Made by a program: the position numbers and the translations under genes. A DNA stretch of 64,000 nucleotides from a virus (taxonomy: Duplodnaviria; Caudoviricetes): the IMG/VR virus record IMGVR_UViG_3300025640_001000. One strand, 5' to 3'. The notes under the pieces were generated by a model. The model worked only from the letters and a program-made list of their open reading frames with translations, was not told the origin of the DNA and made no database searches. Shown here in pieces: positions 1 through 64,000 of the stretch. Position 1 is the stretch's first letter; each line of letters starts with the position of its first letter.

Positions 1-1
1 C

Positions 2-2629
2 GAGAAAGTTTCTCACACATATGCTCAGGCAGGAACTTATGAAATTAAAATCACAGGGAAACTTAAAACTTGGTCATTTAATAACGATGAGTTTTCATCA
101 AATATAACAAACATATCAAGTTGGGGTTGTTTGGATTTAACAACAACTACACATCAATTTGATGGATGCATTAATCTTGATGTCACTGCAACTGATTATC
201 CTACTATTGGCAATAACACTAGTTTAGAATGTTGTTTTCAGAATTGCTCTTCGTTGACAGGTGGAGTCAGTAATTGGAAAGTAAACAATGTGGTAAACTT
301 TGAAAAGATGTTTAACGGATGCATAAACTTTAATGACGATGTTTCAAACTGGAATACATCATCTGCAACAAACATGATTTCAATGTTTATGAATGCTTCG
401 TCTTTTAATATTGATGTTAACACCAAGCAAATCGGAAACGAAACTGCGTGGGATGTATCAAAAGTGACGGATGCGAATAGAATGTTTGCGGGGTGTACAC
501 TTTACGATCAATCAATTCATTTATGGAACATTAGTATTATACAAAATATGGAATTAATTTTCAATGGTGTAACTCTTTCTTTGTGTAATTACGTAAAAAT
601 GATAAGAAACTGGGCAGGATTAACATTTGAAAACACTAATATAAAATTCGGAGCTTCATCGTGTAAATATGATTATGCTACTCAGTCATATCGAATACGA
701 TTACAACAATCTATGAATATAACAGATGAAGGCTTAGATACAGAAAATGTATGTGAGGGGTCTGTGCTTTATGCAACACTTGTAAACCCAACACTTGCTC
801 ATTTAAATTCTGGAAATGATCTTATGGATTCACGAAAATGGCAAGCCGTGTGGGACGATCCCAATAATCAATATCAGTATGAGGCAATATTTCTTCCTTT
901 TTATGATATAGATTATCAATTAAGTAAGTCACTTTATGATGCGGAAAACAATAAACTTAGTGATCATGTTAATGTAAACACTAAACCTTATTTAATGTTT
1001 GATGTAACATTTGAAAATTCTACATACAATTATGAACATACATGGTCTATAGACATCGGAACAGTTTTAATAATTGATGAACCGATGACAGATGATTGGA
1101 AAGCAACATTAAAAACTCAATATCCAACTGCTAGTATCGTAGATAATATAACAGAAATTGACTCTTTGGATGCAACCACGACCACAAAAATAATAATCCC
1201 AGTTGGAAATTTATATGTTGCAACGGTTGAAGATTACATTTCAATGGAAAGACCGTTACCTACACAATTACCTTGGCCTGGAGAGCATATGTATGTTTTT
1301 CGTAAAAATGAAACATCTACTGATATGATAAATTCCGAAAAGGTACGAGTGGATAATTTCGACTTAGGATATGTAAGTGCAAATTTTGCAGGTTACCCAC
1401 AAACGATGTGTATGTATGTAGATAATGGATTATCTGGTATGATGGTGTATATGGTGAGAAGAACTCCCACAGATGCAAAAGATGATCGCATACAAGAAAT
1501 TGTTAACATTGAAGTGGTGATGAAAACATCCGGAGTTTGGAAAGATGCTCGTAAAATTGAGGACATAATTCCCGAAATAAGTCAATCAACACTTATGCCT
1601 AATATAAAAAAGTCAGGAAAAATTGTTTATTGTTCTCATGTTAAAAAATTATTGTTGTATTGTCACACAGGTTGTATTTGGTTAAATTATGATGATGTAT
1701 CAAATTCACTTTCATATCATCTTGAGAGTACTCCGGGTGGTGACCACGATTTTCCTGCACCCACTTACTCCGCATTTATAGATGCGAATCAAAACTTGGA
1801 TCTTTTGTATGAAGATGGAATTCGTAAGTTTTCGGATTCCGGATATTCAGAGAAACTGACGGTTGAATATACAATTCCAGGTGTATGTCGTGATCCACAT
1901 ATAAGATATAATCGTAAAAATGATACTATTGAAGTTACTTACTTTACTAGTGTAGATACATGGATTCCATTTAGTGGAAATTTAGTTTGTGTAAAAGATA
2001 GTTACACACTAGATCAAACTCTTCGTCCACAGAAAGTTACTTCATCTACAATGACAAAAAAGGTGGTTGATGAAACAGGAGAATCTATATATCCACAACT
2101 TTTTCCGAATCTGGGAGATCAACCACATTTTCATTACTCTGATGACTTCGCTTGTATGTCCATTTTTCCAGTAGGAGCATCTGATGATGTAAATTCTATT
2201 TACTTTCCTACAGAGTTTTATTGGAATGTAGGATCAGATAGAATGCCGCTGTTGTATCATAACACAGAAACACATCACACTCAATCATTTGAATTAGAGT
2301 GTGGTGTGTTGTTGTATGCCTGTATATCACATGGAATGTTAATTACACTTGAATATGACGAAGATGTTACACTTGCATCTAATAACATTTATATAAGATT
2401 CACTCAAATAAACACAAACGATCCAGTGAACATTCAATTGTCTCAAATTGGTGAACGAAAAAATATAAAAGATATGGGATTTCAGATTCCTGATCCTGAG
2501 GGTAATAATAAATATAATCCTACTCCAGATAGATTTACTTCATGGCAATATGGAGTATCTGGAGACGGTGATTGGTTATCGTTTGCTCCGAACGCAAACA
2601 AAGATATATTTTCTGTGTTGATAACTTAA
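2..2629 (+). CDS. 5'-truncated surface/virion protein: PKD-like end, DUF285/BspA-like repeats, unknown C-terminal region
   Basis: Frame is open from base 2 (EKVSHTYAQAGTYEIKITG, PKD-like), so the start at 131 in the ORF track is not the true start. Repeats SNWKVNNVVNFEKMF, SNWNTSSATNMISMF and AWDVSKVTDANRMF are DUF285-type. Confidence 0.8.
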   Translation, partial: EKVSHTYAQAGTYEIKITGKLKTWSFNNDEFSSNITNISSWGCLDLTTTTHQFDGCINLDVTATDYPTIGNNTSLECCFQNCSSLTGGVSNWKVNNVVNFEKMFNGCINFNDDVSNWNTSSATNMISMFMNASSFNIDVNTKQIGNETAWDVSKVTDANRMFAGCTLYDQSIHLWNISIIQNMELIFNGVTLSLCNYVKMIRNWAGLTFENTNIKFGASSCKYDYATQSYRIRLQQSMNITDEGLDTENVCEGSVLYATLVNPTLAHLNSGNDLMDSRKWQAVWDDPNNQYQYEAIFLPFYDIDYQLSKSLYDAENNKLSDHVNVNTKPYLMFDVTFENSTYNYEHTWSIDIGTVLIIDEPMTDDWKATLKTQYPTASIVDNITEIDSLDATTTTKIIIPVGNLYVATVEDYISMERPLPTQLPWPGEHMYVFRKNETSTDMINSEKVRVDNFDLGYVSANFAGYPQTMCMYVDNGLSGMMVYMVRRTPTDAKDDRIQEIVNIEVVMKTSGVWKDARKIEDIIPEISQSTLMPNIKKSGKIVYCSHVKKLLLYCHTGCIWLNYDDVSNSLSYHLESTPGGDHDFPAPTYSAFIDANQNLDLLYEDGIRKFSDSGYSEKLTVEYTIPGVCRDPHIRYNRKNDTIEVTYFTSVDTWIPFSGNLVCVKDSYTLDQTLRPQKVTSSTMTKKVVDETGESIYPQLFPNLGDQPHFHYSDDFACMSIFPVGASDDVNSIYFPTEFYWNVGSDRMPLLYHNTETHHTQSFELECGVLLYACISHGMLITLEYDEDVTLASNNIYIRFTQINTNDPVNIQLSQIGERKNIKDMGFQIPDPEGNNKYNPTPDRFTSWQYGVSGDGDWLSFAPNANKDIFSVLIT

Positions 2630-3168
2630 TGATTTCACACGATAAGAAATTTATTTTTGTTCATGTTCCAAGAACTGGTGGAACGAGTTTAGAATCTTTT
2701 TTTTGTGAATCGCAACTTAAACACATCCATTTTAAACAAAAACATTCTAGGCATGAACATGAGTTACAAGATCATATTGATTATTTTTCTTTTTCTTTTG
2801 TAAGAAATCCGTGGGAAAGAATGTTGTCGTTTTACCTTTTTGATATAGTAGGTAGCACTAAATACTCTTTGTATAATTGGTTAAAATTAACTCGTATAAG
2901 AAATCGTTTTGCTCAATCTATGAGTTTTTTTATTATGCACAACGAAAAACCTAGAGTTAATTTTGTTGGAAGATATGAAAATTATCATACAGATGTGAAA
3001 TATATTTGTAACAAATTAAACATAGAATACGCAGAACTACCTGTTTTGAACAAAACAAATCATAATTATTATGTTGATTACTATGACGAGAAAACAAAAA
3101 AACTAGTTGAAAGTATGTATAAAGAAGACATACTGAATTTTGAATATGAATTTGGAAAAAATAACTGA
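2629..3168 (+). CDS. Sulfotransferase family 2 protein
   Basis: MISHDKKFIFVHVPRTGGTS (5'-PSB loop), FSFVRNPWERMLSFY (3'-PB), FVGRYEN. ATG overlaps the upstream TAA (TAATG), favouring 2629 over 2572. Confidence 0.85.
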   Translation: MISHDKKFIFVHVPRTGGTSLESFFCESQLKHIHFKQKHSRHEHELQDHIDYFSFSFVRNPWERMLSFYLFDIVGSTKYSLYNWLKLTRIRNRFAQSMSFFIMHNEKPRVNFVGRYENYHTDVKYICNKLNIEYAELPVLNKTNHNYYVDYYDEKTKKLVESMYKEDILNFEYEFGKNN

Positions 3169-3783
3169 ATGATTTCTCACGACAACGGAGTAATTTATAT
3201 AGATATACCATTTTCGGGTGGAAGCTCTTTCAAAGAATTTTATATTGACAAGCATAAAGATTCAATGAAAACTATAGAAGGTGAAAATCGTCAAGCAGTT
3301 GATAAAGCAACGGGTAAGTATATAAAACAATTTTTTGATTATGATATTTTCACAATAGTCAAAAATCCATATCATCGTGCAGTTGATATGTGGTCAGTTG
3401 CTCAATCTAAATATAAAAAAACAAACATCAAAAAACAAACAATAGGTGAGTATTACGAGAATTTATTGAACAAGTGGGATTGTGCTGATGGAGATGCCAT
3501 TGTTCGTCAAGTTGATTATTTAAAAAGCAACAATGATTGTTACTTTGGAGTATCTGATGTTTCATTTGAAACAGAGCATTTGTTTTATTTTGAAGACTTG
3601 ATTGATTCAAAGTTAGATTCAATAAATTTGTTTTTTTCCGAAAATTATATGCCAAGGTTAGCATTTTATGTAGAGTTTTCTCCAAACGAATCTTGGAGGG
3701 ATCATTACGACAAACATTCTATTGAAATTATTAACTATATTTTTGACGAAGATTTTGAATATTGTGGTTATGGAAAAATTTAA
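3169..3783 (+). CDS. Sulfotransferase family 2-like protein with a degenerate PAPS-binding loop
   Basis: MISHDNGVIYIDIPFSGGSS, FTIVKNPYHRAVDMW, C-terminal FDEDFEYCGY; paralogous to the upstream gene. Confidence 0.7.
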   Translation: MISHDNGVIYIDIPFSGGSSFKEFYIDKHKDSMKTIEGENRQAVDKATGKYIKQFFDYDIFTIVKNPYHRAVDMWSVAQSKYKKTNIKKQTIGEYYENLLNKWDCADGDAIVRQVDYLKSNNDCYFGVSDVSFETEHLFYFEDLIDSKLDSINLFFSENYMPRLAFYVEFSPNESWRDHYDKHSIEIINYIFDEDFEYCGYGKI

Positions 3784-3793
3784 TTTTACTATT

Positions 3794-3801
3794 TATTTAT
3801 A
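3794..3801 (+). promoter_or_regulatory. TATTTATA putative late-promoter motif
   Basis: 3 nt before ATG 3805; recurrent intergenic motif. Confidence 0.55.
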
Positions 3802-3804
3802 AGT

Positions 3805-6441
3805 ATGGAAGAGGATTTTTACTGCGGAGACATCGTTGAACCTGGTAGTCACATCTCATTGGATGATGTGATTCATTATTTTAATATATTTAATGGAGAC
3901 GTTCGTGAGTCTTCGTTATCGCCAACTCAACGCAAATTGCTAAACATTTTAAACTCAGAGCAATATGCTGGAGTAGACAAAACAAATCTTGATGAACTAT
4001 ATAATGTATTATCAGGAATTGCAGCTTCAGTATTATGCGTGGATCGTCCTGTTGAATGTTGTTTAGGAAAAAACGAAATTCAAACATACGGAACAACTGA
4101 AGAATATCCTGCTATAAAAGGAGTATCAGTTCAAGTATTTGAAGAAAACGGCCTTGTTTGTTTTAATGATTTAGAACTAGATGGATTGAGTTATCCATAT
4201 GGAGTTACTGTAAATAAAAAAGATGGAAGTTTCGTTTATGGTAAAATAAAAGCAACTGGAAAATTTACAAACAATGAAATTGTTTATTATTCACCTGCCG
4301 GAGATTTTTACACTGGTCGTTTAACAACAACTTCTGGATTTGATAATCAACTTGATTATGCGGGTGAATGTATCTTAGACGGAGAACCCATACCAAATCC
4401 AACACCAACACCAACATATGTTCCGAAACCTCCGTGTGAAGATCATGCGTGTAATTTAACATTAACTCCACATGATGAATATGTTAATTTCCAACGATCA
4501 TTTAGTATTCTTGGAAATGCCGGAACAGGAGAACGAGAATTAGATGGAAGTTCACAGGTAAAATACTTGGTTCCTGAAAAACTTCAAGTTAATACAATTA
4601 GTTCTCCTGGATATGCTTCTAATTGGGTTTGTGTACTTTTTGATAAACGGTACACTTTGCAAAATAGATTTGAATTTTTATGTACCACTCTTGAGTTTAC
4701 TGCAACCAGTGATCGTGATACAAGTGTTGGTTTTCTTGTTAAGCAGAACGATAGTTACTATCGTTATCAAATGGCCATTGGAACTAACTTTGATTTAAAC
4801 ATCAACGAGTTGCAATTATCACAAGATAGTTTCAAGAAAATTTATGGTGGTGGACCTGAACAACTTGATTTTTACAAAAATGCAGATTTTGAATTTGGAT
4901 TGGATTTTTCAAGTACAGGTTCTTCTACTTTTAGTGTAATAACAAAATTAAGCATTTGTCTTGGTGGAGATTTTCTAGAATCTGAAGAAGCACCCACAGG
5001 ACCAGTTCAACCTACTCCTACTCCTACTCCTACTTATATAGATGATTCTGGAAGTTTGTATCTTGCGAGTGGTGAAGAAACTGAAGTTCATATTCCAAGC
5101 ATAGAATTTTTTGGTTGTGCAGGAACTCCGTGGGCAAGTGTTAAACGAACGGGTGCTAAACCACGATTCGCAGCTAAATATGGTCATGGTCAGACTGGTG
5201 ATGAAAATGGTGGATTTAGTAGTTACTCACTTCAACAAAAAGCATTTGAATTTCGTGGCAATACAATTGTCATAGGAGCACCACAAAGCAGAAATACTGC
5301 GGGTAATGTATATGTGTGGAATAAAAATAAAAGTCTGCAATCTGATGTGATCACCGAAACGGTATGGAAAACTTCAGGTGGAGCAAATCCAAATCAATCG
5401 TGTGATCCAATAAATCAACAATTTAGAGGTGACATTGTTAATAGTGGTTCTAACCTCGGTGACTTCGTTGCACTTAATATAAACGGAACAACTGCATTTT
5501 GTGGAGTTCCGAATTTACCACAAGGAAATCAAACTTCTCAAGTCGCAGGTGGTTATATGGATGTACCGATCAATTCCAGTAATGGTCTTGCAACTTTAAA
5601 TCAAAGCACAACCAAGTGCCACCGTATGATAAATTATGCAAATGGTGCGATGAACATTTCAGGTATTGCAGTAGATGGAAGCAACAATACAGCATTTGCT
5701 CGTCCTGCGTATAGCAATGGAATTGGGGCTGTTCAAATTGGAACTAGTTATGTTTTTTCTCCTACCAGTTCCAACGGACGATTCGGATTGAGTAAAGCAG
5801 GATCAAGAGTGCTTGCATCAGGTAACAATTTCTTTGTTGTTTCAAATTATTCTATAGGTGTAGTTTATATAATAACAAAACAAGGAAATGTGTGGGCAAT
5901 TCGTTCAACGATAAGTGCGGATAATTTACCTCCTGAATTTTCGGACTTGAATGATTTTGGTTTTAATGTAAGTGCTACACCACCAAACAAAACTTCACAA
6001 TACATTGCAGTTCAGGGCAAAAAAACAAATGATCATGTTGTAACTGCGATATTTGGAATTAGTATAATGGGTATTGCAACTTATGCAAATGTAATTGATC
6101 ATGGTTATACAACTATGATGGGATTGTGTGTAAATCAACGAGAAAATTCTATGCTTGGTAACATGGTAGATGTGTATGTTGGAAATGCAACTTCAACAAT
6201 TGATCATTACAATGGATTAACAGGAACAAAAGTTTCAAATACAATTGCTCCTGAGCATGGAAAAATAATAGTAGCAGGAGAAAAAACAACATCTGTGTCT
6301 AATTTAGGTGCGTGTATATCCACGAACGGAACACAGGTCGCAGTTTCGTGTTCTGCATTTGCGTATCAACCAGATGCTCAAGGCAACAAAGTAAATGCGG
6401 GTAACAATTCGTTTATAATATTCGACGTACAAAATAGTTAA
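3805..6441 (+). CDS. Modular virion/surface protein: dockerin-like N-terminus, module B, PT linkers, beta-rich domain, FG-GAP-like propeller
   Basis: CGDIVEPGSHISLDDVIHYF; module B ECCLG...YGKIKATG...YYSPAGDFYTG; IVIGAPQSRNTAGNVYVW, LGDFVALN and FGFNVS are FG-GAP-like. Confidence 0.65.
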   Translation: MEEDFYCGDIVEPGSHISLDDVIHYFNIFNGDVRESSLSPTQRKLLNILNSEQYAGVDKTNLDELYNVLSGIAASVLCVDRPVECCLGKNEIQTYGTTEEYPAIKGVSVQVFEENGLVCFNDLELDGLSYPYGVTVNKKDGSFVYGKIKATGKFTNNEIVYYSPAGDFYTGRLTTTSGFDNQLDYAGECILDGEPIPNPTPTPTYVPKPPCEDHACNLTLTPHDEYVNFQRSFSILGNAGTGERELDGSSQVKYLVPEKLQVNTISSPGYASNWVCVLFDKRYTLQNRFEFLCTTLEFTATSDRDTSVGFLVKQNDSYYRYQMAIGTNFDLNINELQLSQDSFKKIYGGGPEQLDFYKNADFEFGLDFSSTGSSTFSVITKLSICLGGDFLESEEAPTGPVQPTPTPTPTYIDDSGSLYLASGEETEVHIPSIEFFGCAGTPWASVKRTGAKPRFAAKYGHGQTGDENGGFSSYSLQQKAFEFRGNTIVIGAPQSRNTAGNVYVWNKNKSLQSDVITETVWKTSGGANPNQSCDPINQQFRGDIVNSGSNLGDFVALNINGTTAFCGVPNLPQGNQTSQVAGGYMDVPINSSNGLATLNQSTTKCHRMINYANGAMNISGIAVDGSNNTAFARPAYSNGIGAVQIGTSYVFSPTSSNGRFGLSKAGSRVLASGNNFFVVSNYSIGVVYIITKQGNVWAIRSTISADNLPPEFSDLNDFGFNVSATPPNKTSQYIAVQGKKTNDHVVTAIFGISIMGIATYANVIDHGYTTMMGLCVNQRENSMLGNMVDVYVGNATSTIDHYNGLTGTKVSNTIAPEHGKIIVAGEKTTSVSNLGACISTNGTQVAVSCSAFAYQPDAQGNKVNAGNNSFIIFDVQNS

Positions 6442-6445
6442 TATA

Positions 6446-8302
6446 ATGGCAGAGTTAGCACAAAGTGAAGATACCTTAAAATATTACCTCGGTTGGTACG
6501 GTGAGTGCAGCGATGAATTGTTGTGTGCAAATTTCGATTTAACATTCGGAGCAAATCGTGACAAAATTTTTAAAGTTTATCAAATAAACAATATTGGTGA
6601 CAATTATGCTTATTTTGATGGAATGCTTACACCTGAGTTGGATCAACTACAAGGATTCACAGAACTTTTATGTGGTCATGCGTATTTGATTGTTTTAAAT
6701 GATGGTGACGGAGTGCTAGATATACCTGGATTTGTTCACACGAACAGTGAAGATTCAGAACTTCAACGATATTTAACTGCGAGTTGTGAAAATCAAGATT
6801 TACTTGCACAACAAGAATTGGTACAAGATAGAAAAGCACTTACCTATTATCTTGGTTGGTATGGTGGATGTGGTGATATATGTGAAAATTTTGATTTATC
6901 ACCGGTTCATGTTAGAAGCAAATTATTTCGTGTATTTCAAATAAACAAATTTAACGACAATTATACGATTTTTGAACCAACATATACTCAAAAGCAAGAT
7001 GCACTTGGTTTACAAGGTTTTACTCAACTTGAATGTAGTAAAATGTATTTGTTGGTGTTGGAAATGGGTGATGCAGTTTTAGAACTTGATAATTTCACTT
7101 ATACAAAAATTGATTCAGACGATTCTGGACGAATAATCAATGAATGCCTCACAGGTCCCCGTGGATTGAATCCTGGAATACCAAGAGTTGAATTGTTACC
7201 CGAAAGCATAGATATATTCAACGATAAATGGTACGATACAATTGAAGAACCAAAAGCAGATGCAGATTTGTTTAATGTTAATCTTAACTCTGATGGACAA
7301 GTCGTAGAAGACAATTCAATTTATTGTGGAAAATCTATTGTATTTGACGGAGTGATGGGTGCGTATGCTAATCTTGGTACATACAAAGAAAAATTACAAC
7401 TTATGACAATGTGTGTTGAATTTACGATTGATAGCAATGTTGGTAATCGTGAAATCGGAGAAGCAAGTAAAAACTCACAATATATTGTATTTCAGCAAAA
7501 CGAACGAAAAGATGAAAAAAATAGTGGTTTTTATGTTAAATATTTAGAAGATGAAGACACAGAAACTCAGGGACGATTAGAAGTTGGTGTAGTTAAAAAC
7601 AACGGAACTCGGTATTATTTAAAGTCGAATCCATTTTCAATAGTTGCTGACAAACGGTACATGGTATTTTTTGTGATATCAAAAACGATGATTTATTTGT
7701 ATGTTGAAGGTAATCTTGTTGGTACGATGAATAAAACTCCGGGAATCGATTACCACGAAACTCATACAATTCATCTTGGAAGAAAAAGACCAATTGGAAC
7801 AATTCAGGATGCGTATTTTAAAGGAAGAATACATAGATTTGTAATTTGGGCAGAATCACTTGGTACAGACTTTATATATAATTATTATTTACAAAATCGT
7901 TGTAAACCACCGATTGGAGTTGTATATAAATCATGTGAGTATATTTGGAATCCTCCTGCAATACCTGACTTTACAATATCCGCACCAACCACACGAACAT
8001 CTAGAATAGGTGTTGTATACCAAGTATGTTCAACTGGAGGTTCTGATGATTCAATTCAGTTGCCGGCATTACATACACTTGTGGTTCGTCCAAAAGTTCC
8101 ATATCCAAAAGTAATTGGTGTTAAGTATACACCTGGTAATTGCCCATCAGATACCAATTTTTCAAACTACTTTGAAAATTTGGAAAATCAACAAAAATGG
8201 ACCAAACCAAATTCCACAACCGGGGTGATCAATCACGATCCAATGCAATTGCCATCCGACCAAAATACTCCTATACCTGATGATGGTTGGGGAGACAAAT
8301 AA
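6446..8302 (+). CDS. Modular protein: two module A copies plus a LamG/concanavalin-like domain
   Basis: YYLGWYGEC...LLCGHAYLIVL...DIPGF and YYLGWYGGC...LECSKMYLLVL; LamG-like IYLYVEG...IHLGR...YFKGRIHRFVIW. Confidence 0.7.
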   Translation: MAELAQSEDTLKYYLGWYGECSDELLCANFDLTFGANRDKIFKVYQINNIGDNYAYFDGMLTPELDQLQGFTELLCGHAYLIVLNDGDGVLDIPGFVHTNSEDSELQRYLTASCENQDLLAQQELVQDRKALTYYLGWYGGCGDICENFDLSPVHVRSKLFRVFQINKFNDNYTIFEPTYTQKQDALGLQGFTQLECSKMYLLVLEMGDAVLELDNFTYTKIDSDDSGRIINECLTGPRGLNPGIPRVELLPESIDIFNDKWYDTIEEPKADADLFNVNLNSDGQVVEDNSIYCGKSIVFDGVMGAYANLGTYKEKLQLMTMCVEFTIDSNVGNREIGEASKNSQYIVFQQNERKDEKNSGFYVKYLEDEDTETQGRLEVGVVKNNGTRYYLKSNPFSIVADKRYMVFFVISKTMIYLYVEGNLVGTMNKTPGIDYHETHTIHLGRKRPIGTIQDAYFKGRIHRFVIWAESLGTDFIYNYYLQNRCKPPIGVVYKSCEYIWNPPAIPDFTISAPTTRTSRIGVVYQVCSTGGSDDSIQLPALHTLVVRPKVPYPKVIGVKYTPGNCPSDTNFSNYFENLENQQKWTKPNSTTGVINHDPMQLPSDQNTPIPDDGWGDK

Positions 8303-8335
8303 AATAATTTGTAACTGAAATAAAAGAAAAGATAA

Positions 8336-8343
8336 TATTTATA
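8336..8343 (+). promoter_or_regulatory. TATTTATA putative late-promoter motif
   Basis: Upstream of 8363. Confidence 0.55.
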
Positions 8344-8362
8344 TATACAGGAAATATCTGCT

Positions 8363-11300
8363 ATGAAAAACGACAACAATTCAAACAACGACAATGTAAC
8401 TGCATTTGATAACCAAGACAATCCAATTGTGATTTTAGTTGGTGCTGGAAACATGAATACAGCACCTTACTATCCATTTACCTTTGAAGAGGGGGGTGAG
8501 GTTGTCACACAACTTGTTGCAGGTACTTCGTACAAATTTAAAGCTGGTGAAGAATACACCGGTCACCCACTTAATATAGGAACAGGTGGTAGTACGGCAG
8601 AACCACTTGAGGGACTTCAACCTTTTCGTGATGGTGAAGATCCATCACCTGCGGGAATCATGCCATTAAATCCAAATAGTTACTTTAACATCACAGTACC
8701 TGAATCTGCCGAATCTTTAAATTATCAATGTAGTAGTCATATGTCAATGTTCGGTACTTTAACTGTTGTTGAACCTTCAGCAGAAGATACAACTGACGAT
8801 TCATCAACTGAAGAAACTACTGATACTGGTTCAACTGCACCGGGTGCAGTAACAATGTCATTACCAGACGAAATTGTAGTTGATAAAGATAATCCAAATG
8901 CTGGTGACTTTATTTACGTAAGTGGTCGTTGTTATGAAAAAACGAACACCTCGGGGGAAGAACATGAAGTAACACACGATCAAGTATTTGGAGGAATGTT
9001 AGATACCAAATCTGTTACTGTTGTATCACCCAAAGACTCACCCACGGTTACCTCTATATCCAGATATGATGTAATACAAAAGCAATTTACCGGTTGTGAC
9101 GATTGTGGTTCTTATGGTACCAGATATCGTGGTCAATCAAAAGAAACAGGAAAAGATTTTAAAATCAAGGTCATTAAGGAAATTGATTCTGATAACGGAA
9201 GTGTATATAGATACAAATTAAACGGAGAAGATAGAAATGGTTTCTTTAATCTTGTGACCAACCGAGATTTATTATTTTATGATAATGATTCGGTGACATT
9301 TGATATCGGATCGTTGAGTAGTGCTGATAAATCAAACTTTAATGTGACTGCTCAGAACGCTGCCGATGGTGAAAACAAACGGATTGTGGGAAACACACGC
9401 AGTGACCCTGGGTTATATTCAAAATTAAGAAATACAACATCTTCTATTAACGTCGGAGAGTATGCATACAACGAGAATGGCAACTCAGACGATATGGGTG
9501 GAACTATTTTAGTTAAAAAAAATCCATACGAAGACAACATATATTACGATGAAGCAAAACTCAAACAATTTCCTGATAGATTGCTTGCAACTAAAAGTCA
9601 CTCGTTACTTATTAAAAATGATGGTCGTGTTTACGGAACTGGATACAATTCCAGTTTTCAGCTGGGAATTGATCGTGATAGATCAAATTCGTCTCGTCGA
9701 GATACCCTGACGAATTGGACACCAACCTTAATCAATGAAATTGGCCCCATAAAAAAGATTTCAGGATGTGGCAATCATCATTGTTATATTACATACGATA
9801 ATAAATTGTATTTATCTGGACAAAACGATAGAGGTCAACTTGGTCGTGGTGACACCGCACACTCACCAAAACCCCAAATGGCAGAAATCAATCACGCAAC
9901 TGCTTCCGAGGAAGGTAGTGAAACACTTTATTTAAGTGAAGATATTCACACACGAATCATTGATGCAGATGCAGGTATGTATCATACCGTTGCATTGGAT
10001 GTAAATCAACGAATTTGGGTATGGGGAACAAGTGGTACAGCTGGTAATATGCTACTTAGTTTCAACAATAGAACAGGTAGTACCTCCGGATGGAGATATC
10101 AAGAAAGTCCATATAATACTTATGACCCGAGTGGTGCTGGTGGATTTAATACTGGAGGTCATGCTTACATTCAGACACGATCTATTTTGGCATATTGGGG
10201 AGAAACTTCTACAACAAATTCAAATCCTGCGAAGATAACAAATCCAGACCAATTCGATTCATCGACACACATACGACAAGTTGCGTGTGGGTTGTACACA
10301 ACATTTATACTAAATAGTGCCGGAAAGGTTTATAGTTGTGGATACAATGCCAATGGAGAACTCGGTCAAAGTTCTATCGATGGCAGAGAAAATGCAGATG
10401 CCGGTTATGCCCAAAACCCACATAGATCACTCGGAGCGGTATCTAGCACAGGAGGTAACGGAGAGGATACCGAACTGATTCATGTAAAAAAAGTAATAAC
10501 AGGTGATCGTCACACTTTACTATTAACATACGATGAGAAATTATATGGATTTGGAAAAAACACAAATGGATGTTTGGGTAAAGATCCTACTGATGATGCT
10601 TACGAATCAAAACCAATATTGTTATCAGGAGAAGATAAAGTTTATGCAGCTTCTGCTGGTGCCAATTCCACAGCATATATTACATATGAAGGAAAAGTTA
10701 AAGTTGCAGGAAGCAACATAAACGGAAAACTTGGAATAGATAGATTCATCGAAGCACCTGTACCACAAGTGCGAGCATCGACTGAGGAAATAACTTCATT
10801 CACAGAATCACCCAACTTAACGGGTGTAATTGAAATTAAAATGGGTGATCAATATACTCTTGGGTTAATGACCGATGGCCAGATAATCGCATTGGGTGAT
10901 AATCAATATGGTTCTCTTGGAACTCGGGGTAGTATTGATGGAAATTCTGATACGTATTCAAGGTATGACGATGCAGATGCAGGAGTCAATTCCAACAATT
11001 TGCAAAATTTTGGAAGAACCATTGATTTTAAAAACACAGACAAAACATTGATATGTATGCCGAATACCACATTAATTTGGCAAAAAGAAGCCACTACTCA
11101 GAAAGTACAAGCTGCCGGCCGCAGTGCTGAATATCAAGGGGGCTACTATAATGATGTTGCAACGGCTATTGCAGCTGAAAAAGATTTAACCCTAATTAAT
11201 AATACATTGTCAGGTACGGTTACTGAAGACAATGCGACTATTACAAAAATTGTAGCAACACACTCTAATACCGTAAAAATGATAAATAGCAAAGGTGAAT

Positions 11301-12517
11301 TGTGGAGTTATGGGGCAGGAGATCGATATCAACACGGCAACAACAGTGCAAGTAACTCAGCAACTCCTGTTCAACCTATTGCTAATGATGCTCCACTGGA
11401 AAACATTGTAAATGTTGCGGGTGGCCACTATTTTACTCTTGCCTTGGATACAAACAATAGATTGTGGGGATACGGAACTTCCGGAACATACGGTTCATTC
11501 GCAAGAACCTACAACAATAGAACAGGTAGTACCTCCGGATGGAGATATCAAGCAAGTCCATATAATACTTATGACCCGAGTGGTGCTGGTGGATTTAATT
11601 CTGGAGGTCATGCTTACACACAAAACACTGCACAACTATTAAATGACGGTGGACTTCGGGTTATTCCTGATTATGTTGGAAGAATTGTTGATATACAATG
11701 TGGGGGATATACAACATACATTTTAAACGAAGATGGAGAGTTGTTTAGTTGTGGATACAATGGCAATGGAGAACTTGGTCAACGTCACCTCCGTGGAAGA
11801 GAAGATGCGGATGCGGGTGTTACTGCTGGTAATTTACATAGTAGTTTTGGTCAAGTTTATCCGTATACATCAGTTCTTGATGCTCGTGTTAAAAAAATAA
11901 TTCCTGGTGGAAGTCATTGCTTGGTCATAATGGAAGATAATAAATTATATGGATGGGGAGCAAATAATCATTATCAACTTGGATTGTCCGAAGGAAATAC
12001 TGAGGGTCGTATTTTTAAAGATAAGCATCATACTCCTGTATTAATTGCAGACGATGTAGAAGATGCGTTCGCAGGAACATCCAATTCAGCATACAAGAAA
12101 TTAGACGGAAGTGTTTATGCAATGGGTTACAACATTGATGGTCAGATTGCTGGTTGGGGTGATGGTAGAACACTTGGTCTTGATAGACACGATGATATAT
12201 TCGGACTGAAAGACGAAACATCTCATGCTAAAACACCAATTTCTTGGTTTGAATCAAGTGATAGAATATTGGAAATTGCATTCGGAAATCACCACTCGGT
12301 GATAAAACGTGCCAAGGTGAATAGTGCCGAGAAAACTCAGATTGAGTGGTATTCTGCAGGAAGCAATCAATTTGGTCAACGTGCAATTGGACGTGATCCT
12401 GCAGGTGAAAACGGAAAGTGGACGGCAGACGATCACCAAGTATTGGATGTTACTAATATACCAGATTATGTCGGTTCGGATAAATGGGTGAAAATTCAAT
12501 CCATCACATTGGATTAA
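8363..12517 (+). CDS. RCC1/BLIP-II repeat protein (two propeller blocks) with an N-terminal cupredoxin-like module
   Basis: Many RCC1 repeats ([56 protein letters not shown]); GHPLNI...YQCSSHMSM. Confidence 0.85.
10063..10169 (+). repeat. 107-bp direct repeat, copy 1 (copy 2 at 11512-11618)
   Basis: Direct comparison shows 2 mismatches; encodes [35 protein letters not shown]. Confidence 0.9.
11512..11618 (+). repeat. 107-bp direct repeat, copy 2
   Basis: See copy 1. Confidence 0.9.
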
Positions 12518-12519
12518 TT

Positions 12520-15513
12520 ATGACAGATTGTTTTCCAGCATCCTTCACAGAATTTAACTCAGACAACTTGTCTGCGTCAGGTGTAAGTGTATCTATTTTT
12601 CAGGCAGGTTTAAAACTTGCGTTGAATTCGGATTTGTTTACAACTGAAGGTAAACTTCCGATTGAAGGTAAGATATTTTTTAATTCGTTTAAACTTGCAA
12701 CTATTGCCTGCAAACCATTTGCAACAACGAATGATAAAATTCAAGATATATCCAAGTGGGTTGAAATTGCCGATAGAAAAATTTACTGCATGATAAATGG
12801 AAACTGCTATGAAGGAACAATCACCGATCCAGACGGATCACAATACTCAGGATCATCATTTCAGGTAAATTTAACACAGGTGGGTGAAACGGTTGTTTGT
12901 ACAGAAGATGCTAAAGAATGTCCTGATGGAAGTTTTGTATCAAGAGATCCTAATAATAATTGCGAGTTTCCTGAGTGTCCGTTGGTATCAGAACCATCTA
13001 CAACACCCACTCCTACTCCCACACCAACTCCACAAGTAACAATTCCAGATTCATCAACCAAGTTTACGGACATAAAAAATTGTATTGATAAAAAACCACA
13101 ATATCATTCATTGTTTAATTTGCAAGAAAATACTATGGATGACGGAGAGTTTGTGTGTACAGATGAATTGGATGGTCAAATTTCATTTTCAGTTCGTTCT
13201 GGTATGCCATTAACATTTCAATTATACTATAATAAATTACAATCAGGTGCATTTTCTTCGGCAGAGGATGTTCCTTTGGGTCGCATTGGTTCTCTTGTAT
13301 TTTTTGAAAAAGATGTTTCTGATTTATCACCTTCTAATTTTTCTGACCGAAAAGTTTGTTCGTTTTCAAAATACATTTATGGTGATGACGAATTGTTGAT
13401 TCAAATTGACTCAGCAACTGCAAGTAAGTTTGAAGTTAAAGAAGGATGTTATATTGCCGAATTTGGAAACTCAGATGATGTAAGTGTGAGTGAATGGGCA
13501 ACAGAAACTTTATTAGACGGTGATCTTACTATAACGGTGCTTAAAGAGTATAACGTTGCAACACCAACTCCTACACCTACACTTACACCAACTCCAACTG
13601 GAACTCTCACACCCACACCTACACCGACTCCCACACCAACTCCTACTGCACAATCATACAAAATATTTCCACTTCAACAAAAACCAGAGTCGTTGACATA
13701 TTACATGGGTTGGTATGGAATATGTGGATATGATTGCAAACCATACTCGTTGGTTGACGATCCACAAATAAGAAACAAGATTTTCAGAGTTTTGCAAATA
13801 AATAAACTCAACGACAATTATTCAATTTTTAATGCCGAATATGAACCTGCAATTGATGCATTTCAAGATTTTCTTGAATTGGAATGTCAACGACCTTACT
13901 TGATTGTATTAAGACCAGGTACCGATTCTATTCATATACCTGGATTTGTAGAAGCATCTGCAATTTCAGAAAATGCAGGTTTATTGACATTGTGGTGTGG
14001 ACCTATTACATATACCGCAGGTACACCAACTCCGACACCAACTCCGACACCAACTCCGTCACCTACGGGTACACCAACCGATACAACACCACCAACTCCA
14101 ACTCCATCACCATCACCAACTGTATCACCAACTGCAACATTGACCCCGACTCCAACTGTATCACCAACTGCAACATTGACCCCGACTGCAACCGAAACAC
14201 CTACTGCTACACCAACTTCAATGGTTGATCATTGTATCAAAAAAGATTGCGAAATATCGGTAGTAGATAGCAAGTATAATTTTGGAGATATGGGTTATGT
14301 AATGCCATATAAATTGAATGTGGGTATATACAAATTAACCGGAGTTCCAACCAATCATCCTATATTTCTAAAAGACCACGATGAATCAAAAATAAAGTTG
14401 GAAGGTGACGAAGCAAACAAAGTTACTGACTCAGGAAAAACAGGATACACGGGAGATGTTACATTGACTGTTTACTCTGACTTTGGTGTGGTGAGTTATG
14501 CGTGTGTATATCACGGATATATGGGTGGAGAAAACAATTTACAATTTAGTAATTCATGTGGTGTGGGTTACGATGGTTTACCGGAAACGAACGATTCAAC
14601 CGAAGGTGAAACTGAAGAACCACCTGCCGAAGAACCACCTGAAGGTGAAACTGAAGAACCACCTGTTGAAGAACCACCTGTTGAAGAACCAACTGAAGGT
14701 GAAACTGAAGAACCAATTTTAGAACTTGAATTTAGGTGGTATGAAATAAACGGAAAAGAGATACTGCAAGTTAAAAATCTTTTGCAACCGACACACGAAG
14801 TGGACGGAGAAAAAGCATTTGGTAACAGAGATATGTCGTATTGGTCAACGTTGTATGGTGTAGCACCAACTTCAATGGAATCAAGTTATACACTTGCCCA
14901 CCAAGCATGGCCAGATGCAGCTGTAAGTGAGAGTCATTCTGATGCAGAAATCTCATTTGATGGATTAACAATTAAATTAGATGGTTCTCAATCGTCTAAC
15001 GATGGTTATTTACAACTTTATGTCAATTTAGCAGAATCAAAACATATATTTCTTGGTGCAAGTGATGCGGTAAATTTATCTGGAGATGTTCCAATGTTTA
15101 TTTATTCAGGTGACAACTCGGATTCAGAAAATAGCGCACTCGGTAAAACCAATATGTGGCCAGTTGTTGTAAAAGGTGCTGATTCAGAATCTACAATGGA
15201 CTTTGAATCAATGTCCAACGAATATCAACAACTTCCACAGGCCGACCGGAATGATCATTCTGAGGCAAAGGGTGAAGTGGTTTATGAAAATTTAGAAGGT
15301 GGGTTTTATGGAATCGTAGTTTATGATGCGAGTGGAAATCCACTTGCAAAATATCTACCAATTAATCTTCAGGATAAACTAAAAGAAGACGTAGGTAATA
15401 CCATAAAATTGCAAAGTTTTTATTCAGAGAAAGATGCAATGAGTATCTTCATGTGGGGTACACTTGTGTATGTGGAAGCATATACAATTGAAGCAGATCA
15501 AATTGCATTTTAA
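12520..15513 (+). CDS. Mosaic modular protein: module B, CTxDAKxCPDG Cys motif, internal module A, PT linkers, cupredoxin-like module, acidic repeats, C-terminal EGGFYGI domain
   Basis: ATG at 12520 follows the upstream stop by 2 nt. Motifs: [29 protein letters not shown]; [13 protein letters not shown]; NHPIF...[11 protein letters not shown]; EGETEEPP repeats; LEGGFYGIV...SIFMWGT. Confidence 0.7.
14116..14187 (+). repeat. 2 x 36-bp perfect tandem repeat in a PT linker
   Basis: ccaactgtatcaccaactgcaacattgaccccgact twice. Confidence 0.9.
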
Positions 15514-15563
15514 ATTCAACAATTGTTGTTTGTCTAGTTATTATAAAAACTCCTTCCGTTGAC

Positions 15564-15571
15564 TATTTATA
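15564..15571 (+). promoter_or_regulatory. TATTTATA putative late-promoter motif
   Basis: Upstream of 15604. Confidence 0.55.
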
Positions 15572-15603
15572 ATCAGAAATGATTATTAAATGGGGGGTGT
15601 TAA

Positions 15604-16239
15604 ATGAAGCAAATAAGTTGGCAATATAAACTTAGAAACTTTACATCGGTTGATGTAGGTGTATTTGAAAATTACTTTGAAGAATTACCGTATGATCCGT
15701 ATGTTAAAGGCAATTTTAGAAAACGAAGATTTTCTTCTATCAAAAAAGATCATTACGGAAAATTTGAGATTCTTCCACATAAAACTTTCACTCAGTCAGC
15801 AGATGTAAATGATTTGCTTGGTGATGTTGTTAGAGAATATGAAGAAATTGAAGAGAACCTTATTTTATCAGATGACTTTTCTAAAATTGTAGAAGGATTC
15901 GCTGCTCTTGCAGGAGTTAATCCTTATATCCAAGAAATCGGAATTCATCAAATGCGTATTTTGTGTTCAGAATATATCAAAGGAGAACCTGCACCTGAAG
16001 GACGACATCAAGATGGATTTGATGTTATTGGTATTTTTTGTGCGAGACGAATCAAGGTTGATGGTGGTGTTAGTGAATTGTTTCTTGGTAAAGAGGACGA
16101 AGATGCAATTTTAGAAAAAATGCTCGAAGAAAATGAACTACTTGTGGTAAATGATCGTGAGGTATTTCACAACGCAACAAAATTGAGTCCAGTTGATATG
16201 GAACTTGGATACAGAGATGTATTCGTTTTTACTGCATGA
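15604..16239 (+). CDS. 2OG-Fe(II) dioxygenase (PF10014 / BsmA / isoleucine-dioxygenase-like family)
   Basis: LPYDPY...RKRRFS, PEGRHQDG (HxD), FHNAT (distal His), RDVFVFT (2OG-binding Arg). Confidence 0.85.
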   Translation: MKQISWQYKLRNFTSVDVGVFENYFEELPYDPYVKGNFRKRRFSSIKKDHYGKFEILPHKTFTQSADVNDLLGDVVREYEEIEENLILSDDFSKIVEGFAALAGVNPYIQEIGIHQMRILCSEYIKGEPAPEGRHQDGFDVIGIFCARRIKVDGGVSELFLGKEDEDAILEKMLEENELLVVNDREVFHNATKLSPVDMELGYRDVFVFTA

Positions 16240-17465
16240 AAGATGTAGGTCAAATAAGAAGTTCGTTTCCTGCGTTGAAACGAAAAGCACAAAACGGAAA
16301 ACCGGCAATTTACTTTGACGGACCTGGTGCTTCTCAAATGCCGAAACAAGTGCATCGTGCTTACACGGATCATGTTTTAAACAACAAAGCAAATGCAGGT
16401 GGATACTTTGAAACGAGTGTAAATACAAACGAAGCAGTTGAATGTGCAAGAGCATCTCTTGCATTGTTTATGAATTGCGATGACAATGAAATAGTAATGG
16501 GAGCAAATGCAACCACAAGTATATTTCAGTTTAGTCGTGCATTAAGCAGAAATTGGACATCTGAAGATGAAATTATAGTTACCAAGTTGGATCACTTTGC
16601 AAATGTATCTCCTTGGTTGGAAGTTGCCAAAGATAAAAATTGCAAAACAACTTCAATTGGTTTTGATGCAGATACAGGTGAATACAATTTAGCAGACTTT
16701 GAAAAAGCAATTACCAATAAAACAAAATTAGTCGCAGTTAATTATGCTTGCAATGCAATTGGTACGATTAATCCAATCAAAGAAATTACAAAGATTGCTC
16801 ATGCGAAAGGTGCAATGGTATTCGTTGATGCAGTTCATTATGCACCACATGGTTTAATTGATGTACAGAACCTCGATTGTGACTTTTTGGTAACAAGTGT
16901 GTATAAGTATTTTGGACCTCATATAAGTGCAGTATTCGCAAAGAAAAAGCATTTGCAGAACTTTTCTCCGTACAAGGTTGAACCTGCGATTGATAAAATA
17001 CCAAATTGTTGGGAAACCGGTACTCCAGACTTTTCTGCAATATCAGCAATTCCAAGTACAATCAAATACATCATTTCATTGTCAGGCAATTCAAGTCCGA
17101 CACGTAAAAATTTAGAACTTGCTTATCAGAATATCGTTGAATATGAAAATGAGTTGAGTAGATACTTTCTGCAAAAGGTCTCGGCGTTAACACACGTTAA
17201 ATTGTATGGACTATCTGATGTCAACGATGTAGCAAAACGAACTCCTACATTTGGATTAACAGTCAACGGAAAAACATCACACCAAGTTGCGGAGTATCTT
17301 GCCAAACATGGTATATTTTCTTGGAGTGGTCATTTTTATGCTTTGGATGTGGTTCGTGAATACAATCTAGAGAAAGATGGTTTGTTGAGAATTGGAATGC
17401 TTCATTACAATACAAAACGAGAAATAAAAGAATTGATTTCTATATTGAGTCTTATAAAAACATAA
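16236..17465 (+). CDS. Class V PLP enzyme, cysteine desulfurase-like (VC1184-type) lacking the catalytic Cys
   Basis: IYFDGPGASQ, DHFANVSPW, DAVHYAPH, SVYKYFGPH (PLP Lys), ETGT; WSGHFYA where SufS has RxGHHCA. ATGA overlap with the upstream gene. Confidence 0.85.
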   Translation: MKDVGQIRSSFPALKRKAQNGKPAIYFDGPGASQMPKQVHRAYTDHVLNNKANAGGYFETSVNTNEAVECARASLALFMNCDDNEIVMGANATTSIFQFSRALSRNWTSEDEIIVTKLDHFANVSPWLEVAKDKNCKTTSIGFDADTGEYNLADFEKAITNKTKLVAVNYACNAIGTINPIKEITKIAHAKGAMVFVDAVHYAPHGLIDVQNLDCDFLVTSVYKYFGPHISAVFAKKKHLQNFSPYKVEPAIDKIPNCWETGTPDFSAISAIPSTIKYIISLSGNSSPTRKNLELAYQNIVEYENELSRYFLQKVSALTHVKLYGLSDVNDVAKRTPTFGLTVNGKTSHQVAEYLAKHGIFSWSGHFYALDVVREYNLEKDGLLRIGMLHYNTKREIKELISILSLIKT

Positions 17466-17473
17466 GTAAATAA

Positions 17474-17481
17474 TATTTATA
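17474..17481 (+). promoter_or_regulatory. TATTTATA putative late-promoter motif
   Basis: Upstream of 17515. Confidence 0.55.
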
Positions 17482-17514
17482 TTAATCAAACTTAAATAAG
17501 AGTAGGGGGATAAA

Positions 17515-20154
17515 ATGGCAGTAGAAAGATTTATTACAGAAAGTGGTTCGTTGTCACTTGAACAAATGGGGTCACAAACTTCACCTGTTAGAGTGTATTT
17601 TGTGGTCGCATTAGACGAGTCACCTCAAATAAGTTGTGAAGTTCAATTTGCCGAAGAGTCTGGTTTAGGAAATGTAGAATCACTTGTATGTCCATACGTT
17701 AGTTCTATTGAAGGTGAGCATTTTTATTCATGTACATACAAACCACTTTTATATTTGTATTTAACTGGTGACGAAAACAATCAGGATAGTGATTTGTGTA
17801 TTGAAAATAATACCACTGTTACTGATGCCAATGGCAAACTTATATTAAACGGAGAAACTGTACATGGTAGATTTGCATTAAATGTCGGAGAATATAATTT
17901 AGTGGTAGCTGAAGCACATCCAATTCGTTTAATTGATAATGATACCTCTAAAATACGCATCACAGGTCAGTTCACACACACAAACGGTTCAAGTAATGTT
18001 GGTTATCATGGAAATGTGGTAATATCTGTATATGAAGATTTTGGTACAATTTCTTACGAATGTACCAAGCACGGAGCAATGGGTGGAACAGATAATTTAA
18101 TTTTTAATACAAAGTGTAAACTTGGAGAACCAATTATACCAACTCCAACCCCGAGTCCATCGGCAACTCCTTCTCCGAGTGTTACGTTAGATTCAGGACC
18201 TCAAGGACCAAGTGGAGAGGGTTATACATTTTCAACAAAAGCAGACCTTCAAACTGCGGTAAATGCTTGGAATGACGATTCAATCTCTGCAACAGAAACT
18301 TACGGAGATATCAATACATGGGATGTTAGTGCGATTACGAATATGGCACTGATGTTTAACAACAAAACTAATATTACCTCTCTTGATCTTAGTGGGTGGG
18401 ATACAAGTAATGTGACGATTACGAGTGCTATGTTCCAAGGTTGTTCATCTTTAACTTCTATAACTTTCGGAATCAATTTTGATACAAGTAATGTAGAGTA
18501 TATGAATGGTATGTTCTACGAATGCAATAACCTAATTTCTTTAGATTTAAGCAATTTTGATACAAGTAGTGTGACGAATATGGCTAATATGTTTTCCTAC
18601 TGCTCCTCTCTAACCTCTATAACTTTCGGAGAAATTTTTAGTGGGGATGACATGAACTGGATGTTCCAAAATTGTTCTGCTTTAACTTCTTTAGATTTAA
18701 GTTCTTTTGATACAAGTAGTGTGACGGGTATGACTGGAATGTTTGTTAATTGTTCTGCTTTAACTTCTATAACCTTCGGAGATAATTTTGATACAAGTGA
18801 TGTGACGAGTATGGGTTTTATGTTCCACAATTGTTCATCTTTAACTTCTCTTGATATAAGTGGTTGGTGTGTAACACAAATTGACTATGTACCATTTCGT
18901 TTCACCGAGAATGCACCATTTGCAAATGATCCAAGCAATCTTCCAAATTGGGGATATTGTCCTGTAACAGGAGTAATTTCTGGTGCCACTAACATTGGTG
19001 ATGATACTTTAAATGTAAGCAATTCTGCGGAATTTACAATCGGAGACCAACTTGTAATTGATCGTGGAACAAGTTCGGAAGAAACAACTACAATTATAGA
19101 TAAAGGATCGTTGGTCATTTATCCTGCATTAACAAAATCTCATGCAGATAATGCTACGGTAGAATCAAGACCCGCAGTTCCATCACCAACTCCTTCTCCG
19201 AGTCCATCACCAACTCCTTCTCTGAGTCCATCACCAACTCCTTCTCCGAGTCCATCACCAACTCCTTCTCCGAGTGTAACACCAAGTCCTTCTCCGAGTG
19301 TAACACCAAGTCCGAGTCCATCACCAACTCCTTCTCCAACTGAATCTCCTACTTATGTAGAAACTTACATTGATGATCCATCACCAACTCCTTCTCCAAC
19401 TGAATCTCCTACTTATGTAGAAACTTACATTGATGATCCATCACCAACTCCTTCTCCGAGTGTAACACCAAGTCCGACAATTACGACAAGTCCGTCACCA
19501 AGTCCGTCTGCAACCGAAACTCCCACACCAGTTCCATTCAATATGAAAACTGTTGATTTTACTGATCCAGATTTAATATTTTATGTTTCAATTAGCAATA
19601 TTCAAGGTGCATATTATAATAATGGAAAAACTTTGGTTGGTAACTTTAATCAAAATGATAACACTTCACTTAGTAATGAGGACGGCCTTATTTTGGGAAA
19701 TACCACTTCCTCTGCTCCCTACATGAACCACCTCCGGTACGTAATACAGGTAGATTTAATTGATCCAGTTAGTTCTGATATAAAAACATGGGCTTCTTCT
19801 TTCGATGCACCTGTGGAATTGGGCAGCTCCACAAACAGTTTGGGAGGCTCGTATAACGTTTCTGGATTTATCTTATTTGGTACAAAAGCAGATGCAAGTC
19901 AATTTGATGGATACATCTTACATGACATAAAAATCGATGAAAAATTCAAAACTTCCTCAAGTTATCCAGGTGCAGAATTTACTTTAAATTTATATTCTCA
20001 TAGTTCAAGTTCCAATCTATACAACGGAGTTAAACTTGGAACACTTTTATATACAACGTCTACGTGTGGTACACTCAGAAGTCCCGTGACCTCGCACAAC
20101 AATCAGGCGGGATATTGGTGGTCAGTTACATCTAGATCGTGGGATGCCAACTGA
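17515..20154 (+). CDS. Modular protein: cupredoxin-like module, DUF285/BspA repeats, long PS/PT linker, unknown C-terminal domain
   Basis: AHPIRL...[11 protein letters not shown]; [33 protein letters not shown] repeats; (PSPT)n. Confidence 0.8.
19321..19440 (+). repeat. 2 x 60-bp perfect tandem repeat inside a longer PS/PT array (about 19180-19530)
   Basis: Lines 19321 and 19381 are identical; unit encodes [20 protein letters not shown]. Confidence 0.95.
19465..19505 (+). repeat. 41-bp linker segment identical to 58097-58137
   Basis: acaccaagtccgacaattacgacaagtccgtcaccaagtcc at both sites. Confidence 0.9.
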
Positions 20155-20343
20155 GACATCAGTAACGGATCATCTTCAAATGAATATATGGTTTATTTAG
20201 ATGGTGGGGTGATCCTTGGAACTTTAAGCATTCCTGCTTAATACATTTTAAAAATAATTATATGTTCTAATTTTATAGTGTTTGTAAATATTCACGATAT
20301 TACTATATTGATTATATCAATCGTATAAAGTTTGAGTAATATA

Positions 20344-20351
20344 TATTTATA
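20344..20351 (+). promoter_or_regulatory. TATTTATA putative late-promoter motif
   Basis: 4 nt before ATG 20356. Confidence 0.55.
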
Positions 20352-20355
20352 GATT

Positions 20356-20880
20356 ATGCAATCTATAAAACTTAAAGATTTGTTACCCGAAGGATTATTT
20401 GATAAACCATCTTTTGCAAGAACTGAACGAGTTCATGCGGAAATGAATAAAATTGATTCTAAAACAATTCTTCGTAAATACAAAGCAACAAATCAGAAAC
20501 TTCATAAAAAACCAAATGGATTTTGGTATGCATTTGGAAACGAGTGGACGGATTATGTAAATGGTGTAGGGGGTGGTTTTGAATCACAATACAATTGGTA
20601 TTACAAAGTAAATGTAAACGGTTGTAAAATGCGTGAGTTAAAATCTGAAAAAGACATCGTAGAATTTACAAAAGAATACACAGACTTTGACGGTACAGAT
20701 GAAACTTTATTTGCAACATTTTTTATTGATTGGAATTTGGTTGCAAAAGATTATGACGGAATAGAAGTATTTCCATTTCCCAAGAAAAATATGCCTGAAG
20801 CAAAGTGGTTAAAGTCATGGGATGTAAGTAGTGGTTGCGTTTGGAACACAAACAAGGTAAAATTAGAATTTGTGGGATAA
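20356..20880 (+). CDS. Hypothetical protein with IKLKDLLxE leader; ADP-ribosyltransferase-like fold is speculative
   Basis: MQSIKLKDLLPEG; KPNGFWYA, AKDYDGIEV, WDVSSGCVWN; preceded by TATTTATA. Confidence 0.6.
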   Translation: MQSIKLKDLLPEGLFDKPSFARTERVHAEMNKIDSKTILRKYKATNQKLHKKPNGFWYAFGNEWTDYVNGVGGGFESQYNWYYKVNVNGCKMRELKSEKDIVEFTKEYTDFDGTDETLFATFFIDWNLVAKDYDGIEVFPFPKKNMPEAKWLKSWDVSSGCVWNTNKVKLEFVG

Positions 20881-20885
20881 TTAAA

Positions 20886-22331
20886 ATGGCAATTATTAAA
20901 TTAAAAGATTTATTGATGGAGGGTGCGAAAGAAAAAGCAACATTAGACTTCCTTAAACAACTTATTAGAAAAAGTCCATACGAAGGAAAGGTATTTCTTG
21001 CAGGTGGAGCAGTTCGTGATGAACTCATGGGAATTGATGCAAATGATTTGGACTTTGTTATTAATCTTGAGGATGGAGGAGCAAAGTTTGCAGAATGGGC
21101 AACCAAGAAGATCGGTAACTATAAAAAAGGATCGAATCCTGTAACCTATGAAACATACGGAACTGCGAAGTTTAATTTAGTTGGAGTAGAACACAAAGGA
21201 TTTAAATTGGATGACATGGATATTGATTGTGTTATGCCACGTACTGAGGAATACGAAGAAGGAAGTCGTAAACCAAAAGTTGATTCGGGATCACTTAAAG
21301 ATGATGTAGATCGCCGAGATTTCACAACAAATAGTTTGCTTAAAAATTTAAGCACAGGTGAAATACTTGATTTAACAGGTATGGGAAAGCAAGATATCAA
21401 AGACGGTGTAGTAAGAACACCTCTTGATCCTAACGTAATTTTCTCGGAAGACCCACTTCGTATGCTTCGTGCGATTCGTTTTACAATGAAATACAATTGG
21501 AAGTTACCATTGTTTATGATCAAGGCACTTAAAAACAATGCGAGCAAACTCAAGCAAATAAGTGTAGAACGAGTTCAAGAAGAACTCAACAAAATGCTGA
21601 TGACCGATTCTCCTGATCGTGCAATCAAACTTCTGCAAATTACAGGACTCAGCAAATATGTTTTTCCTGAATTAGATCGTTTGATAAAACTTGAACAAAA
21701 CAAGTATCACAAAGAAGATGCAATGGAACATACTTTAAGTGTTGTTAAAGGCACTCCCAAGAACCTTGTAACTCGTTTAATGGCATTGTTCCATGATATT
21801 GGTAAAGAAGCAACCAAAGAAGTTATCGGCAAAGAAATTCATTTTTATGGTCACGAAAAAATTGGTGCGGAAATGACCGAAAAGATTTTAACAAGATTGA
21901 AATATCCTAACAAAATCATAGATGCAGTTGTAAAGGGTGTTGCAAATCATATGAAATTGAAACACGGAGGACCTGATTCGTTTGGAGCAACCGACAAAAC
22001 ACTTCGTAAATTCAAAGTAAATATGGGTGACCACCTTGAAGATGTTCTTAATTTAATACACGCAGATAATATTGCCCACGAAGCAGGATTTGATATGCCG
22101 AATCAAATTGATGCAATTCGCAAACGTCTTGATACACTTGGAATACCACAGGGCAAATTGAAACTTCCAATCAACGGAAAAGACATACTGAAAAAATATA
22201 AGTTGAAATCTGGTAGCATTATTGGTGACCTTCTTGCAATCGTAAAAGACGAATATTTGGAAAATCCAAAAGTAACTGCAAATAAGATTTATCCAAAACT
22301 TGAAAAGTATTTGAAAGATCATCCTCAGTAA
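20886..22331 (+). CDS. cca: Class II CCA-adding tRNA nucleotidyltransferase with HD phosphohydrolase domain
   Basis: LAGGAVRD...DLD, RTEEYEEGSRKP loop, RRDFTTN, EDPLRMLRAIRF; HD domain HT...ALFHDIGK...HFYGHE. ATG at 20886 gives MAIIKLKDLLME. Confidence 0.92.
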   Translation: MAIIKLKDLLMEGAKEKATLDFLKQLIRKSPYEGKVFLAGGAVRDELMGIDANDLDFVINLEDGGAKFAEWATKKIGNYKKGSNPVTYETYGTAKFNLVGVEHKGFKLDDMDIDCVMPRTEEYEEGSRKPKVDSGSLKDDVDRRDFTTNSLLKNLSTGEILDLTGMGKQDIKDGVVRTPLDPNVIFSEDPLRMLRAIRFTMKYNWKLPLFMIKALKNNASKLKQISVERVQEELNKMLMTDSPDRAIKLLQITGLSKYVFPELDRLIKLEQNKYHKEDAMEHTLSVVKGTPKNLVTRLMALFHDIGKEATKEVIGKEIHFYGHEKIGAEMTEKILTRLKYPNKIIDAVVKGVANHMKLKHGGPDSFGATDKTLRKFKVNMGDHLEDVLNLIHADNIAHEAGFDMPNQIDAIRKRLDTLGIPQGKLKLPINGKDILKKYKLKSGSIIGDLLAIVKDEYLENPKVTANKIYPKLEKYLKDHPQ

Positions 22332-22855
22332 ATAACTTTACTAAGCAAACAAAATGAATGAGTTTTATTCCAAGCAGAAGTTTGAATAAACTCGAATCCA
22401 GATTTGTTTAGTTCGTTGATTTTGTCCTGTAGCAAATATCCTTGAGAAATTTCATACTGAAAGCATTTGTATTGAAATTTTATAGGACTTGTTTTATCAC
22501 CGATCAACTGCAACTTAAAAACAAATGCAGCGGTTCCACTTTTTTCATTAACAATTCCCATTCTATCTGTATGCCAACCATATTCTCCCATGTCGTTCAT
22601 AGACTTTTCAGTTGATTTATTTGTGACCATCAACGAAAGCATCATGTATTGAAACCGTTGATTTTTTCGTCTGATTTGAAATGGAATTTCAGGATCCCAT
22701 GAATAATCAGGATCACCTGTTTTATAAATGTAGTTATCGAACGACTTTGCTTTTTTAATTGCTTCGTCAACTGTACGGAATTTTGTGCGAATCCAAGAAT
22801 CATTGTAACTTGAACTTGAACCTGAACTTGAACTTGATGAATTTCTGAATGCCAT
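22325..22855 (-). CDS. Hypothetical protein with a Ser-rich N-terminus and two short DUF4177-like repeats
   Basis: 176-aa ORF filling an otherwise empty gap; MNDMGEYGWH and INELNKSGFEF resemble the LNxxGxxGWE pattern. Only minus-strand gene in the window. Confidence 0.6.
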   Translation of the reverse strand: MAFRNSSSSSSGSSSSYNDSWIRTKFRTVDEAIKKAKSFDNYIYKTGDPDYSWDPEIPFQIRRKNQRFQYMMLSLMVTNKSTEKSMNDMGEYGWHTDRMGIVNEKSGTAAFVFKLQLIGDKTSPIKFQYKCFQYEISQGYLLQDKINELNKSGFEFIQTSAWNKTHSFCLLSKVIY

Positions 22856-22873
22856 GATTTGTAACGTATTTAC

Positions 22874-22881
22874 TACTTATA
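22874..22881 (+). promoter_or_regulatory. TACTTATA variant of the motif
   Basis: 3 nt before ATG 22885. Confidence 0.5.
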
Positions 22882-22884
22882 TAT

Positions 22885-23766
22885 ATGTTGGAAATGCCAA
22901 ACTTAATTCAATTGATACCAGAATCAAAAAAACTTATAGGAGCAACCATACCTGATTTATTAAATACTTTTTTAAATTTTGAAAACAAAGTGTTGATAAT
23001 GTTTGATGTTGAAACTCTTGGATTGAATCCTGGTTACGATTACGAACAGATCACCGAAATTGCCGCTTGTGCAATTTCGGGTGACAATATGCAAGAATTG
23101 AAAAAAATAAACTTTAAGGTTGAACTTTCCGAATCAGCAAAGGAACTGTTAGAAAACACAGATAGCATTCAAAGATTCAATTGGGAACGACGTCAGTCAA
23201 AGCGAGGAAAAACTGCGTTTACTGATCCAAACGAACTTTTAAAGATGACACACTATTATGAAATAAAAAGTAAATGTGAAACAGAAGAATTTGCTATAAA
23301 AAAGTTTTACGAGTTCGTTGAACAATATGAAGATGTCATTTTGGTTGCTCATAATGCAAACTTTGATGTGAGTTTTGTTCATATACGTGGCAATCAGTAT
23401 CAACTTAAATTCCCAACTACAACAATATTAGATACTCTTAGGTTATCTCAGTTTTTCTTTGTTCCTACGGTTGAAACACTTAAAACTTCAGTTGCAACCG
23501 AACTATATGAACGTTTATCTAGAAAAAACAGAAAACGAATTCATATTAGTTCTAGATTGGGGGATTTGGCAGACGCATTTAAAATAAATTCCGAGATGTG
23601 GCATTCTGCATCAGCAGACATTGACATGATGAATCAAGTTATGGTAAAAATTATAAAGTTTCTTGAAACCAACAAACAAACCAATATAAAACTTGCTCAA
23701 GAAAAAGCAATTTATAGAACATTAAAGAAAAAAAGAATACCAAGAAAACGAGGTGGCAACGGATAA
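22885..23766 (+). CDS. DEDDh 3'-5' exonuclease (DnaQ/RNase T superfamily)
   Basis: ExoI FDVETLG, ExoII VAHNANFD, ExoIII WHSASAD. Confidence 0.88.
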   Translation: MLEMPNLIQLIPESKKLIGATIPDLLNTFLNFENKVLIMFDVETLGLNPGYDYEQITEIAACAISGDNMQELKKINFKVELSESAKELLENTDSIQRFNWERRQSKRGKTAFTDPNELLKMTHYYEIKSKCETEEFAIKKFYEFVEQYEDVILVAHNANFDVSFVHIRGNQYQLKFPTTTILDTLRLSQFFFVPTVETLKTSVATELYERLSRKNRKRIHISSRLGDLADAFKINSEMWHSASADIDMMNQVMVKIIKFLETNKQTNIKLAQEKAIYRTLKKKRIPRKRGGNG

Positions 23767-23783
23767 TAATGTGATTTTGTATC

Positions 23784-23791
23784 TATTTATA
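23784..23791 (+). promoter_or_regulatory. TATTTATA putative late-promoter motif
   Basis: 4 nt before ATG 23796. Confidence 0.55.
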
Positions 23792-23795
23792 TGTG

Positions 23796-24179
23796 ATGGA
23801 TGAAAAAGAATCAGAATCTAGCAAAAAACAGCATTTGCTTCAAAAGCATGGCATATTAAGTGAATTTGATATTATCAGTGTAACTTCTTTAGAGTCGTTT
23901 ATGAACACATACGATAAAATAGCAAATTCGTCCGATGATATCTCAGAATTGGCAAATGTATCTAAACTTCTTACTAAAAATAAAAGTGAAATTCCTGGTT
24001 TCATCATTAAAAATTCCAAAACAAATACCGATGATAACCCTGAACTTAATAAAATAGCATATGCACTTATTGAGTTTATAATGAAAAAAACGCAAGACCC
24101 AAGTGATTGGGCATACATTTTAACTTTTGTGATCAACAAGTTGGGATTGGATTTTGAAGACGAGGATTTGGAAGAATAA
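23796..24179 (+). CDS. Hypothetical protein
   Basis: About 127-aa ORF after TATTTATA (GTG at 23793 or ATG at 23796); acidic C-terminus; no motif recognised. Confidence 0.65.
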   Translation: MDEKESESSKKQHLLQKHGILSEFDIISVTSLESFMNTYDKIANSSDDISELANVSKLLTKNKSEIPGFIIKNSKTNTDDNPELNKIAYALIEFIMKKTQDPSDWAYILTFVINKLGLDFEDEDLEE

Positions 24180-24190
24180 TATCAGGTGAA

Positions 24191-24499
24191 ATGAATTTAA
24201 TTATAGATGCAGAGTTAACAGAACCACCATCAGAGGTGTCTGTTTTTAGAGATGTTACTTTGTATTCTAGTGTTTTTTTGAATATGGAGGTGTTGTTGTT
24301 TTGTGAATCTGACATGAAAGATTTGTACTGGTATTGGTTAAAACAAAGAGGTGCTTTCGATTTCGTGGAAGACATTGTATGCAAACGAGTAGAACCAGGA
24401 TATATAATGGCAACCAAAGATGCGAATCTCCAAATAAAGTTTCTTCGTGTAGAGACATTAAATTTTGTTATACAAAGATTACAAAGATTAAAAAATTAG
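24191..24499 (+). CDS. Hypothetical protein, weakly HAD-like N-terminus
   Basis: 102-aa ORF with AGGTG just upstream; MNLIIDAELTEPP only loosely resembles HAD motif I. Confidence 0.55.
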   Translation: MNLIIDAELTEPPSEVSVFRDVTLYSSVFLNMEVLLFCESDMKDLYWYWLKQRGAFDFVEDIVCKRVEPGYIMATKDANLQIKFLRVETLNFVIQRLQRLKN

Positions 24500-24522
24500 T
24501 ACAGTAAATTCAATATATTCTA

Positions 24523-24530
24523 TATTTATA
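24523..24530 (+). promoter_or_regulatory. TATTTATA putative late-promoter motif
   Basis: 5 nt before ATG 24536. Confidence 0.55.
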
Positions 24531-24535
24531 GTGTA

Positions 24536-25804
24536 ATGGCAACAATTAGTTCAAAATTTCAGTATGTTTGGTATGGCACGTGTGAGTCAGAACGTTGTGA
24601 CGATGTTCTGTTTGATAATTGGTATGAAATGAAAGATGAACTTGAAAGTGCGGTAGTCGAAATTTCAACTTATGAAGAAGGTGAGTTTAAATCATATTCT
24701 CCATCAGTAGCAAATTCTACTTCATCTTCATCTGATGACAAACCAAACACATTACTCGGATTGCGATGTGGACATATGTATTTGTTTACATTAAAAACAA
24801 ATAAAAGTATAACAATACCAAATACATACGTTTCGGGCCCTTTATCTAAAGTTTTGAAGTATGGTGCATCCGAAACTTGCTCAACAATAAGTGATGCAGA
24901 TTTACTTGGATGTGGTGGTCAAGATTATACTACATTCTACATGAACGATGCAGTTGTTGGAAATTGGACTCAACCTGACGGCACCGAATCAGTTAGTTCT
25001 CATAAAACTGCGATTTATACAAATGTTGCCGGAGAAATTTACACAGGATCACTTGGATTCAGTGAAAAACCGTCTGACGAGTCGGGTTATACATTGCTTA
25101 CCGAGTTGATTTGGTATCAAAGTAATGCTTCGGATCAAAATTCTTATATTTCAATTAAACTTGATGATTATGAAAAAACTGCATCAGGTGCATCAACAAC
25201 TCCGATAAATGTCGTTAATTTGACATTAAATGGAAAAACAATTGCGTGGTTTACCATCAATGGAGGCATAACAGAATCAACTCAAATTTATTATTTTGAA
25301 AATGCTTCTTGTTATCGTGGTAAAATATCTCCAGATGACTTTATACCAGACGCTGAAAATGGATTTGCAGGTAGAGTAAACGTATTACTCGGAACAGAGC
25401 AAGCAATTCATACATGGCCAGAACTTTGTACGTTCAGAGATCCGAATGAAGATGCAGAATCAGAAACTGCAATAACATTTGATGCATTTAATGTTAGCAG
25501 TTCTCCAAATGAAGATAACACACGAAGTGATATTGAATTGAGTCAATTTGTTTGGAAGGGTGTGTTACAACTTCCACCCGAACAAACTGGTACTGATGCG
25601 GTAACATTAGAATCTCCGAAAGTTATTACTGTGAAAAGTGAATCGGGTGCTGAATTAGGACGAGTTAAATATTTAAGACACGAACCTGTAAAAATAAATG
25701 ATAAAGTGTTTATGTATTTTTATGTAGAAAGTGGTCCACTTGATGGAAACTGCTTGTTTGGTGTGGTGAATAATGATGAATGTATATTAAGGGGTGTTAA
25801 TTAA
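24536..25804 (+). CDS. Module A plus two divergent module B copies
   Basis: YVWYGTCESERC...LRCGHMYLF...TIP; IYYFENASCYRGKI; GNCLFGVVNNDECIL. Confidence 0.7.
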   Translation: MATISSKFQYVWYGTCESERCDDVLFDNWYEMKDELESAVVEISTYEEGEFKSYSPSVANSTSSSSDDKPNTLLGLRCGHMYLFTLKTNKSITIPNTYVSGPLSKVLKYGASETCSTISDADLLGCGGQDYTTFYMNDAVVGNWTQPDGTESVSSHKTAIYTNVAGEIYTGSLGFSEKPSDESGYTLLTELIWYQSNASDQNSYISIKLDDYEKTASGASTTPINVVNLTLNGKTIAWFTINGGITESTQIYYFENASCYRGKISPDDFIPDAENGFAGRVNVLLGTEQAIHTWPELCTFRDPNEDAESETAITFDAFNVSSSPNEDNTRSDIELSQFVWKGVLQLPPEQTGTDAVTLESPKVITVKSESGAELGRVKYLRHEPVKINDKVFMYFYVESGPLDGNCLFGVVNNDECILRGVN

Positions 25805-25805
25805 A

Positions 25806-26537
25806 ATGGGAACAATAAATAATTTACATCAAATGGGTTGGTATGGTTCTTGTGGATTTGAACAAGAATGTGAAGATTTTTATATGGTCAATTTAGACAA
25901 CGCAAGTCGCGAAAATCTTGACTCAGTTGTTAGAACACATGATATATCAAATGGAAGAACATTCACCAAATTTACTGCATACGACTTACATGATAGTAAT
26001 ATCGCAAGTAAAATTGGTGGGGAAACAAATCGTTCAGTTAATTTTGATTCGTATTTCAATTATACATTTGAAAGTATGGAATGTGGTTCAGGATATACAG
26101 TTCATTTATCACAATCAAGAAATTCATCAGGAGCAAGTTCCGTTGAAATTGAAAACTTTAATGTAGCAGATGGTACATCATTTGTATCAAACGATTGTTC
26201 TAATGTAGTTGCTTCACCGTGTACAACTGATGGTTATTTGTCAATGATGGCAAATTCCACAAATACGGTTGAAATAACCGGAGTTGCAACTTTGATAACA
26301 AAGGATATTCAACTTGAAGGAACATTCTTTATTCCACCAAGAGATTCATCTGCTAGTTATTTACCGAAATCAATTGATGTTTCAATAGATGGTGGTTATT
26401 TTGCAACAATAACATACAATGGTGATTGGGACACAAGCATGGGTTCAATCATTTACTTTAAAACAGACACAGATTTGTGTTATAGTGGTGCAATTGCACC
26501 GGAAACAAATCAAGTTACTTTAACTTTAACTAATTAA
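25806..26537 (+). CDS. Minimal module A + module B protein
   Basis: ATG at 25806; MGWYGSCGFEQEC...MECGSGY; IYFKTDTDLCYSGAI. Confidence 0.7.
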   Translation: MGTINNLHQMGWYGSCGFEQECEDFYMVNLDNASRENLDSVVRTHDISNGRTFTKFTAYDLHDSNIASKIGGETNRSVNFDSYFNYTFESMECGSGYTVHLSQSRNSSGASSVEIENFNVADGTSFVSNDCSNVVASPCTTDGYLSMMANSTNTVEITGVATLITKDIQLEGTFFIPPRDSSASYLPKSIDVSIDGGYFATITYNGDWDTSMGSIIYFKTDTDLCYSGAIAPETNQVTLTLTN

Positions 26538-26552
26538 TGGGGTGAACAGAAA

Positions 26553-27881
26553 ATGATATTAAACAGAAGAATAAATTTAATTTGGTATGGTCGTGGAAAT
26601 ATAGAAAATGAGTGTGTTGCATTTGCGTTGCATAATGTTACAGAAGTATCAAATGCAATATCTGACGTGTATTGTGTAACAGACGGAGGTTCAAGTAACA
26701 CATTTCAAGAAAACACATGGAAGACATCAAAACCAAGTCAATTAGCCGGATTCACAGAATTGAAATGTGGAAATCTTTATGTGGTTGTATTGAATGATGG
26801 AGCAACTATTGATATTCCTGAAGCAGTTGTTGTTTATGGTGGTGAATCAGTGAATCCTGCTGATATAGTTAGTGTTCTTCCGAATAACGATGGTGGAACT
26901 AATCCAGGTCCTGATCCTGAACCACCAACGGGAATTTGTGGTCCTGTAGGTCACGATGAAATTGTAGTTATTGCTGGTTCGGGTGACGCCTACAACGCAA
27001 ACTTCAATCACAAAACTAATTCACAAATCTCAGCAGTAGCAACAATTACTCCAACTGCTGGTATGGTAGACAGTGCCTCGGATATTAAATTTTATTTTCC
27101 AACGAGTATGTTGACTAAAAACGATAGTCTTGGAAGTTATACTTTCTCTTTAGACGACAGTGAAATTATGTCTATGGATACAGAAATCAATTTAGCAGGT
27201 GCAGATTTTTATATATCAATAAACTCTGTGGTACCTGCTTTTAGTGGTTGTTATAAAACTACAGGTAATATTTCAGGACCTGATCCTTATCCAATTGAAA
27301 AAGTAGGTGAAACCGATGAGAGAACACCAACCCCATCTCCTTCGCATACGGTAACTCCAGATGTTCCCGTGGATGCACAAGCAACTTGTTTTGCGGACAA
27401 TGCAGCGGAATACAAAATGGTATACGAAGCAGCGTCCAATGCAACTGCCGAAACTCTGGTAACGACTGATAATGTTAAAGTTTACAAGAAGGGTAGTGCA
27501 GATGCCCTAGGCGATGCAGGATCCAACAATTCGGATTTAGCCGCAACTATGTTGCGTGATGAGATGATAGGAAAGGCTGCGAGTGACGGTGCTAACAGTA
27601 AACACTCGTTTTGTATTTGGTTTAATGTAGAACTTGTAGATAATGCAAACGACCCGAATGATGATGTCATTCTAAGTGCTACGAGTACGGGTAACGGGAT
27701 TACAACTGGGGATACACTTGTCGTTGCAAACGGCACACTGGTGAAGGATTTGAATAACGGGTCCAACAAGTATGGAAAATTTGTTTTGGTAAATACTCCG
27801 AAGATTTATGTAAATTCCGAAACTCCATCCTGTGTAACCACATCAGACGACGGTGACGGTGTGGTATCGTTTAACTTCTAA
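26553..27881 (+). CDS. Module A, divergent module B, PT linker, unknown C-terminal domain
   Basis: INLIWYGRG...ELKCGNLYVVVL...DIP; SGCYKTTG; [10 protein letters not shown]. Confidence 0.7.
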   Translation: MILNRRINLIWYGRGNIENECVAFALHNVTEVSNAISDVYCVTDGGSSNTFQENTWKTSKPSQLAGFTELKCGNLYVVVLNDGATIDIPEAVVVYGGESVNPADIVSVLPNNDGGTNPGPDPEPPTGICGPVGHDEIVVIAGSGDAYNANFNHKTNSQISAVATITPTAGMVDSASDIKFYFPTSMLTKNDSLGSYTFSLDDSEIMSMDTEINLAGADFYISINSVVPAFSGCYKTTGNISGPDPYPIEKVGETDERTPTPSPSHTVTPDVPVDAQATCFADNAAEYKMVYEAASNATAETLVTTDNVKVYKKGSADALGDAGSNNSDLAATMLRDEMIGKAASDGANSKHSFCIWFNVELVDNANDPNDDVILSATSTGNGITTGDTLVVANGTLVKDLNNGSNKYGKFVLVNTPKIYVNSETPSCVTTSDDGDGVVSFNF

Positions 27882-27901
27882 TTGAGTTAGCATGATTTGC
27901 A

Positions 27902-30900
27902 ATGACTGCACAACACGGTACAACAACTACAAGTAGTATAGGTTGGTACGGCAGTTATTCAGATGAATCAGGTGATTATTGCGAACCGTTTGACCAAGAA
28001 TTATACGAATCTCAATTAAGACACTTTATTCTTGTAGGATCAACGGGTAAACCATCTCGTTTGTTTTCCGAAAGTCAACATCCATGTGGATCAGCAAGTT
28101 TTGTTTATAGCAGAAAACATGAAGCAGTTGTTATTCCTGATTATCATGCAGGATACATCAATGAAGCAGACTCTGGTAGAGTTCGTCCAAAAACAAAATA
28201 TACTCTTGAATTTGAATTGCAAGGTTTAACTGATGATTTTTACGGTGCCAATGCAACAATCGATTCAAAATACAAAATTACCAACACGATAATCAATCGT
28301 AAACCTGTTTACAAAAAGTTATTTGAGGATTGGTTCATATTTTTTGATCAAGACCGACTGAGGTATGTTCTTGCCAACGGATTAATTGATTACAACAACT
28401 TTTTAGTTGGTGAAATACAAAGACCCAACGGAATATATCGTTCGTTGTTGGATGATGACCAAATTGGAATTTCAGAAGGAGTAGAAGAGTTCGCAGAAAA
28501 AACAACGTGTGAAGTGGATATACAATATCAAGTACGAACTGTATCTGGTGCATATTTTCCGAAAAAATACAAAGAGTATTTTGAAACATCTGAAATAAAA
28601 GGTTCTGCGAACAGAACCATTTCAGAAAATACTCATTTAGCATCTTCTTGTTTTCTTGATGTTAAAAAGTTAGAACTTTCCACCGAAATCGGTCGTGGAT
28701 TTGGTTCAACTGTTTCACCTAAGTTTACTCAAGAATTTGAAACAGATTGCACAAATTCAGGAACTTTAAAAATTTCATATGAAGCAGATGTTGATCCCAA
28801 TTGTGATGTAACCGCAGTTGAAATTGAGCATATAAATGAAGGTGAACGTATTGTAAATTTGGTGGAACGATACGATGCAAATTATACAACCACTTCATTG
28901 AGTGTAGATGAGGTTGTCAACAACAAAACGATGTATCTTGGAGACAATCCTCCAACAATTACACAAAATTCAAACGGACAAAAATCGTTTTTGTTTGACG
29001 GAACAAATTGTTTTAAAATCAGTTCTTTGTATGCTCAAAATGCAGTAAACAACGAAGAATTTTCAATATTCTTAAAATATAAACCTGCAACTGAATCACA
29101 AACAGGTGTATTAATGTCTAGGTGGCAAATCAACGAAGCATCAACTATCAATTTAAAATCAACTCATCTTGTATACACACACAAACTTCAAACTTACAAA
29201 AATACCAACATTTACTCACTTGATAAACCAACAAAAGATGTTTGGCATAATTTACTGATAACATACAACCAATCCACCACCACCGATAATCTGCAAATTT
29301 ATTTGGATGATCAAACTGCAATTCCATTTGATACAACTTCAGAAGAATTTAAAGATAGTGATTTACCATTTGTAATTGGTGGTTTTTTGTCAAACAATGG
29401 AACTTTAAAAAATGGTTACATTGGAGAAATAAATGATATACGATTTTACGACAGACAACTTACAATAGAAGAAAAACAACAATTATTTTCCGGAATCGAT
29501 TACGATTCGACTCGTCAAACTTACAATATTCCTGAAACATTCAATAAAACTGAGTACGAGCATTTGTTTTACGAAAACACAGAAACTCTTGTTAGTGAAA
29601 CAGATTTTAGTCTTCCTGTAGATATACAAATAAAAGAAATGCACTCAATTGATGATATAACTGCGATAAGTTACATGGAAAACGACAAATTGCAGTTGGA
29701 ATTTTTTCACGATGGAACAAGTTCGTATAAACGAACAACTGCATATCCAGAAGCAACTAAATTTAAGATCACGTCTGATAAAATATTTGTTTGTTATACA
29801 AATCATTTGTTTATATTAAATTTAAATAAATCAGAATCAGGTGCAGTTTCTGGAATCAGTTCATTTACAGAATTAACTTCTTATATTCACAATGATTTTT
29901 TTGATGTATCTGCAAGTGGAAAATTTGTATTTGTTACCAGATACATAGACGGAGAAAAAATTGCGACAAGTTATTTGCTAACGGGATCAACTCTTACTCC
30001 AGTATCATTTTCGGGAGACATTTCAAATGTAACTGATTTTTGTACACTTGATGAATTTGTGTTGATTACGTTGAGTGGAAAAACCATGATATTATATAAA
30101 GAACTTGATGACATTTATGAAATCAAGTGGTTACAGGATATACAAGAACCAGAAACGATAATCAAAAGTAAAATTATATCATGCGTTCAAGATGAAAAAA
30201 CCAAGTATTTTATTGCAAGTAGATACGAAACAAATGATTTAAGAAGTTATTCATCACGATTCAAGTCATCCACTTATATCAAAAATAACGTCGGAATTCT
30301 TAAATTAAGAAAAATCAATGAATCTTTGACTAAAATAAATGGTTATGAAATCGAAGAAACTCCGTTTCAAGTAATCTGCCCTCCGTATGATGTTCATGGC
30401 AACGGATTTTTAAATACAAAAATGTTTGGAGATCAACTTGGATTTTATGATAACTTTTTAGTTGTTGCTACTCCTGGATATAAATCGTGGTGTTATCAAC
30501 TTACATCTGATTCTCAGTATGTATTTGTTACTGCATTAAAATCTTTGACGATTGATGGGTCATTTGTAAATTCATTGAAAAACTCAATTCTGATAAACAC
30601 TAAAACAATTGGAAACGAAGCAGCTTTCTTTAACAACCGAGACAAACTTGGTAGTTTTTCATTCACATCAAAAAGTAACAGTGAACTTCTTTTGCATAAA
30701 CAAACTAAATTGCCGTTTACTGAATACGGACAAAAATTAAAAACATGGTTTCGTTTTGGTGATGATTATGTCAACAACGATGAAAAGTTTGTGATGTTGG
30801 ACCGATCAGGAAACTACAATCATCTTAATTGTTATTTTAAAAATTCAGATAATACATTTGTTTCTCCGTTTGATAATCGTTTCGTGGGACCAACCGAAGG

Positions 30901-31411
30901 AGATTCATCTATCTTTTTGAGTGGAAACACTAGAATGGATTTTTCATGTTCACTTGAAAACAAAAGTTTTTCAATTAATGTTTGGTATATGCCAACTCAA
31001 TTAAACACAGGAACAGAATACAATGTGGTAATATCTTCAAAATATGAAGCATCTGATACAGAAACTGGATTTTGTATATTGGCAGATGGAAGAACCAAGT
31101 CAGGAGATACTATTTTAGAACCAACACCATCGGTAACTAATGTATACGAATGGGTAATGGTAACTGTGTGCTATAATCACGAAGCAAAACGATTGAATCA
31201 TTATGTAAATTCAATTCCATCTGTGTGGTATGATGATGTTGATATTTCACTTGATGATGACATTTTTAGAATCGGAAGAGAATTCGAAACAAATGATACT
31301 AATGGATACATTGGGTATTTAGATGATATCAAAATATACGATACATTGTTAACTCCAACTGAGATTCAGAGTGAGTATAAAAAAAGTTGGAAATATGAAT
31401 GGTTACAGTGA
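27902..31411 (+). CDS. Degenerate module A, KPVY module, two LamG domains flanking a possible propeller
   Basis: IGWYGSY...YCEPF...PCG...VIP; INRKPVYK; WHNLLITY...YIGEINDIRFYDRQL; WVMVTVCY...YIGYLDDIKIYDTLL. Confidence 0.75.
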   Translation: MTAQHGTTTTSSIGWYGSYSDESGDYCEPFDQELYESQLRHFILVGSTGKPSRLFSESQHPCGSASFVYSRKHEAVVIPDYHAGYINEADSGRVRPKTKYTLEFELQGLTDDFYGANATIDSKYKITNTIINRKPVYKKLFEDWFIFFDQDRLRYVLANGLIDYNNFLVGEIQRPNGIYRSLLDDDQIGISEGVEEFAEKTTCEVDIQYQVRTVSGAYFPKKYKEYFETSEIKGSANRTISENTHLASSCFLDVKKLELSTEIGRGFGSTVSPKFTQEFETDCTNSGTLKISYEADVDPNCDVTAVEIEHINEGERIVNLVERYDANYTTTSLSVDEVVNNKTMYLGDNPPTITQNSNGQKSFLFDGTNCFKISSLYAQNAVNNEEFSIFLKYKPATESQTGVLMSRWQINEASTINLKSTHLVYTHKLQTYKNTNIYSLDKPTKDVWHNLLITYNQSTTTDNLQIYLDDQTAIPFDTTSEEFKDSDLPFVIGGFLSNNGTLKNGYIGEINDIRFYDRQLTIEEKQQLFSGIDYDSTRQTYNIPETFNKTEYEHLFYENTETLVSETDFSLPVDIQIKEMHSIDDITAISYMENDKLQLEFFHDGTSSYKRTTAYPEATKFKITSDKIFVCYTNHLFILNLNKSESGAVSGISSFTELTSYIHNDFFDVSASGKFVFVTRYIDGEKIATSYLLTGSTLTPVSFSGDISNVTDFCTLDEFVLITLSGKTMILYKELDDIYEIKWLQDIQEPETIIKSKIISCVQDEKTKYFIASRYETNDLRSYSSRFKSSTYIKNNVGILKLRKINESLTKINGYEIEETPFQVICPPYDVHGNGFLNTKMFGDQLGFYDNFLVVATPGYKSWCYQLTSDSQYVFVTALKSLTIDGSFVNSLKNSILINTKTIGNEAAFFNNRDKLGSFSFTSKSNSELLLHKQTKLPFTEYGQKLKTWFRFGDDYVNNDEKFVMLDRSGNYNHLNCYFKNSDNTFVSPFDNRFVGPTEGDSSIFLSGNTRMDFSCSLENKSFSINVWYMPTQLNTGTEYNVVISSKYEASDTETGFCILADGRTKSGDTILEPTPSVTNVYEWVMVTVCYNHEAKRLNHYVNSIPSVWYDDVDISLDDDIFRIGREFETNDTNGYIGYLDDIKIYDTLLTPTEIQSEYKKSWKYEWLQ

Positions 31412-31456
31412 TTCAACTGAAGAACAAAAAAACAAGCAAAAACCAATAAAATATTA

Positions 31457-31464
31457 TACTTATA
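31457..31464 (+). promoter_or_regulatory. TACTTATA variant of the motif
   Basis: Upstream of the RBS and ATG 31483. Confidence 0.5.
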
Positions 31465-31482
31465 AATAAAGGAGTTTTACTT

Positions 31483-31977
31483 ATGGCAATTATTACATCA
31501 AGATATGCATTGGGTTGGTACGGAATATCGTATGCCTCAAATGACACATTGTGTTCAGAATTTAATTTAACGAAAAACATTGGAAGTTACAAAATGACTA
31601 ACAATGGAGGAAATTGGACAAAAACTTTTGTACGTGGAACATCACTTCCTGCAAGTGCAACTGAAGAAGTTGTTAATGGTTTGCTTATTTTTGGATACTC
31701 TTCCACAGGTGCACCTTGGGTTTGGAGTTTGCAAAAAGAAGAATCTGCTTTTTATGATCCAGAAAGTCCATTTGTTTCATCTGATCAAGCAGGCCAACCA
31801 TTTCGTGGAGGAATTGCATTCACCAAAAATGATGAAGGTGACGCAATTCTTGCGTGTGGAAGAATGTACTTTATTATCAACAATCGTAGTCTTGAGTTTG
31901 ATATACCAGGATTTGTTCCGAGTGCAGACGGAGTTGATATGGGAAGAATTGATACAACCAATAAAAGTGTTAAATAA
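31483..31977 (+). CDS. Stand-alone module A protein with internal insertion
   Basis: AAGGAG RBS; ALGWYGI...LCSEFNL...LACGRMYFII...DIPGF...MGRI. Confidence 0.75.
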   Translation: MAIITSRYALGWYGISYASNDTLCSEFNLTKNIGSYKMTNNGGNWTKTFVRGTSLPASATEEVVNGLLIFGYSSTGAPWVWSLQKEESAFYDPESPFVSSDQAGQPFRGGIAFTKNDEGDAILACGRMYFIINNRSLEFDIPGFVPSADGVDMGRIDTTNKSVK

Positions 31978-31981
31978 TTAG

Positions 31982-32911
31982 ATGGCATTATTAAACACAA
32001 ACACAAGTCTTGTTTGGTTTGGAGACGCAACTTCTAAATGCGAACAAATCGATATCTTAAACTTCAGAGATGAAATTACATCAGTTTATTATGTAGAAGA
32101 TTCAAATACAAATTTGCTTGCTTCAAAAAAATCATCTCTTGCTACAATTTCAACTAGATACCGATACCTTGACGCAGGTGCTGGTGGTTTAATTTTCGTT
32201 TCGGATACCTCATTGGTATTGGATGACGTGGTTAAAAGTTATTTAAACGAAGATGCTGGTAGAATAATTCCAACATACATTGAACGATTTGAAACATCAG
32301 GTACCATACCTGGTACATTCGTAATGACATCCGAATTCAAAAACAAAAAACCTGTATATAAAAACACAGATTATCAATGGTATATTTGGTACGATGAATC
32401 AGAATCTGTGTGGATTGCGTCTGAAGATGCAGTTTCAAAAGATAAAACATTTTTAAAAGGTGATACTTGTTTGCCAAATTTTCAGAATTATACCAATGAT
32501 TCTTTTTCATCTCATCTTATTACTACACAAAATTGGGATTGTCTTGAAGTTGATGAATTAAATGGAGTAGTTGAATCTGCAAATGGAATTTATTGTCAAA
32601 CTGCAACATACAATGAACATCCTGCGTATGTAAGTTGCAATGGAGCATGGTACATTTATTTTGATTTAATAACATGGGTATTAACTGATTCACCATATAA
32701 TCGTGAAGGTATGTGGTTGATAAATGGAAGTACATCCGTGTATACCAAATTCAATAATGTAGCAGGTGGAAACGGAAGTTCTTCGTTCAACAATCAAACG
32801 GCAGTTGTTAAGTCAATGGGTATTCCTGCAGGTGCTTTAATGGTTGAAGATGGTGAAGATATATTGTTCACAGAAAACGATAATACAGCCGTTACAGGTG
32901 AAGGTACTTGA
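31982..32911 (+). CDS. Degenerate module A plus two KPVY/PAY modules
   Basis: LVWFGDATSKC...DAGRI; KNKKPVYK...WYIWYD; NEHPAYV...WYIYFD. Confidence 0.7.
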   Translation: MALLNTNTSLVWFGDATSKCEQIDILNFRDEITSVYYVEDSNTNLLASKKSSLATISTRYRYLDAGAGGLIFVSDTSLVLDDVVKSYLNEDAGRIIPTYIERFETSGTIPGTFVMTSEFKNKKPVYKNTDYQWYIWYDESESVWIASEDAVSKDKTFLKGDTCLPNFQNYTNDSFSSHLITTQNWDCLEVDELNGVVESANGIYCQTATYNEHPAYVSCNGAWYIYFDLITWVLTDSPYNREGMWLINGSTSVYTKFNNVAGGNGSSSFNNQTAVVKSMGIPAGALMVEDGEDILFTENDNTAVTGEGT

Positions 32912-32952
32912 TCAGCATTACAATTATTGAGTATATTTTAATATAGCACTGA

Positions 32953-32960
32953 TATTTATA
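32953..32960 (+). promoter_or_regulatory. TATTTATA putative late-promoter motif
   Basis: Upstream of 32972. Confidence 0.55.
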
Positions 32961-32971
32961 TATTTAGTGTT

Positions 32972-35900
32972 ATGAATCTTCCCTCAAAAAATGCTCGTAA
33001 AATGTATATGGCTGCGGCCAGTAAAGGCAAATATCAGTATGTATGTGACTGCTCTTTGTATGAATCGTGGGACGGCTATAAAGACAACCCAGGTGAAATA
33101 AAGTATTCACTTCTTATAGATGATAATCCACTTAATGATGTTTCTCAAGTGGGTGATAGAATACTTGAAACTAGTGTTGAGATATTTGATGATAGTGTTT
33201 TCAACAAAATCGTATTCAATTATTTTGGTCATAGTGAGCAAAAGAAATCATTTATTATAAAATATGTGTGCTTCGTTGATGTAAACGGAAATTGTCTTCC
33301 TGTGGATATCAAGGATATTGTAGGACGAGCATACAGAAACACCAAACGTGACACTTATACATCGTTACCTGTAGGTAATGGAGTTAATTTGTTTTCAACA
33401 GGAGAAGCATCACTTGGAACTCAGTCAACTTTAAATTATGGATGTGAAATTGAAGTAACATTCAAAAATAGATTAAGATACAGAGATGTAAAAAAGATCA
33501 TGTGGCATTATTACACAGATGATCCTGCAGGAACTAAAAAAGTTTCAATTGGTAGCAACTTTAATTTATACAAAGATGGTGATGTTGTTGTGCATGGAGA
33601 TAATGTTTGGTCAGCATATGGAGATATAAATGATCCAGATGACGAACCAGGTACATCAATTCACTGGGAGTTTTTGTGTTCATGTGAACGAGATGAATTT
33701 TATTGTCCTGAATATACACCAACACCCACTCCAACACCAACACCCACTCCATCACCAACTCCATCACCTACACCAACTCCAGAAGAAGTAATATGTTGGT
33801 GTGATGAACATCCACGATGGATTGCTATGGATTATGCTTGGAAATCTGTGGTGTCGCACGAAGGATACATTTATCAAGCAACTGATTATCAAGGAACAGA
33901 GGCTGCTGATGTACCCGGAACTTCAAATCACTGGTTTCAAGTGTGTCGTTGTTTAGAAGAATGTTATCCAACTGAAATATGTGTTAAAATGGAAGAAGCA
34001 ATTGGTTGGAATTTGGGTATTAGTCATACTCCTGATTTATTTCCAACACCAACACCAACACCAACTCCTGCGATTTGTAATCCAGTTTCTCATCAACTTG
34101 GTGGAAGCAAGCAATACTCTCATGCAGGTTCACATGAAAATGCATACGATGGAGATTCACAAACTGCAACGGGTGACTATAAATGTTGGTGGTCAGGTTC
34201 TTCAATCAATTCTACTGCATGGGTAATTTATACATTTGATGAACCATTAACAGGACAAACATTAGAAATTGATATTGATTTGTATATAAGTGGTGGAAAC
34301 GGAAACACGGCAAACTTCTTGGTAGACTACAAATCCACAAAAGAGTCAAATTGGATTCAAATATGGAAAGCAGATGATTATTCTGTGCTAACCAGAAAAC
34401 GCATGACTTGGGATGTTGACTTAACAAACAAAACCGTTTATCAAGTTCGTGTGTGGACTCAAGACACCAAAAACAATGCACCTTCATTCCGAGTATTTGA
34501 TATAGGAGTTAAAAATTGCTTCGTTGAATCGTGTGAACCAAGAGAACTGGATTGTCAGAATTTATCGTTTCATTTACAAAGTAACAGTGAAGATGATAAT
34601 GTGGAATTTACTGACGAAAGTCTTAATAACCTTGAAGTTGATAGAATTGGTAATGCTCATCATTCAAGTGATAAAACTTTATTTGGAAGAACTTCTGTTT
34701 ATTTTCCAGTTGGAACACGAATTGACATACAATCATCTGACGATTTAAAAATTGGTACAGACGAATTTACAATAGATGCGTGGGTTTACATTACAAATAC
34801 CCGAACAGGAACAAATCCACCGAGTTACTCAGACAGAGCAATTGCCGGAACATTCTCTGGTAATGGTGGACGAGGAGCAGGTTCTGCGTGTTTCCTTTTT
34901 CTTGAAAACAAAACAAATAATTTGTGTTTTTGGGATGGTGTAAGTCAAAAAACAGGAAACATGGTGATACAACAAAATGCGTGGACTCATGTTGCAGTAT
35001 CCCGACATTCTGGAGTATTAAGATTGTTTGTTGATGGTCAACAAGCACTCACCGAAAATCATTCGGTAAATTTATCAGGCAACGCAGGATGGTCAATCGG
35101 TGGAGCAAGAACAATCAATCCAACATTAACGAACCGATGGTTTGATGGATATATTCAAGATGTTAGAATCATAAAAGGAACTGGATTATATAGTTGTGAA
35201 TTTGATCGTCCAATTGCATTAAGTTCAATTTGCAGAAATGTTCCAAATCCTGTGATTAAACTACTTGGTGAATCTTTAACAGAAAATAACAATGTATGGA
35301 ACAATTCAGCATCCACTTCGTATCATGCTAACATCAAAGGATCACATCAAAAGATTTTTACGAATTGTGGAGGAGTTCAATTTGCAAATACAGGTGGTTT
35401 CATTGAAATGAGCAATTACGGAGCAAATCCTCAGACATTAACATTTGAAACAACATTTGCAATCGAATCAACAAAAAATGTAACACAAGGTTCAAGTACT
35501 GCTGATCGTCAGTATATTGTATTTCAACAAAATTCAAGAACCACATCGTTTGAAGGATTTTCACTTCAATATTATGAGTCATCTGAAAGTTTGACATTAG
35601 TTGCAACGAATCCTCATACACGTGAGCAACATCTTGTTCGTACACCCGAAGGTTTAATTACTGTTGGATCATTGGTTCATGTGGTGTGTGTACTTGAAAT
35701 TGACAAAATGCACATTTATGTAGACGGCCGCATGGAAGCAACTGGAAGAAAGTGGTCAGGTGGTATTGATTATAGTTCAACTCACAAACTTACCCTTGCA
35801 AGAGCAAATCCAAGAGGAACGGTATACGATGGTTATATGAATGGAACTATATACGAATTTTCATTGTTTGAAACCGCATTAACTGATGTAGAAGCAGCTG

Positions 35901-36850
35901 CTTTGTATAATGCAAGCATTGCACGATTAGGCAATTGCTCAGGAGTTGGAACTGGACCAAGTGGATCATCTATTCAACTTGCAAATCAGTGGAAATCAAA
36001 AAGTGGAAACAATCACACAATCTTTTCACTTTTGGGAACTACACAAAAAACATTTCCTCAATACAGACAATGGAATTCAGAAATAACAAAACAAAATTAT
36101 CGTGTGTTGACTGTAGATGATTTTACTGAAGATTTGGTTAATATCAATGGAAGACGAGCATTGCAATTTGTAGCTGGTGGAGTATCTTCTGGACCCACAA
36201 TGGCACGACAAATTAACTATAATAGAAACATTAGCAGTTCACCTTACGATATCTTTATTGTATTGAATCCAGGAAGTGGAGGTCACATTTTAGATGGAAG
36301 TCTTGACGAATATAATTTAAGTTTTATACGAGTAAACGGAGGTAAATTCGAAATGAGACACGGATCAGGTGGAACACGCACATGGGTACCTGATCCTCTT
36401 GTACAATTAACATCCAAAACTTCTTTTCTGGGTAAGGCTGAACCGTGTATGGTATGGTTTAGATTCGATGCTTCCGATGCCAATAAATCATTTATTCGTA
36501 TAAATGGAAAAGAAGACGTTCGTGGAACAATGAAATCACGATATTCATTTGAACTAGGAGGAATGGGTAGACTCACAGATTTTTCACTAGGACGAAACAA
36601 ATCAGGTAGTTCAGGTTTCACGGGTGTGATCGGTGAAATTATTACTACAAGTTCCGGTAGCACAACAATTGAAGGATATTTAGCACACAAGTGGGGTTTA
36701 CAAGACAAACTTCCAACTGATCACCCACACAAAACTTGCGTAAAAACAAACGCAGATTCAGATGCCGACTGTTGGGAGCAAATTGGACCATTTTCTACCG
36801 AATTGTGGTATGATGCTTCTTGGTCTGATGCATTTACATACGAACAATGA
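32972..36850 (+). CDS. Multi-lectin-like protein: CBM5/12-like, discoidin-like and three LamG-like domains with PT linkers
   Basis: VVSHEGYIYQA...VPGTSNHW; NAYDGDSQT...WWS; FTIDAWVY...WTHVAVSR...FDGYIQDVRIIKG; IEGYLAHKWGL. Confidence 0.8.
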   Translation: MNLPSKNARKMYMAAASKGKYQYVCDCSLYESWDGYKDNPGEIKYSLLIDDNPLNDVSQVGDRILETSVEIFDDSVFNKIVFNYFGHSEQKKSFIIKYVCFVDVNGNCLPVDIKDIVGRAYRNTKRDTYTSLPVGNGVNLFSTGEASLGTQSTLNYGCEIEVTFKNRLRYRDVKKIMWHYYTDDPAGTKKVSIGSNFNLYKDGDVVVHGDNVWSAYGDINDPDDEPGTSIHWEFLCSCERDEFYCPEYTPTPTPTPTPTPSPTPSPTPTPEEVICWCDEHPRWIAMDYAWKSVVSHEGYIYQATDYQGTEAADVPGTSNHWFQVCRCLEECYPTEICVKMEEAIGWNLGISHTPDLFPTPTPTPTPAICNPVSHQLGGSKQYSHAGSHENAYDGDSQTATGDYKCWWSGSSINSTAWVIYTFDEPLTGQTLEIDIDLYISGGNGNTANFLVDYKSTKESNWIQIWKADDYSVLTRKRMTWDVDLTNKTVYQVRVWTQDTKNNAPSFRVFDIGVKNCFVESCEPRELDCQNLSFHLQSNSEDDNVEFTDESLNNLEVDRIGNAHHSSDKTLFGRTSVYFPVGTRIDIQSSDDLKIGTDEFTIDAWVYITNTRTGTNPPSYSDRAIAGTFSGNGGRGAGSACFLFLENKTNNLCFWDGVSQKTGNMVIQQNAWTHVAVSRHSGVLRLFVDGQQALTENHSVNLSGNAGWSIGGARTINPTLTNRWFDGYIQDVRIIKGTGLYSCEFDRPIALSSICRNVPNPVIKLLGESLTENNNVWNNSASTSYHANIKGSHQKIFTNCGGVQFANTGGFIEMSNYGANPQTLTFETTFAIESTKNVTQGSSTADRQYIVFQQNSRTTSFEGFSLQYYESSESLTLVATNPHTREQHLVRTPEGLITVGSLVHVVCVLEIDKMHIYVDGRMEATGRKWSGGIDYSSTHKLTLARANPRGTVYDGYMNGTIYEFSLFETALTDVEAAALYNASIARLGNCSGVGTGPSGSSIQLANQWKSKSGNNHTIFSLLGTTQKTFPQYRQWNSEITKQNYRVLTVDDFTEDLVNINGRRALQFVAGGVSSGPTMARQINYNRNISSSPYDIFIVLNPGSGGHILDGSLDEYNLSFIRVNGGKFEMRHGSGGTRTWVPDPLVQLTSKTSFLGKAEPCMVWFRFDASDANKSFIRINGKEDVRGTMKSRYSFELGGMGRLTDFSLGRNKSGSSGFTGVIGEIITTSSGSTTIEGYLAHKWGLQDKLPTDHPHKTCVKTNADSDADCWEQIGPFSTELWYDASWSDAFTYEQ

Positions 36851-36909
36851 AAACAATAAATAATACTTTTTTTAATATCAACAACTCAATTCCACATTTG
36901 ATTTGTAAA

Positions 36910-36917
36910 TACTTATA
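36910..36917 (+). promoter_or_regulatory. TACTTATA variant of the motif
   Basis: Upstream of 36953. Confidence 0.5.
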
Positions 36918-36952
36918 TGAAAAAAATGAAATAAATTTAGGTAATAAATAAC

Positions 36953-39937
36953 ATGGCAGATAATTGTTTAGGCACCAGTGCAGATTTGGAATTTACTCGT
37001 AACAACGGACTACCGAGGTTTAGAGGAAAGGACCGTTATATAAATGCCGTTAGATTTGTTTATGCTGGTAATGCAACTTCACCCAAACATTTTAAAACAA
37101 AATTCTTTGCAATGTATCGTGGAGAATCAGAAGTTTCGTTGAGAAATTATGTTCTTATTGATCCACTTGCATCCGAGCAACAACATTCGTATTGCACAGG
37201 TTGGAAAATTAATAATGGTTCTCATGGACTAAGTGGAGAATCAGATTCTATATTTGAAGAAAACGAAGATTCATGGGGAATACCTGGAACAGGATGTGGA
37301 GGATATTTTACATTGTTTTTTAAAGACCCAATTGATATGTCAGGTATCACCAAAATGAAATGGAGATACGAAACAGGAGACGAATGTGGTTCACGGGCAG
37401 TTACATTCAGAAGTGTAGATGTTGGTACAAGTATAAGTGGAACATATGTTCTTGCTGATCCTGAAAACAATTGGAAAAAACTTGCTGGTATTCAAGACGC
37501 ATCCAACTATAAAAATGTTGGTTATATTCAAAAGTTTGGTGAAAACAGAATATGTCAAAATCAAGCAAAAAAAGGAAACAGACGACCAGTTACTTCTAAA
37601 ATGCCTTTGTCAACTTTCAACTTTGCAGATGATGAATCTGAACCTGTGATGGTTTCATTGTCAACTGACATGGAAATGCCAGGATGTTGCACAGATTATG
37701 ACAATTCAATTATGACATTTGGTGACGGAATTGATCGTCATTCAGTTGGTGGAGTAAGTGTTCAGTATTTTGAAGAAGGTGGTAGATTGTGCTTTGATGA
37801 TATTACAATGGATGGATTAAGTAATCCATATGGTGTAAAACTAGAAATAGACGGAGAAACCGTATATGGAAAAATCAAAGCAACTGGTCAATTTAAAAAT
37901 AACGAAGTTGTGTATGTTTCTCCAAACGGAAATTATTATAGTGGAAAATTGATAAGCAAAACTGGATTTGATAACACATTACAGTTGGTAGGAACTTGTG
38001 TATCAGAAACTCCTGTGATTGAAGTTGGTGATCCACGACCTGTAATAAAATTACCTTCCACTAATTTAGATTTTATCAACAAAACATGGAACGATGCAAG
38101 TTTGCCTGCAATAAACGGAAGCATTGGAGGTAATGTTAGATTTCAAGATAGTAGATGTGGAGCAGGTGCTCGTTTTCGTGGAGATGGAGGTTATATAACA
38201 TTTCCAACCTACAATACACAACCACAAACATTAACACTTGATATGATGTTTGAAGTAAATGGTCAAACTGAATATTATGACGAACGCAATTTGATAAAAT
38301 ATGAAAATATTGATTTTGCTCAATCTGGAATTTACAACAAACAAGAAAAATGGAATGGATTTTCACCCGACAAAGATCAATGGAACAAGTTGTTAAAATC
38401 CGAAGAAAATGAACATTTAACTGATGACGATGAATTTGTTTATAATTCAAATGTAGATGTAAACGATTATCCAACTATGCAAGTGGTGGGCAATGCAACC
38501 ACTACTGATCCTGGTGGGGATTATCGTGGATTTGATTATCAGATAGTAGTTTCATTTAAAGAACCCATTTCTATAAAGAAAGGTTCTCGTCTTCATTTCA
38601 ACTTTTTACCACGAAATGTATTTTGGGGTTACAATCAAGGTGGTGCCCGTAACGCCGAGACCAACAAAATTAATATGTATGCCACGACTCTTCCTAAATT
38701 AGAATCATTGGCAACTAAACAAAATGAATGGTCTGGTTGTTCTTGTTGTCCTTATACAAGTTTTATATTCAATGAAAAATTAGGATATGCAGAAGCAACT
38801 GAAGATATAAATGATATTACGCACATTTCATCTGGACCTGTAACAATTTATGAAGGTTGTAACGGACGATACACATGGACTGCGGGTTTACAAGCACTTT
38901 CAATTATTCCTCCTGCAAAACAGAACTCTCAATATCTTGCATTTCAACAAAATACAACTATTGCACATCCCACAGGATATTATTTGGCATACAATCCAAC
39001 ATCAATTGGAGGTGGATCATTAGAAATGGGTGTTCAGTATCCAAATGGTTCTAAATTTAAATGTGAAACACTGGATGATTCTGTTATACTCAATGAAAGA
39101 ACTCATGTTCATGCGGTGTTTGGAGAAACTGATATGCAACTTTTTATAAACGGAGACTTGATGGTTGAAACTGAAAAGTCACGTGGAATTGATTATCATC
39201 CATCTCATAAATTGCATTTAGGAAGAGCAAGAGCAATCGGAACATCTTCTGATAGATTTTTAAATGGAACGATATATGAATTTGATTTTTATGAAACAGC
39301 ATTAGAATCTGCTTACATTTACAGATTGTTTATAAACAAAAAATGCGCTCCACCAAATCCGACACCAACTCCCACTCCAACTCCCACTCCAACACATACA
39401 CCCACACCAACTCCAATTATTGAAACTGAGTGTGTGGATCATAATGATGACAGAACATGGAGTTTATTGAATTCTAACTTTACCGCATACGGAAGCAATT
39501 GTATAACCGAGTCTGTGTGGGAAAATTCTGCAAGTAATGCTTGGAAAATAAATATATTATCTGATGATTGTGGAGAAATAATGTGTTGTACAGATGATAT
39601 GAATAGTTACGATGTGGGACCTGAAATTAATACAATCGTTGACGGAGAAAATCAAATTACGGTTGGTAAGCAACTTTATGAAGGTATGTTGTGTGTTGAC
39701 TCAGGACGTGGTGATATTGAACAACTTGTTATCAATGAAGTTACATTGTTTGTGTCAGACGCAAAACCAATTGGAACTATTATCTTCACCGGCCATGTAA
39801 ATAGTGATCCAACTCTATATTTATCAATAATGGACTCGGCGTACGCAGAAGATAATGGATATCCAAACTATAACGGAATGTGCTTGAAAGGTACAATTTC
39901 AAACGGTGAATGTAGATTAAAGGAGTTTAACGGATAA
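36953..39937 (+). CDS. Modular protein: unknown N-domain, module B, LamG with a large insertion, PT linker, module B
   Basis: GCCTDY...VSVQYFEEGG...YGKIKATG, closely matching the 3805 gene; LHLGRARAIG...FLNGTIYEF; MCLKGTISNGECRL. Confidence 0.75.
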   Translation: MADNCLGTSADLEFTRNNGLPRFRGKDRYINAVRFVYAGNATSPKHFKTKFFAMYRGESEVSLRNYVLIDPLASEQQHSYCTGWKINNGSHGLSGESDSIFEENEDSWGIPGTGCGGYFTLFFKDPIDMSGITKMKWRYETGDECGSRAVTFRSVDVGTSISGTYVLADPENNWKKLAGIQDASNYKNVGYIQKFGENRICQNQAKKGNRRPVTSKMPLSTFNFADDESEPVMVSLSTDMEMPGCCTDYDNSIMTFGDGIDRHSVGGVSVQYFEEGGRLCFDDITMDGLSNPYGVKLEIDGETVYGKIKATGQFKNNEVVYVSPNGNYYSGKLISKTGFDNTLQLVGTCVSETPVIEVGDPRPVIKLPSTNLDFINKTWNDASLPAINGSIGGNVRFQDSRCGAGARFRGDGGYITFPTYNTQPQTLTLDMMFEVNGQTEYYDERNLIKYENIDFAQSGIYNKQEKWNGFSPDKDQWNKLLKSEENEHLTDDDEFVYNSNVDVNDYPTMQVVGNATTTDPGGDYRGFDYQIVVSFKEPISIKKGSRLHFNFLPRNVFWGYNQGGARNAETNKINMYATTLPKLESLATKQNEWSGCSCCPYTSFIFNEKLGYAEATEDINDITHISSGPVTIYEGCNGRYTWTAGLQALSIIPPAKQNSQYLAFQQNTTIAHPTGYYLAYNPTSIGGGSLEMGVQYPNGSKFKCETLDDSVILNERTHVHAVFGETDMQLFINGDLMVETEKSRGIDYHPSHKLHLGRARAIGTSSDRFLNGTIYEFDFYETALESAYIYRLFINKKCAPPNPTPTPTPTPTPTHTPTPTPIIETECVDHNDDRTWSLLNSNFTAYGSNCITESVWENSASNAWKINILSDDCGEIMCCTDDMNSYDVGPEINTIVDGENQITVGKQLYEGMLCVDSGRGDIEQLVINEVTLFVSDAKPIGTIIFTGHVNSDPTLYLSIMDSAYAEDNGYPNYNGMCLKGTISNGECRLKEFNG

Positions 39938-39938
39938 A

Positions 39939-42509
39939 ATGGGAAAGTTAGATAAAGTATATAATTTGGTATGGTACGGAGATTGTGATGATCCAGATTG
40001 TCAGCCCGTAGATTTGTCTTTGTATAAAGACGACCTTGAGTTTGTATTTCAGATTTCTGATGTTAACTCGGGGTGGAAACATTGGTCATCAGCAACAGAT
40101 GCAATCAATCTCGGAGATTTTGCGGATTTGATATGTGGTGTGCCTTATATCATAAAGTTGACATCAGATGATAAAGTAAAACCAAATAAAGTAGTTGAAA
40201 TTCCTGGAGTTACTGTTGGTAGATTTGCAGATGATCCAACTGATGCTACTAGTAAACGAATAAGTGACAATTGTGTACCTGCAAAGTTTTGTACATTTGT
40301 GGTTGATAATGTTTTAACAAGCACATTTGATTTAACCATTTATATGTCTACGATAGATTCATATAGAACCAATAATTATATTCGTGGTTTTGAATTGTTT
40401 TTTGATAATGTTAAACTGAAACCCACAGGTACAATTTCGCATACTTTTCAAGAACGAGTTGCAACCGCAGTTAAAAATGATGACAATGAAGAAGAAGAAC
40501 TTTTTCGTGAACTTATCAAACGAACAAGTTCATTGGTTTCGTTTGATGAAGAAGGTGATACAACTTACAACAAATGGGGTTTTTCAGATTTAAGAAAGTT
40601 TAGTACAGGCATTTCGTTGAGCAACGAATTTCAGTCATCGTATAAATTTACCATTCCGTTTGATTCTATTGACGGTGAATTGAAAGTTAATAGTGCTAAC
40701 ATTTACGATACAACGGTTGGTCGTTACAAATTTGATTATGTATTGTGTGATGGTTACAAACCACCCACAAATCCAACCCCAACTCCAACTCAAACTCCAA
40801 CTCCAACAAGTGAGTGCATAAAACCAGACGATGAATATTGTGAAGAATTGGTATTTCATTTGCAAAGTAAAAATGAAACAGATGGTTCTGATGTGGTGAT
40901 TGATGCAAGTCTTAAAAATCATCCACTTGAATTTCCAAATGGAAGAATCAAGCATTCATCTGCCAGAAGAAAATTTGGGGAAAGCAGTTTTGATTTCACA
41001 GGAAACGAAGTTATCAAACTTCCTCAGTCAGAAGATTGGAGATTTCTTCAAGGACAATTTACGATTGATGCGTGGGTTTATGTAGATTCATTTGATGCTT
41101 CTAGTAACTTTACACGTGACAAAGCAATTTTTGCAAGTTTGGCAACTCAACAAATTATGTTTGGAATTGACAATAAAAGTGGAAAACTGATTATGTGGGA
41201 CGGACTTTTGCAAAAAAGTTCAGACGAAGCAGTTGTTGCACGAAAGTGGACTCATGTTGGTGTAACTCGTGACGGATCAATTCTTAGAATGTATATTGAT
41301 GCCAAGAAAGTATTTGAAGACAGAGAATATTCATCAAATTTTTACGAATCAAATAGTTTCAGTATAGGTGGAGCAATAGACTTTGATTCAGGAGATTCAA
41401 ATTACACAAGATTGTTTAATGGTTACATTAACGATCTTCGTGTTGTTAAAGGTGTCGCATTGTATACATCAGATAGATTTTGTGAATACGAAGACTTCCA
41501 TGAAGATTGTGAACATCCTCCGTCACCAACTCCAACTAAAACTGATGTTCCACCAGAATGTAATCCAGAACATTATACTTGCGAAACGAAAATTGAACCA
41601 AGCAATTTGTTTGATAACTTCACTAATTTCTATGGATTAACAGGAGTAAATTCTTCAGGAACGTATGCCGTAACCAACGAAGGATCAATTAAAAGTAATC
41701 TTGACAACACATTGACAATAGAAACGGTTGAACCTACGAGTGGTGATGCAAACATGGTTGCAGTATTTTCCGATGGAAATTATCAAATGACATCATTCTT
41801 TAAGCATTTTTGTTTGAGCATATTTGATTTGTCTTATTCTTCAACACAAGAAGTAACAAGTCATTTGGCACTTTATCAAACTGATACAATTTACACAATG
41901 GAAATTGCAACCGGTAACTCGTTTAATGATCCAACTATTCAACGAGGACCAGTGGTTGCTGAGTCGTTTGTTCGTAGAGTAGGAATGGGACCAGAGTATC
42001 CAATTTTATCAACAGGAAATCGTTTTAGAGTCGGATTGGCATTTTCAAGAACAGGAGTTCCTGTTGCATCTGAAATCGTTTTACAAAATGGTTTTGATAT
42101 TTGTTTGAGCAGAAATATGCTTTTTGTTCCTGATGACGAAACAACACCAACTCCAACACCTACGGTAACACCAGAAGAACCATTGAATTGTTGTATGGGA
42201 TTTGATTATCAGAATATTGAGGTTACTGCTGAAATGGCAGCTAGCACAAAGGCAGATGGACCTCCTGGAATTTCAATAAATGGATTTGAAGAAGGGGGTA
42301 TTGTGTGTATGAATGAACTTACCGAAACGGTGCAGACATTATCTTGTCCAGTTTCAACGGCCGACTTCACACTGTCCGGTATGATAACACTAGGTCAGAC
42401 ATCACCTGACAATAAACTAAGATATACATCTGTCGCAGGTGATTGTTATGAAGCAGATTTGGAACATAATCCAAGTGCTGGTTTTGTTTTATTAAATCCA
42501 ATAACATAA
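39939..42509 (+). CDS. Module A, cohesin-like domain, LamG, beta domain shared with the 3805 gene, module B
   Basis: YNLVWYGDCDDPDC...LICGVPY; LTIYM...IRGFELFF; FTIDAWVY...FNGYINDLRVVKG; NCCMG...GDCYEA. Confidence 0.75.
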   Translation: MGKLDKVYNLVWYGDCDDPDCQPVDLSLYKDDLEFVFQISDVNSGWKHWSSATDAINLGDFADLICGVPYIIKLTSDDKVKPNKVVEIPGVTVGRFADDPTDATSKRISDNCVPAKFCTFVVDNVLTSTFDLTIYMSTIDSYRTNNYIRGFELFFDNVKLKPTGTISHTFQERVATAVKNDDNEEEELFRELIKRTSSLVSFDEEGDTTYNKWGFSDLRKFSTGISLSNEFQSSYKFTIPFDSIDGELKVNSANIYDTTVGRYKFDYVLCDGYKPPTNPTPTPTQTPTPTSECIKPDDEYCEELVFHLQSKNETDGSDVVIDASLKNHPLEFPNGRIKHSSARRKFGESSFDFTGNEVIKLPQSEDWRFLQGQFTIDAWVYVDSFDASSNFTRDKAIFASLATQQIMFGIDNKSGKLIMWDGLLQKSSDEAVVARKWTHVGVTRDGSILRMYIDAKKVFEDREYSSNFYESNSFSIGGAIDFDSGDSNYTRLFNGYINDLRVVKGVALYTSDRFCEYEDFHEDCEHPPSPTPTKTDVPPECNPEHYTCETKIEPSNLFDNFTNFYGLTGVNSSGTYAVTNEGSIKSNLDNTLTIETVEPTSGDANMVAVFSDGNYQMTSFFKHFCLSIFDLSYSSTQEVTSHLALYQTDTIYTMEIATGNSFNDPTIQRGPVVAESFVRRVGMGPEYPILSTGNRFRVGLAFSRTGVPVASEIVLQNGFDICLSRNMLFVPDDETTPTPTPTVTPEEPLNCCMGFDYQNIEVTAEMAASTKADGPPGISINGFEEGGIVCMNELTETVQTLSCPVSTADFTLSGMITLGQTSPDNKLRYTSVAGDCYEADLEHNPSAGFVLLNPIT

Positions 42510-42520
42510 AATGAAACAAA

Positions 42521-42886
42521 ATGGCAAATTTAGAACAAACAGAAGATTCTTTAGCATATTACCAAGGATGGTATGGAACATTATCTGAAAATGGTATAGA
42601 CGGATGTGAACCTTTAAAACTAGTGCTTGGTGACGGTCCTTATACAAAGGCTTATACTGAAATTTTGAATGTTATTGAAATTCGAGATGACAACAAAGCA
42701 CCAATAAGTTACAACGGAATTCTTCCAGATGTGTTGCTTGGAAATGCAACAATAAAAGAATTAAAATGTGGGCATTCTTATTTAATCGTATTAAAAAAAG
42801 GAACAGGTAGTGTAGATATTCCCGAATTCACGTTTGCAACCGCAGGAACCTCAAGTTATGAGTACAAACTTAGATCAACTATCTGA
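42521..42886 (+). CDS. Stand-alone module A protein (near-duplicate of the next gene's N-terminus)
   Basis: YYQGWYG...GCEPLKL...[15 protein letters not shown]...DIPEF. Confidence 0.7.
42604..42831 (+). repeat. 228-bp identical direct repeat, copy 1 (core of module A)
   Basis: Identical to 42944-43171 (offset 340) by direct comparison. Confidence 0.95.
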
Positions 42887-44147
42887 TTCTCTTGCATATT
42901 ATCAGGGGTGGTATGGAACTTGTCCTGAGAGTGGTTCTGATGTATGTGAACCTTTAAAACTAGTGCTTGGTGACGGTCCTTATACAAAGGCTTATACTGA
43001 AATTTTGAATGTTATTGAAATTCGAGATGACAACAAAGCACCAATAAGTTACAACGGAATTCTTCCAGATGTGTTGCTTGGAAATGCAACAATAAAAGAA
43101 TTAAAATGTGGGCATTCTTATTTAATCGTATTAAAAAAAGGAACAGGTAGTGTAGATATTCCCGAATTCACTTTTGCGAACGCAGGAACAAATGACGATT
43201 TGGAAAAAAATCGTTTAGCATTAAATTGCGAAGTAGATACAGGATGTCCTACTTGTGAAGATTATACAGGAAGTTCATCTACATTCAATATTGATTTAAA
43301 GAATTTACCAACAACTGCACAAGAAAGTGTACACGTCGTAGTTTATGATGCTTCTGTAGAAGGAACTTTATGTCATGCAGAAGTTGATTCCGGACTTCCA
43401 AAAACTTATTATATGTTCGTTGATTCTGCAACCGAACCATTTGCTTCTATTACAATCGCAGGTGAACTTAGAGGCACAAAGAAAATAAAATACACAATAA
43501 ATGACGATTGCTACGGAGCAGAACCCGAACAAGAAACTTACGCAGAAGGTGATATAAATGTTTATAGATTTAAATCAATAGGAACCGTGGTAGAACCAGT
43601 TCATACACCCACCGAGACACCTTCTCCTACCAATGTACCAACTCCAACAGAAACACCTTCTCCGAGTGAGACACCAAGCAATGTACCGACTCCAACGGAA
43701 ACACCTTCTCCGAGTGCTACACCATCGCATACACCTTCACATACACCCTCTCACACACCAAGTCCTACATTCACACCAAGTCCATCGGAAACTCCAAGTG
43801 CGACAATAACACCTGATATTATTGAACCTTGTTGCGATGCAGGAATGATAACTGGTATCGTTGGAAGTTCGGTGACAGAAATTTCAATGGAAATAACTGC
43901 TCAACCATTTGATTGTGATGGAACGATATGCTTAAACAGCAACATCACAAGTTCTATGCCAACGAGTGTACGAATAAATGTAAACGGAATTTACATGGGA
44001 GCATTGGGAGTACAAGGAACTTTAAACAACGGAACATCAGTAAAATTAACAATATCTTCCACGACAAATTCATCATTCAATAATTTTGTGGGAATATGCT
44101 TAACAGGAACAATTTCAGATAATATATGTAATTTAACGGAATCATAA
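42858..44147 (+). CDS. Module A, module B, PT linker, module B
   Basis: ATG at 42858 ([20 protein letters not shown]); DDCYGA; PCCDAG...[14 protein letters not shown]. Confidence 0.75.
42944..43171 (+). repeat. 228-bp identical direct repeat, copy 2
   Basis: See copy 1. Confidence 0.95.
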
Positions 44148-44150
44148 GTC

Positions 44151-47100
44151 ATGGATACAATTCAACAATTAACAAACAACAAAAAAATAGCAATCGTATG
44201 GTATGGTGAATGCGGAGAGGACTGCGTTGATTATGATCTTGACGATTCTGCTAATGCCACAGAAACAAACAAAATAGATCACATCTACGAAATTGCAGAT
44301 GATCAAACCAAATCTATTTTTTATTCAAGTTATGTAGGTCATGTTCATAGCAACTCGGATCAAACATTAAATACACTTCAATGTGGTCATGCTTATTATC
44401 TTGTATTAAAAAAAGGTAGTGATACATTGGAAATTCCAAATATGACAATTGCTCATGCTGGAATTTCCGCAGGAAAGATTTCTCAATCTTGTGCAATTGC
44501 ACCTGAAATTGAATTTGTTGATTTAATTGCAAATATTCCGGCAGATTTGAAACTCAAAATTACAGTTAATATTGATGATCTTGTTGCTCCGTGTGCAGCC
44601 AATACATGGAAATACAAAATAATTAAAGGTGGTGAAAACGAAACTGATCCATACACCGAAATAATAGTTGATGATGTTGAAGGTGATAATACAACACCAG
44701 TTGGAGTTAATGTGGAAGAAATTTCAATTGCAATGCCTGAAGGTGGAATTTACTATAAAGTTGTTATTTGGGGTGAGAATGCAAACGGAGATAAAATCAC
44801 AGAAGAACCAGATCAAGAAAAAGTGGCATTGATGCCATGGCCGTCTGGATTATTTAGCATCGTTGGTACTGTAGGTGTAGATTATTTGGAATACGAAGGA
44901 CCATCTACAAGCAGTACAGAACTTACATTCAGTGGCCAAGATTCTTTGATTGATACTTTACATTTAATTAAACCAAGTTTGAAAGAAATACCTGGTGCAG
45001 ATACAAATGTTGTAAACTGGCAATACAAAATAAATGGTACAGGTGCTTGGGTTGATTACAATGATATTTCAAGTGACGGTCAAGTTGAAGTTCAGTATAC
45101 AGATAAAATTTACTGGAGATTAAAAGAAGATTTGTCAGCAGGAACTGAAGTTGATTTGTTCAAAAATTATCCTGCGACAATGGTTGTAAAATATGTTGAG
45201 AAAAACGGAACGACTTTATTCGTGGAAAAAGATTTAATTGGTGACGTACTCAATCGTAGAATTACAATTCGTGCTTTTCAAGATGACAGAAATTTTAATG
45301 CTTCATTGGATATTACTCGTTTGAATGTTAAACGATGGGATTACAAACTTGAAAAGTTAAATGATACTCAAACAGCTGTAGAAACAACGGTCAGAGATTT
45401 TTCAAGTATTATCGCAACTGGAGCAGAACGAGGAACTGAAACTGAAGATTCTACCATCAATATTCAAACTGCTATTGAAACTCATGGTGCAGGACATTAT
45501 CGTGTAACAGTTCAAGGTTATCATAAAACCGACAATGACATAGTTGTCACGGATGTTCCTGCAGTTGACGAAGCATTTTTTAATTATCCTGTCCCGACCT
45601 TTGCTATTTCTAGTACAGGTGCAGATGCAACTACAGTTGACGTATTTTATCGTGAGTACGAAGGTCCAAGTTCATCAGAACCTCTTGTGTTAACTGCACA
45701 AACAAATGTTGCTTCTGTTGAATTTACTTCTTTGACAAATGAAACTAGTTGGTTTTACGGAGTGGACACAACTGCAAATGCATCTCCACTTCCATTTAAT
45801 CCCACAAATATTGTTGTGACAGACAAAAACAAAATTAATTTTATATTAAAAGAAAATCAAAAAGCAACCGGAAGTGCTGATAAATCTTACGATTCAGATT
45901 TAAGATTTACAATTAAAGGAAAAGATACATTGCATCCAGCTGATCCGGGTACTACCTTGAATCCAGAATTAACAATCAAAGGTCATGTCAAAGAAAGAAT
46001 AACAAGCATAGATACATTGGTAATACAAAGTAATGATCCAAATGCAAATACAATTAATCTTCGTGCAACTTTTGATTTGACTGAGACAAATCGGTATACT
46101 TTTACGTGGAATAAAGATTCTGCATCGTTGTCCACAACAGATGCAGATACTGGAGCAACTTACAATTCCAACAATCTTACAAAAGATTTGTCGGTGGATT
46201 TAAATACTGATAACAGAGGTGAATACAAGTTTGAGTTGGTTGGTAAACATTCTGATGCTAGTAATAATGTGGTTCACGAAAGTGGGTGGATTGCTGGACA
46301 AGTTGCAGAATCAGATGAGAAATCAATTACCGTTTCTTATCCTGCTCCAACATTTGCAGTAACTTCCACAATTTCAGACGGATACAAAGAACGAGAAGAA
46401 TCAAGTAGAGCACCTTCTCCTACAGTGAAACTAATAACATTTCATTGGATGGATCATTCCGAGGATATTACTTTCACAGGACCATCAGATTCAATTTGGG
46501 AATACAAAAAAAGTGGTGATACGAATTACACTTCTGTTTCTGCTACTCCTGTTGTAGTTACCAAATCAGAAGAAATTGAAATTCGTGTAAAAGAAGGAAA
46601 ATTGGTAAGTGACAACGGAGATGAAATCTTAAATTGGTCAGCAACATCGTTAGATGGAACAAATCAAACTGCGACTACAACGATGACTGCGACAATGACG
46701 GAAGGTGAGGAATTACCTAAAGTTGCATGGATTGGGTTTTCCGGAGGAAATGCCAGTGGAGTGAAACAATACTCAGATTGGTATGAGTTGGAAACTGTGG
46801 AGACGGCAAAGGTTGTTCTTGACAATGAGTGGCCACCGGCCGCAACTGGTGGTCAAGGCGGTGCTATTGGTGTTGGTATAGATATAGATTTTACACCGTC
46901 TAATCCATTTGCTGGACAGACTCCTACACATAACATATTCAACAATACACCATTTACGTCAGATACACTCGCACCTTATGGATCAACTCCAAGTACAAGT
47001 CACCCATTTCATGGAAAAGCAATTAAAAGTGATGATAATGGGACTACACTTTATATTATGGTTGAAATGGATCACACTCAATTTAGGATTGCTTCCAGTG

Positions 47101-47573
47101 ATGCGTCCAGTTATGCATCCTCATTGAGTTCCTTCTGCACAGAAAATTCTGTGACTGAGTTGCCGTATATTGTAATAACTACAAATCCAACAAGACCAGA
47201 CAATGATGTGGTTTCAAAACCTTGGATTACACAGGCATTCGACTCGGATTCGTTTAGGATGAAGTGTGATGGAACTTGGAACTATGACGATTCAGACGCA
47301 GAACAATACAACTTAAAAATAGATGGTAAAAATGGATCAGGTGCAAATACAACATTTAGATATTCACCTTCTAGTCCATCTGGTCATGCTTCGGGTCCAT
47401 GGAATGGAATAGGAATGCAGTTCTTTTGTGCGGCTGGATTAACACCCCCCACATCGGGTGATTCCGCGGGTAGTATACCAATGTCTAATATAAAACTAGA
47501 GTTAGGAACAAATAATTCTGGTGTATATGCAAAACTTTCTGATGGAAACCCAACAGGTTCAATTTGTTCTTAA
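44151..47573 (+). CDS. Module A, repeated YxEYEGP beta-sandwich stalk, C-terminal domain shared with the 59629 gene
   Basis: IVWYGECGEDC...LQCGHAYY; DYLEYEGPS and YREYEGPS; WIGF...SDWYELETVE...DHTQF...RMKCDGTWN. Confidence 0.75.
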   Translation: MDTIQQLTNNKKIAIVWYGECGEDCVDYDLDDSANATETNKIDHIYEIADDQTKSIFYSSYVGHVHSNSDQTLNTLQCGHAYYLVLKKGSDTLEIPNMTIAHAGISAGKISQSCAIAPEIEFVDLIANIPADLKLKITVNIDDLVAPCAANTWKYKIIKGGENETDPYTEIIVDDVEGDNTTPVGVNVEEISIAMPEGGIYYKVVIWGENANGDKITEEPDQEKVALMPWPSGLFSIVGTVGVDYLEYEGPSTSSTELTFSGQDSLIDTLHLIKPSLKEIPGADTNVVNWQYKINGTGAWVDYNDISSDGQVEVQYTDKIYWRLKEDLSAGTEVDLFKNYPATMVVKYVEKNGTTLFVEKDLIGDVLNRRITIRAFQDDRNFNASLDITRLNVKRWDYKLEKLNDTQTAVETTVRDFSSIIATGAERGTETEDSTINIQTAIETHGAGHYRVTVQGYHKTDNDIVVTDVPAVDEAFFNYPVPTFAISSTGADATTVDVFYREYEGPSSSEPLVLTAQTNVASVEFTSLTNETSWFYGVDTTANASPLPFNPTNIVVTDKNKINFILKENQKATGSADKSYDSDLRFTIKGKDTLHPADPGTTLNPELTIKGHVKERITSIDTLVIQSNDPNANTINLRATFDLTETNRYTFTWNKDSASLSTTDADTGATYNSNNLTKDLSVDLNTDNRGEYKFELVGKHSDASNNVVHESGWIAGQVAESDEKSITVSYPAPTFAVTSTISDGYKEREESSRAPSPTVKLITFHWMDHSEDITFTGPSDSIWEYKKSGDTNYTSVSATPVVVTKSEEIEIRVKEGKLVSDNGDEILNWSATSLDGTNQTATTTMTATMTEGEELPKVAWIGFSGGNASGVKQYSDWYELETVETAKVVLDNEWPPAATGGQGGAIGVGIDIDFTPSNPFAGQTPTHNIFNNTPFTSDTLAPYGSTPSTSHPFHGKAIKSDDNGTTLYIMVEMDHTQFRIASSDASSYASSLSSFCTENSVTELPYIVITTNPTRPDNDVVSKPWITQAFDSDSFRMKCDGTWNYDDSDAEQYNLKIDGKNGSGANTTFRYSPSSPSGHASGPWNGIGMQFFCAAGLTPPTSGDSAGSIPMSNIKLELGTNNSGVYAKLSDGNPTGSICS

Positions 47574-47589
47574 AAAGTGAGTATGTATC

Positions 47590-50500
47590 GTGAATTTTTG
47601 TTGCCATGATGATTATACCAAGGCAGGAGTATTTTCGGCCGATCATAAAAATATTTACATTGCTTGGCAAGCTTGGCTAGGTACGTTTGAAACACAATCG
47701 GATTTCACAACATTAACAGATTTCCAATCATATTTTGATACACTTGTATCTCAGGGTCAAGTAAATGCTTTAATTAATCCAATTGCAATTTTACCTGACC
47801 ATCCAAGTATAGGAGTAGATTGTGCTGATTTTACGGAACAAGGCTCAATTGCCGCTGACGACAAAAATATATTCATAGCATTTCAGGCATGGTTAGGTAC
47901 GTTTGAGCAAGGTGAGGCACTTGGCACATTATCTGATTTTCAATCTTATTTTGATAATCTCGTATCTCAGGGTCAGGTAAATGCCTTGGTGAATCCTGTT
48001 AAACACCTTCCATCTCTTGAATCAGATGACCAGGTAATTACCGATGGTGGACTTGTAGACAAAAATTGTGGAGAACCACAACCGTGGGATACCGCAGGAA
48101 ACGCAGATCAAGATGGTCTTATTGTCATCACAACAAATTTGTCGGAAACCCTTACCACAAATACCGATGCAGGTGATACAACAACAGGTTCAACTATAGT
48201 AGAATGTGAATATGTTCCGTTTACATCTACAGGTGCTGATCAAGAATATATTGTACCAGAAAATGTAACTTCTATATTTGCTCATGTATGGGGAGCAGGT
48301 GGATCATCTGGTAGATACACCAACACCGCAGGTTCAGGTGGTTATGCAGAAGGTCAGTTTGCAGTAACACCTGGTGAGAAATTAATATTTGGAGTAGGTG
48401 AAACCACAAAAGGAACAACCAATGATACCAAACGAATACCAGGTTATAGTATCGGAGGATCAGCAGGTTACGGAGGAAATGGAGCATACGACCCACCACC
48501 TGGATCATTTCCTGCTACATTCTTTCCGTCATCAGATGGATTATCGGGTGCAGGTGCTGGAGGAGGAATGAGTGGAATTTTTCGTGAATCAATTACACCA
48601 GAAAATGCTTTGATTATAGCAGGTGGAGGAGGTGGAGCTGCGAATGTAACTTATCCTGGTGTTGGAGGTGGAGCAGGTGGTGGAAAAAACGGAGATGCCG
48701 GTTCTGTTCTTCCAGGTGATAAAAAAGGAGGTGCAGGAGCAACACAATTGTCTGGTGGTGACGGTCATTTTCTTGGAAGTGACGGTGAAACAAATTCATG
48801 GGCAAGTGGTGGTGGAGGAGGAGCAGGTTGGTTTGGTGGCACAGGAGGTCAAACAACAAGTGCAACATGGACGAACGAATCTTTACTTGAATCTGCACAA
48901 GGAACTGGTGGAGGTGGATCGGGACATCTAGATAATGTAATTGTATCAGGATCATTTTCAACGGGTACAACTGGGAGAAAAGGTGAAACTACAATAATCA
49001 AATCTCCAAAACCAAGCATGATAAATTGTGCAGATGATACGGTTGTAACTTGTACACCTGATTTTATATGCATTGAAGAACCTGGAAATGGTTCTGATAT
49101 TCCACCGAATTTAGCAGGTATGGCGGGAACATATAAATTAAGAAAACCGGGTACAGACTCAGTTTTAACGGGTAATTCATATCCAGATAAGTGGATTGGT
49201 TACAACAATACGTGGATCAGAACGACCACCTATTTAGGTAATAAAAAACCAAGTTCAAGTTATGGCATTTTGACACGACAGAATGACGCATGGGGAGGTC
49301 AATATTGGATATATTATGCAAGTGTGGTTGGATATTTTGATATGCATGGTCACGCAATAAATCCGGCGCAATATACTGTCCCCGTGGAGACCCGCACCAC
49401 CCACTTCAATATTCCAAAAATATTTGATTCGGAAAACACTGAAACAACGTGTATTACGAAAGCAACATCTATATTGTTTGGAAATAATCCATTCCGCGTG
49501 GGTTATAACAAAAAAATACCCATCATTGTTACTCCAACTGAATGTCCACCTGTTGAATGTACATTTGAAATTAGCAACATTACGGATACAGAACCAACAG
49601 GAACAGAAAACACAATCGGAACTTTTGATTTAACGATAAATTTAAGTAGTTTGTATGATTATGGAACCAGTGGTTATGTTCGTGCAATGGAAGCAGAATT
49701 TAGTGGAATAGAATTAGCAAAGAATAATGCCATAGTAGCAACAACCTTTGATTTATATAAAAACGATTCTTCAAAAACAAATGAAGAACAAGAAATGTGG
49801 ACGGAACTTAGCAATAAAACTCAAACTATTTTATCAAACATTGGTGAAATTACTGAATCACGAAACAAAATAATGTTTGCGGATTTATTGCAGAATCAAG
49901 GATTTAGATTAGCAGCTTATGTAAACACAACTATTACATTTACAATTTCATATACTCAAAAAACCACCGACTATTTTTATGTAAGTTCTGCGGAATTTTA
50001 TGATTCGTCAACGGATATAAATCAGTTTCATGGAATAATATGTACACCCAACACACCAACTCCGTCACCGACAATTACTCCATCACCTACAGTTTCACCA
50101 ACGGTAACCGCATCACCAACGGTAACTCCGTCTCCAACTATTTGTTTTGAAGATGCGTTTTGTATTGTAGAATCTGCTGATTTATACGGACTTCATGCAA
50201 ATTACGAATTAGTTGAAGAAGAAAGTGATGAAAATGGTGCGACTTACATAGCAGTAAATGCAGATATAGCATTTGATGCTGATATTCATGTGCCTATAAA
50301 AATTAAACAAATAGGTGGTTACTCTTCGAATGTTTGGCAGATTCAAACAGATGATCCTACTAAAGAACCATGGCCAATCAAAAATTTGTTTAAACCTATG
50401 TTAAATCAAGACTTGCATTTCTTAGATAAAAACAGAAATCATGTGCATTGTATGAGTCAAGTTAGTTACATTGATTTTGCTGATGCAGGTATTACATCAC

Positions 50501-53500
50501 ACGGATCAACTAATAATCTAATAAGAACTGGTGTACGAGAATGGGACGCAGAATCAACTACCAGTGCATTTACTCGTTATATAATTACACAAAACTTTGA
50601 ATTGTATGTGGCAGGTACCAGTAACATAGGTTCGGGTCATTATTATAATTCATCATATTCATACTCAGATACCAATCCGTATTACTTAAGAGGTTGTAAT
50701 CCACTTGGAATTGATTATACTGAAATTTCTGAACGACGTTCTGTATTTTTACCAGATGGTTATTGGCATGAAGGTGTAGTTTACAGAAGTTTTGAACATG
50801 ATTTTGATTTTTATCAAAAACTTCCGATAGAAAATGTTCAAAAAGTAAGAACCAGTGATCATAACTTTGGTTTGTTAATTCAAACACAGACAGGTGAAGT
50901 TTATGGTACAGGTCACTTCAAAAAGAGTTTAACTGAAAATATTTCACGTATTCAGGAACTAGATGGAATTGATATTGATGAATTGGTTACGGTGGACACT
51001 GTATATTGTGAAAATGATGCAGTTAACTCAGACGAACCAATTTTAAACTTTGCATTTGCGTATATTGATAAAGCAGATGAGTCAAAGTTAGTTTATTATG
51101 TACCTACATTTACTGAACTTTCATGGAGTGAATTTTTGCAGACAGGTGCTTTTACAGACATTCAACTGAATTATCCTTATGTAACTGGTTATACAAAAAT
51201 CACAACTTCTAATTTAACTAATGTTAAAAGTATTATTCCGTTTAAAGATACTGGATTTTTCTGTGTACAGACCAACGATGATAAATTATGGACACACGGT
51301 GTGGTAAAAGAAATGCAGATTCCAAGTGGTTCTGAAGTAGTTAGTTATCTAGGAGTGGGTGGTGGCACCCGTGACTACAATGTTTCATTCATTGATTATA
51401 CGAACGCATTTGATGATCAAAACCAAGTGTTTACAGAAGTTCAAAATATACCAACTATATTATATACCACAACAGACGAACACGGATTAAGAAGTCCTGT
51501 GTTGTCGTATATGATTCAACTATCCGACAAAAATGTGGATGTTTCACTAAGTGAGTTCTTGCCATATTATTTGAGTGATACCACCAATTTGAAATTGATC
51601 AAATCGGGAGTGGATTATGATGAAGTTACTGGACACGAAACGACAAAAATGTTTAGAGTATTATATGCTTCACAAAATTCAAACTGGGAATTAGATACAC
51701 ATCATATGCGAAGTCAGTTTGCAGTTGCATACAACGAAGACAAACTAACATTTGGTTATTTGACAATAACTGACAAAATAAACTTTAATCATAATCTTGA
51801 TTCTACATTGTTGGAGAATTTATTCACAGATGCCAATGACGCATATAATGTAAGCAATCCAACTGAATTTTACAATAAAATAAAAAAGATTACATTTGCA
51901 ACTTATCCATTTTCAAATGGAGAAAAAATAACAAGACAATCAGATGGTGAACTTGTGGTTCCTGTGACTCGTACACACAAGCATATTGTGTCGGTATTGT
52001 TTAATGAAAATCAATACAACAAACGATTGGCAGTAGATGCGTTGATATCATATCATTGGAGTTTTCTTTACTTAGGTAGTTCATATTCATCAGCTGAATT
52101 GGAATTACAACAAGAGCAACACAATTATGAAATTTCAATTTATAATTTTAGTCAAGATTACTTTTATGCAGAAGGAACAGGAAGTTTAGTTGATGATATA
52201 TCAACATTTGGTTATCAATTAAACACTTCAATTGAAAATAACTATCGATATTATGAAGCAGACGGATTCAATGGTGATCACATTCATGATCGTGGTGATA
52301 TAGTTAAATTTGGTCTTGGAACTGAGATAAGTGTCGTGGATGATTGTACATTCGAACCACCCACACCAACTCCTTCAAGAACCACTTCATATACTCCAAC
52401 ACCGTCAATAACTCCGTCACCAACTATCACTTGTGGAGAACCGGATTACACTAATGTAGAAAATACTTTTGTATGCGTTAATGGGATGACATTACAATTT
52501 GTTGGATTTGATAAATTAGAATCACAAGGAGGAAGACCAATTTATGAAACACCAAGTGGTAATGCTAGAATTTATTGGGGTGGTTACCAAGGATGGATTT
52601 TAATAGTATGTAATAATCCTGACGAACCACTTCGGGACGATTGCTACAGTGAATGGACTCACTCTATTCCAAATGCGTGTGATTTTTATCCGTGGGAAGC
52701 AGATTGGTCCGTAACTCAATATGATACACGCATTCAGCATTTAGTGGATGATAGAGGGGGTCAAGGTGATAATGATACAAGATATTTTGATTATTGGTAC
52801 GCAGGAAGTCCAGTTGGTGGAGAAAGTGACTGGTACGGGTCAGTTGATGTCAAAAATTGTACACCATGTGATGCTTGTTTAATAGAACCAAATCAATATA
52901 GTTTGACTGAATTAGGATTACCCGCAGTAAATTCTTTAAGTGCAGAATGGTATCGTGATTTTGGTGGATCATTGTGTTACGGATTGATACATTACACACA
53001 AAATGAAAACTTTCAAATATTCAAAACATACATTGCTTACATTGAAAATGATGCATCACCAATCGGAACAATTACAATTACAGGTGAGTTCATCGGTTCT
53101 GATTTAATAACTTATCAGTCACCTTTAAATGAATGTTATATTGCAACACCTACCATTGAAGGATCACAAAATGTTTATAGATTTATCAAAGAAGAAGCAA
53201 CACCGACACCATCCGACACAAGTTCACCTACACATACACCGTCTCCTACATTTACACCGTCTCCGTCACCTACCATAACACCAAGTCCATCACCGAGTCC
53301 GTCTGTAACGCACACACCAAGTCCAACTGAAACACCTGAATCCGAGTTATCTTGTTGCACAGAAGGTTTGATTGCAAACATAATTTCTAAAAACACAGAA
53401 ATAGAATTTGGTTCACCGACAATAACTGCAACTGCGTTTACTTTCAATGCGGAAGTTTGTGTAGATGTGCCTGATGGAGGATTGCCATATAGTGTAAAAC

Positions 53501-53643
53501 TTAAACTGAATAATGCTATCGTTGGAGTGCTAACCACAACTGGAGTTATGACAGGAACAATTTATGTAAAAAACACAGACACAGAAGTTTGTTACACAGG
53601 AACAATTGTAAATGATGAATGTTCACTAACTATTTTACAATAA
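47590..53643 (+). CDS. 2017-aa modular protein: tandem dockerin-like repeat, Gly-rich tail-fibre-type domain, cohesin-like domain, degenerate propeller, two module B copies
   Basis: GTG start; 72-aa tandem repeat KNIxIAxQAWLGTFE; YIVPENVTSIFAHVWGAGG...GGGGGAGWFGG; FDLTINL...VRAMEAEF; SCCTEG...VCYTGTIVNDEC. Confidence 0.75.
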   Translation: MNFCCHDDYTKAGVFSADHKNIYIAWQAWLGTFETQSDFTTLTDFQSYFDTLVSQGQVNALINPIAILPDHPSIGVDCADFTEQGSIAADDKNIFIAFQAWLGTFEQGEALGTLSDFQSYFDNLVSQGQVNALVNPVKHLPSLESDDQVITDGGLVDKNCGEPQPWDTAGNADQDGLIVITTNLSETLTTNTDAGDTTTGSTIVECEYVPFTSTGADQEYIVPENVTSIFAHVWGAGGSSGRYTNTAGSGGYAEGQFAVTPGEKLIFGVGETTKGTTNDTKRIPGYSIGGSAGYGGNGAYDPPPGSFPATFFPSSDGLSGAGAGGGMSGIFRESITPENALIIAGGGGGAANVTYPGVGGGAGGGKNGDAGSVLPGDKKGGAGATQLSGGDGHFLGSDGETNSWASGGGGGAGWFGGTGGQTTSATWTNESLLESAQGTGGGGSGHLDNVIVSGSFSTGTTGRKGETTIIKSPKPSMINCADDTVVTCTPDFICIEEPGNGSDIPPNLAGMAGTYKLRKPGTDSVLTGNSYPDKWIGYNNTWIRTTTYLGNKKPSSSYGILTRQNDAWGGQYWIYYASVVGYFDMHGHAINPAQYTVPVETRTTHFNIPKIFDSENTETTCITKATSILFGNNPFRVGYNKKIPIIVTPTECPPVECTFEISNITDTEPTGTENTIGTFDLTINLSSLYDYGTSGYVRAMEAEFSGIELAKNNAIVATTFDLYKNDSSKTNEEQEMWTELSNKTQTILSNIGEITESRNKIMFADLLQNQGFRLAAYVNTTITFTISYTQKTTDYFYVSSAEFYDSSTDINQFHGIICTPNTPTPSPTITPSPTVSPTVTASPTVTPSPTICFEDAFCIVESADLYGLHANYELVEEESDENGATYIAVNADIAFDADIHVPIKIKQIGGYSSNVWQIQTDDPTKEPWPIKNLFKPMLNQDLHFLDKNRNHVHCMSQVSYIDFADAGITSHGSTNNLIRTGVREWDAESTTSAFTRYIITQNFELYVAGTSNIGSGHYYNSSYSYSDTNPYYLRGCNPLGIDYTEISERRSVFLPDGYWHEGVVYRSFEHDFDFYQKLPIENVQKVRTSDHNFGLLIQTQTGEVYGTGHFKKSLTENISRIQELDGIDIDELVTVDTVYCENDAVNSDEPILNFAFAYIDKADESKLVYYVPTFTELSWSEFLQTGAFTDIQLNYPYVTGYTKITTSNLTNVKSIIPFKDTGFFCVQTNDDKLWTHGVVKEMQIPSGSEVVSYLGVGGGTRDYNVSFIDYTNAFDDQNQVFTEVQNIPTILYTTTDEHGLRSPVLSYMIQLSDKNVDVSLSEFLPYYLSDTTNLKLIKSGVDYDEVTGHETTKMFRVLYASQNSNWELDTHHMRSQFAVAYNEDKLTFGYLTITDKINFNHNLDSTLLENLFTDANDAYNVSNPTEFYNKIKKITFATYPFSNGEKITRQSDGELVVPVTRTHKHIVSVLFNENQYNKRLAVDALISYHWSFLYLGSSYSSAELELQQEQHNYEISIYNFSQDYFYAEGTGSLVDDISTFGYQLNTSIENNYRYYEADGFNGDHIHDRGDIVKFGLGTEISVVDDCTFEPPTPTPSRTTSYTPTPSITPSPTITCGEPDYTNVENTFVCVNGMTLQFVGFDKLESQGGRPIYETPSGNARIYWGGYQGWILIVCNNPDEPLRDDCYSEWTHSIPNACDFYPWEADWSVTQYDTRIQHLVDDRGGQGDNDTRYFDYWYAGSPVGGESDWYGSVDVKNCTPCDACLIEPNQYSLTELGLPAVNSLSAEWYRDFGGSLCYGLIHYTQNENFQIFKTYIAYIENDASPIGTITITGEFIGSDLITYQSPLNECYIATPTIEGSQNVYRFIKEEATPTPSDTSSPTHTPSPTFTPSPSPTITPSPSPSPSVTHTPSPTETPESELSCCTEGLIANIISKNTEIEFGSPTITATAFTFNAEVCVDVPDGGLPYSVKLKLNNAIVGVLTTTGVMTGTIYVKNTDTEVCYTGTIVNDECSLTILQ

Positions 53644-53658
53644 CTTTAAATAACCTAA

Positions 53659-53666
53659 TATTTATA
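53659..53666 (+). promoter_or_regulatory. TATTTATA putative late-promoter motif
   Basis: Upstream of 53683. Confidence 0.55.
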
Positions 53667-53682
53667 TACTAACGAATTTCAA

Positions 53683-56600
53683 ATGGCAGACTTAACACAA
53701 ATCAATGGAAATCAACGAATCGTCATGGGATGGTACGGTTCATGCGATGATGCAGGATGTGAAGATTTCCCACTCAAAACACAAGAAGTGTCGGATGCAA
53801 TTGATAGTGTTTATGAAATTCATACAGATTCAACCCGAGCAGTTGCATTTCATTCTTACATTTATGAAACGATGCCCAATCAAACTCAATCGTTGGAATC
53901 GTTAAAATGTGGTCATTCTTATTACATTGCATTGAAATCTGGAAACGAAACTTTAACAATTGAAGAATTTGTTCTCGCAGATGAAAGCACAACGCAAGAA
54001 CGATATGTAACAACTGATGACCAATGTGGTGATGGAGGTGATGGTGGAGGTGGAGGTGGAGAATGTCCTGAGTGTCCTGATTGCCCATCAGTTGATCCAA
54101 TAATTTTACCTACAACTGGAACAATTGCGTGTTGGAGTAATTTAAATTTTGCGTTAAACGGATCAGATGCAAATTCATTTCCTAAATACAAAGCAACTAC
54201 TGAATTGGGTCATGTTATTGAAATTTATCATGATTCTGATAATAAAAGATGGATAATCAGAGGTCATGCGGTTACACACGGAGCTCCCACATCAACTCCA
54301 ATTGGATTAGCAGCCTTTTCAAAACCTTCACCCTGTGCATTTTTTCCGTGGCAAGTAGATTGGGATGTAGATAAAAATTCCGAAGACGCATCTGCTTGGT
54401 TACAATCAATAAAAACAGAGTATCAATATTCAAATATATGGTGGGCAATGTCTACTGATTTTCCGCAGGGAGGTGATGTAACTACAATCACAAACTGCAC
54501 ACCACTTACGGCAGAATGTCCTCCTTGTGTTAAAGATGCAACTATTGCTTTTAGTGCGAATCCTACCATAAGAAATCAAGATTCAGTTCCGTTAGGTTTT
54601 ACATTTTCAGTTGATACATCAAGTTTAGCAAGTGAGTGTTCTTCAAACGAATGGAAATATTCTTTGTCTATAAAAGATGGAGAAACTTTAAAAACATCAC
54701 AACAAATTTCAACTGATACAACTTTGATAAATGATTTGGTACCGGGTGGTGGAACTTACATAATAAAAATATGGGGTGTAACTGAGTCCGGAACATTAAT
54801 TACACCTGAACCTCATGTAGAAGCAGAATTGATAATGCCTTGGCCAGCAGCCAATTATGAAGTACAAGATGATATTGATATTACTTACTTGGAATTTGAA
54901 GGACCCAACGATGATTCAGTTACTTTGTCGGATCCAGAAGGATGGGTTGCATCTGCGACAATTAAAAAATCAAGTACAATAACAAACGCAGAAAAATGGA
55001 AATATAGTTTAGACAATTCAACTTGGAATGAATTGACTGCATTAACAGAGACTACTATTTCAACAACTGCAACTTTGTATTTCCGTTTAAAAGTCGGACA
55101 TCTCGGTGGAAATGACGATACAGATTTAACTACCTTGAATAAATCTTACAATTCAGAAGTTACAATTGCTTACACAGAAAATAACGGAACACCACGTGAA
55201 TTATCGTTGCCATTAAAAGGTAAAGTTTTAAATAGAATCATCGGAATAACTTCTTGGGTGAACAACAATAATACAGATTTTAAAGCAACTTTAACAATCA
55301 GCAAAAATCAGTTGACTCGTTGGCAATATCAGTTGGAAAAACTAAACGATGACGAAGCATCATATGGTACTCCTAAAATTTTGACTGCATATGGAGCAAT
55401 TCAATCTGATACTTCAGAGGTAATTGATCTTCAAACTTACATAGAATCATCAACTGCTGATATGGGTCCTGGATACTACAAAATAAGTGTAAGGGGTGTT
55501 CATAATACAGATAATAATATTGTAGTAACTCCGGAAATATCAGTACACGACTTTTTTAATTATCCTGATGTAATATTTGATATAAACGATATTTCATGGC
55601 CAAACTCTAATAGTGAACCAGTGCAGCTGCAGGTTGAATATCGTGAATATGAAGGTCCTACTGAAATGGCACAATTCAAAATCACAAATGACAAGTATTT
55701 TGATCATTGGACATTTGCGTATAATACCGAGTCTTCATCCTTCCCTCCTTCCGATATAACACCCAACACAGATTACAATTATCAACTTGATGACGAATCT
55801 ATTATATCGTCATTGCCCACAACGCACACAAATATAGCAAAAAAAGCACTAGGTATCCAATTGATTTCAAAAAACGCATCAGATACACCAACCGTTTACG
55901 AGCTCGGTGACATCCAATCCCGGGAAGATCCTCTCAGAAGAGACTACTATGCATGGGTCCACATCCACATATACGGTAAAAACGCAATTTCAACACTTGC
56001 AGAACCTGCGAATCCAGTGTACTACAGTGCCGAGGTGACAACTTGGGTTTTAGAACGTTATATAACATCTTTCTCTCCAGACCAACGAGAATCTCCTTAC
56101 CACAACAAAATTACGTTAGATCTACAGTGTAACTTCAATGAAATTAATCGTGCTCAGATAATATGGACAAAAAATACAACTGAGTTAACCGACACAGGAA
56201 TTACACAACTACCAAATTATAATCATTTTATAACACCTGACTACACAATTGATTTGAATGACGTTCCAAGTAATTATCTTACAGATAACAACGATTTCAA
56301 TATTTCAGTTATTGGTCATTCAACAACAGATACCGATGTCATTCACGAAGCCGGATGGATCGCAGGACAAGTTGCACCTGCACTGGAACACACTTTTACG
56401 GTATCATGGCCAACTACAATATTTACGGTGTCGGAAACAATTTCCGATACTTATATTTGGCAAGGTGTTACTGCAACACCAGCAACAAACGGAACATTAG
56501 CATCAATCACAAAAGGTTGGGTTAAAACAATAACATTAAATAATCCCACAGGAACCGATGTTGGCAATTGGCAATATTCAATAAACAACGGAGAAAATTG

Positions 56601-57540
56601 GAGTAATTTGACAGGTGTGAACGTGGAAGTTCCTGATCATACATCAGAAGGACCAAAACTTAAATTTAGATTAAAGGCAAATCTAGAAGTGAATACATAC
56701 AATGATGTAACAGTTGATTTGGTTGCACATGATGTTCAAAGTGCCAATACGACAAAAACAATCAATTTAAATGGTTCAGTAACAAAACCAACTCCAATTT
56801 TCACAATATCACCTACATCTATTTCAGGTGAATATCGTGAAACAGAAGGACCAAGTGCAGAAAAAACAATTACGATTACAACGAAGTTCTTAAGTTCATT
56901 GAAGTGGAAATCATCCGGAGAAATTTCTTGGGAATATTTTGATACAACTTGGAAAGATTTACCAACGAATTATGTCACGATACTGAATAAACCACTTCAA
57001 GCAGGTCAAACACATTCTACACAAGAATCGTTGACGATTAAAGTTCGTTTAAAAGCAGGACTTGAAGTGCCTAATGCAGATGATATGGATACGCAAATAG
57101 AATCTGCAAATTTCAATAATGTAATCACCTTTGAAGCAATTTCATCACACGATGTTGATGTTACTGCCGGAAAGCAAGTTGCATTAAACGGAACGGTAAC
57201 CGAGTATCCAAATGGTTGTGCTGACTATGATTTGTCGTTCGATACAACAGGTAATAAAGTTGTGTATGAAGGTGATGGGGTAACTATTATTGGTTTTGAG
57301 AACGGAGGCCACATTTGCGTTGATAATTTTGGAGGTGAATTTGGAACTAAGAGTATATCACTTGAAGTGCGTGATTCCTCAAATAATGTGATCACAACAG
57401 GAAGTGTCACTACAAATTGGAGTTGGGGTTCTGGAAATAATGTTGTGTATAAAGCACCGGATCAACAAGCATACCAAGTATTGGGATTTTCATTTAGTCA
57501 GGATGGAAATATAATTTTAACACCAATGGATTTAGGCTAA
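53683..57540 (+). CDS. Module A, YxEYEGP stalk (paralog of the 44151 gene), module B
   Basis: [12 protein letters not shown]...LKCGHSYY; [26 protein letters not shown]; GCADYD...GFENGGHIC. Confidence 0.75.
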
Positions 57541-57541
57541 G

Positions 57542-59587
57542 ATGGCAACATTAAAACAAAAAATGTTTGTACCAAAAACCTATATAGGTTGGTATGGGGT
57601 ATGTCCTGAGAACGGAGAAAATGCGTGTGAACCATTTAAATTAATAAGTGATACAAACGAACATACAATTTTACCTGGATCACCTACAACAGGTGATATC
57701 GGCACAAGTCAATTAATTGATTTAATAATTTCATATGAAAATGTGGCCGGAAGTGCATACAACGGAAAGGTAAACAAAGGAATTTCGCAAGGAAATCAAG
57801 GAATTAAAGAACTTATATGTGGAAATGCTTATATAATAGTTTTAAAACCTGGAACTGATGCTGAAAATCTTCTTGAATTTACAATTCCGGAATTCGTTAT
57901 TGGTAATATTGAAAGTGACGAAAAAGAATCGGAAGAATATATTCTTACCACAGGATGTGGAACTGGAGGAGTTGACGAAAGAACTCCAACTCCATCACCA
58001 TCAATTACGACAAGTCCAACAGAAACTCCGAGTCCGTCTCCAAGTCCGTCCGCAACCGAAACTCCGAGTCCTTCACCAAGTCCTTCACCGAGTATCACAC
58101 CAAGTCCGACAATTACGACAAGTCCGTCACCAAGTCCAACAATTACTTCAGACTTACTTGAAGAATGTTGTGAAGAAAATATGTTGACACATGGTTTGAG
58201 TGCATCTCAGATAACATCATTCGGTGAACCAACAATAACCGCAACTGGTGTAACACAAAACGCAACAATTTGCGTTGGAACACCAAGTGGTGAACTTCCG
58301 TATACTTTAAAATTAATAATTGATAATCAGATCGTTGCAGTTTTAACAACAACAGGTACATTTGATAAAACCACAATTTATTACAAAACATCTGAAGGTG
58401 AGTGTTTGATTGGAAGTATCGTAGATGATGAATGTGTATTGTCAACCGGATCATCGTTAAATTTTAGTATAGAAGGTTCAGATATTCATGGATTTGAAAT
58501 TAAAGCAATATTAACTAATGATTCATATTTACAAACCGAAGGTACTGATTGGGTTGCAACTACAATGGGAAATGAGTTGGTGATTTCTGTGGAAGATACA
58601 AAATATTTATCAGATAGCATTGCATCTTTACAATTCTTTGAATTAAGCACGATACCTAATGTTTCATACGATAAAAGTAGTTGTACAATTATAGACGAAG
58701 AATTAACTTTTATTTATCCAATTATTTCGGAAAAGTTAAATGGTGGCACTTTATTAAAGTGTATTGCTTCTAATTTATCATCGTTATATTCACAATTTAC
58801 TGATGACAACACATTTAATACTTTTGTTGATACAGAGAACTTTAGTGTTGATAACATAATTAAAAAATCGGAAAATGATGAATTTGCGAAAAACGATCAA
58901 GTCAATGACAAGGTAAGTAAAAAATTGACTGTTCTGTTGGAATCGGTGAAGTTGCAAAAAAATTATTCATCAAGTAAATCCACAAAAATAATTGACACAA
59001 TTACGGACATAAAAAAATCCCAAAAGGCATTTGATGTATCTCAACTCAAACTTATCGAGAACGATAATTTTGCAAATAGTGTAAATTACTTGCTTACGGA
59101 AATTAGCAAAGATAACACATTAGAAGGTGGTGCTTTCATGAGTTCACTCCGGGAACATTTAAATTTACCATTTCAAGCAATTAACAATATGTCAAATAAG
59201 GCAAAAGAAAAATTGCTTGAAAAACTGAAAAATCATTCACACAAAAAAGATGTTTGTGATTTACAACCACCTTCTTGTTGTGAAGATGATATGAGCATGA
59301 ACACTGTTATCAACGACACATCGGTTCAATTAATAGAATTTGAAAATAATGCCAATGTAACGATTTCAGGAATTTCAGATTCAGCAAAAAATTCGGAAAT
59401 CTGTTTTAGTGAACCGGATACAACAGAAAAAAGTCTTCCGTTCTCGGTAATAATCAAGAAAGACAATGCAATTTTAATGGTGCTGACAAGTGTCGGAGAA
59501 TTAACAAGAAATAAAATCTATTACAGAACAAACAATATATGTTATAGTGGCATTATTGATGGAAATAATGAATGTAATTTGCAATAA
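57542..59587 (+). CDS. Module A, PT linker, module B, helical segment, module B
   Basis: [21 protein letters not shown]...LICGNAY; ECCEEN...GECLIG; SCCEDD...[15 protein letters not shown]. Confidence 0.75.
58097..58137 (+). repeat. 41-bp linker segment identical to 19465-19505
   Basis: See the other copy. Confidence 0.9.
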
Positions 59588-59592
59588 GTATA

Positions 59593-59600
59593 TATTTATG
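59593..59600 (+). promoter_or_regulatory. TATTTATG variant of the motif
   Basis: Upstream of 59629. Confidence 0.45.
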
Positions 59601-59628
59601 AATATTGAAGTAATCAGGAGAATTAAAA

Positions 59629-62600
59629 ATGGCAACAATTAATAAGCAATATAGTTTTATATGGTACGGAAAATGTATTGATACAGGTACAACAAATGGA
59701 GGATGCACTTCATTCACTTTAGATAACAGTGGTGAGTCGGCAAAAATAGACACCGTTTGGCAAGTAGATGAGCTCGGTAATGCAAATGCATGGGTAAATG
59801 GTGCTGAAGGAACACAATCATTTTCAACACTTGAATGTGGTCATGCTTATTATATTAAATTGAAAGGTCCAGCATACGATTGTGATATTCCTCATGCAGA
59901 ATTGAGTGGATATAGTCAAGAGACGGCAACTGCATTCAGAATAACAGAAGATTGTAACGCAGGTGGTGGTGGAGGAGGAACGGTTCTTCAAGCAAGTATT
60001 GCTTTAGGTGCGTGTCAATCCGCAATTACTCTTTCCGCAACACAATTAGATTCAGATGATTCTTATACATCGTGTCAATTACAAAAAACTGGTGCAACAT
60101 TCGTTGCAATTTCCGACACTTTAACAGATAACATTCGTTACAATTTAACAGACGGTGGACTTTTAAGTTACAAAATTGATAATACCGATGATGTGGGTGC
60201 TAGTTTAACTACCGGTGCTATAACTATAACTGCAAATGCAGATGAAGGATATGGATTTGGTAGTCAATCAAATACATTAACTGTTACGATCAACGGTTCA
60301 GTTACTGCTCTTCCGAAACCAGTGATAAATATCACAACCACTGTTTCACCAACTAATACAGTGACATTTATACCAGATTTTAATGATGCAACAAATTGGG
60401 GTGGAACAAATTGGAAATATCGTCTCAAAAATGCAATTGGTCAATCAATTACAAATTACACTACTGTTACTAATTTTCAATCAAATGCAATTGATATTAC
60501 AAATGAGTTTGATCACGCAGGAATTTATACAATAGACGCAGAAATAGTCACGACTGGAGGTGATTCTATTGCTGGATCAACTAAAGTAGAAAATCAATCT
60601 ATTAATATTCCTCGTTTGGCGGCAAATATTTCGGTAGGTAATATTGCTCATGGTAGTATTGATCGTGATACTTTACCAGATACAAAAACTGCTTCGGTAA
60701 CTGCTACCAATATATCAGGAGATTGGAGTATTAAAACTGATGCAAGTAATGCAGCTATTACTGCTACAAAAAATAATAACAATTTACAATCCGTTTTAAA
60801 TACACAAGAACTTGGTGTAATAGATAGTGATAATAAAGTAACGATTTCAGCACAAGGAACAAAGTGGAATCAGGTAGAAACTGCAGGCCTTGGTGGAAGT
60901 GACCTTGTATTAGGTCCTGCAAGCAATGAAGTTACTGCTGAATGTACAATTACTGCTACTGTAACTGATGGTGTAGTATTCACTTCATCAAAATCTTCTG
61001 TAAGTGACAATACACGTGATACGGACGATGCAATTCCATCTCCAACTAAAATCACTATCACCCACGATGATGTAGATAGTTGGGTTGCTTCGTTAAATGG
61101 TACTTCAACAAATTGGAAGTTTAGTACAACGCAAACTGGAACATATAGCACTGATCCAGCAACTTTGTCAAAAAGTGGTTTAGATCATGCACCAGGTACA
61201 TTTGATTTTTGGGTAAAGTATGACACCAATAGTGTTGCGGATGAAACACTCACTTTAACATTATCAGAATCAGCAACTGATGGTCATTCAGACGTAGCAG
61301 ATATTACAATTACTTTAACTGGTGAAGTTACACAAGCAATTGGAACTGCAATTTTCTCAGGATGTAGTTCAATTGATGCAATTTCAATTGAAGTTGGAGA
61401 TACGTCGAACTCCACGAATAATAATAAGACTTGTGATTTAACAACGACTGATTGTAGTGTGGACGATGTGACTGCAACAACATTGGGTATATTTACTTAT
61501 ACGATCACAAATAACAAGGTTAATTACTGGATTACAGATGCATCTAGTGTACAAAGTACGGAAACTGAAACTCTTGACGTCACCGCAAAGGCTGATACGA
61601 ATTTCCTCATTGATGGACAACCTACGAAAATAATTTCAATAACGTTGAGTGGTACGGTAAATGCAAAAACTGCAACTGCTTCAATAACAACCAATCCATC
61701 GGGAGTTGGATCTGTAACTTTTGGTGAAGATTACTCGTCCCAAACCGATACATTTAAAATAACAACAAATGCAAATGCAAATATAACGATCCCTGCCACT
61801 ACTGCTCTACCAATCACCCAAGGTGATTTTGAAATTACCGATATTGCAGAGAGTGGTGGTGTTTATACTTACACATATAAAATAAAAGCAGGTGTTTCCA
61901 CGGGAGCAAAATCTGCAACATATGGGGTGACAGTAAACGCAGATACCAATAGTCAATTTGATGGACTGGCAATCAACGCATCTAAAACAATTAACGTAAC
62001 TTTAAGTGGTACGGTTGAAGCTGCAACGATACCTGAGAATTCAAGCATCGCAAACGGAGCTTGTCCAAAAGATATTTCTCAGGATGCATCAACAACTGCC
62101 ACTCAAACAAGTTGTCAACTTACTCTTGTCAACGCAGTGTGTGTACCAATAACCAATGCTGTTCATGGTGGACTTAAATATTCATTGACTGCACAAGGAT
62201 TGCTTACATACGAAGCAAATGATCCTGAGTCAGTAGGAGAACATTCGCATGAAGTAACAATAACTGCCAATTCAACTGATTCCTCTGCATCATTATTTGC
62301 TGGACAAGCACAGACTGTCACACACAAAGTAACGATGAAAATAACAGTAAATGAAGTGGTTGTTGCCGATGATAAATTGTGGATAGGATTTGCAAAAGAC
62401 GCATCAACATTTTATTCATGGTATGAATTGGAAGCAGTTGAAGAATTAACTACTCAAATTCAATTTGATAATATGGCTACGTTTACTCAGTTCTCTGCTA
62501 TGGCTCCTCCTGCTGAAACACCGGCCGTTGGGGAAAACTTTAATTCAGCAACAATGAATATAATGGGTTCTATATATCCAATAAATACTGCAAATCTTCC

Positions 62601-63168
62601 TGGTGGTGTTGTTATTACTGATTTAAATGGTCTTGAAATAAAAGGAACAGCTGATGCAATGTATGTTGATCTTGTATCAACACTTGATCACACTCAATTT
62701 AAATTCCAAGACGAAGACTTCTATACTTCATTAATGACGGAAATAGGAACTGCCGGCCAGTTGGCATATACAATGATAACTGCGTCACCGACTGAACCAA
62801 ATTCAAGTTCTCTTACCACATCTCAAAAAACAAATTCATACAACAATGATTTTCTGCGATTAAAATGTGGAACAACATGGAACGGAGACCAAGTAGACGG
62901 AACAAAGAAAGCAATTCTAAAAGCAAAGTTCGATTCCTCGGATGACGGATCAGATACTATTGCAACTGCTTCATATACTGCTCAGGTGAGTACAAATGCA
63001 CTATTGACATCGGGTAACTGGAGTGGATGTAATGCTATTTTTGCATCAGGTCAGTTCAACGATTCCAATGGAAACCGTCCACGTATCAAACATTTTTACT
63101 TTGAAACACAAAGTGGAGCAACATTACTTAAGTTCTCCGATAGTGGAACTGCACAACCCCAATGTTAA
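59629..63168 (+). CDS. Module A, Thr-rich Ig-like stalk repeats, C-terminal domain shared with the 44151 gene
   Basis: AGGAG RBS; FIWYGKC...LECGHAYY...DIP; repeated ITLSGTV / TINGSV; LWIGF...YSWYELEAVE...LDHTQF...RLKCGTTWN. Confidence 0.75.
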   Translation: MATINKQYSFIWYGKCIDTGTTNGGCTSFTLDNSGESAKIDTVWQVDELGNANAWVNGAEGTQSFSTLECGHAYYIKLKGPAYDCDIPHAELSGYSQETATAFRITEDCNAGGGGGGTVLQASIALGACQSAITLSATQLDSDDSYTSCQLQKTGATFVAISDTLTDNIRYNLTDGGLLSYKIDNTDDVGASLTTGAITITANADEGYGFGSQSNTLTVTINGSVTALPKPVINITTTVSPTNTVTFIPDFNDATNWGGTNWKYRLKNAIGQSITNYTTVTNFQSNAIDITNEFDHAGIYTIDAEIVTTGGDSIAGSTKVENQSINIPRLAANISVGNIAHGSIDRDTLPDTKTASVTATNISGDWSIKTDASNAAITATKNNNNLQSVLNTQELGVIDSDNKVTISAQGTKWNQVETAGLGGSDLVLGPASNEVTAECTITATVTDGVVFTSSKSSVSDNTRDTDDAIPSPTKITITHDDVDSWVASLNGTSTNWKFSTTQTGTYSTDPATLSKSGLDHAPGTFDFWVKYDTNSVADETLTLTLSESATDGHSDVADITITLTGEVTQAIGTAIFSGCSSIDAISIEVGDTSNSTNNNKTCDLTTTDCSVDDVTATTLGIFTYTITNNKVNYWITDASSVQSTETETLDVTAKADTNFLIDGQPTKIISITLSGTVNAKTATASITTNPSGVGSVTFGEDYSSQTDTFKITTNANANITIPATTALPITQGDFEITDIAESGGVYTYTYKIKAGVSTGAKSATYGVTVNADTNSQFDGLAINASKTINVTLSGTVEAATIPENSSIANGACPKDISQDASTTATQTSCQLTLVNAVCVPITNAVHGGLKYSLTAQGLLTYEANDPESVGEHSHEVTITANSTDSSASLFAGQAQTVTHKVTMKITVNEVVVADDKLWIGFAKDASTFYSWYELEAVEELTTQIQFDNMATFTQFSAMAPPAETPAVGENFNSATMNIMGSIYPINTANLPGGVVITDLNGLEIKGTADAMYVDLVSTLDHTQFKFQDEDFYTSLMTEIGTAGQLAYTMITASPTEPNSSSLTTSQKTNSYNNDFLRLKCGTTWNGDQVDGTKKAILKAKFDSSDDGSDTIATASYTAQVSTNALLTSGNWSGCNAIFASGQFNDSNGNRPRIKHFYFETQSGATLLKFSDSGTAQPQC

Positions 63169-63183
63169 CGGAAGGTTATATAA

Positions 63184-64000
63184 ATGAGTTATTGCGAATG
63201 CCATGATGATTATGTAAATTCAGGAACATTTGATTTATCTAATGTTCGGGTTTATCGTGCGTTTCAAGTTTTTCATGAAGGTGGAAAGCAACCTATGCCT
63301 GGCCAAGACTCATCGACACCTATCATGGACAGATTCACGACATTCTATGCGGATGGCCAAGCAAGTGGTGCTTATCCTGCAATTGGTGCAGCTGTAGTAA
63401 CACTACCAGCAGACCCACCGGAAGAAGGAATTTGTGCAAATTATGACGAAGATGAAGCAGGAGTCTTATCATTGTCCGATTATCGTATTTTTCGTGCATT
63501 TCAAGTGTTCCATGAAGGTGGACGACAACCAATGCCAGGTCAAGACTCATCAACATCCATTATGGATAGATTTCTTGCATTTTACGCGGACGGCCAGGCA
63601 AGTGGTGCATATCCTGCAATCGGAGCAGACGTTAAGCACTTACCTATTCTTGAAGCAGATACTCAAGTAATTACCGATGAAGGTCTTGTTGACAAATGTG
63701 ATACGGGTGCAGTTTGTACTTGCAGTGCAGTTGTAGAAGATACTGTATTAAAAGTTGATTTTGATGCAAGTGAGTTGACAGGTGGAAACGGAGACATAAA
63801 AGGTGTGGAAATCGTATTTGATAATGTTGTATTCGGAGAAAAAACAGGATTATCAGGAGGTAACGCAATCATAAACGACAATTTTAAAGATACTAACGAT
63901 GCAGCTACTTTAGACTTTTATTATGATTATAGCATCCGTTCAACCTCAGTAAACGATATAGAAACAGAACCAAACAAAACAAAATCGGTAATTGGTTTCA
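63184..64000 (+). CDS. 3'-truncated paralog of the 47590 gene (missing from the ORF track): tandem dockerin-like repeat then a cohesin-like domain
   Basis: Translated by hand, open to the window end: MSYCECHDDYVNSG...YRAFQVF...CANYDEDEAGVLSLSDYRIFRAFQVF...VKHLPILEADTQVITDEGLVDKC...DIKGVEIVFDNV. Confidence 0.85.
   Translation, partial: MSYCECHDDYVNSGTFDLSNVRVYRAFQVFHEGGKQPMPGQDSSTPIMDRFTTFYADGQASGAYPAIGAAVVTLPADPPEEGICANYDEDEAGVLSLSDYRIFRAFQVFHEGGRQPMPGQDSSTSIMDRFLAFYADGQASGAYPAIGADVKHLPILEADTQVITDEGLVDKCDTGAVCTCSAVVEDTVLKVDFDASELTGGNGDIKGVEIVFDNVVFGEKTGLSGGNAIINDNFKDTNDAATLDFYYDYSIRSTSVNDIETEPNKTKSVIGF

Follow-up and report, generated by a model that had tools for sequence, protein, structure and literature searches.

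More than 60 kb of phage genome at this locus is given to some 20 modular proteins. The window, that is, the whole stretch of DNA analysed, spans 64,000 nucleotides; two modules, A and B, recur in its array, and the genes, named here by their first position, all lie on the + strand in tight co-directional operons with intergenic gaps of 1-16 nt.

2..2629 (+): 3' part of the gene for a DUF285/BspA-type LRR protein of 1138 aa (DUF285, E 6e-29)
2572-3168 and 3169-3783 (+): two adjacent sulfotransferase-family genes (Sulfotransfer_2, E 3e-14)
3805..6441 (+): protein of 878 aa, acidic loop-helix N-terminus and B (4054-4380; i-E-value 3e-32)
4321-5019 (+): candidate CBM/galactose-binding-like module of 3805 (language-model lead only)
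6446..8302 (+): A (6455-6751; 7e-41), A (6818-7114; 4e-23) and LamG (Laminin_G_3, E 2e-9)
8363..12517 (+): RCC1-repeat beta-propeller of 1384 aa, without A or B (WD40_RLD, E 3e-134)
12520..15513 (+): internal A (13672-13962; 1e-23) between long PT linkers
17515..20154 (+): DUF285/BspA-LRR protein of 879 aa with a PS/PT linker, without A or B (DUF285, E 1e-37; LRR_5, E 9e-12)
24536..25804 (+): A (24548-24835), B (25193-25333) and a weak C-terminal B (HMMs)
25806..26537 (+): A (25818-26174) and B (26217-26501) (HMMs)
26553..27881 (+): A (26562-26837; 8e-34) and a C-terminal region without family
27902..31411 (+): degenerate N-terminal A (2e-3) and two LamG (Laminin_G_3, E 4e-17)
31483-31977 (+): module A with an insertion of ~80 aa (HMM)
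31982-32911 (+): partial A and a region without family (HMM)
32972..36850 (+): LamG protein of 1292 aa, without A or B (Laminin_G_3, E 2e-25)
36953..39937 (+): B (37685-38008; 1e-31), LamG and B (39581-39928; 3e-42), without A
39939..42509 (+): A (39954-40226), LamG and C-terminal B (42186-42452) (profiles)
42521..42886 (+): stand-alone A, 121 aa (6e-41)
42858..44147 (+): A (42870-43187), B (43281-43514), PT linker and B (43827-44141) (HMMs)
44151..47573 (+): A (44160-44459) and ~1000 aa without family, common to 53683 and 59629
47590..53643 (+): protein of 2017 aa with two N-terminal repeats of ~70 aa (47590-48018), a Gly-rich domain (ALK_LTK_GRD, E 4e-11), PT linkers, a weak B (53005-53142) and a C-terminal B (53350-53634; 1e-31)
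53683..57540 (+): A (53692-53988), a region without family and a C-terminal B-like module (57217-57417)
57542..59587 (+): A (57551-57913), PT linker, B (58163-58447), spacer and C-terminal B (59273-59584)
59629..63168 (+): A (59641-59913) and ~1070 aa without family (HMM)
63184..64000 (+): first part of a 330-aa protein that shares both N-terminal repeats with 47590 (repeat alignment)

The first of these genes begins about 787 nt before the window (the full gene is in L004), and the two sulfotransferase-family genes, paralogous to each other, lie directly 5' of the first modular gene. Protein 3805, which has no Pfam match, ends in a large C-terminal region with no family assigned; a protein identical to 6446 appears in 70 indexed blocks of the metagenome collection. 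Among PHROGs, the propeller protein 8363..12517 matches RCC1 families and, at E 1e-8, a "tail protein" phrog, and the LamG part of 32972 matches families labelled "baseplate wedge subunit" and "virion structural protein". Proteins 44151 and 53683 share 28% identity across 785 aa, and 59629 has no match in Pfam, PHROG or NCBIfam. A 300-nt repeat (42525-42824 and 42865-43164, 92% identical) indicates that 42521 is, judging from the sequences, a recent duplicate of module A in the next gene, 42858. In related contigs, the next gene after 63184, beyond the window, encodes at least 3004 aa with two B modules.

Module A comprises ~100 aa with the pattern GWYGxC…C…CGHxY…IPxF, in which the aromatic residues W17 and Y18 are invariant; according to the structure model and the alignment, it is a beta-sandwich with four conserved Cys. 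An HMM built from the window finds 16 copies across 15 co-directional genes, with i-E-values from 1e-23 to 1e-41 for the clear copies and weaker matches in 27902, 31483 and 31982. Module B, also of ~100 aa, is Cys-rich and all-beta, and a profile search places about 15 copies over 10 genes within the window, with copies in 3805, 24536, 25806, 39939 and 53683 and two each in 36953, 42858, 47590 and 57542. The preliminary description, made from the letters alone, had proposed an array of about 20 genes with these recurring modules, and the HMMs bear this out together with most of the architectures it listed: A alone (31483, 42521), A with one B (25806) or two (24536, 42858, 57542), two A with LamG (6446), and two B without A (36953). 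For 12520, described as B followed by A, the A stood, while the B is an N-terminal B-like piece of marginal score (i-E-value 0.013-0.019), additional to the ~15 copies.

A and B are two domain families without counterpart in Pfam, PHROGs, NCBIfam or PDB: neither matched any family or PDB sequence there, and the profiles of A, B and the N-terminal repeat returned nothing meaningful against PDB sequences. A relationship between A and B was ruled out by hhalign. The confident model of A has no clear structural neighbour (best Z 4.5, VIA-align wide), and the same holds for the confident model of B (best Z 3.7; the copy modelled was the first B of 57542, pLDDT 94.9). Foldseek found no convincing relative of the A model in PDB or of the B model in PDB and the BFVD viral models. 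In the ESM atlas, A reached a TM of about 0.5-0.56 with unannotated Chloroflexota proteins and a CARDB protein, which is not convincing, and B stayed below 0.45. A language-model search for look-alikes gave none for A and none for the module common to 39939 and 47590, and structure and profile searches did not link A or B with the virion anchors or fibre domains known so far. Co-folding of A with B from family alignments scored 0.00, below the mark, a value that counts neither for nor against binding.

The modules are joined, as had been described, by PT/PS linkers, which are pervasive and are seen as DNA repeat families, and the array proteins contain about 2% Cys. The payloads were recovered in part: LamG is present in 6446, 27902, 32972, 36953 and 39939 and the Gly-rich domain in 47590, whereas the CBM5/12, discoidin, FG-GAP and Ig-like domains that had been suggested gave no significant Pfam match in the window (for discoidin, F5_F8_type_C reached only E 0.024, in 32972). 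FG-GAP_2, Big_2, Big_13 and fn3 are present in A-carrying relatives.

In a few genes, a short acidic loop-helix module takes the N-terminal place of A. A dockerin consists of two segments of ~22 residues, each with an EF-hand-like Ca-binding loop and then a helix. The N-terminus of the 1138-aa DUF285 protein (P0208) contains, by eye, two acidic loop-helix segments resembling EF-hands or dockerins; its sole Pfam match is Dockerin_1 (PF00404) at E 0.15 and 12.7 bits, under the gathering score of 22.9 bits, and its weak matches among PDB sequences are EF-hand proteins (E 0.03) and the Clostridium dockerin 6kg9 (E 0.73). The recurrent N-terminal repeat, found twice in 47590 and twice in 63184, has one loop-helix per ~70 aa, and its profile has no dockerin match in PDB. 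The dockerin-like label given earlier to 47590, 63184 and 3805 is without profile support: their N-termini, and that of the giant gene downstream, have no Dockerin_1 match even at E<=1-10. Nor did any profile identify the proposed cohesin-like module, since cohesin (PF00963) has no match in any window protein at E<=0.01, and its fold, a nine-stranded jelly-roll, does not appear above noise among the structural matches of the A and B models. A count of EF-hand-like motifs was given no weight, because the pattern was taken from the same sequences and the count is circular.

Mapping of the A profile beyond the window, as suggested in the preliminary description, yielded a family without annotation, of 391 representative metagenomic clusters at E<=1e-3 (212 of them at E<=1e-10). 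Of the best 150 representatives, 143 have the start of A among their first 15 residues, typically at residue ~4; B is carried by 31, in 25 of which it lies at most 25 residues from the C-terminus. Tandem A-A occurs in 15 of the 150, internal A in 12520 and in the relative P0013, and B is repeated up to four times in the relative P0035. The payloads over the family (LamG, FG-GAP, Calx-beta, Big_2, Big_13, fn3, TSP1, DUF6174) are all extracellular or binding-type. Thus, the description of small conserved terminal modules with swappable binding domains on PT linkers holds, and paralogues with a conserved N-terminal region (A) and varied distal binding payloads are the pattern expected of a set of fibres or receptor-binding proteins. 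The same kind of array is found on a second, independent contig of 112 kb from another sample (L003), where at least eight co-directional genes carry A at the N-terminus, and B modules as well; A and B number 9 and 10 there, and about 16 and 15 in the window. The A/B family recurs in marine metagenomes of many studies. A tblastn search with A against 50,697 deposited phage records gave no match, and the profile of A had none in a 735-kb phage record, a weak negative.

The window is most likely part of a huge marine phage genome of at least 0.49 Mb, and we infer a host of Bacteroidota type. The phage origin claimed from the outset agrees with the presence of proteins identical to those of the window on contigs up to 492,783 bp (some 493 kb) and with the CCA-adding enzyme, which is closest to those of huge phages (54% identity to the enzyme of phage LR756501, of 735 kb; Lak phages follow). 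PHROG matches were obtained for the DUF285 proteins and for gene 20356, and related contigs reach 0.2-0.6 Mb, with nearly all genes lacking known families. The ~30 genes, minimally spaced, share one orientation and include no housekeeping gene; enzyme genes (dioxygenase, aminotransferase, CCA enzyme, exonuclease) occupy 15604-24499 within the array, whose neighbours are sulfotransferases, ClpC and RNA-repair-type enzymes. Capsid, portal, tail, sheath and baseplate genes are absent from the 64-kb window and the fetched flanks, so that no tail or baseplate morphogenesis genes lie alongside the array there, and the sole signal of this type is the domain-level LamG matches to PHROGs named after baseplate wedge and virion structural proteins. 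The enzyme block had no Megablast match among phages, and the rest of the genome was not found by exact patterns (viral and metagenome contigs) or by two protein-seeded scans. A possible relative is the Moraphage lineage, with Bacteroidota hosts, genomes up to 307 kb and a ClpA-like core gene (PMC12619734). Metatranscriptome contigs from two runs of one study carry pieces of 3805, 6446, 8363, 12520 and the CCA enzyme gene, which is no proof of expression since DNA carry-over is possible.

A Kyte-Doolittle scan detected no N-terminal hydrophobic stretch or clear membrane helix, in agreement with the earlier statement that signal peptides and membrane anchors are lacking. No signal peptides, lipoboxes or T9SS C-terminal domains were found, so that the signal peptide and C-terminal sorting domain of T9SS-secreted Bacteroidota surface proteins are both missing, and ten array proteins, including ones ending in B, have no NCBIfam match. 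Most likely, the large modular proteins of the array form a family that is specific to this lineage and has expanded in it, and they are not exported by Sec.

We favour, at about even chances, the interpretation that the array encodes paralogues that are surface fibres or adhesins of the virion and share A as their N-terminal attachment module; location on the virion, A as anchor, B as distal tip and late expression are what we infer. The proteins would be made in the cytoplasm late in infection, and A would dock them onto one repeated virion site on the head, tail, baseplate or another fibre. With a fixed polarity, from the small N-terminal module through Pro/Thr/Ser linkers to one or more payloads (LamG, CBM-like, RCC1 propeller, BspA-LRR, Gly-rich) and often to a C-terminal B, the linkers would keep the payloads clear of the virion surface, and payloads and B tip would bind glycans or proteins on host cells or particles, resulting in a multivalent, exchangeable adhesin coat.

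In assessing virion surface fibres, we counted in favour the recurrence of A in the window and its family of 391 clusters, the polarity, the L003 array, the binding payloads, the LamG-PHROG matches and the lack of signal peptides, as well as the Cys content, PT linkers, tight operons, huge-phage context and documented jumbo-phage fibre types. Counted against were tandem A-A, stand-alone A genes and internal A, a poor fit to "one anchor per fibre"; the enzyme genes at 15604-24499, which break up the array; the lack of a morphogenesis gene in the window and flanks; the dissimilarity of A and B to known anchors; and the absence of A from the 50,697 phage records searched by tblastn and, by profile, from the 735-kb relative.

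Two of these deviations, tandem and internal A, bear on an unlikely alternative, that A is a lectin-like ligand-binding module, so that A, B and payloads all touch the target and virion attachment, if any, proceeds via other parts. The tandem copies in 15 of 150 relatives are typical of binding modules, and internal A in 12520 and P0013, the invariant W17 and Y18 and the small beta-sandwich, whose weak neighbours are PPC and collagen-binding-type accessory domains (Z 3.5-4.5), also fit. However, these structural matches are at noise level, and a start near residue 4 in 143 of 150 relatives is unusual for CBM-type modules but usual for address or assembly modules.

The gene neighbourhood would suit a rather improbable scenario in which the proteins are not virion components and act in the infected cell or are released at lysis, where they may aggregate cells or particles, remodel or mask the host surface, or decoy other phages: no morphogenesis genes are nearby, the neighbouring genes encode sulfotransferases, ClpC and RNA-repair-type enzymes and not tail proteins, and the family is absent from sequenced phage isolates. 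Yet proteins without signal peptides have no way to the host surface until the cell lyses, their Cys-rich, PT-linked, lectin-type design is typical of extracellular structures, and more than 60 kb is much genome to spend on a product that is soluble and released.

The reading put forward in the preliminary description, a cellulosome-like self-assembling network, seems quite improbable. Here A would plug into B, and/or dockerin-like N-termini into a cohesin-like module, and proteins with one A and several B would, with the same low probability, be the branch points of a branched or daisy-chained mesh. The head-to-tail geometry of N-terminal A and C-terminal B in the same proteins, the repetition of B in P0035, the similar copy numbers of A and B in the window and in L003, the stand-alone A genes, the acidic modules in the place of A (one with a sub-threshold Dockerin_1 as its sole Pfam match), and the PT linkers and small Cys-stabilised modules agree with such a network. 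Against it, B occurs in just 31 of 150 A-bearing relatives, which leaves most A modules without a B partner on an A-bearing protein; no window protein matches the cohesin profile; the dockerin match concerns a single protein (12.7 bits against a cut-off of 22.9) and is missing in 47590, 63184 and 3805; and the modelled folds of A and B resemble neither cohesin nor dockerin. Since no cohesin was found, the dockerin match (E 0.15) is sub-threshold and A and B are unlike any known interaction module, the plug-and-socket arrangement is left without positive evidence. No less doubtful is the version that treats A, B and the acidic N-terminal modules as docking partners of new folds, which would build a branched or daisy-chained coat of interchangeable adhesins on the particle once lysis and oxidation have taken place; this coat may be glycosylated or sulfated. 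If true, the cellulosome principle would extend to viruses, and bacterial viruses would have an equivalent of the fibril layers of giant viruses.

Finally, a cellular (bacterial or symbiont) contig encoding cell-surface adhesins is highly improbable: bacterial surface proteins often have BspA-LRR, LamG, RCC1 and PT linkers, and the window has no phage hallmark gene, but secretion and sorting signals and NCBIfam matches are lacking, the ~30 closely spaced unidirectional genes include none for housekeeping, the CCA-adding enzyme points to huge phages, and the contigs of 0.2-0.6 Mb consist almost entirely of genes without known family.

Almost all knowledge of huge phages comes from metagenomes, and the A/B family takes up more than one tenth of a genome of ~0.5 Mb; for one of the two modules, a very confident model has no structural neighbour. 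Should A prove to be a universal attachment module, it would provide a handle for the virion receptor site, help to predict which proteins decorate these particles, and explain a dozen or more binding specificities on one phage. Being small, Cys-stabilised and payload-tolerant, A and B would also be candidates for display scaffolds.

Compared with known systems, the array resembles cellulosomes in its small terminal modules, PT linkers and interchangeable payloads, and in a possible Ca-binding loop-helix pair at one N-terminus. It differs in having no cohesin, no dockerin match above threshold and no signal peptides; A and B are unrelated to the cohesin and dockerin folds, and the payloads are binders, not enzymes. 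T4 Hoc and T5 pb10 are capsid decoration proteins with Ig-like or lectin domains, in which a small capsid-binding module carries outward binding domains thought to mediate weak glycan adherence. Phages of this type have one gene with one architecture, whereas the array comprises at least 15 genes with diverse payloads and modules A and B of no known anchor family. Tailspike branching of the CBA120 type is a related multi-fibre example.

Head fibres, hairy tails and hyperbranched baseplates with several fibres have been described in jumbo phages, such as Klebsiella phage phiKp24 with its hyperbranched tail fibres, Tenacibaculum phage PTm1/PTm5 with capsid fibres and Erwinia phage Y3 with tail hairs (review PMC13282480). 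PTm1/PTm5 and Y3, one of which infects a marine flavobacterium, are large phages, like that of the array, and bear many surface appendages, as the array phage probably would too; a sequence link was not found (tblastn of A, 50,697 phage records), and modularity of the array's sort is not reported for their appendage proteins. The multi-fibre jumbo phages would share with the array many paralogous fibre or spike proteins in one phage, a conserved N-terminal part that attaches them, sometimes to another fibre, and variable distal binding domains that widen the target range. Their anchors are of known families (gp10-like and related) and their payloads mostly depolymerases, whereas the array has A and B, without known family or fold, and lectin- or propeller-type binders, with PT linkers in place of fibrous shafts and no baseplate genes nearby.

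Module A, an N-terminal segment of ~100 amino acids common to proteins of the window, was identified by all-against-all BLASTP, and an HMM built from nine of its copies detected 16 copies in 15 genes, with i-E-values from 1e-23 to 1e-41 for the clear ones. The alignment of the A copies yields the signature GWYGxC...C..F.L ... L.CG[H]xY.I.L..G......IP.F; among 64 relatives, positions W17, Y18, G19, C21, C27, C76, G77, Y80, and C114, including four conserved cysteines, vary little or not at all. Module B spans 95–110 amino acids, typically starting with CC[DE]xxM and ending with ...IYY.T...CY.G.I....C.L, and a profile–profile comparison showed no relationship between A and B.

Genes of the window carrying modules A and B (genes are named by their start coordinates)
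Clear A copies: 6446 (two copies), 12520 (internal), 24536, 25806, 26553, 39939, 42521, 42858, 44151, 53683, 57542, 59629
Weaker A copies: 27902, 31483 (with an insertion), 31982
Strong B copies: 3805, 36953 (two copies), 42858 (two copies), 47590, 57542 (two copies), 25806, 39939
Weaker B copies: 24536, 53683, and a second site in 47590; 12520 is marginal only

Modules A and B are undescribed domain families: neither matched Pfam, PHROG, or NCBIfam, and neither had a sequence match in PDB. The AlphaFold2 model of A, based on the A alignment, is a beta-sandwich (mean pLDDT 85.9) with no Foldseek match in PDB. In an exhaustive structural aligner, its top matches, the C-terminal accessory domains of subtilases (Z 4.5), and those to collagen-binding-type domains and XepA/YomS (Z 3.7–3.8) all lie within the tool's stated noise range, and the matches in the ESM atlas (TM 0.5–0.56) are unannotated proteins. 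The model of B (58154–58450, based on the B alignment) is an all-beta domain of very high confidence (mean pLDDT 94.9), for which Foldseek found no match in PDB or among the viral models of BFVD; with a top PDB Z of 3.7 and ESM atlas TM below 0.45, B may represent a new fold, such weak matches being no proof of novelty.

The stand-alone A gene 42521 is a recent duplicate of the A module of the next gene, 42858, since 42525–42824 and 42865–43164 form a 300-nt direct repeat with 92% identity. By coordinate arithmetic, a 307,820-bp ENA contig covering the 5' portion of the window stops at ~42,680, inside this repeat, which thus probably breaks short-read assemblies.

Among 1.84 billion representative proteins, a profile made from all 16 A copies detected 391 clusters at E ≤ 1e-3, 212 of them at E ≤ 1e-10. 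Of the best 150 of the 391, 143 have A starting no later than residue 15, tandem A–A occurs in 15, and B is also present in 31, lying at most 25 residues from the C-terminus in 25 of these 31. Thus, the "A first, B last" polarity is a property of the whole family, extending beyond this window. The matches are all metagenomic (ENA, JGI, Logan, Tara); not one is named or derived from an isolate, and tblastn against 50,697 deposited phage records revealed no relatives of A among isolated phages. On a different, 112-kb contig (L003), an uninterrupted run of at least eight co-directional genes encodes proteins with A at the N-terminus, several of which also contain B, and on three further contigs (L002, L009, L010) genes of the A or B family adjoin LamG genes. 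The gene that begins at 63184 (330-aa protein) runs past the 3' end of the window; the next gene, beyond the window, encodes a protein of at least 3004 amino acids with two B modules, Pro/Thr/Ser linkers, and a short acidic N-terminus. This giant gene corresponds to 14561–23540 of the metagenome locus L006 and contains repeats of a ~200-aa unit bearing a GCxCCP motif, which is also found in 36953.

The modules are connected by long Pro/Thr/Ser tracts, seen at the DNA level as large repeat families, and are combined with diverse payloads.

Payload domains identified by Pfam
LamG: 6446, 27902, 32972, 36953, 39939
RCC1 propeller: 8363
DUF285/BspA-type LRR: 2–2629, 17515
ALK/LTK-type Gly-rich domain: 47590

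Hence LamG and Gly-rich payloads, listed in the preliminary description, were recovered by Pfam, whereas the CBM5/12, discoidin, FG-GAP, and Ig-like payloads listed with them had no significant match in the window. A-family relatives carry FG-GAP_2, Big_2, Big_13, fn3, Calx-beta, and TSP1 domains. A 230-aa module common to 3805 and 39939 is CBM-like or galactose-binding-like according to a language model only. In PHROGs, the LamG parts had matches to families with the annotation baseplate wedge subunit or virion structural protein, which supports a virion location at the domain level only. The reported lack of signal peptides and membrane anchors held, as a crude hydropathy scan revealed neither N-termini resembling signal peptides nor any convincing membrane helix; the cysteine content of the modular proteins is ~2%. 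Within the RCC1-repeat gene 8363–12517, a 107-nt repeat (10063–10169 and 11512–11618, 98% identical) indicates that propeller blades were recently duplicated or converted within the gene. A further module of ~112 amino acids, with no Pfam match, is common to 12484–15513 (aa 582–695) and 17515–20154 (aa 93–204), with 39% identity (E 8e-16).

Most of the large modular proteins start with a small conserved module. For 14 of the 15 A-bearing genes this module is A, and in four or five other genes it is of an acidic loop–helix type; no recognised N-terminal module is present in four large proteins, 8363, 17515, 32972, and 36953. The constant N-terminal position of these small modules points to a role in addressing or assembly. 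Their description as dockerin-like in 47590, 63184, and 3805 was not borne out by Pfam, where none matched Dockerin_1, and no window protein had a cohesin match at E ≤ 0.01. The proteins 47590 and 63184 each begin with two repeats of ~70 amino acids, and the homology between these repeats is clear. The repeats delimit a small family of metagenomic proteins, ~320–380 amino acids long, and have no dockerin match in Pfam even at E ≤ 1 and none in PDB; no match, dockerin included, was obtained for the N-terminal ends of 3805 and the giant downstream gene. The N-terminus of the DUF285 protein that extends into the window from upstream (P0208) contains two acidic loop–helix segments, its sole Pfam match being a sub-threshold one to Dockerin_1 (E 0.15, 12.7 bits vs. 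a cut-off of 22.9), and its weak PDB matches are EF-hand proteins and a Clostridium dockerin. For this one protein, the dockerin likeness is thus a lead, not a finding.

The + strand of the window carries almost all ORFs of at least 100 amino acids, closely packed, with G+C of ~35% and no tRNA genes detected. Operons are tight, with intergenic gaps of 1–16 nt, and the first gene of most of them is preceded, 5–45 nt 5' of the start codon, by a TATTTATA-like motif.

Non-modular genes and upstream motifs of the window
15.6–24.5 kb, enzyme block: 2OG-Fe dioxygenase, class-V aminotransferase, CCA-adding enzyme with HD domain, DEDD-type exonuclease
2572–3783: two paralogous sulfotransferase-family genes, immediately 5' of the first modular gene (3805)
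15604–17465: 2OG-Fe dioxygenase (PF10014) and class-V aminotransferase, overlapping by 4 nt and breaking up the modular-gene array
TATTTATA-like motif: upstream of 3805, 8363, 15604, 17515, 20356, 23793, 24536, 32972, 53683, 59629

Since the motif is found before modular and enzyme genes alike, it is a candidate phage promoter. Near-identical leaders, MQSIKLKDLLPEG, MAIIKLKDLLMEG, and MKLKSLLSEAK, occur on three unrelated proteins (20356, 20886, and 2191–2739 of the metagenome locus L004) and could be a targeting or processing signal.

The CCA-adding enzyme is most similar to that of a 735-kb uncultured phage (LR756501/LR756503; 54% identity over 95% of the length), followed by those of Lak megaphages. 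Exact copies of window proteins occur on metagenome contigs of up to 492,783 bp; the 6446 protein by itself is represented in 70 blocks of the metagenome collection, of which 21 have contigs of 0.2–1 Mb, and window DNA is present in marine metagenome runs of 17 studies, 2014 to 2025. Taking into account these enzyme relatives, large contigs, and marine occurrence, as well as the absence of cellular housekeeping genes from the window, its source is probably a huge phage of marine plankton, and from G+C content and relatives we infer a host of the Bacteroidota type. A ClpC-like gene lies directly upstream of the window, and no hallmark morphogenesis genes were found within it.

Several features, namely a strict N-to-C polarity, a constant N-terminal module with exchangeable binding-type payloads behind it, the lack of export signals, small Cys-stabilised modules, Pro/Thr/Ser linkers, tight operons, and the huge-phage setting, suggest that the modular proteins would form an extracellular display structure freed by lysis, with virion fibres or decoration as the simplest case. 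Our leading reading, rated about as likely as not, is that they are adhesins on the virion surface which all attach through A; it is weakened by the lack of morphogenesis genes nearby and of relatives among isolated phages, and by A–A tandems and A-only genes, which misfit one anchor per fibre. Module A could itself be a lectin-type binder, which seems unlikely, and it is similarly unlikely that the modular proteins are not part of the virion. The self-assembling plug-and-socket mesh proposed initially would fit the A-first, B-last geometry, the similar copy numbers of A and B in two arrays (the window and L003), and a relative with four B modules; however, B is present on only 31 of the best 150 A proteins, and we consider such a putative mesh improbable. 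A viral docking-module system would be exceptional, and we regard it as quite improbable. It is very unlikely that the contig is cellular.

Jumbo phages with elaborate surfaces are documented, e.g., Tenacibaculum phage PTm1 with capsid fibres, Erwinia phage Y3 with a hairy tail, and Klebsiella phage phiKp24 with a hyperbranched multi-fibre baseplate (PMC13282480). It is already known in general that phages can have paralogous surface proteins in which the end used for attachment stays constant while the binding ends are swapped. New are the two domain families and their fixed A...B bookend architecture, the scale, with at least 15 genes and more than 60 kb in one genome and further genes beyond the window, and the setting, a huge marine phage that is uncultured and recurrent.

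Follow-up and report, generated by a model that had tools for sequence, protein, structure and literature searches.

Does an enzyme that rebuilds the CCA tail of tRNA, encoded in a phage genome close to a DEDDh exonuclease, act with that exonuclease as a kit for tRNA 3'-end repair, or do the two genes lie near each other for another reason? The locus that raises this question lies within a 64-kb stretch of viral DNA, analyzed here as a whole and referred to as the window, and its preliminary description had put forward such a kit, with the maturation of phage-encoded tRNAs as a simpler alternative. To our knowledge, phage CCA-adding enzymes have been catalogued and never tested, and the contrast among relatives between tRNA genes that encode CCA and tRNA genes that do not bears on whether these enzymes serve in synthesis or in repair. 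We find that the CCA-tail-rebuilding enzyme of this marine huge phage is of a kind already known for huge phages, and that the exonuclease near its gene is not demonstrably its partner. As the best explanation of the locus as a whole (Table 1) we favor, with moderate confidence, a CCA repair enzyme belonging to a viral clade, an exonuclease that is a separate accessory, and a set of accessory genes tagged with a common leader.

Table 1. Features of the locus, with coordinates given as positions in the window
Feature	Coordinates	Strand	Evidence
Promoter-like motif ATATTTATAG	20343..20352	+	Just upstream of the phrog_8582-CCA gene pair
phrog_8582 protein, 174 aa	20356..20880	+	phrog_8582 match (1.8e-11)
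CCA-adding enzyme gene, ATG at 20886, stop at 22331, 481 aa	20886..22331	+	Pfam and PHROG matches
N-terminal leader of the CCA enzyme, MAIIKLKDLLME, then G13	20886..20921	+	Motif in clade members
Antisense gene, 176 aa, Ser-rich N-terminus	22325..22855	-	Conserved in marine relatives
DEDDh 3'-5' exonuclease, 293 aa, basic C-terminal tail	22885..23766	+	PF00929, invariant DEDDh residues

Searches against Pfam identified in the CCA enzyme a PolyA_pol head (1.7e-20, residues 37-177), PolyA_pol_RNAbd (1.8e-16), an HD domain (PF01966, 1.6e-8, residues 294-362) and tRNA_NucTran2_2 (2.8e-8), complemented by an HDIG match at 2.8e-9 and by a match to PHROG 2244, 'tRNA nucleotidyltransferase', at 9.5e-56. 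The residues of motif A (GGxVRD...DxD; G40, G41, R44, D45, D54 and D56), motif B (R143, R144, D145) and motif D (D189, R192) are invariant in 12 of 12 clade members, as are those of the HD domain (H275, H303, D304, H319, H323, H355, D394 and H398), bearing out the earlier reading of intact class II nucleotidyltransferase and HD motifs. The AF2 model (pLDDT 89.6) adopts the head-neck-body-tail fold, matching the CCA-adding structures 9kma, 3wfr, 1miv, 5hc9 and 4x4w with E-values from 1e-13 to 4e-17. The best NCBIfam match, TIGR02692, spans the full length of the protein at 228 bits against a cut-off of 438.8, with all other NCBIfam models scoring lower, and the enzyme, which falls below every curated equivalog cut-off, represents a divergent, virus-specific subfamily. 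The segment linking the RTE motif to motif B, 24 residues long, is not shortened, which is compatible with addition of the full CCA. Judged by its sequence and modeled fold, the protein is an intact class II CCA-adding enzyme with an HD domain, its activity being predicted.

An alignment of wider membership recovered from IMG/VR 80 loci of the CCA clade, at 34-61% identity, where a scan with the single CCA protein had returned no match. The best identity in cellular genomes is about 35%, bar one 15-kb contig labeled as a 'MAG', and the distribution of these sequences places the enzyme in a large virus-only clade. The enzyme is carried by huge phages that show 27-66 tRNA matches, and the composition of their tRNA gene sets is informative about the role of the enzyme. 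CCA is encoded in 34/36 tRNA/tmRNA genes of the relative designated G001, in 33/33 of G002 and in 53/54 of G003; given that nearly all of these genes encode CCA, repair is favored in these phages. The opposite holds for LR756501.1, whose CCA enzyme is the nearest to ours in GenBank (56.5% identity): of the 54 tRNA genes examined there, 47 lack CCA and 7 encode it, which favors maturation, so that first-time synthesis is a genuine function in some of the clade. Since the enzyme is kept by relatives with or without encoded CCA, it is not simply compensating for its absence.

These counts also weigh on the view that the enzyme mainly matures those of the phage's own tRNAs that lack an encoded CCA, the exonuclease being unrelated. 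LR756501.1 argues for it, as does the genome designated G004, where 4/15 tRNA genes are without CCA. We nevertheless consider it unlikely here: G001, G002 and G003 keep the enzyme although CCA is encoded in nearly all of their tRNA genes, a marine relative with a CCA enzyme at 86% identity encodes a tmRNA that ends in CCACCA, and neither the window, scanned with ARAGORN, nor some 50 kb of sequence from relatives yielded a tRNA gene. An Rfam search of the window returned no match. The maturation alternative of the preliminary description thus stands for some lineages and may apply to the present genome as well, and of its principal proposal it is the CCA/HD enzyme that survives, plausibly as a tRNA 3'-end repair enzyme, without the exonuclease as the other half of a kit. 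Retention of the enzyme regardless of encoded CCA makes a repair or counter-defense role directly testable.

The exonuclease itself is as intact as had been described. It matches PF00929 at 2.5e-9, its DEDDh residues (D41, E43, D161, H240 and D245) are invariant in 14 of 14 relatives, and one antisense gene separates it from the CCA gene. Its AF2 model (pLDDT 88.5) was compared with known structures using Foldseek, which ranked the DinG exonuclease, RNase T, DnaQ, the PolC exonuclease and ExoI about equally, so that the fold gives no separation of RNA from DNA exonucleases. Against the RNase T model TIGR01298 the protein scores 20.3 bits, where orthology is set at 246.2; its best sequence scores are to PolC, DnaQ, DinG and Cas-associated DEDDh proteins, and its nearest characterized relatives act on DNA. 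DNA or small nucleic acids are slightly more likely as predicted substrates than tRNA ends. IMG/VR scans with the single exonuclease protein or with a narrow alignment gave no match, and loci were found with an alignment of wider membership. The family comprises 2338 remote relatives, with the leader present on 32 of the best 150, and includes fusions to YkuD, GNAT, DUF5661 and nucleotidyltransferase domains, the last being an NTP_transf_2 domain in one remote relative. A replicative proofreading subunit, as the PHROG 192 label would have it, was considered and set aside in view of the leader and fusions of this family and of its location beside lysozymes and nucleotidases, not polymerases.

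Adjacency of the CCA and exonuclease genes is confined to one syntenic marine subclade. Elsewhere the pairing occurs in 0/73 CCA-centered loci, in 1/74 exonuclease-centered loci and in none of five large whole relative genomes, two of them complete, so that the conservation in relatives on which the preliminary description had made its kit depend fails outside that subclade. Within the marine clade the CCA enzyme retains 86-96% identity, compared with 44-58% for the exonuclease; the enzyme at 86% is borne on a 495-kb contig. The conserved antisense gene between the two genes means that they do not form one operon, and they are separate transcription units. As a conserved unit, the CCA-exonuclease kit is a weak proposition that does not hold up.

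In its mechanistic form, the kit would have the exonuclease trim tRNA 3' ends that are damaged or extended, after which the HD domain would heal them and the nucleotidyltransferase re-add CCA, thereby countering toxins that block the acceptor end through CapRel-type pyrophosphorylation or MenT-type nucleotidylation. Several observations speak in its favor. The two genes stay adjacent throughout the marine subclade, even where exonuclease identity falls to 44%, and in a second, unrelated lineage (L217) an exonuclease of the same family lies 1.8 kb from a CCA-type enzyme that is fused to an NT5C-like HAD protein. HAD proteins of this type adjoin the exonuclease in four other lineages, and in T4 Pnkp it is a HAD phosphatase domain that heals RNA ends; the NTP_transf_2 fusion can be counted on the same side. 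The associations seen in L217 and with HAD proteins could point to a looser functional network. We regard the kit as quite unlikely all the same, considering how rarely the two genes pair elsewhere, the intervening antisense gene, the affinity of the exonuclease to DNA exonucleases instead of RNase T and the great difference in evolutionary rate between the two proteins; the clustering of leader-tagged genes, moreover, accounts for their adjacency equally well.

The phrog_8582 protein, which begins with the leader MQSIKLKDLLPE, is coupled to the CCA gene and is 79-91% identical across marine relatives, where its gene overlaps the CCA start by 1-4 nt. A Pfam search with this protein matched no family; protein-atlas scores of 0.84-0.85 to ADP-ribosyltransferase-like clusters offer a weak lead to its identity. 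The motif upstream of this gene pair conforms to ATATTTATA[TG], which has six exact matches in the window, 6/6 on the plus strand and 4-33 nt 5' of the start codons at 8363, 17515, 20356, 24536, 32972 and 53683; giant structural-type genes are preceded by it as well. The exonuclease gene has an AT-rich motif of its own upstream. The antisense gene, the sole minus-strand gene among the 33 mapped in the window, overlaps the CCA stop by 7 nt, ends 29 nt short of the exonuclease start and recurs in every marine relative at the corresponding position and in the same orientation, with 38-71% identity. Its protein matched no Pfam or PHROG family, and the resemblance of its Atlas model to DUF4177-type proteins was discarded as a clue to its role, as a TM of 0.55 says nothing on function.

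The CCA enzyme and the exonuclease have in common an N-terminal leader, M-I-K-L-K-x-L-L-x-E, of which the exonuclease N-terminus, MLEMPNLIQLIPE, is a weaker version. The motif is present in 83 of 100 full-length members of the CCA clade, and in 82 of these 83 the leader Glu precedes the GG motif by exactly 28 residues, a spacing to the catalytic core that stays fixed even with N-terminal extensions of up to 160 residues; the Glu is followed by G (74), A (6) or S (3). Residues 1-10 of the CCA enzyme are unstructured in the AF2 model (pLDDT < 50). The leader is about 20-fold enriched in these phages, with 3 instances in the window (0.09 expected), 27 among the 467 genes of G003 (3.6 expected) and 154 among 1169 CCA neighbors (7.4 expected), compared with 8/773 in a cellular control. 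Leu4 is specified by five different codons, so the leader is conserved as protein and not as DNA, and a DNA or RNA motif was rejected as its explanation. The leader also occurs on the phrog_8582 protein and on an NT5C-like nucleotidase; in relatives it is found on a lysozyme, on GNAT acetyltransferases and on a 2H phosphoesterase. The CCA gene of G003 sits within a run of nine leader genes that include a lysozyme, GNATs and a 2H/Acb1-like esterase. The 15-kb 'MAG' contig mentioned above itself bears a gene with the leader MIKLKDILNE.

Ending in (L/I)-x-Glu and common to unrelated proteins above chance, the leader most resembles the capsid-targeting sequences of T4, which are removed by the gp21 prohead protease, cutting after (L/I)-x-Glu (PMC9026906). 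A T4-type prohead protease (Peptidase_S77, gp21 family) is encoded in 5/5 relatives' genomes, and by analogy with T4 the leader may send the CCA enzyme and the exonuclease into the virus head. The suggestion in the preliminary description that such enzymes might be delivered from the virion thereby gains indirect support. Carried further, the analogy yields a tentative scenario in which the CCA/HD enzyme, and probably also the exonuclease, the phrog_8582 protein and the NT5C-like nucleotidase, would be head cargo: MIKLKxLLxE would dock to the prohead core, the protease would cut after Glu12, and the enzymes would enter the cell along with the DNA; repair of tRNA 3' ends would then precede any phage gene expression and pre-empt abortive-infection toxins acting on the acceptor end. 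The leader could instead have nothing to do with the capsid and act as a degradation or adaptor tag for a ClpC-type unfoldase of the phage itself, as a sorting signal for another compartment or as a translation-start preference, with the enzymes working only in the infected cell once made there, a reading to which we likewise assign a low probability. A full ClpB/ClpC-like ATPase encoded near the locus in the marine clade would suit such a tag, and HMMER aligns residues 3-20 to the start of a plant CCA enzyme. Roughly one gene in three within 20-kb stretches of LR756502.1 and LR745206.1 carries an analogous leader, MKYLKxYxxFES, and such a share of the local genes, as in these megaphages, is high for capsid cargo. 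A non-capsid role is harder to reconcile with conservation at the protein level, with the hydrophobic-x-Glu end followed by Gly, Ala or Ser at a fixed distance from the core, with the unstructured state of the leader, with its occurrence on lysozyme, a typical ejected-protein activity, and with the presence in all five relatives of a protease type that cuts at such sites. If the leader is a true capsid-targeting signal, it would mark out a large group of easily recognized enzymes injected by uncultured huge phages, and would place a tRNA-repair enzyme in the first wave of infection.

In the explanation that we favor, the CCA enzyme belongs to a virus-specific clade, carried by huge phages that combine T4-type heads with large sets of tRNAs, and would restore the CCA end of tRNAs and tmRNAs in which it is missing or incomplete. 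The invariant HD domain of the enzyme would probably first strip the 2',3'-cyclic or 3'-phosphate groups that block addition, as we infer from E. coli Cca, and the main job of the enzyme in this lineage would most likely be the upkeep and repair of CCA ends on host and phage tRNAs, not their first-time synthesis. The exonuclease would be a separate, fast-evolving accessory gene and not an obligate partner. Accessory enzymes sharing the leader of about 12 residues would cluster in islands beside late, structural-type genes, and we propose that the CCA and exonuclease genes are adjacent because both belong to this leader-tagged set.

CCA-adding enzymes are already known from jumbo and huge phages, where Iyer et al. 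2021 (PMC7824862) and Al-Shayeb et al. 2020 (PMC7162821) interpret them as enzymes that restore the 3' ends of tRNAs or that belong to the phage's translation set. Our enzyme resembles them in being a class II nucleotidyltransferase whose phage has a very large genome rich in tRNA genes, and differs in its virus-only subclade, its conserved N-terminal leader and its coupling to phrog_8582, the last two of which find no mention in the passages searched. With E. coli Cca it shares a nucleotidyltransferase head and an HD domain with intact metal-binding residues, the phosphatase activity of the phage domain being a prediction from sequence; it departs from Cca in scoring 123 bits where the NF008137 cut-off is 451, and in matching best the actinobacterial type, TIGR02692. 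Since every tRNA gene of E. coli encodes CCA, Cca serves in repair, the role that we also favor for the phage enzyme. The exonuclease has the DEDDh catalytic residues and core fold of RNase T, an exoribonuclease that trims the 3' ends of tRNAs, from which it is set apart by a helical, basic C-terminal extension of 90 residues, by its leader and by equal or better scores to PolC, DnaQ, DinG and Cas-associated DEDDh proteins.

As in the T4 internal proteins and Alt, a leader of some 10-12 residues ending in hydrophobic-x-Glu recurs on proteins of one phage that are otherwise unrelated, their genes form clusters, and relatives encode proteases of the gp21 family (PMC9026906); unlike in T4, the putative cargo consists of RNA and nucleotide enzymes, a CCA-adding enzyme among them. 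A functional parallel for the proposed repair is the response of T4 Pnkp and Rnl1 to the PrrC anticodon nuclease, in which phage enzymes heal and rebuild damaged tRNA as a counter-defense. Roughly 110 kb of sequence from the marine clade yielded no RNA ligase, and whereas the T4 enzymes ligate the anticodon loop, here it is the acceptor end that would be rebuilt, by untemplated addition.

The window encodes a genuine, intact CCA-adding nucleotidyltransferase with an HD domain, of a kind that is ordinary in huge phages. It matches PHROG 2244 ('tRNA nucleotidyltransferase') at 9.5e-56, and its AF2 model (pLDDT 89.6) matches the solved CCA-adding enzymes of Arabidopsis, Aquifex, Bacillus and Thermotoga. 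The intact nucleotidyltransferase and HD motifs reported in the preliminary description are borne out: the 12 clade members compared show no variation in motifs A, B and D or in any HD metal ligand. Homologues number in the thousands; those at 34-61% identity all come from IMG/VR viral contigs, and the nearest GenBank phage by this enzyme is LR756501.1 (735 kb, 56.5% identity). The best prokaryotic matches (one genome per species, 185,579 species) are about 30-35% identical, except for a 15-kb contig binned in an Ignavibacteriales MAG (CAWAZD010000023.1), whose CCA enzyme is of the viral clade (58% identity) and which also contains a gene with a MIKLKDILNE leader; it is probably phage DNA within the MAG bin. 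None of the curated equivalog cut-offs is reached (best, the actinobacterial type, 228 bits vs 438.8), and judged by sequence the protein falls into a virus-specific branch of a known enzyme family. The presence of CCA-adding enzymes in huge and jumbo phages has been described before, with readings as part of the translation set (PMC7162821) and as RNA repair (PMC7824862). In one marine relative (L005) the gene is interrupted, by a frameshift or through misassembly, leaving ORFs of 269 and 202 aa. In LR756501.1 a single 1233-aa open frame carries a cytidine/dCMP-deaminase domain at its N-terminus and the CCA enzyme at its C-terminal end; because a leader-like M-L-N-E/A junction immediately precedes the CCA domain, this frame may be a protease-cut polyprotein.

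Features of the window and of related viral loci, with their coordinates
Feature	Position	Strand	Description
phrog_8582 gene	window 20356-20880	+	174 aa
CCA gene	window 20886-22331	+	481 aa; PolyA_pol head, RNA-binding neck, HD domain, tRNA_NucTran2_2 tail
Antisense gene	window 22325-22855	-	176 aa, conserved
Exonuclease gene	window 22885-23766	+	293 aa
Motif ATATTTATA[TG]	window 8335, 17473, 20343, 24522, 32952, 53658	coding strand	exact matches
(G)WYG-module gene starts	window 6446, 24536, 25794, 26553, 27902, 31483, 31982, 39939, 42521, 42834, 44151, 53683, 57542, 59629		
Fused CCA enzyme (LR756501.1)	L001:9700-13401		1233-aa frame
Split CCA gene	L005:584-2029		two ORFs
Phage tmRNA	L199:4565-4976		ARAGORN tag AKAEFSALEDAEVALVA
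CCA-type fusion	L217:9637-11517		NT5C-like HAD domain

Neither tRNA genes nor Rfam families were found in the 64-kb window. The five large relatives carrying the CCA clade have 27-66 tRNA matches each. CCA is encoded in 53 of the 54 tRNA/tmRNA genes examined in G003 (365 kb, rated complete; the remaining one has ACCA directly after it), in 34/36, 33/33 and 11/15 of those examined in G001, G002 and G004, and in 7/54 in LR756501.1. The enzyme is kept whatever the state of these genes, which points to more than first-time synthesis; its role is probably to maintain and repair tRNA 3' ends. The only tRNA-like gene reached in the window's own clade is the tmRNA of a marine relative (L199) with an 86%-identical CCA enzyme; its CCA end is encoded (CCACCA), and it stops some 40 nt short of an alanine dehydrogenase gene. 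In the marine relatives L185 and L199 the region upstream of the CCA gene has an island of enzymes acting on nucleotides or in protein turnover: nucleoside deoxyribosyltransferase, low-molecular-weight phosphatase, pyrophosphatase, NUDIX, subtilase, Rce1-like protease, ClpB/ClpC-like ATPase and a leader-tagged NT5C nucleotidase.

The preliminary description had further proposed that the neighbouring exonuclease trims tRNA ends that the CCA/HD enzyme heals and rebuilds, countering end-blocking defences. An intact DEDDh nuclease does lie one gene away, its DEDDh residues invariant and a single antisense gene intervening. All metagenomic exonuclease relatives at 44-98% identity lie in one and the same gene order: phrog_8582 gene, CCA, antisense gene, exonuclease, two small genes and the large 'WYG' proteins. 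The adjacency is whole-region synteny in one marine subclade, within which identity is 86-96% for the CCA enzyme, 79-91% for the phrog_8582 protein, 44-58% for the exonuclease and 38-71% for the antisense protein. Outside it the pairing vanishes: this exonuclease occurs within 8 kb of the CCA gene in none of 80 (73 distinct) CCA-centred IMG/VR loci, a CCA-family gene lies within 10 kb in 1 of 74 distinct exonuclease-centred loci, and an exonuclease profile search of five whole relatives gave no match. Orthology with RNase T also fails (20 bits vs 246), and the trim-heal-rebuild network appears improbable. The sole independent hint in its favour is one lineage, L217, in which 1.8 kb separates the exonuclease from a CCA-type enzyme joined to an NT5C-like HAD domain; apart from this locus and the synteny of one subclade, nothing links the exonuclease specifically with tRNA or with the CCA enzyme. 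In the L217 fusion the HAD domain takes the place of the HD domain. The true coupling partner of the CCA gene is the upstream phrog_8582 gene: in relatives the end of the phrog_8582 gene and the beginning of the CCA gene overlap by 1-4 nt, and the two have one common upstream motif, ATATTTATAG.

On sequence and modelled fold (pLDDT 88.5), the exonuclease is placed among generic DEDDh enzymes, about equally near to PolC exonuclease, DinG exonuclease, DnaQ, RNase T and ExoI. Its best full-length profile match is a Cas-associated DEDDh (2e-17). The family has 2338 remote relatives, some fused to YkuD, GNAT, DUF5661 or NTP_transf_2 domains, and its neighbours in other lineages are lysozymes and NT5C-like HAD proteins, with no polymerases.

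The window is low in GC (~35%), and 32 of its 33 mapped genes lie on the plus strand; the sole minus-strand gene is the antisense gene, which encodes a fast-evolving protein with a Ser-rich N-terminus and whose position between CCA and exonuclease is conserved. Giant ORFs with LRR/DUF285, RCC1 or Laminin_G_3 domains are numerous. A promoter-like motif, ATATTTATA[TG], precedes both the CCA gene pair and genes of structural type, all six exact copies standing 4-33 nt before a start codon. Fourteen mostly large proteins open with a common module of ~10-20 residues followed by (G)WYG-x-C...C, which looks like a shared N-terminal anchor of a fibre- or adhesin-like family.

The more interesting feature, verified here with controls, is a short leader (M-I-K-L-K-x-L-L-x-E) shared by the N-termini of the CCA enzyme (MAIIKLKDLLME), the phrog_8582 protein (MQSIKLKDLLPE) and, in a weaker version, the exonuclease (MLEMPNLIQLIPE). 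Scanning the first residues of each gene product for the pattern hydrophobic-x-x-[LI]-[LIV]-x-E, we obtained 3/33 matches in the window (0.09 expected by chance), 27/467 in G003 (3.6 expected), 154/1169 among CCA neighbours in 73 viral loci (7.4 expected; 53 start exactly MIKLK) and 8/773 in control cellular CCA loci (3.7 expected). In 82 CCA clade members the spacing from the leader Glu to the GG motif is exactly 28 residues, and the residue after the Glu is Gly, Ala or Ser; the site is kept in members with longer N-terminal extensions, and Leu4 is coded by five different codons, so that selection acts on the protein. Residues 1-10 of the CCA enzyme are unstructured in the AF2 model. In G003 a run of nine leader genes holds the CCA gene and includes a lysozyme, GNATs and a 2H/Acb1-like esterase, and the leader is present in 32 of the best 150 among the 2338 remote exonuclease relatives. 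The L217 fusion stands in a run of genes that all open with a lineage-specific leader, M-x-L-L-R-x-Y-I-R-E-x-L-x-E.

Leader-tagged proteins may be loaded into the capsid, a reasonable reading, though rated somewhat less likely than not, because of the leader counts and conservation, the T4 gp21-type protease encoded in 5/5 relatives and the T4 precedent. Caution comes from the megaphages LR756502.1 and LR745206.1, where a different but analogous leader, MKYLKxYxxFES or MKHLKKFNES, occurs on about one third of the genes in 20 kb, and from a HMMER alignment in which residues 3-20 of the CCA enzyme line up with the N-terminal end of a plant counterpart. In T4, capsid-targeting sequences of 10-19 residues bring unrelated proteins into the head, and gp21 removes these sequences (PMC9026906); the likeness here lies in a leader on unrelated proteins and a gp21-type protease in the relatives.
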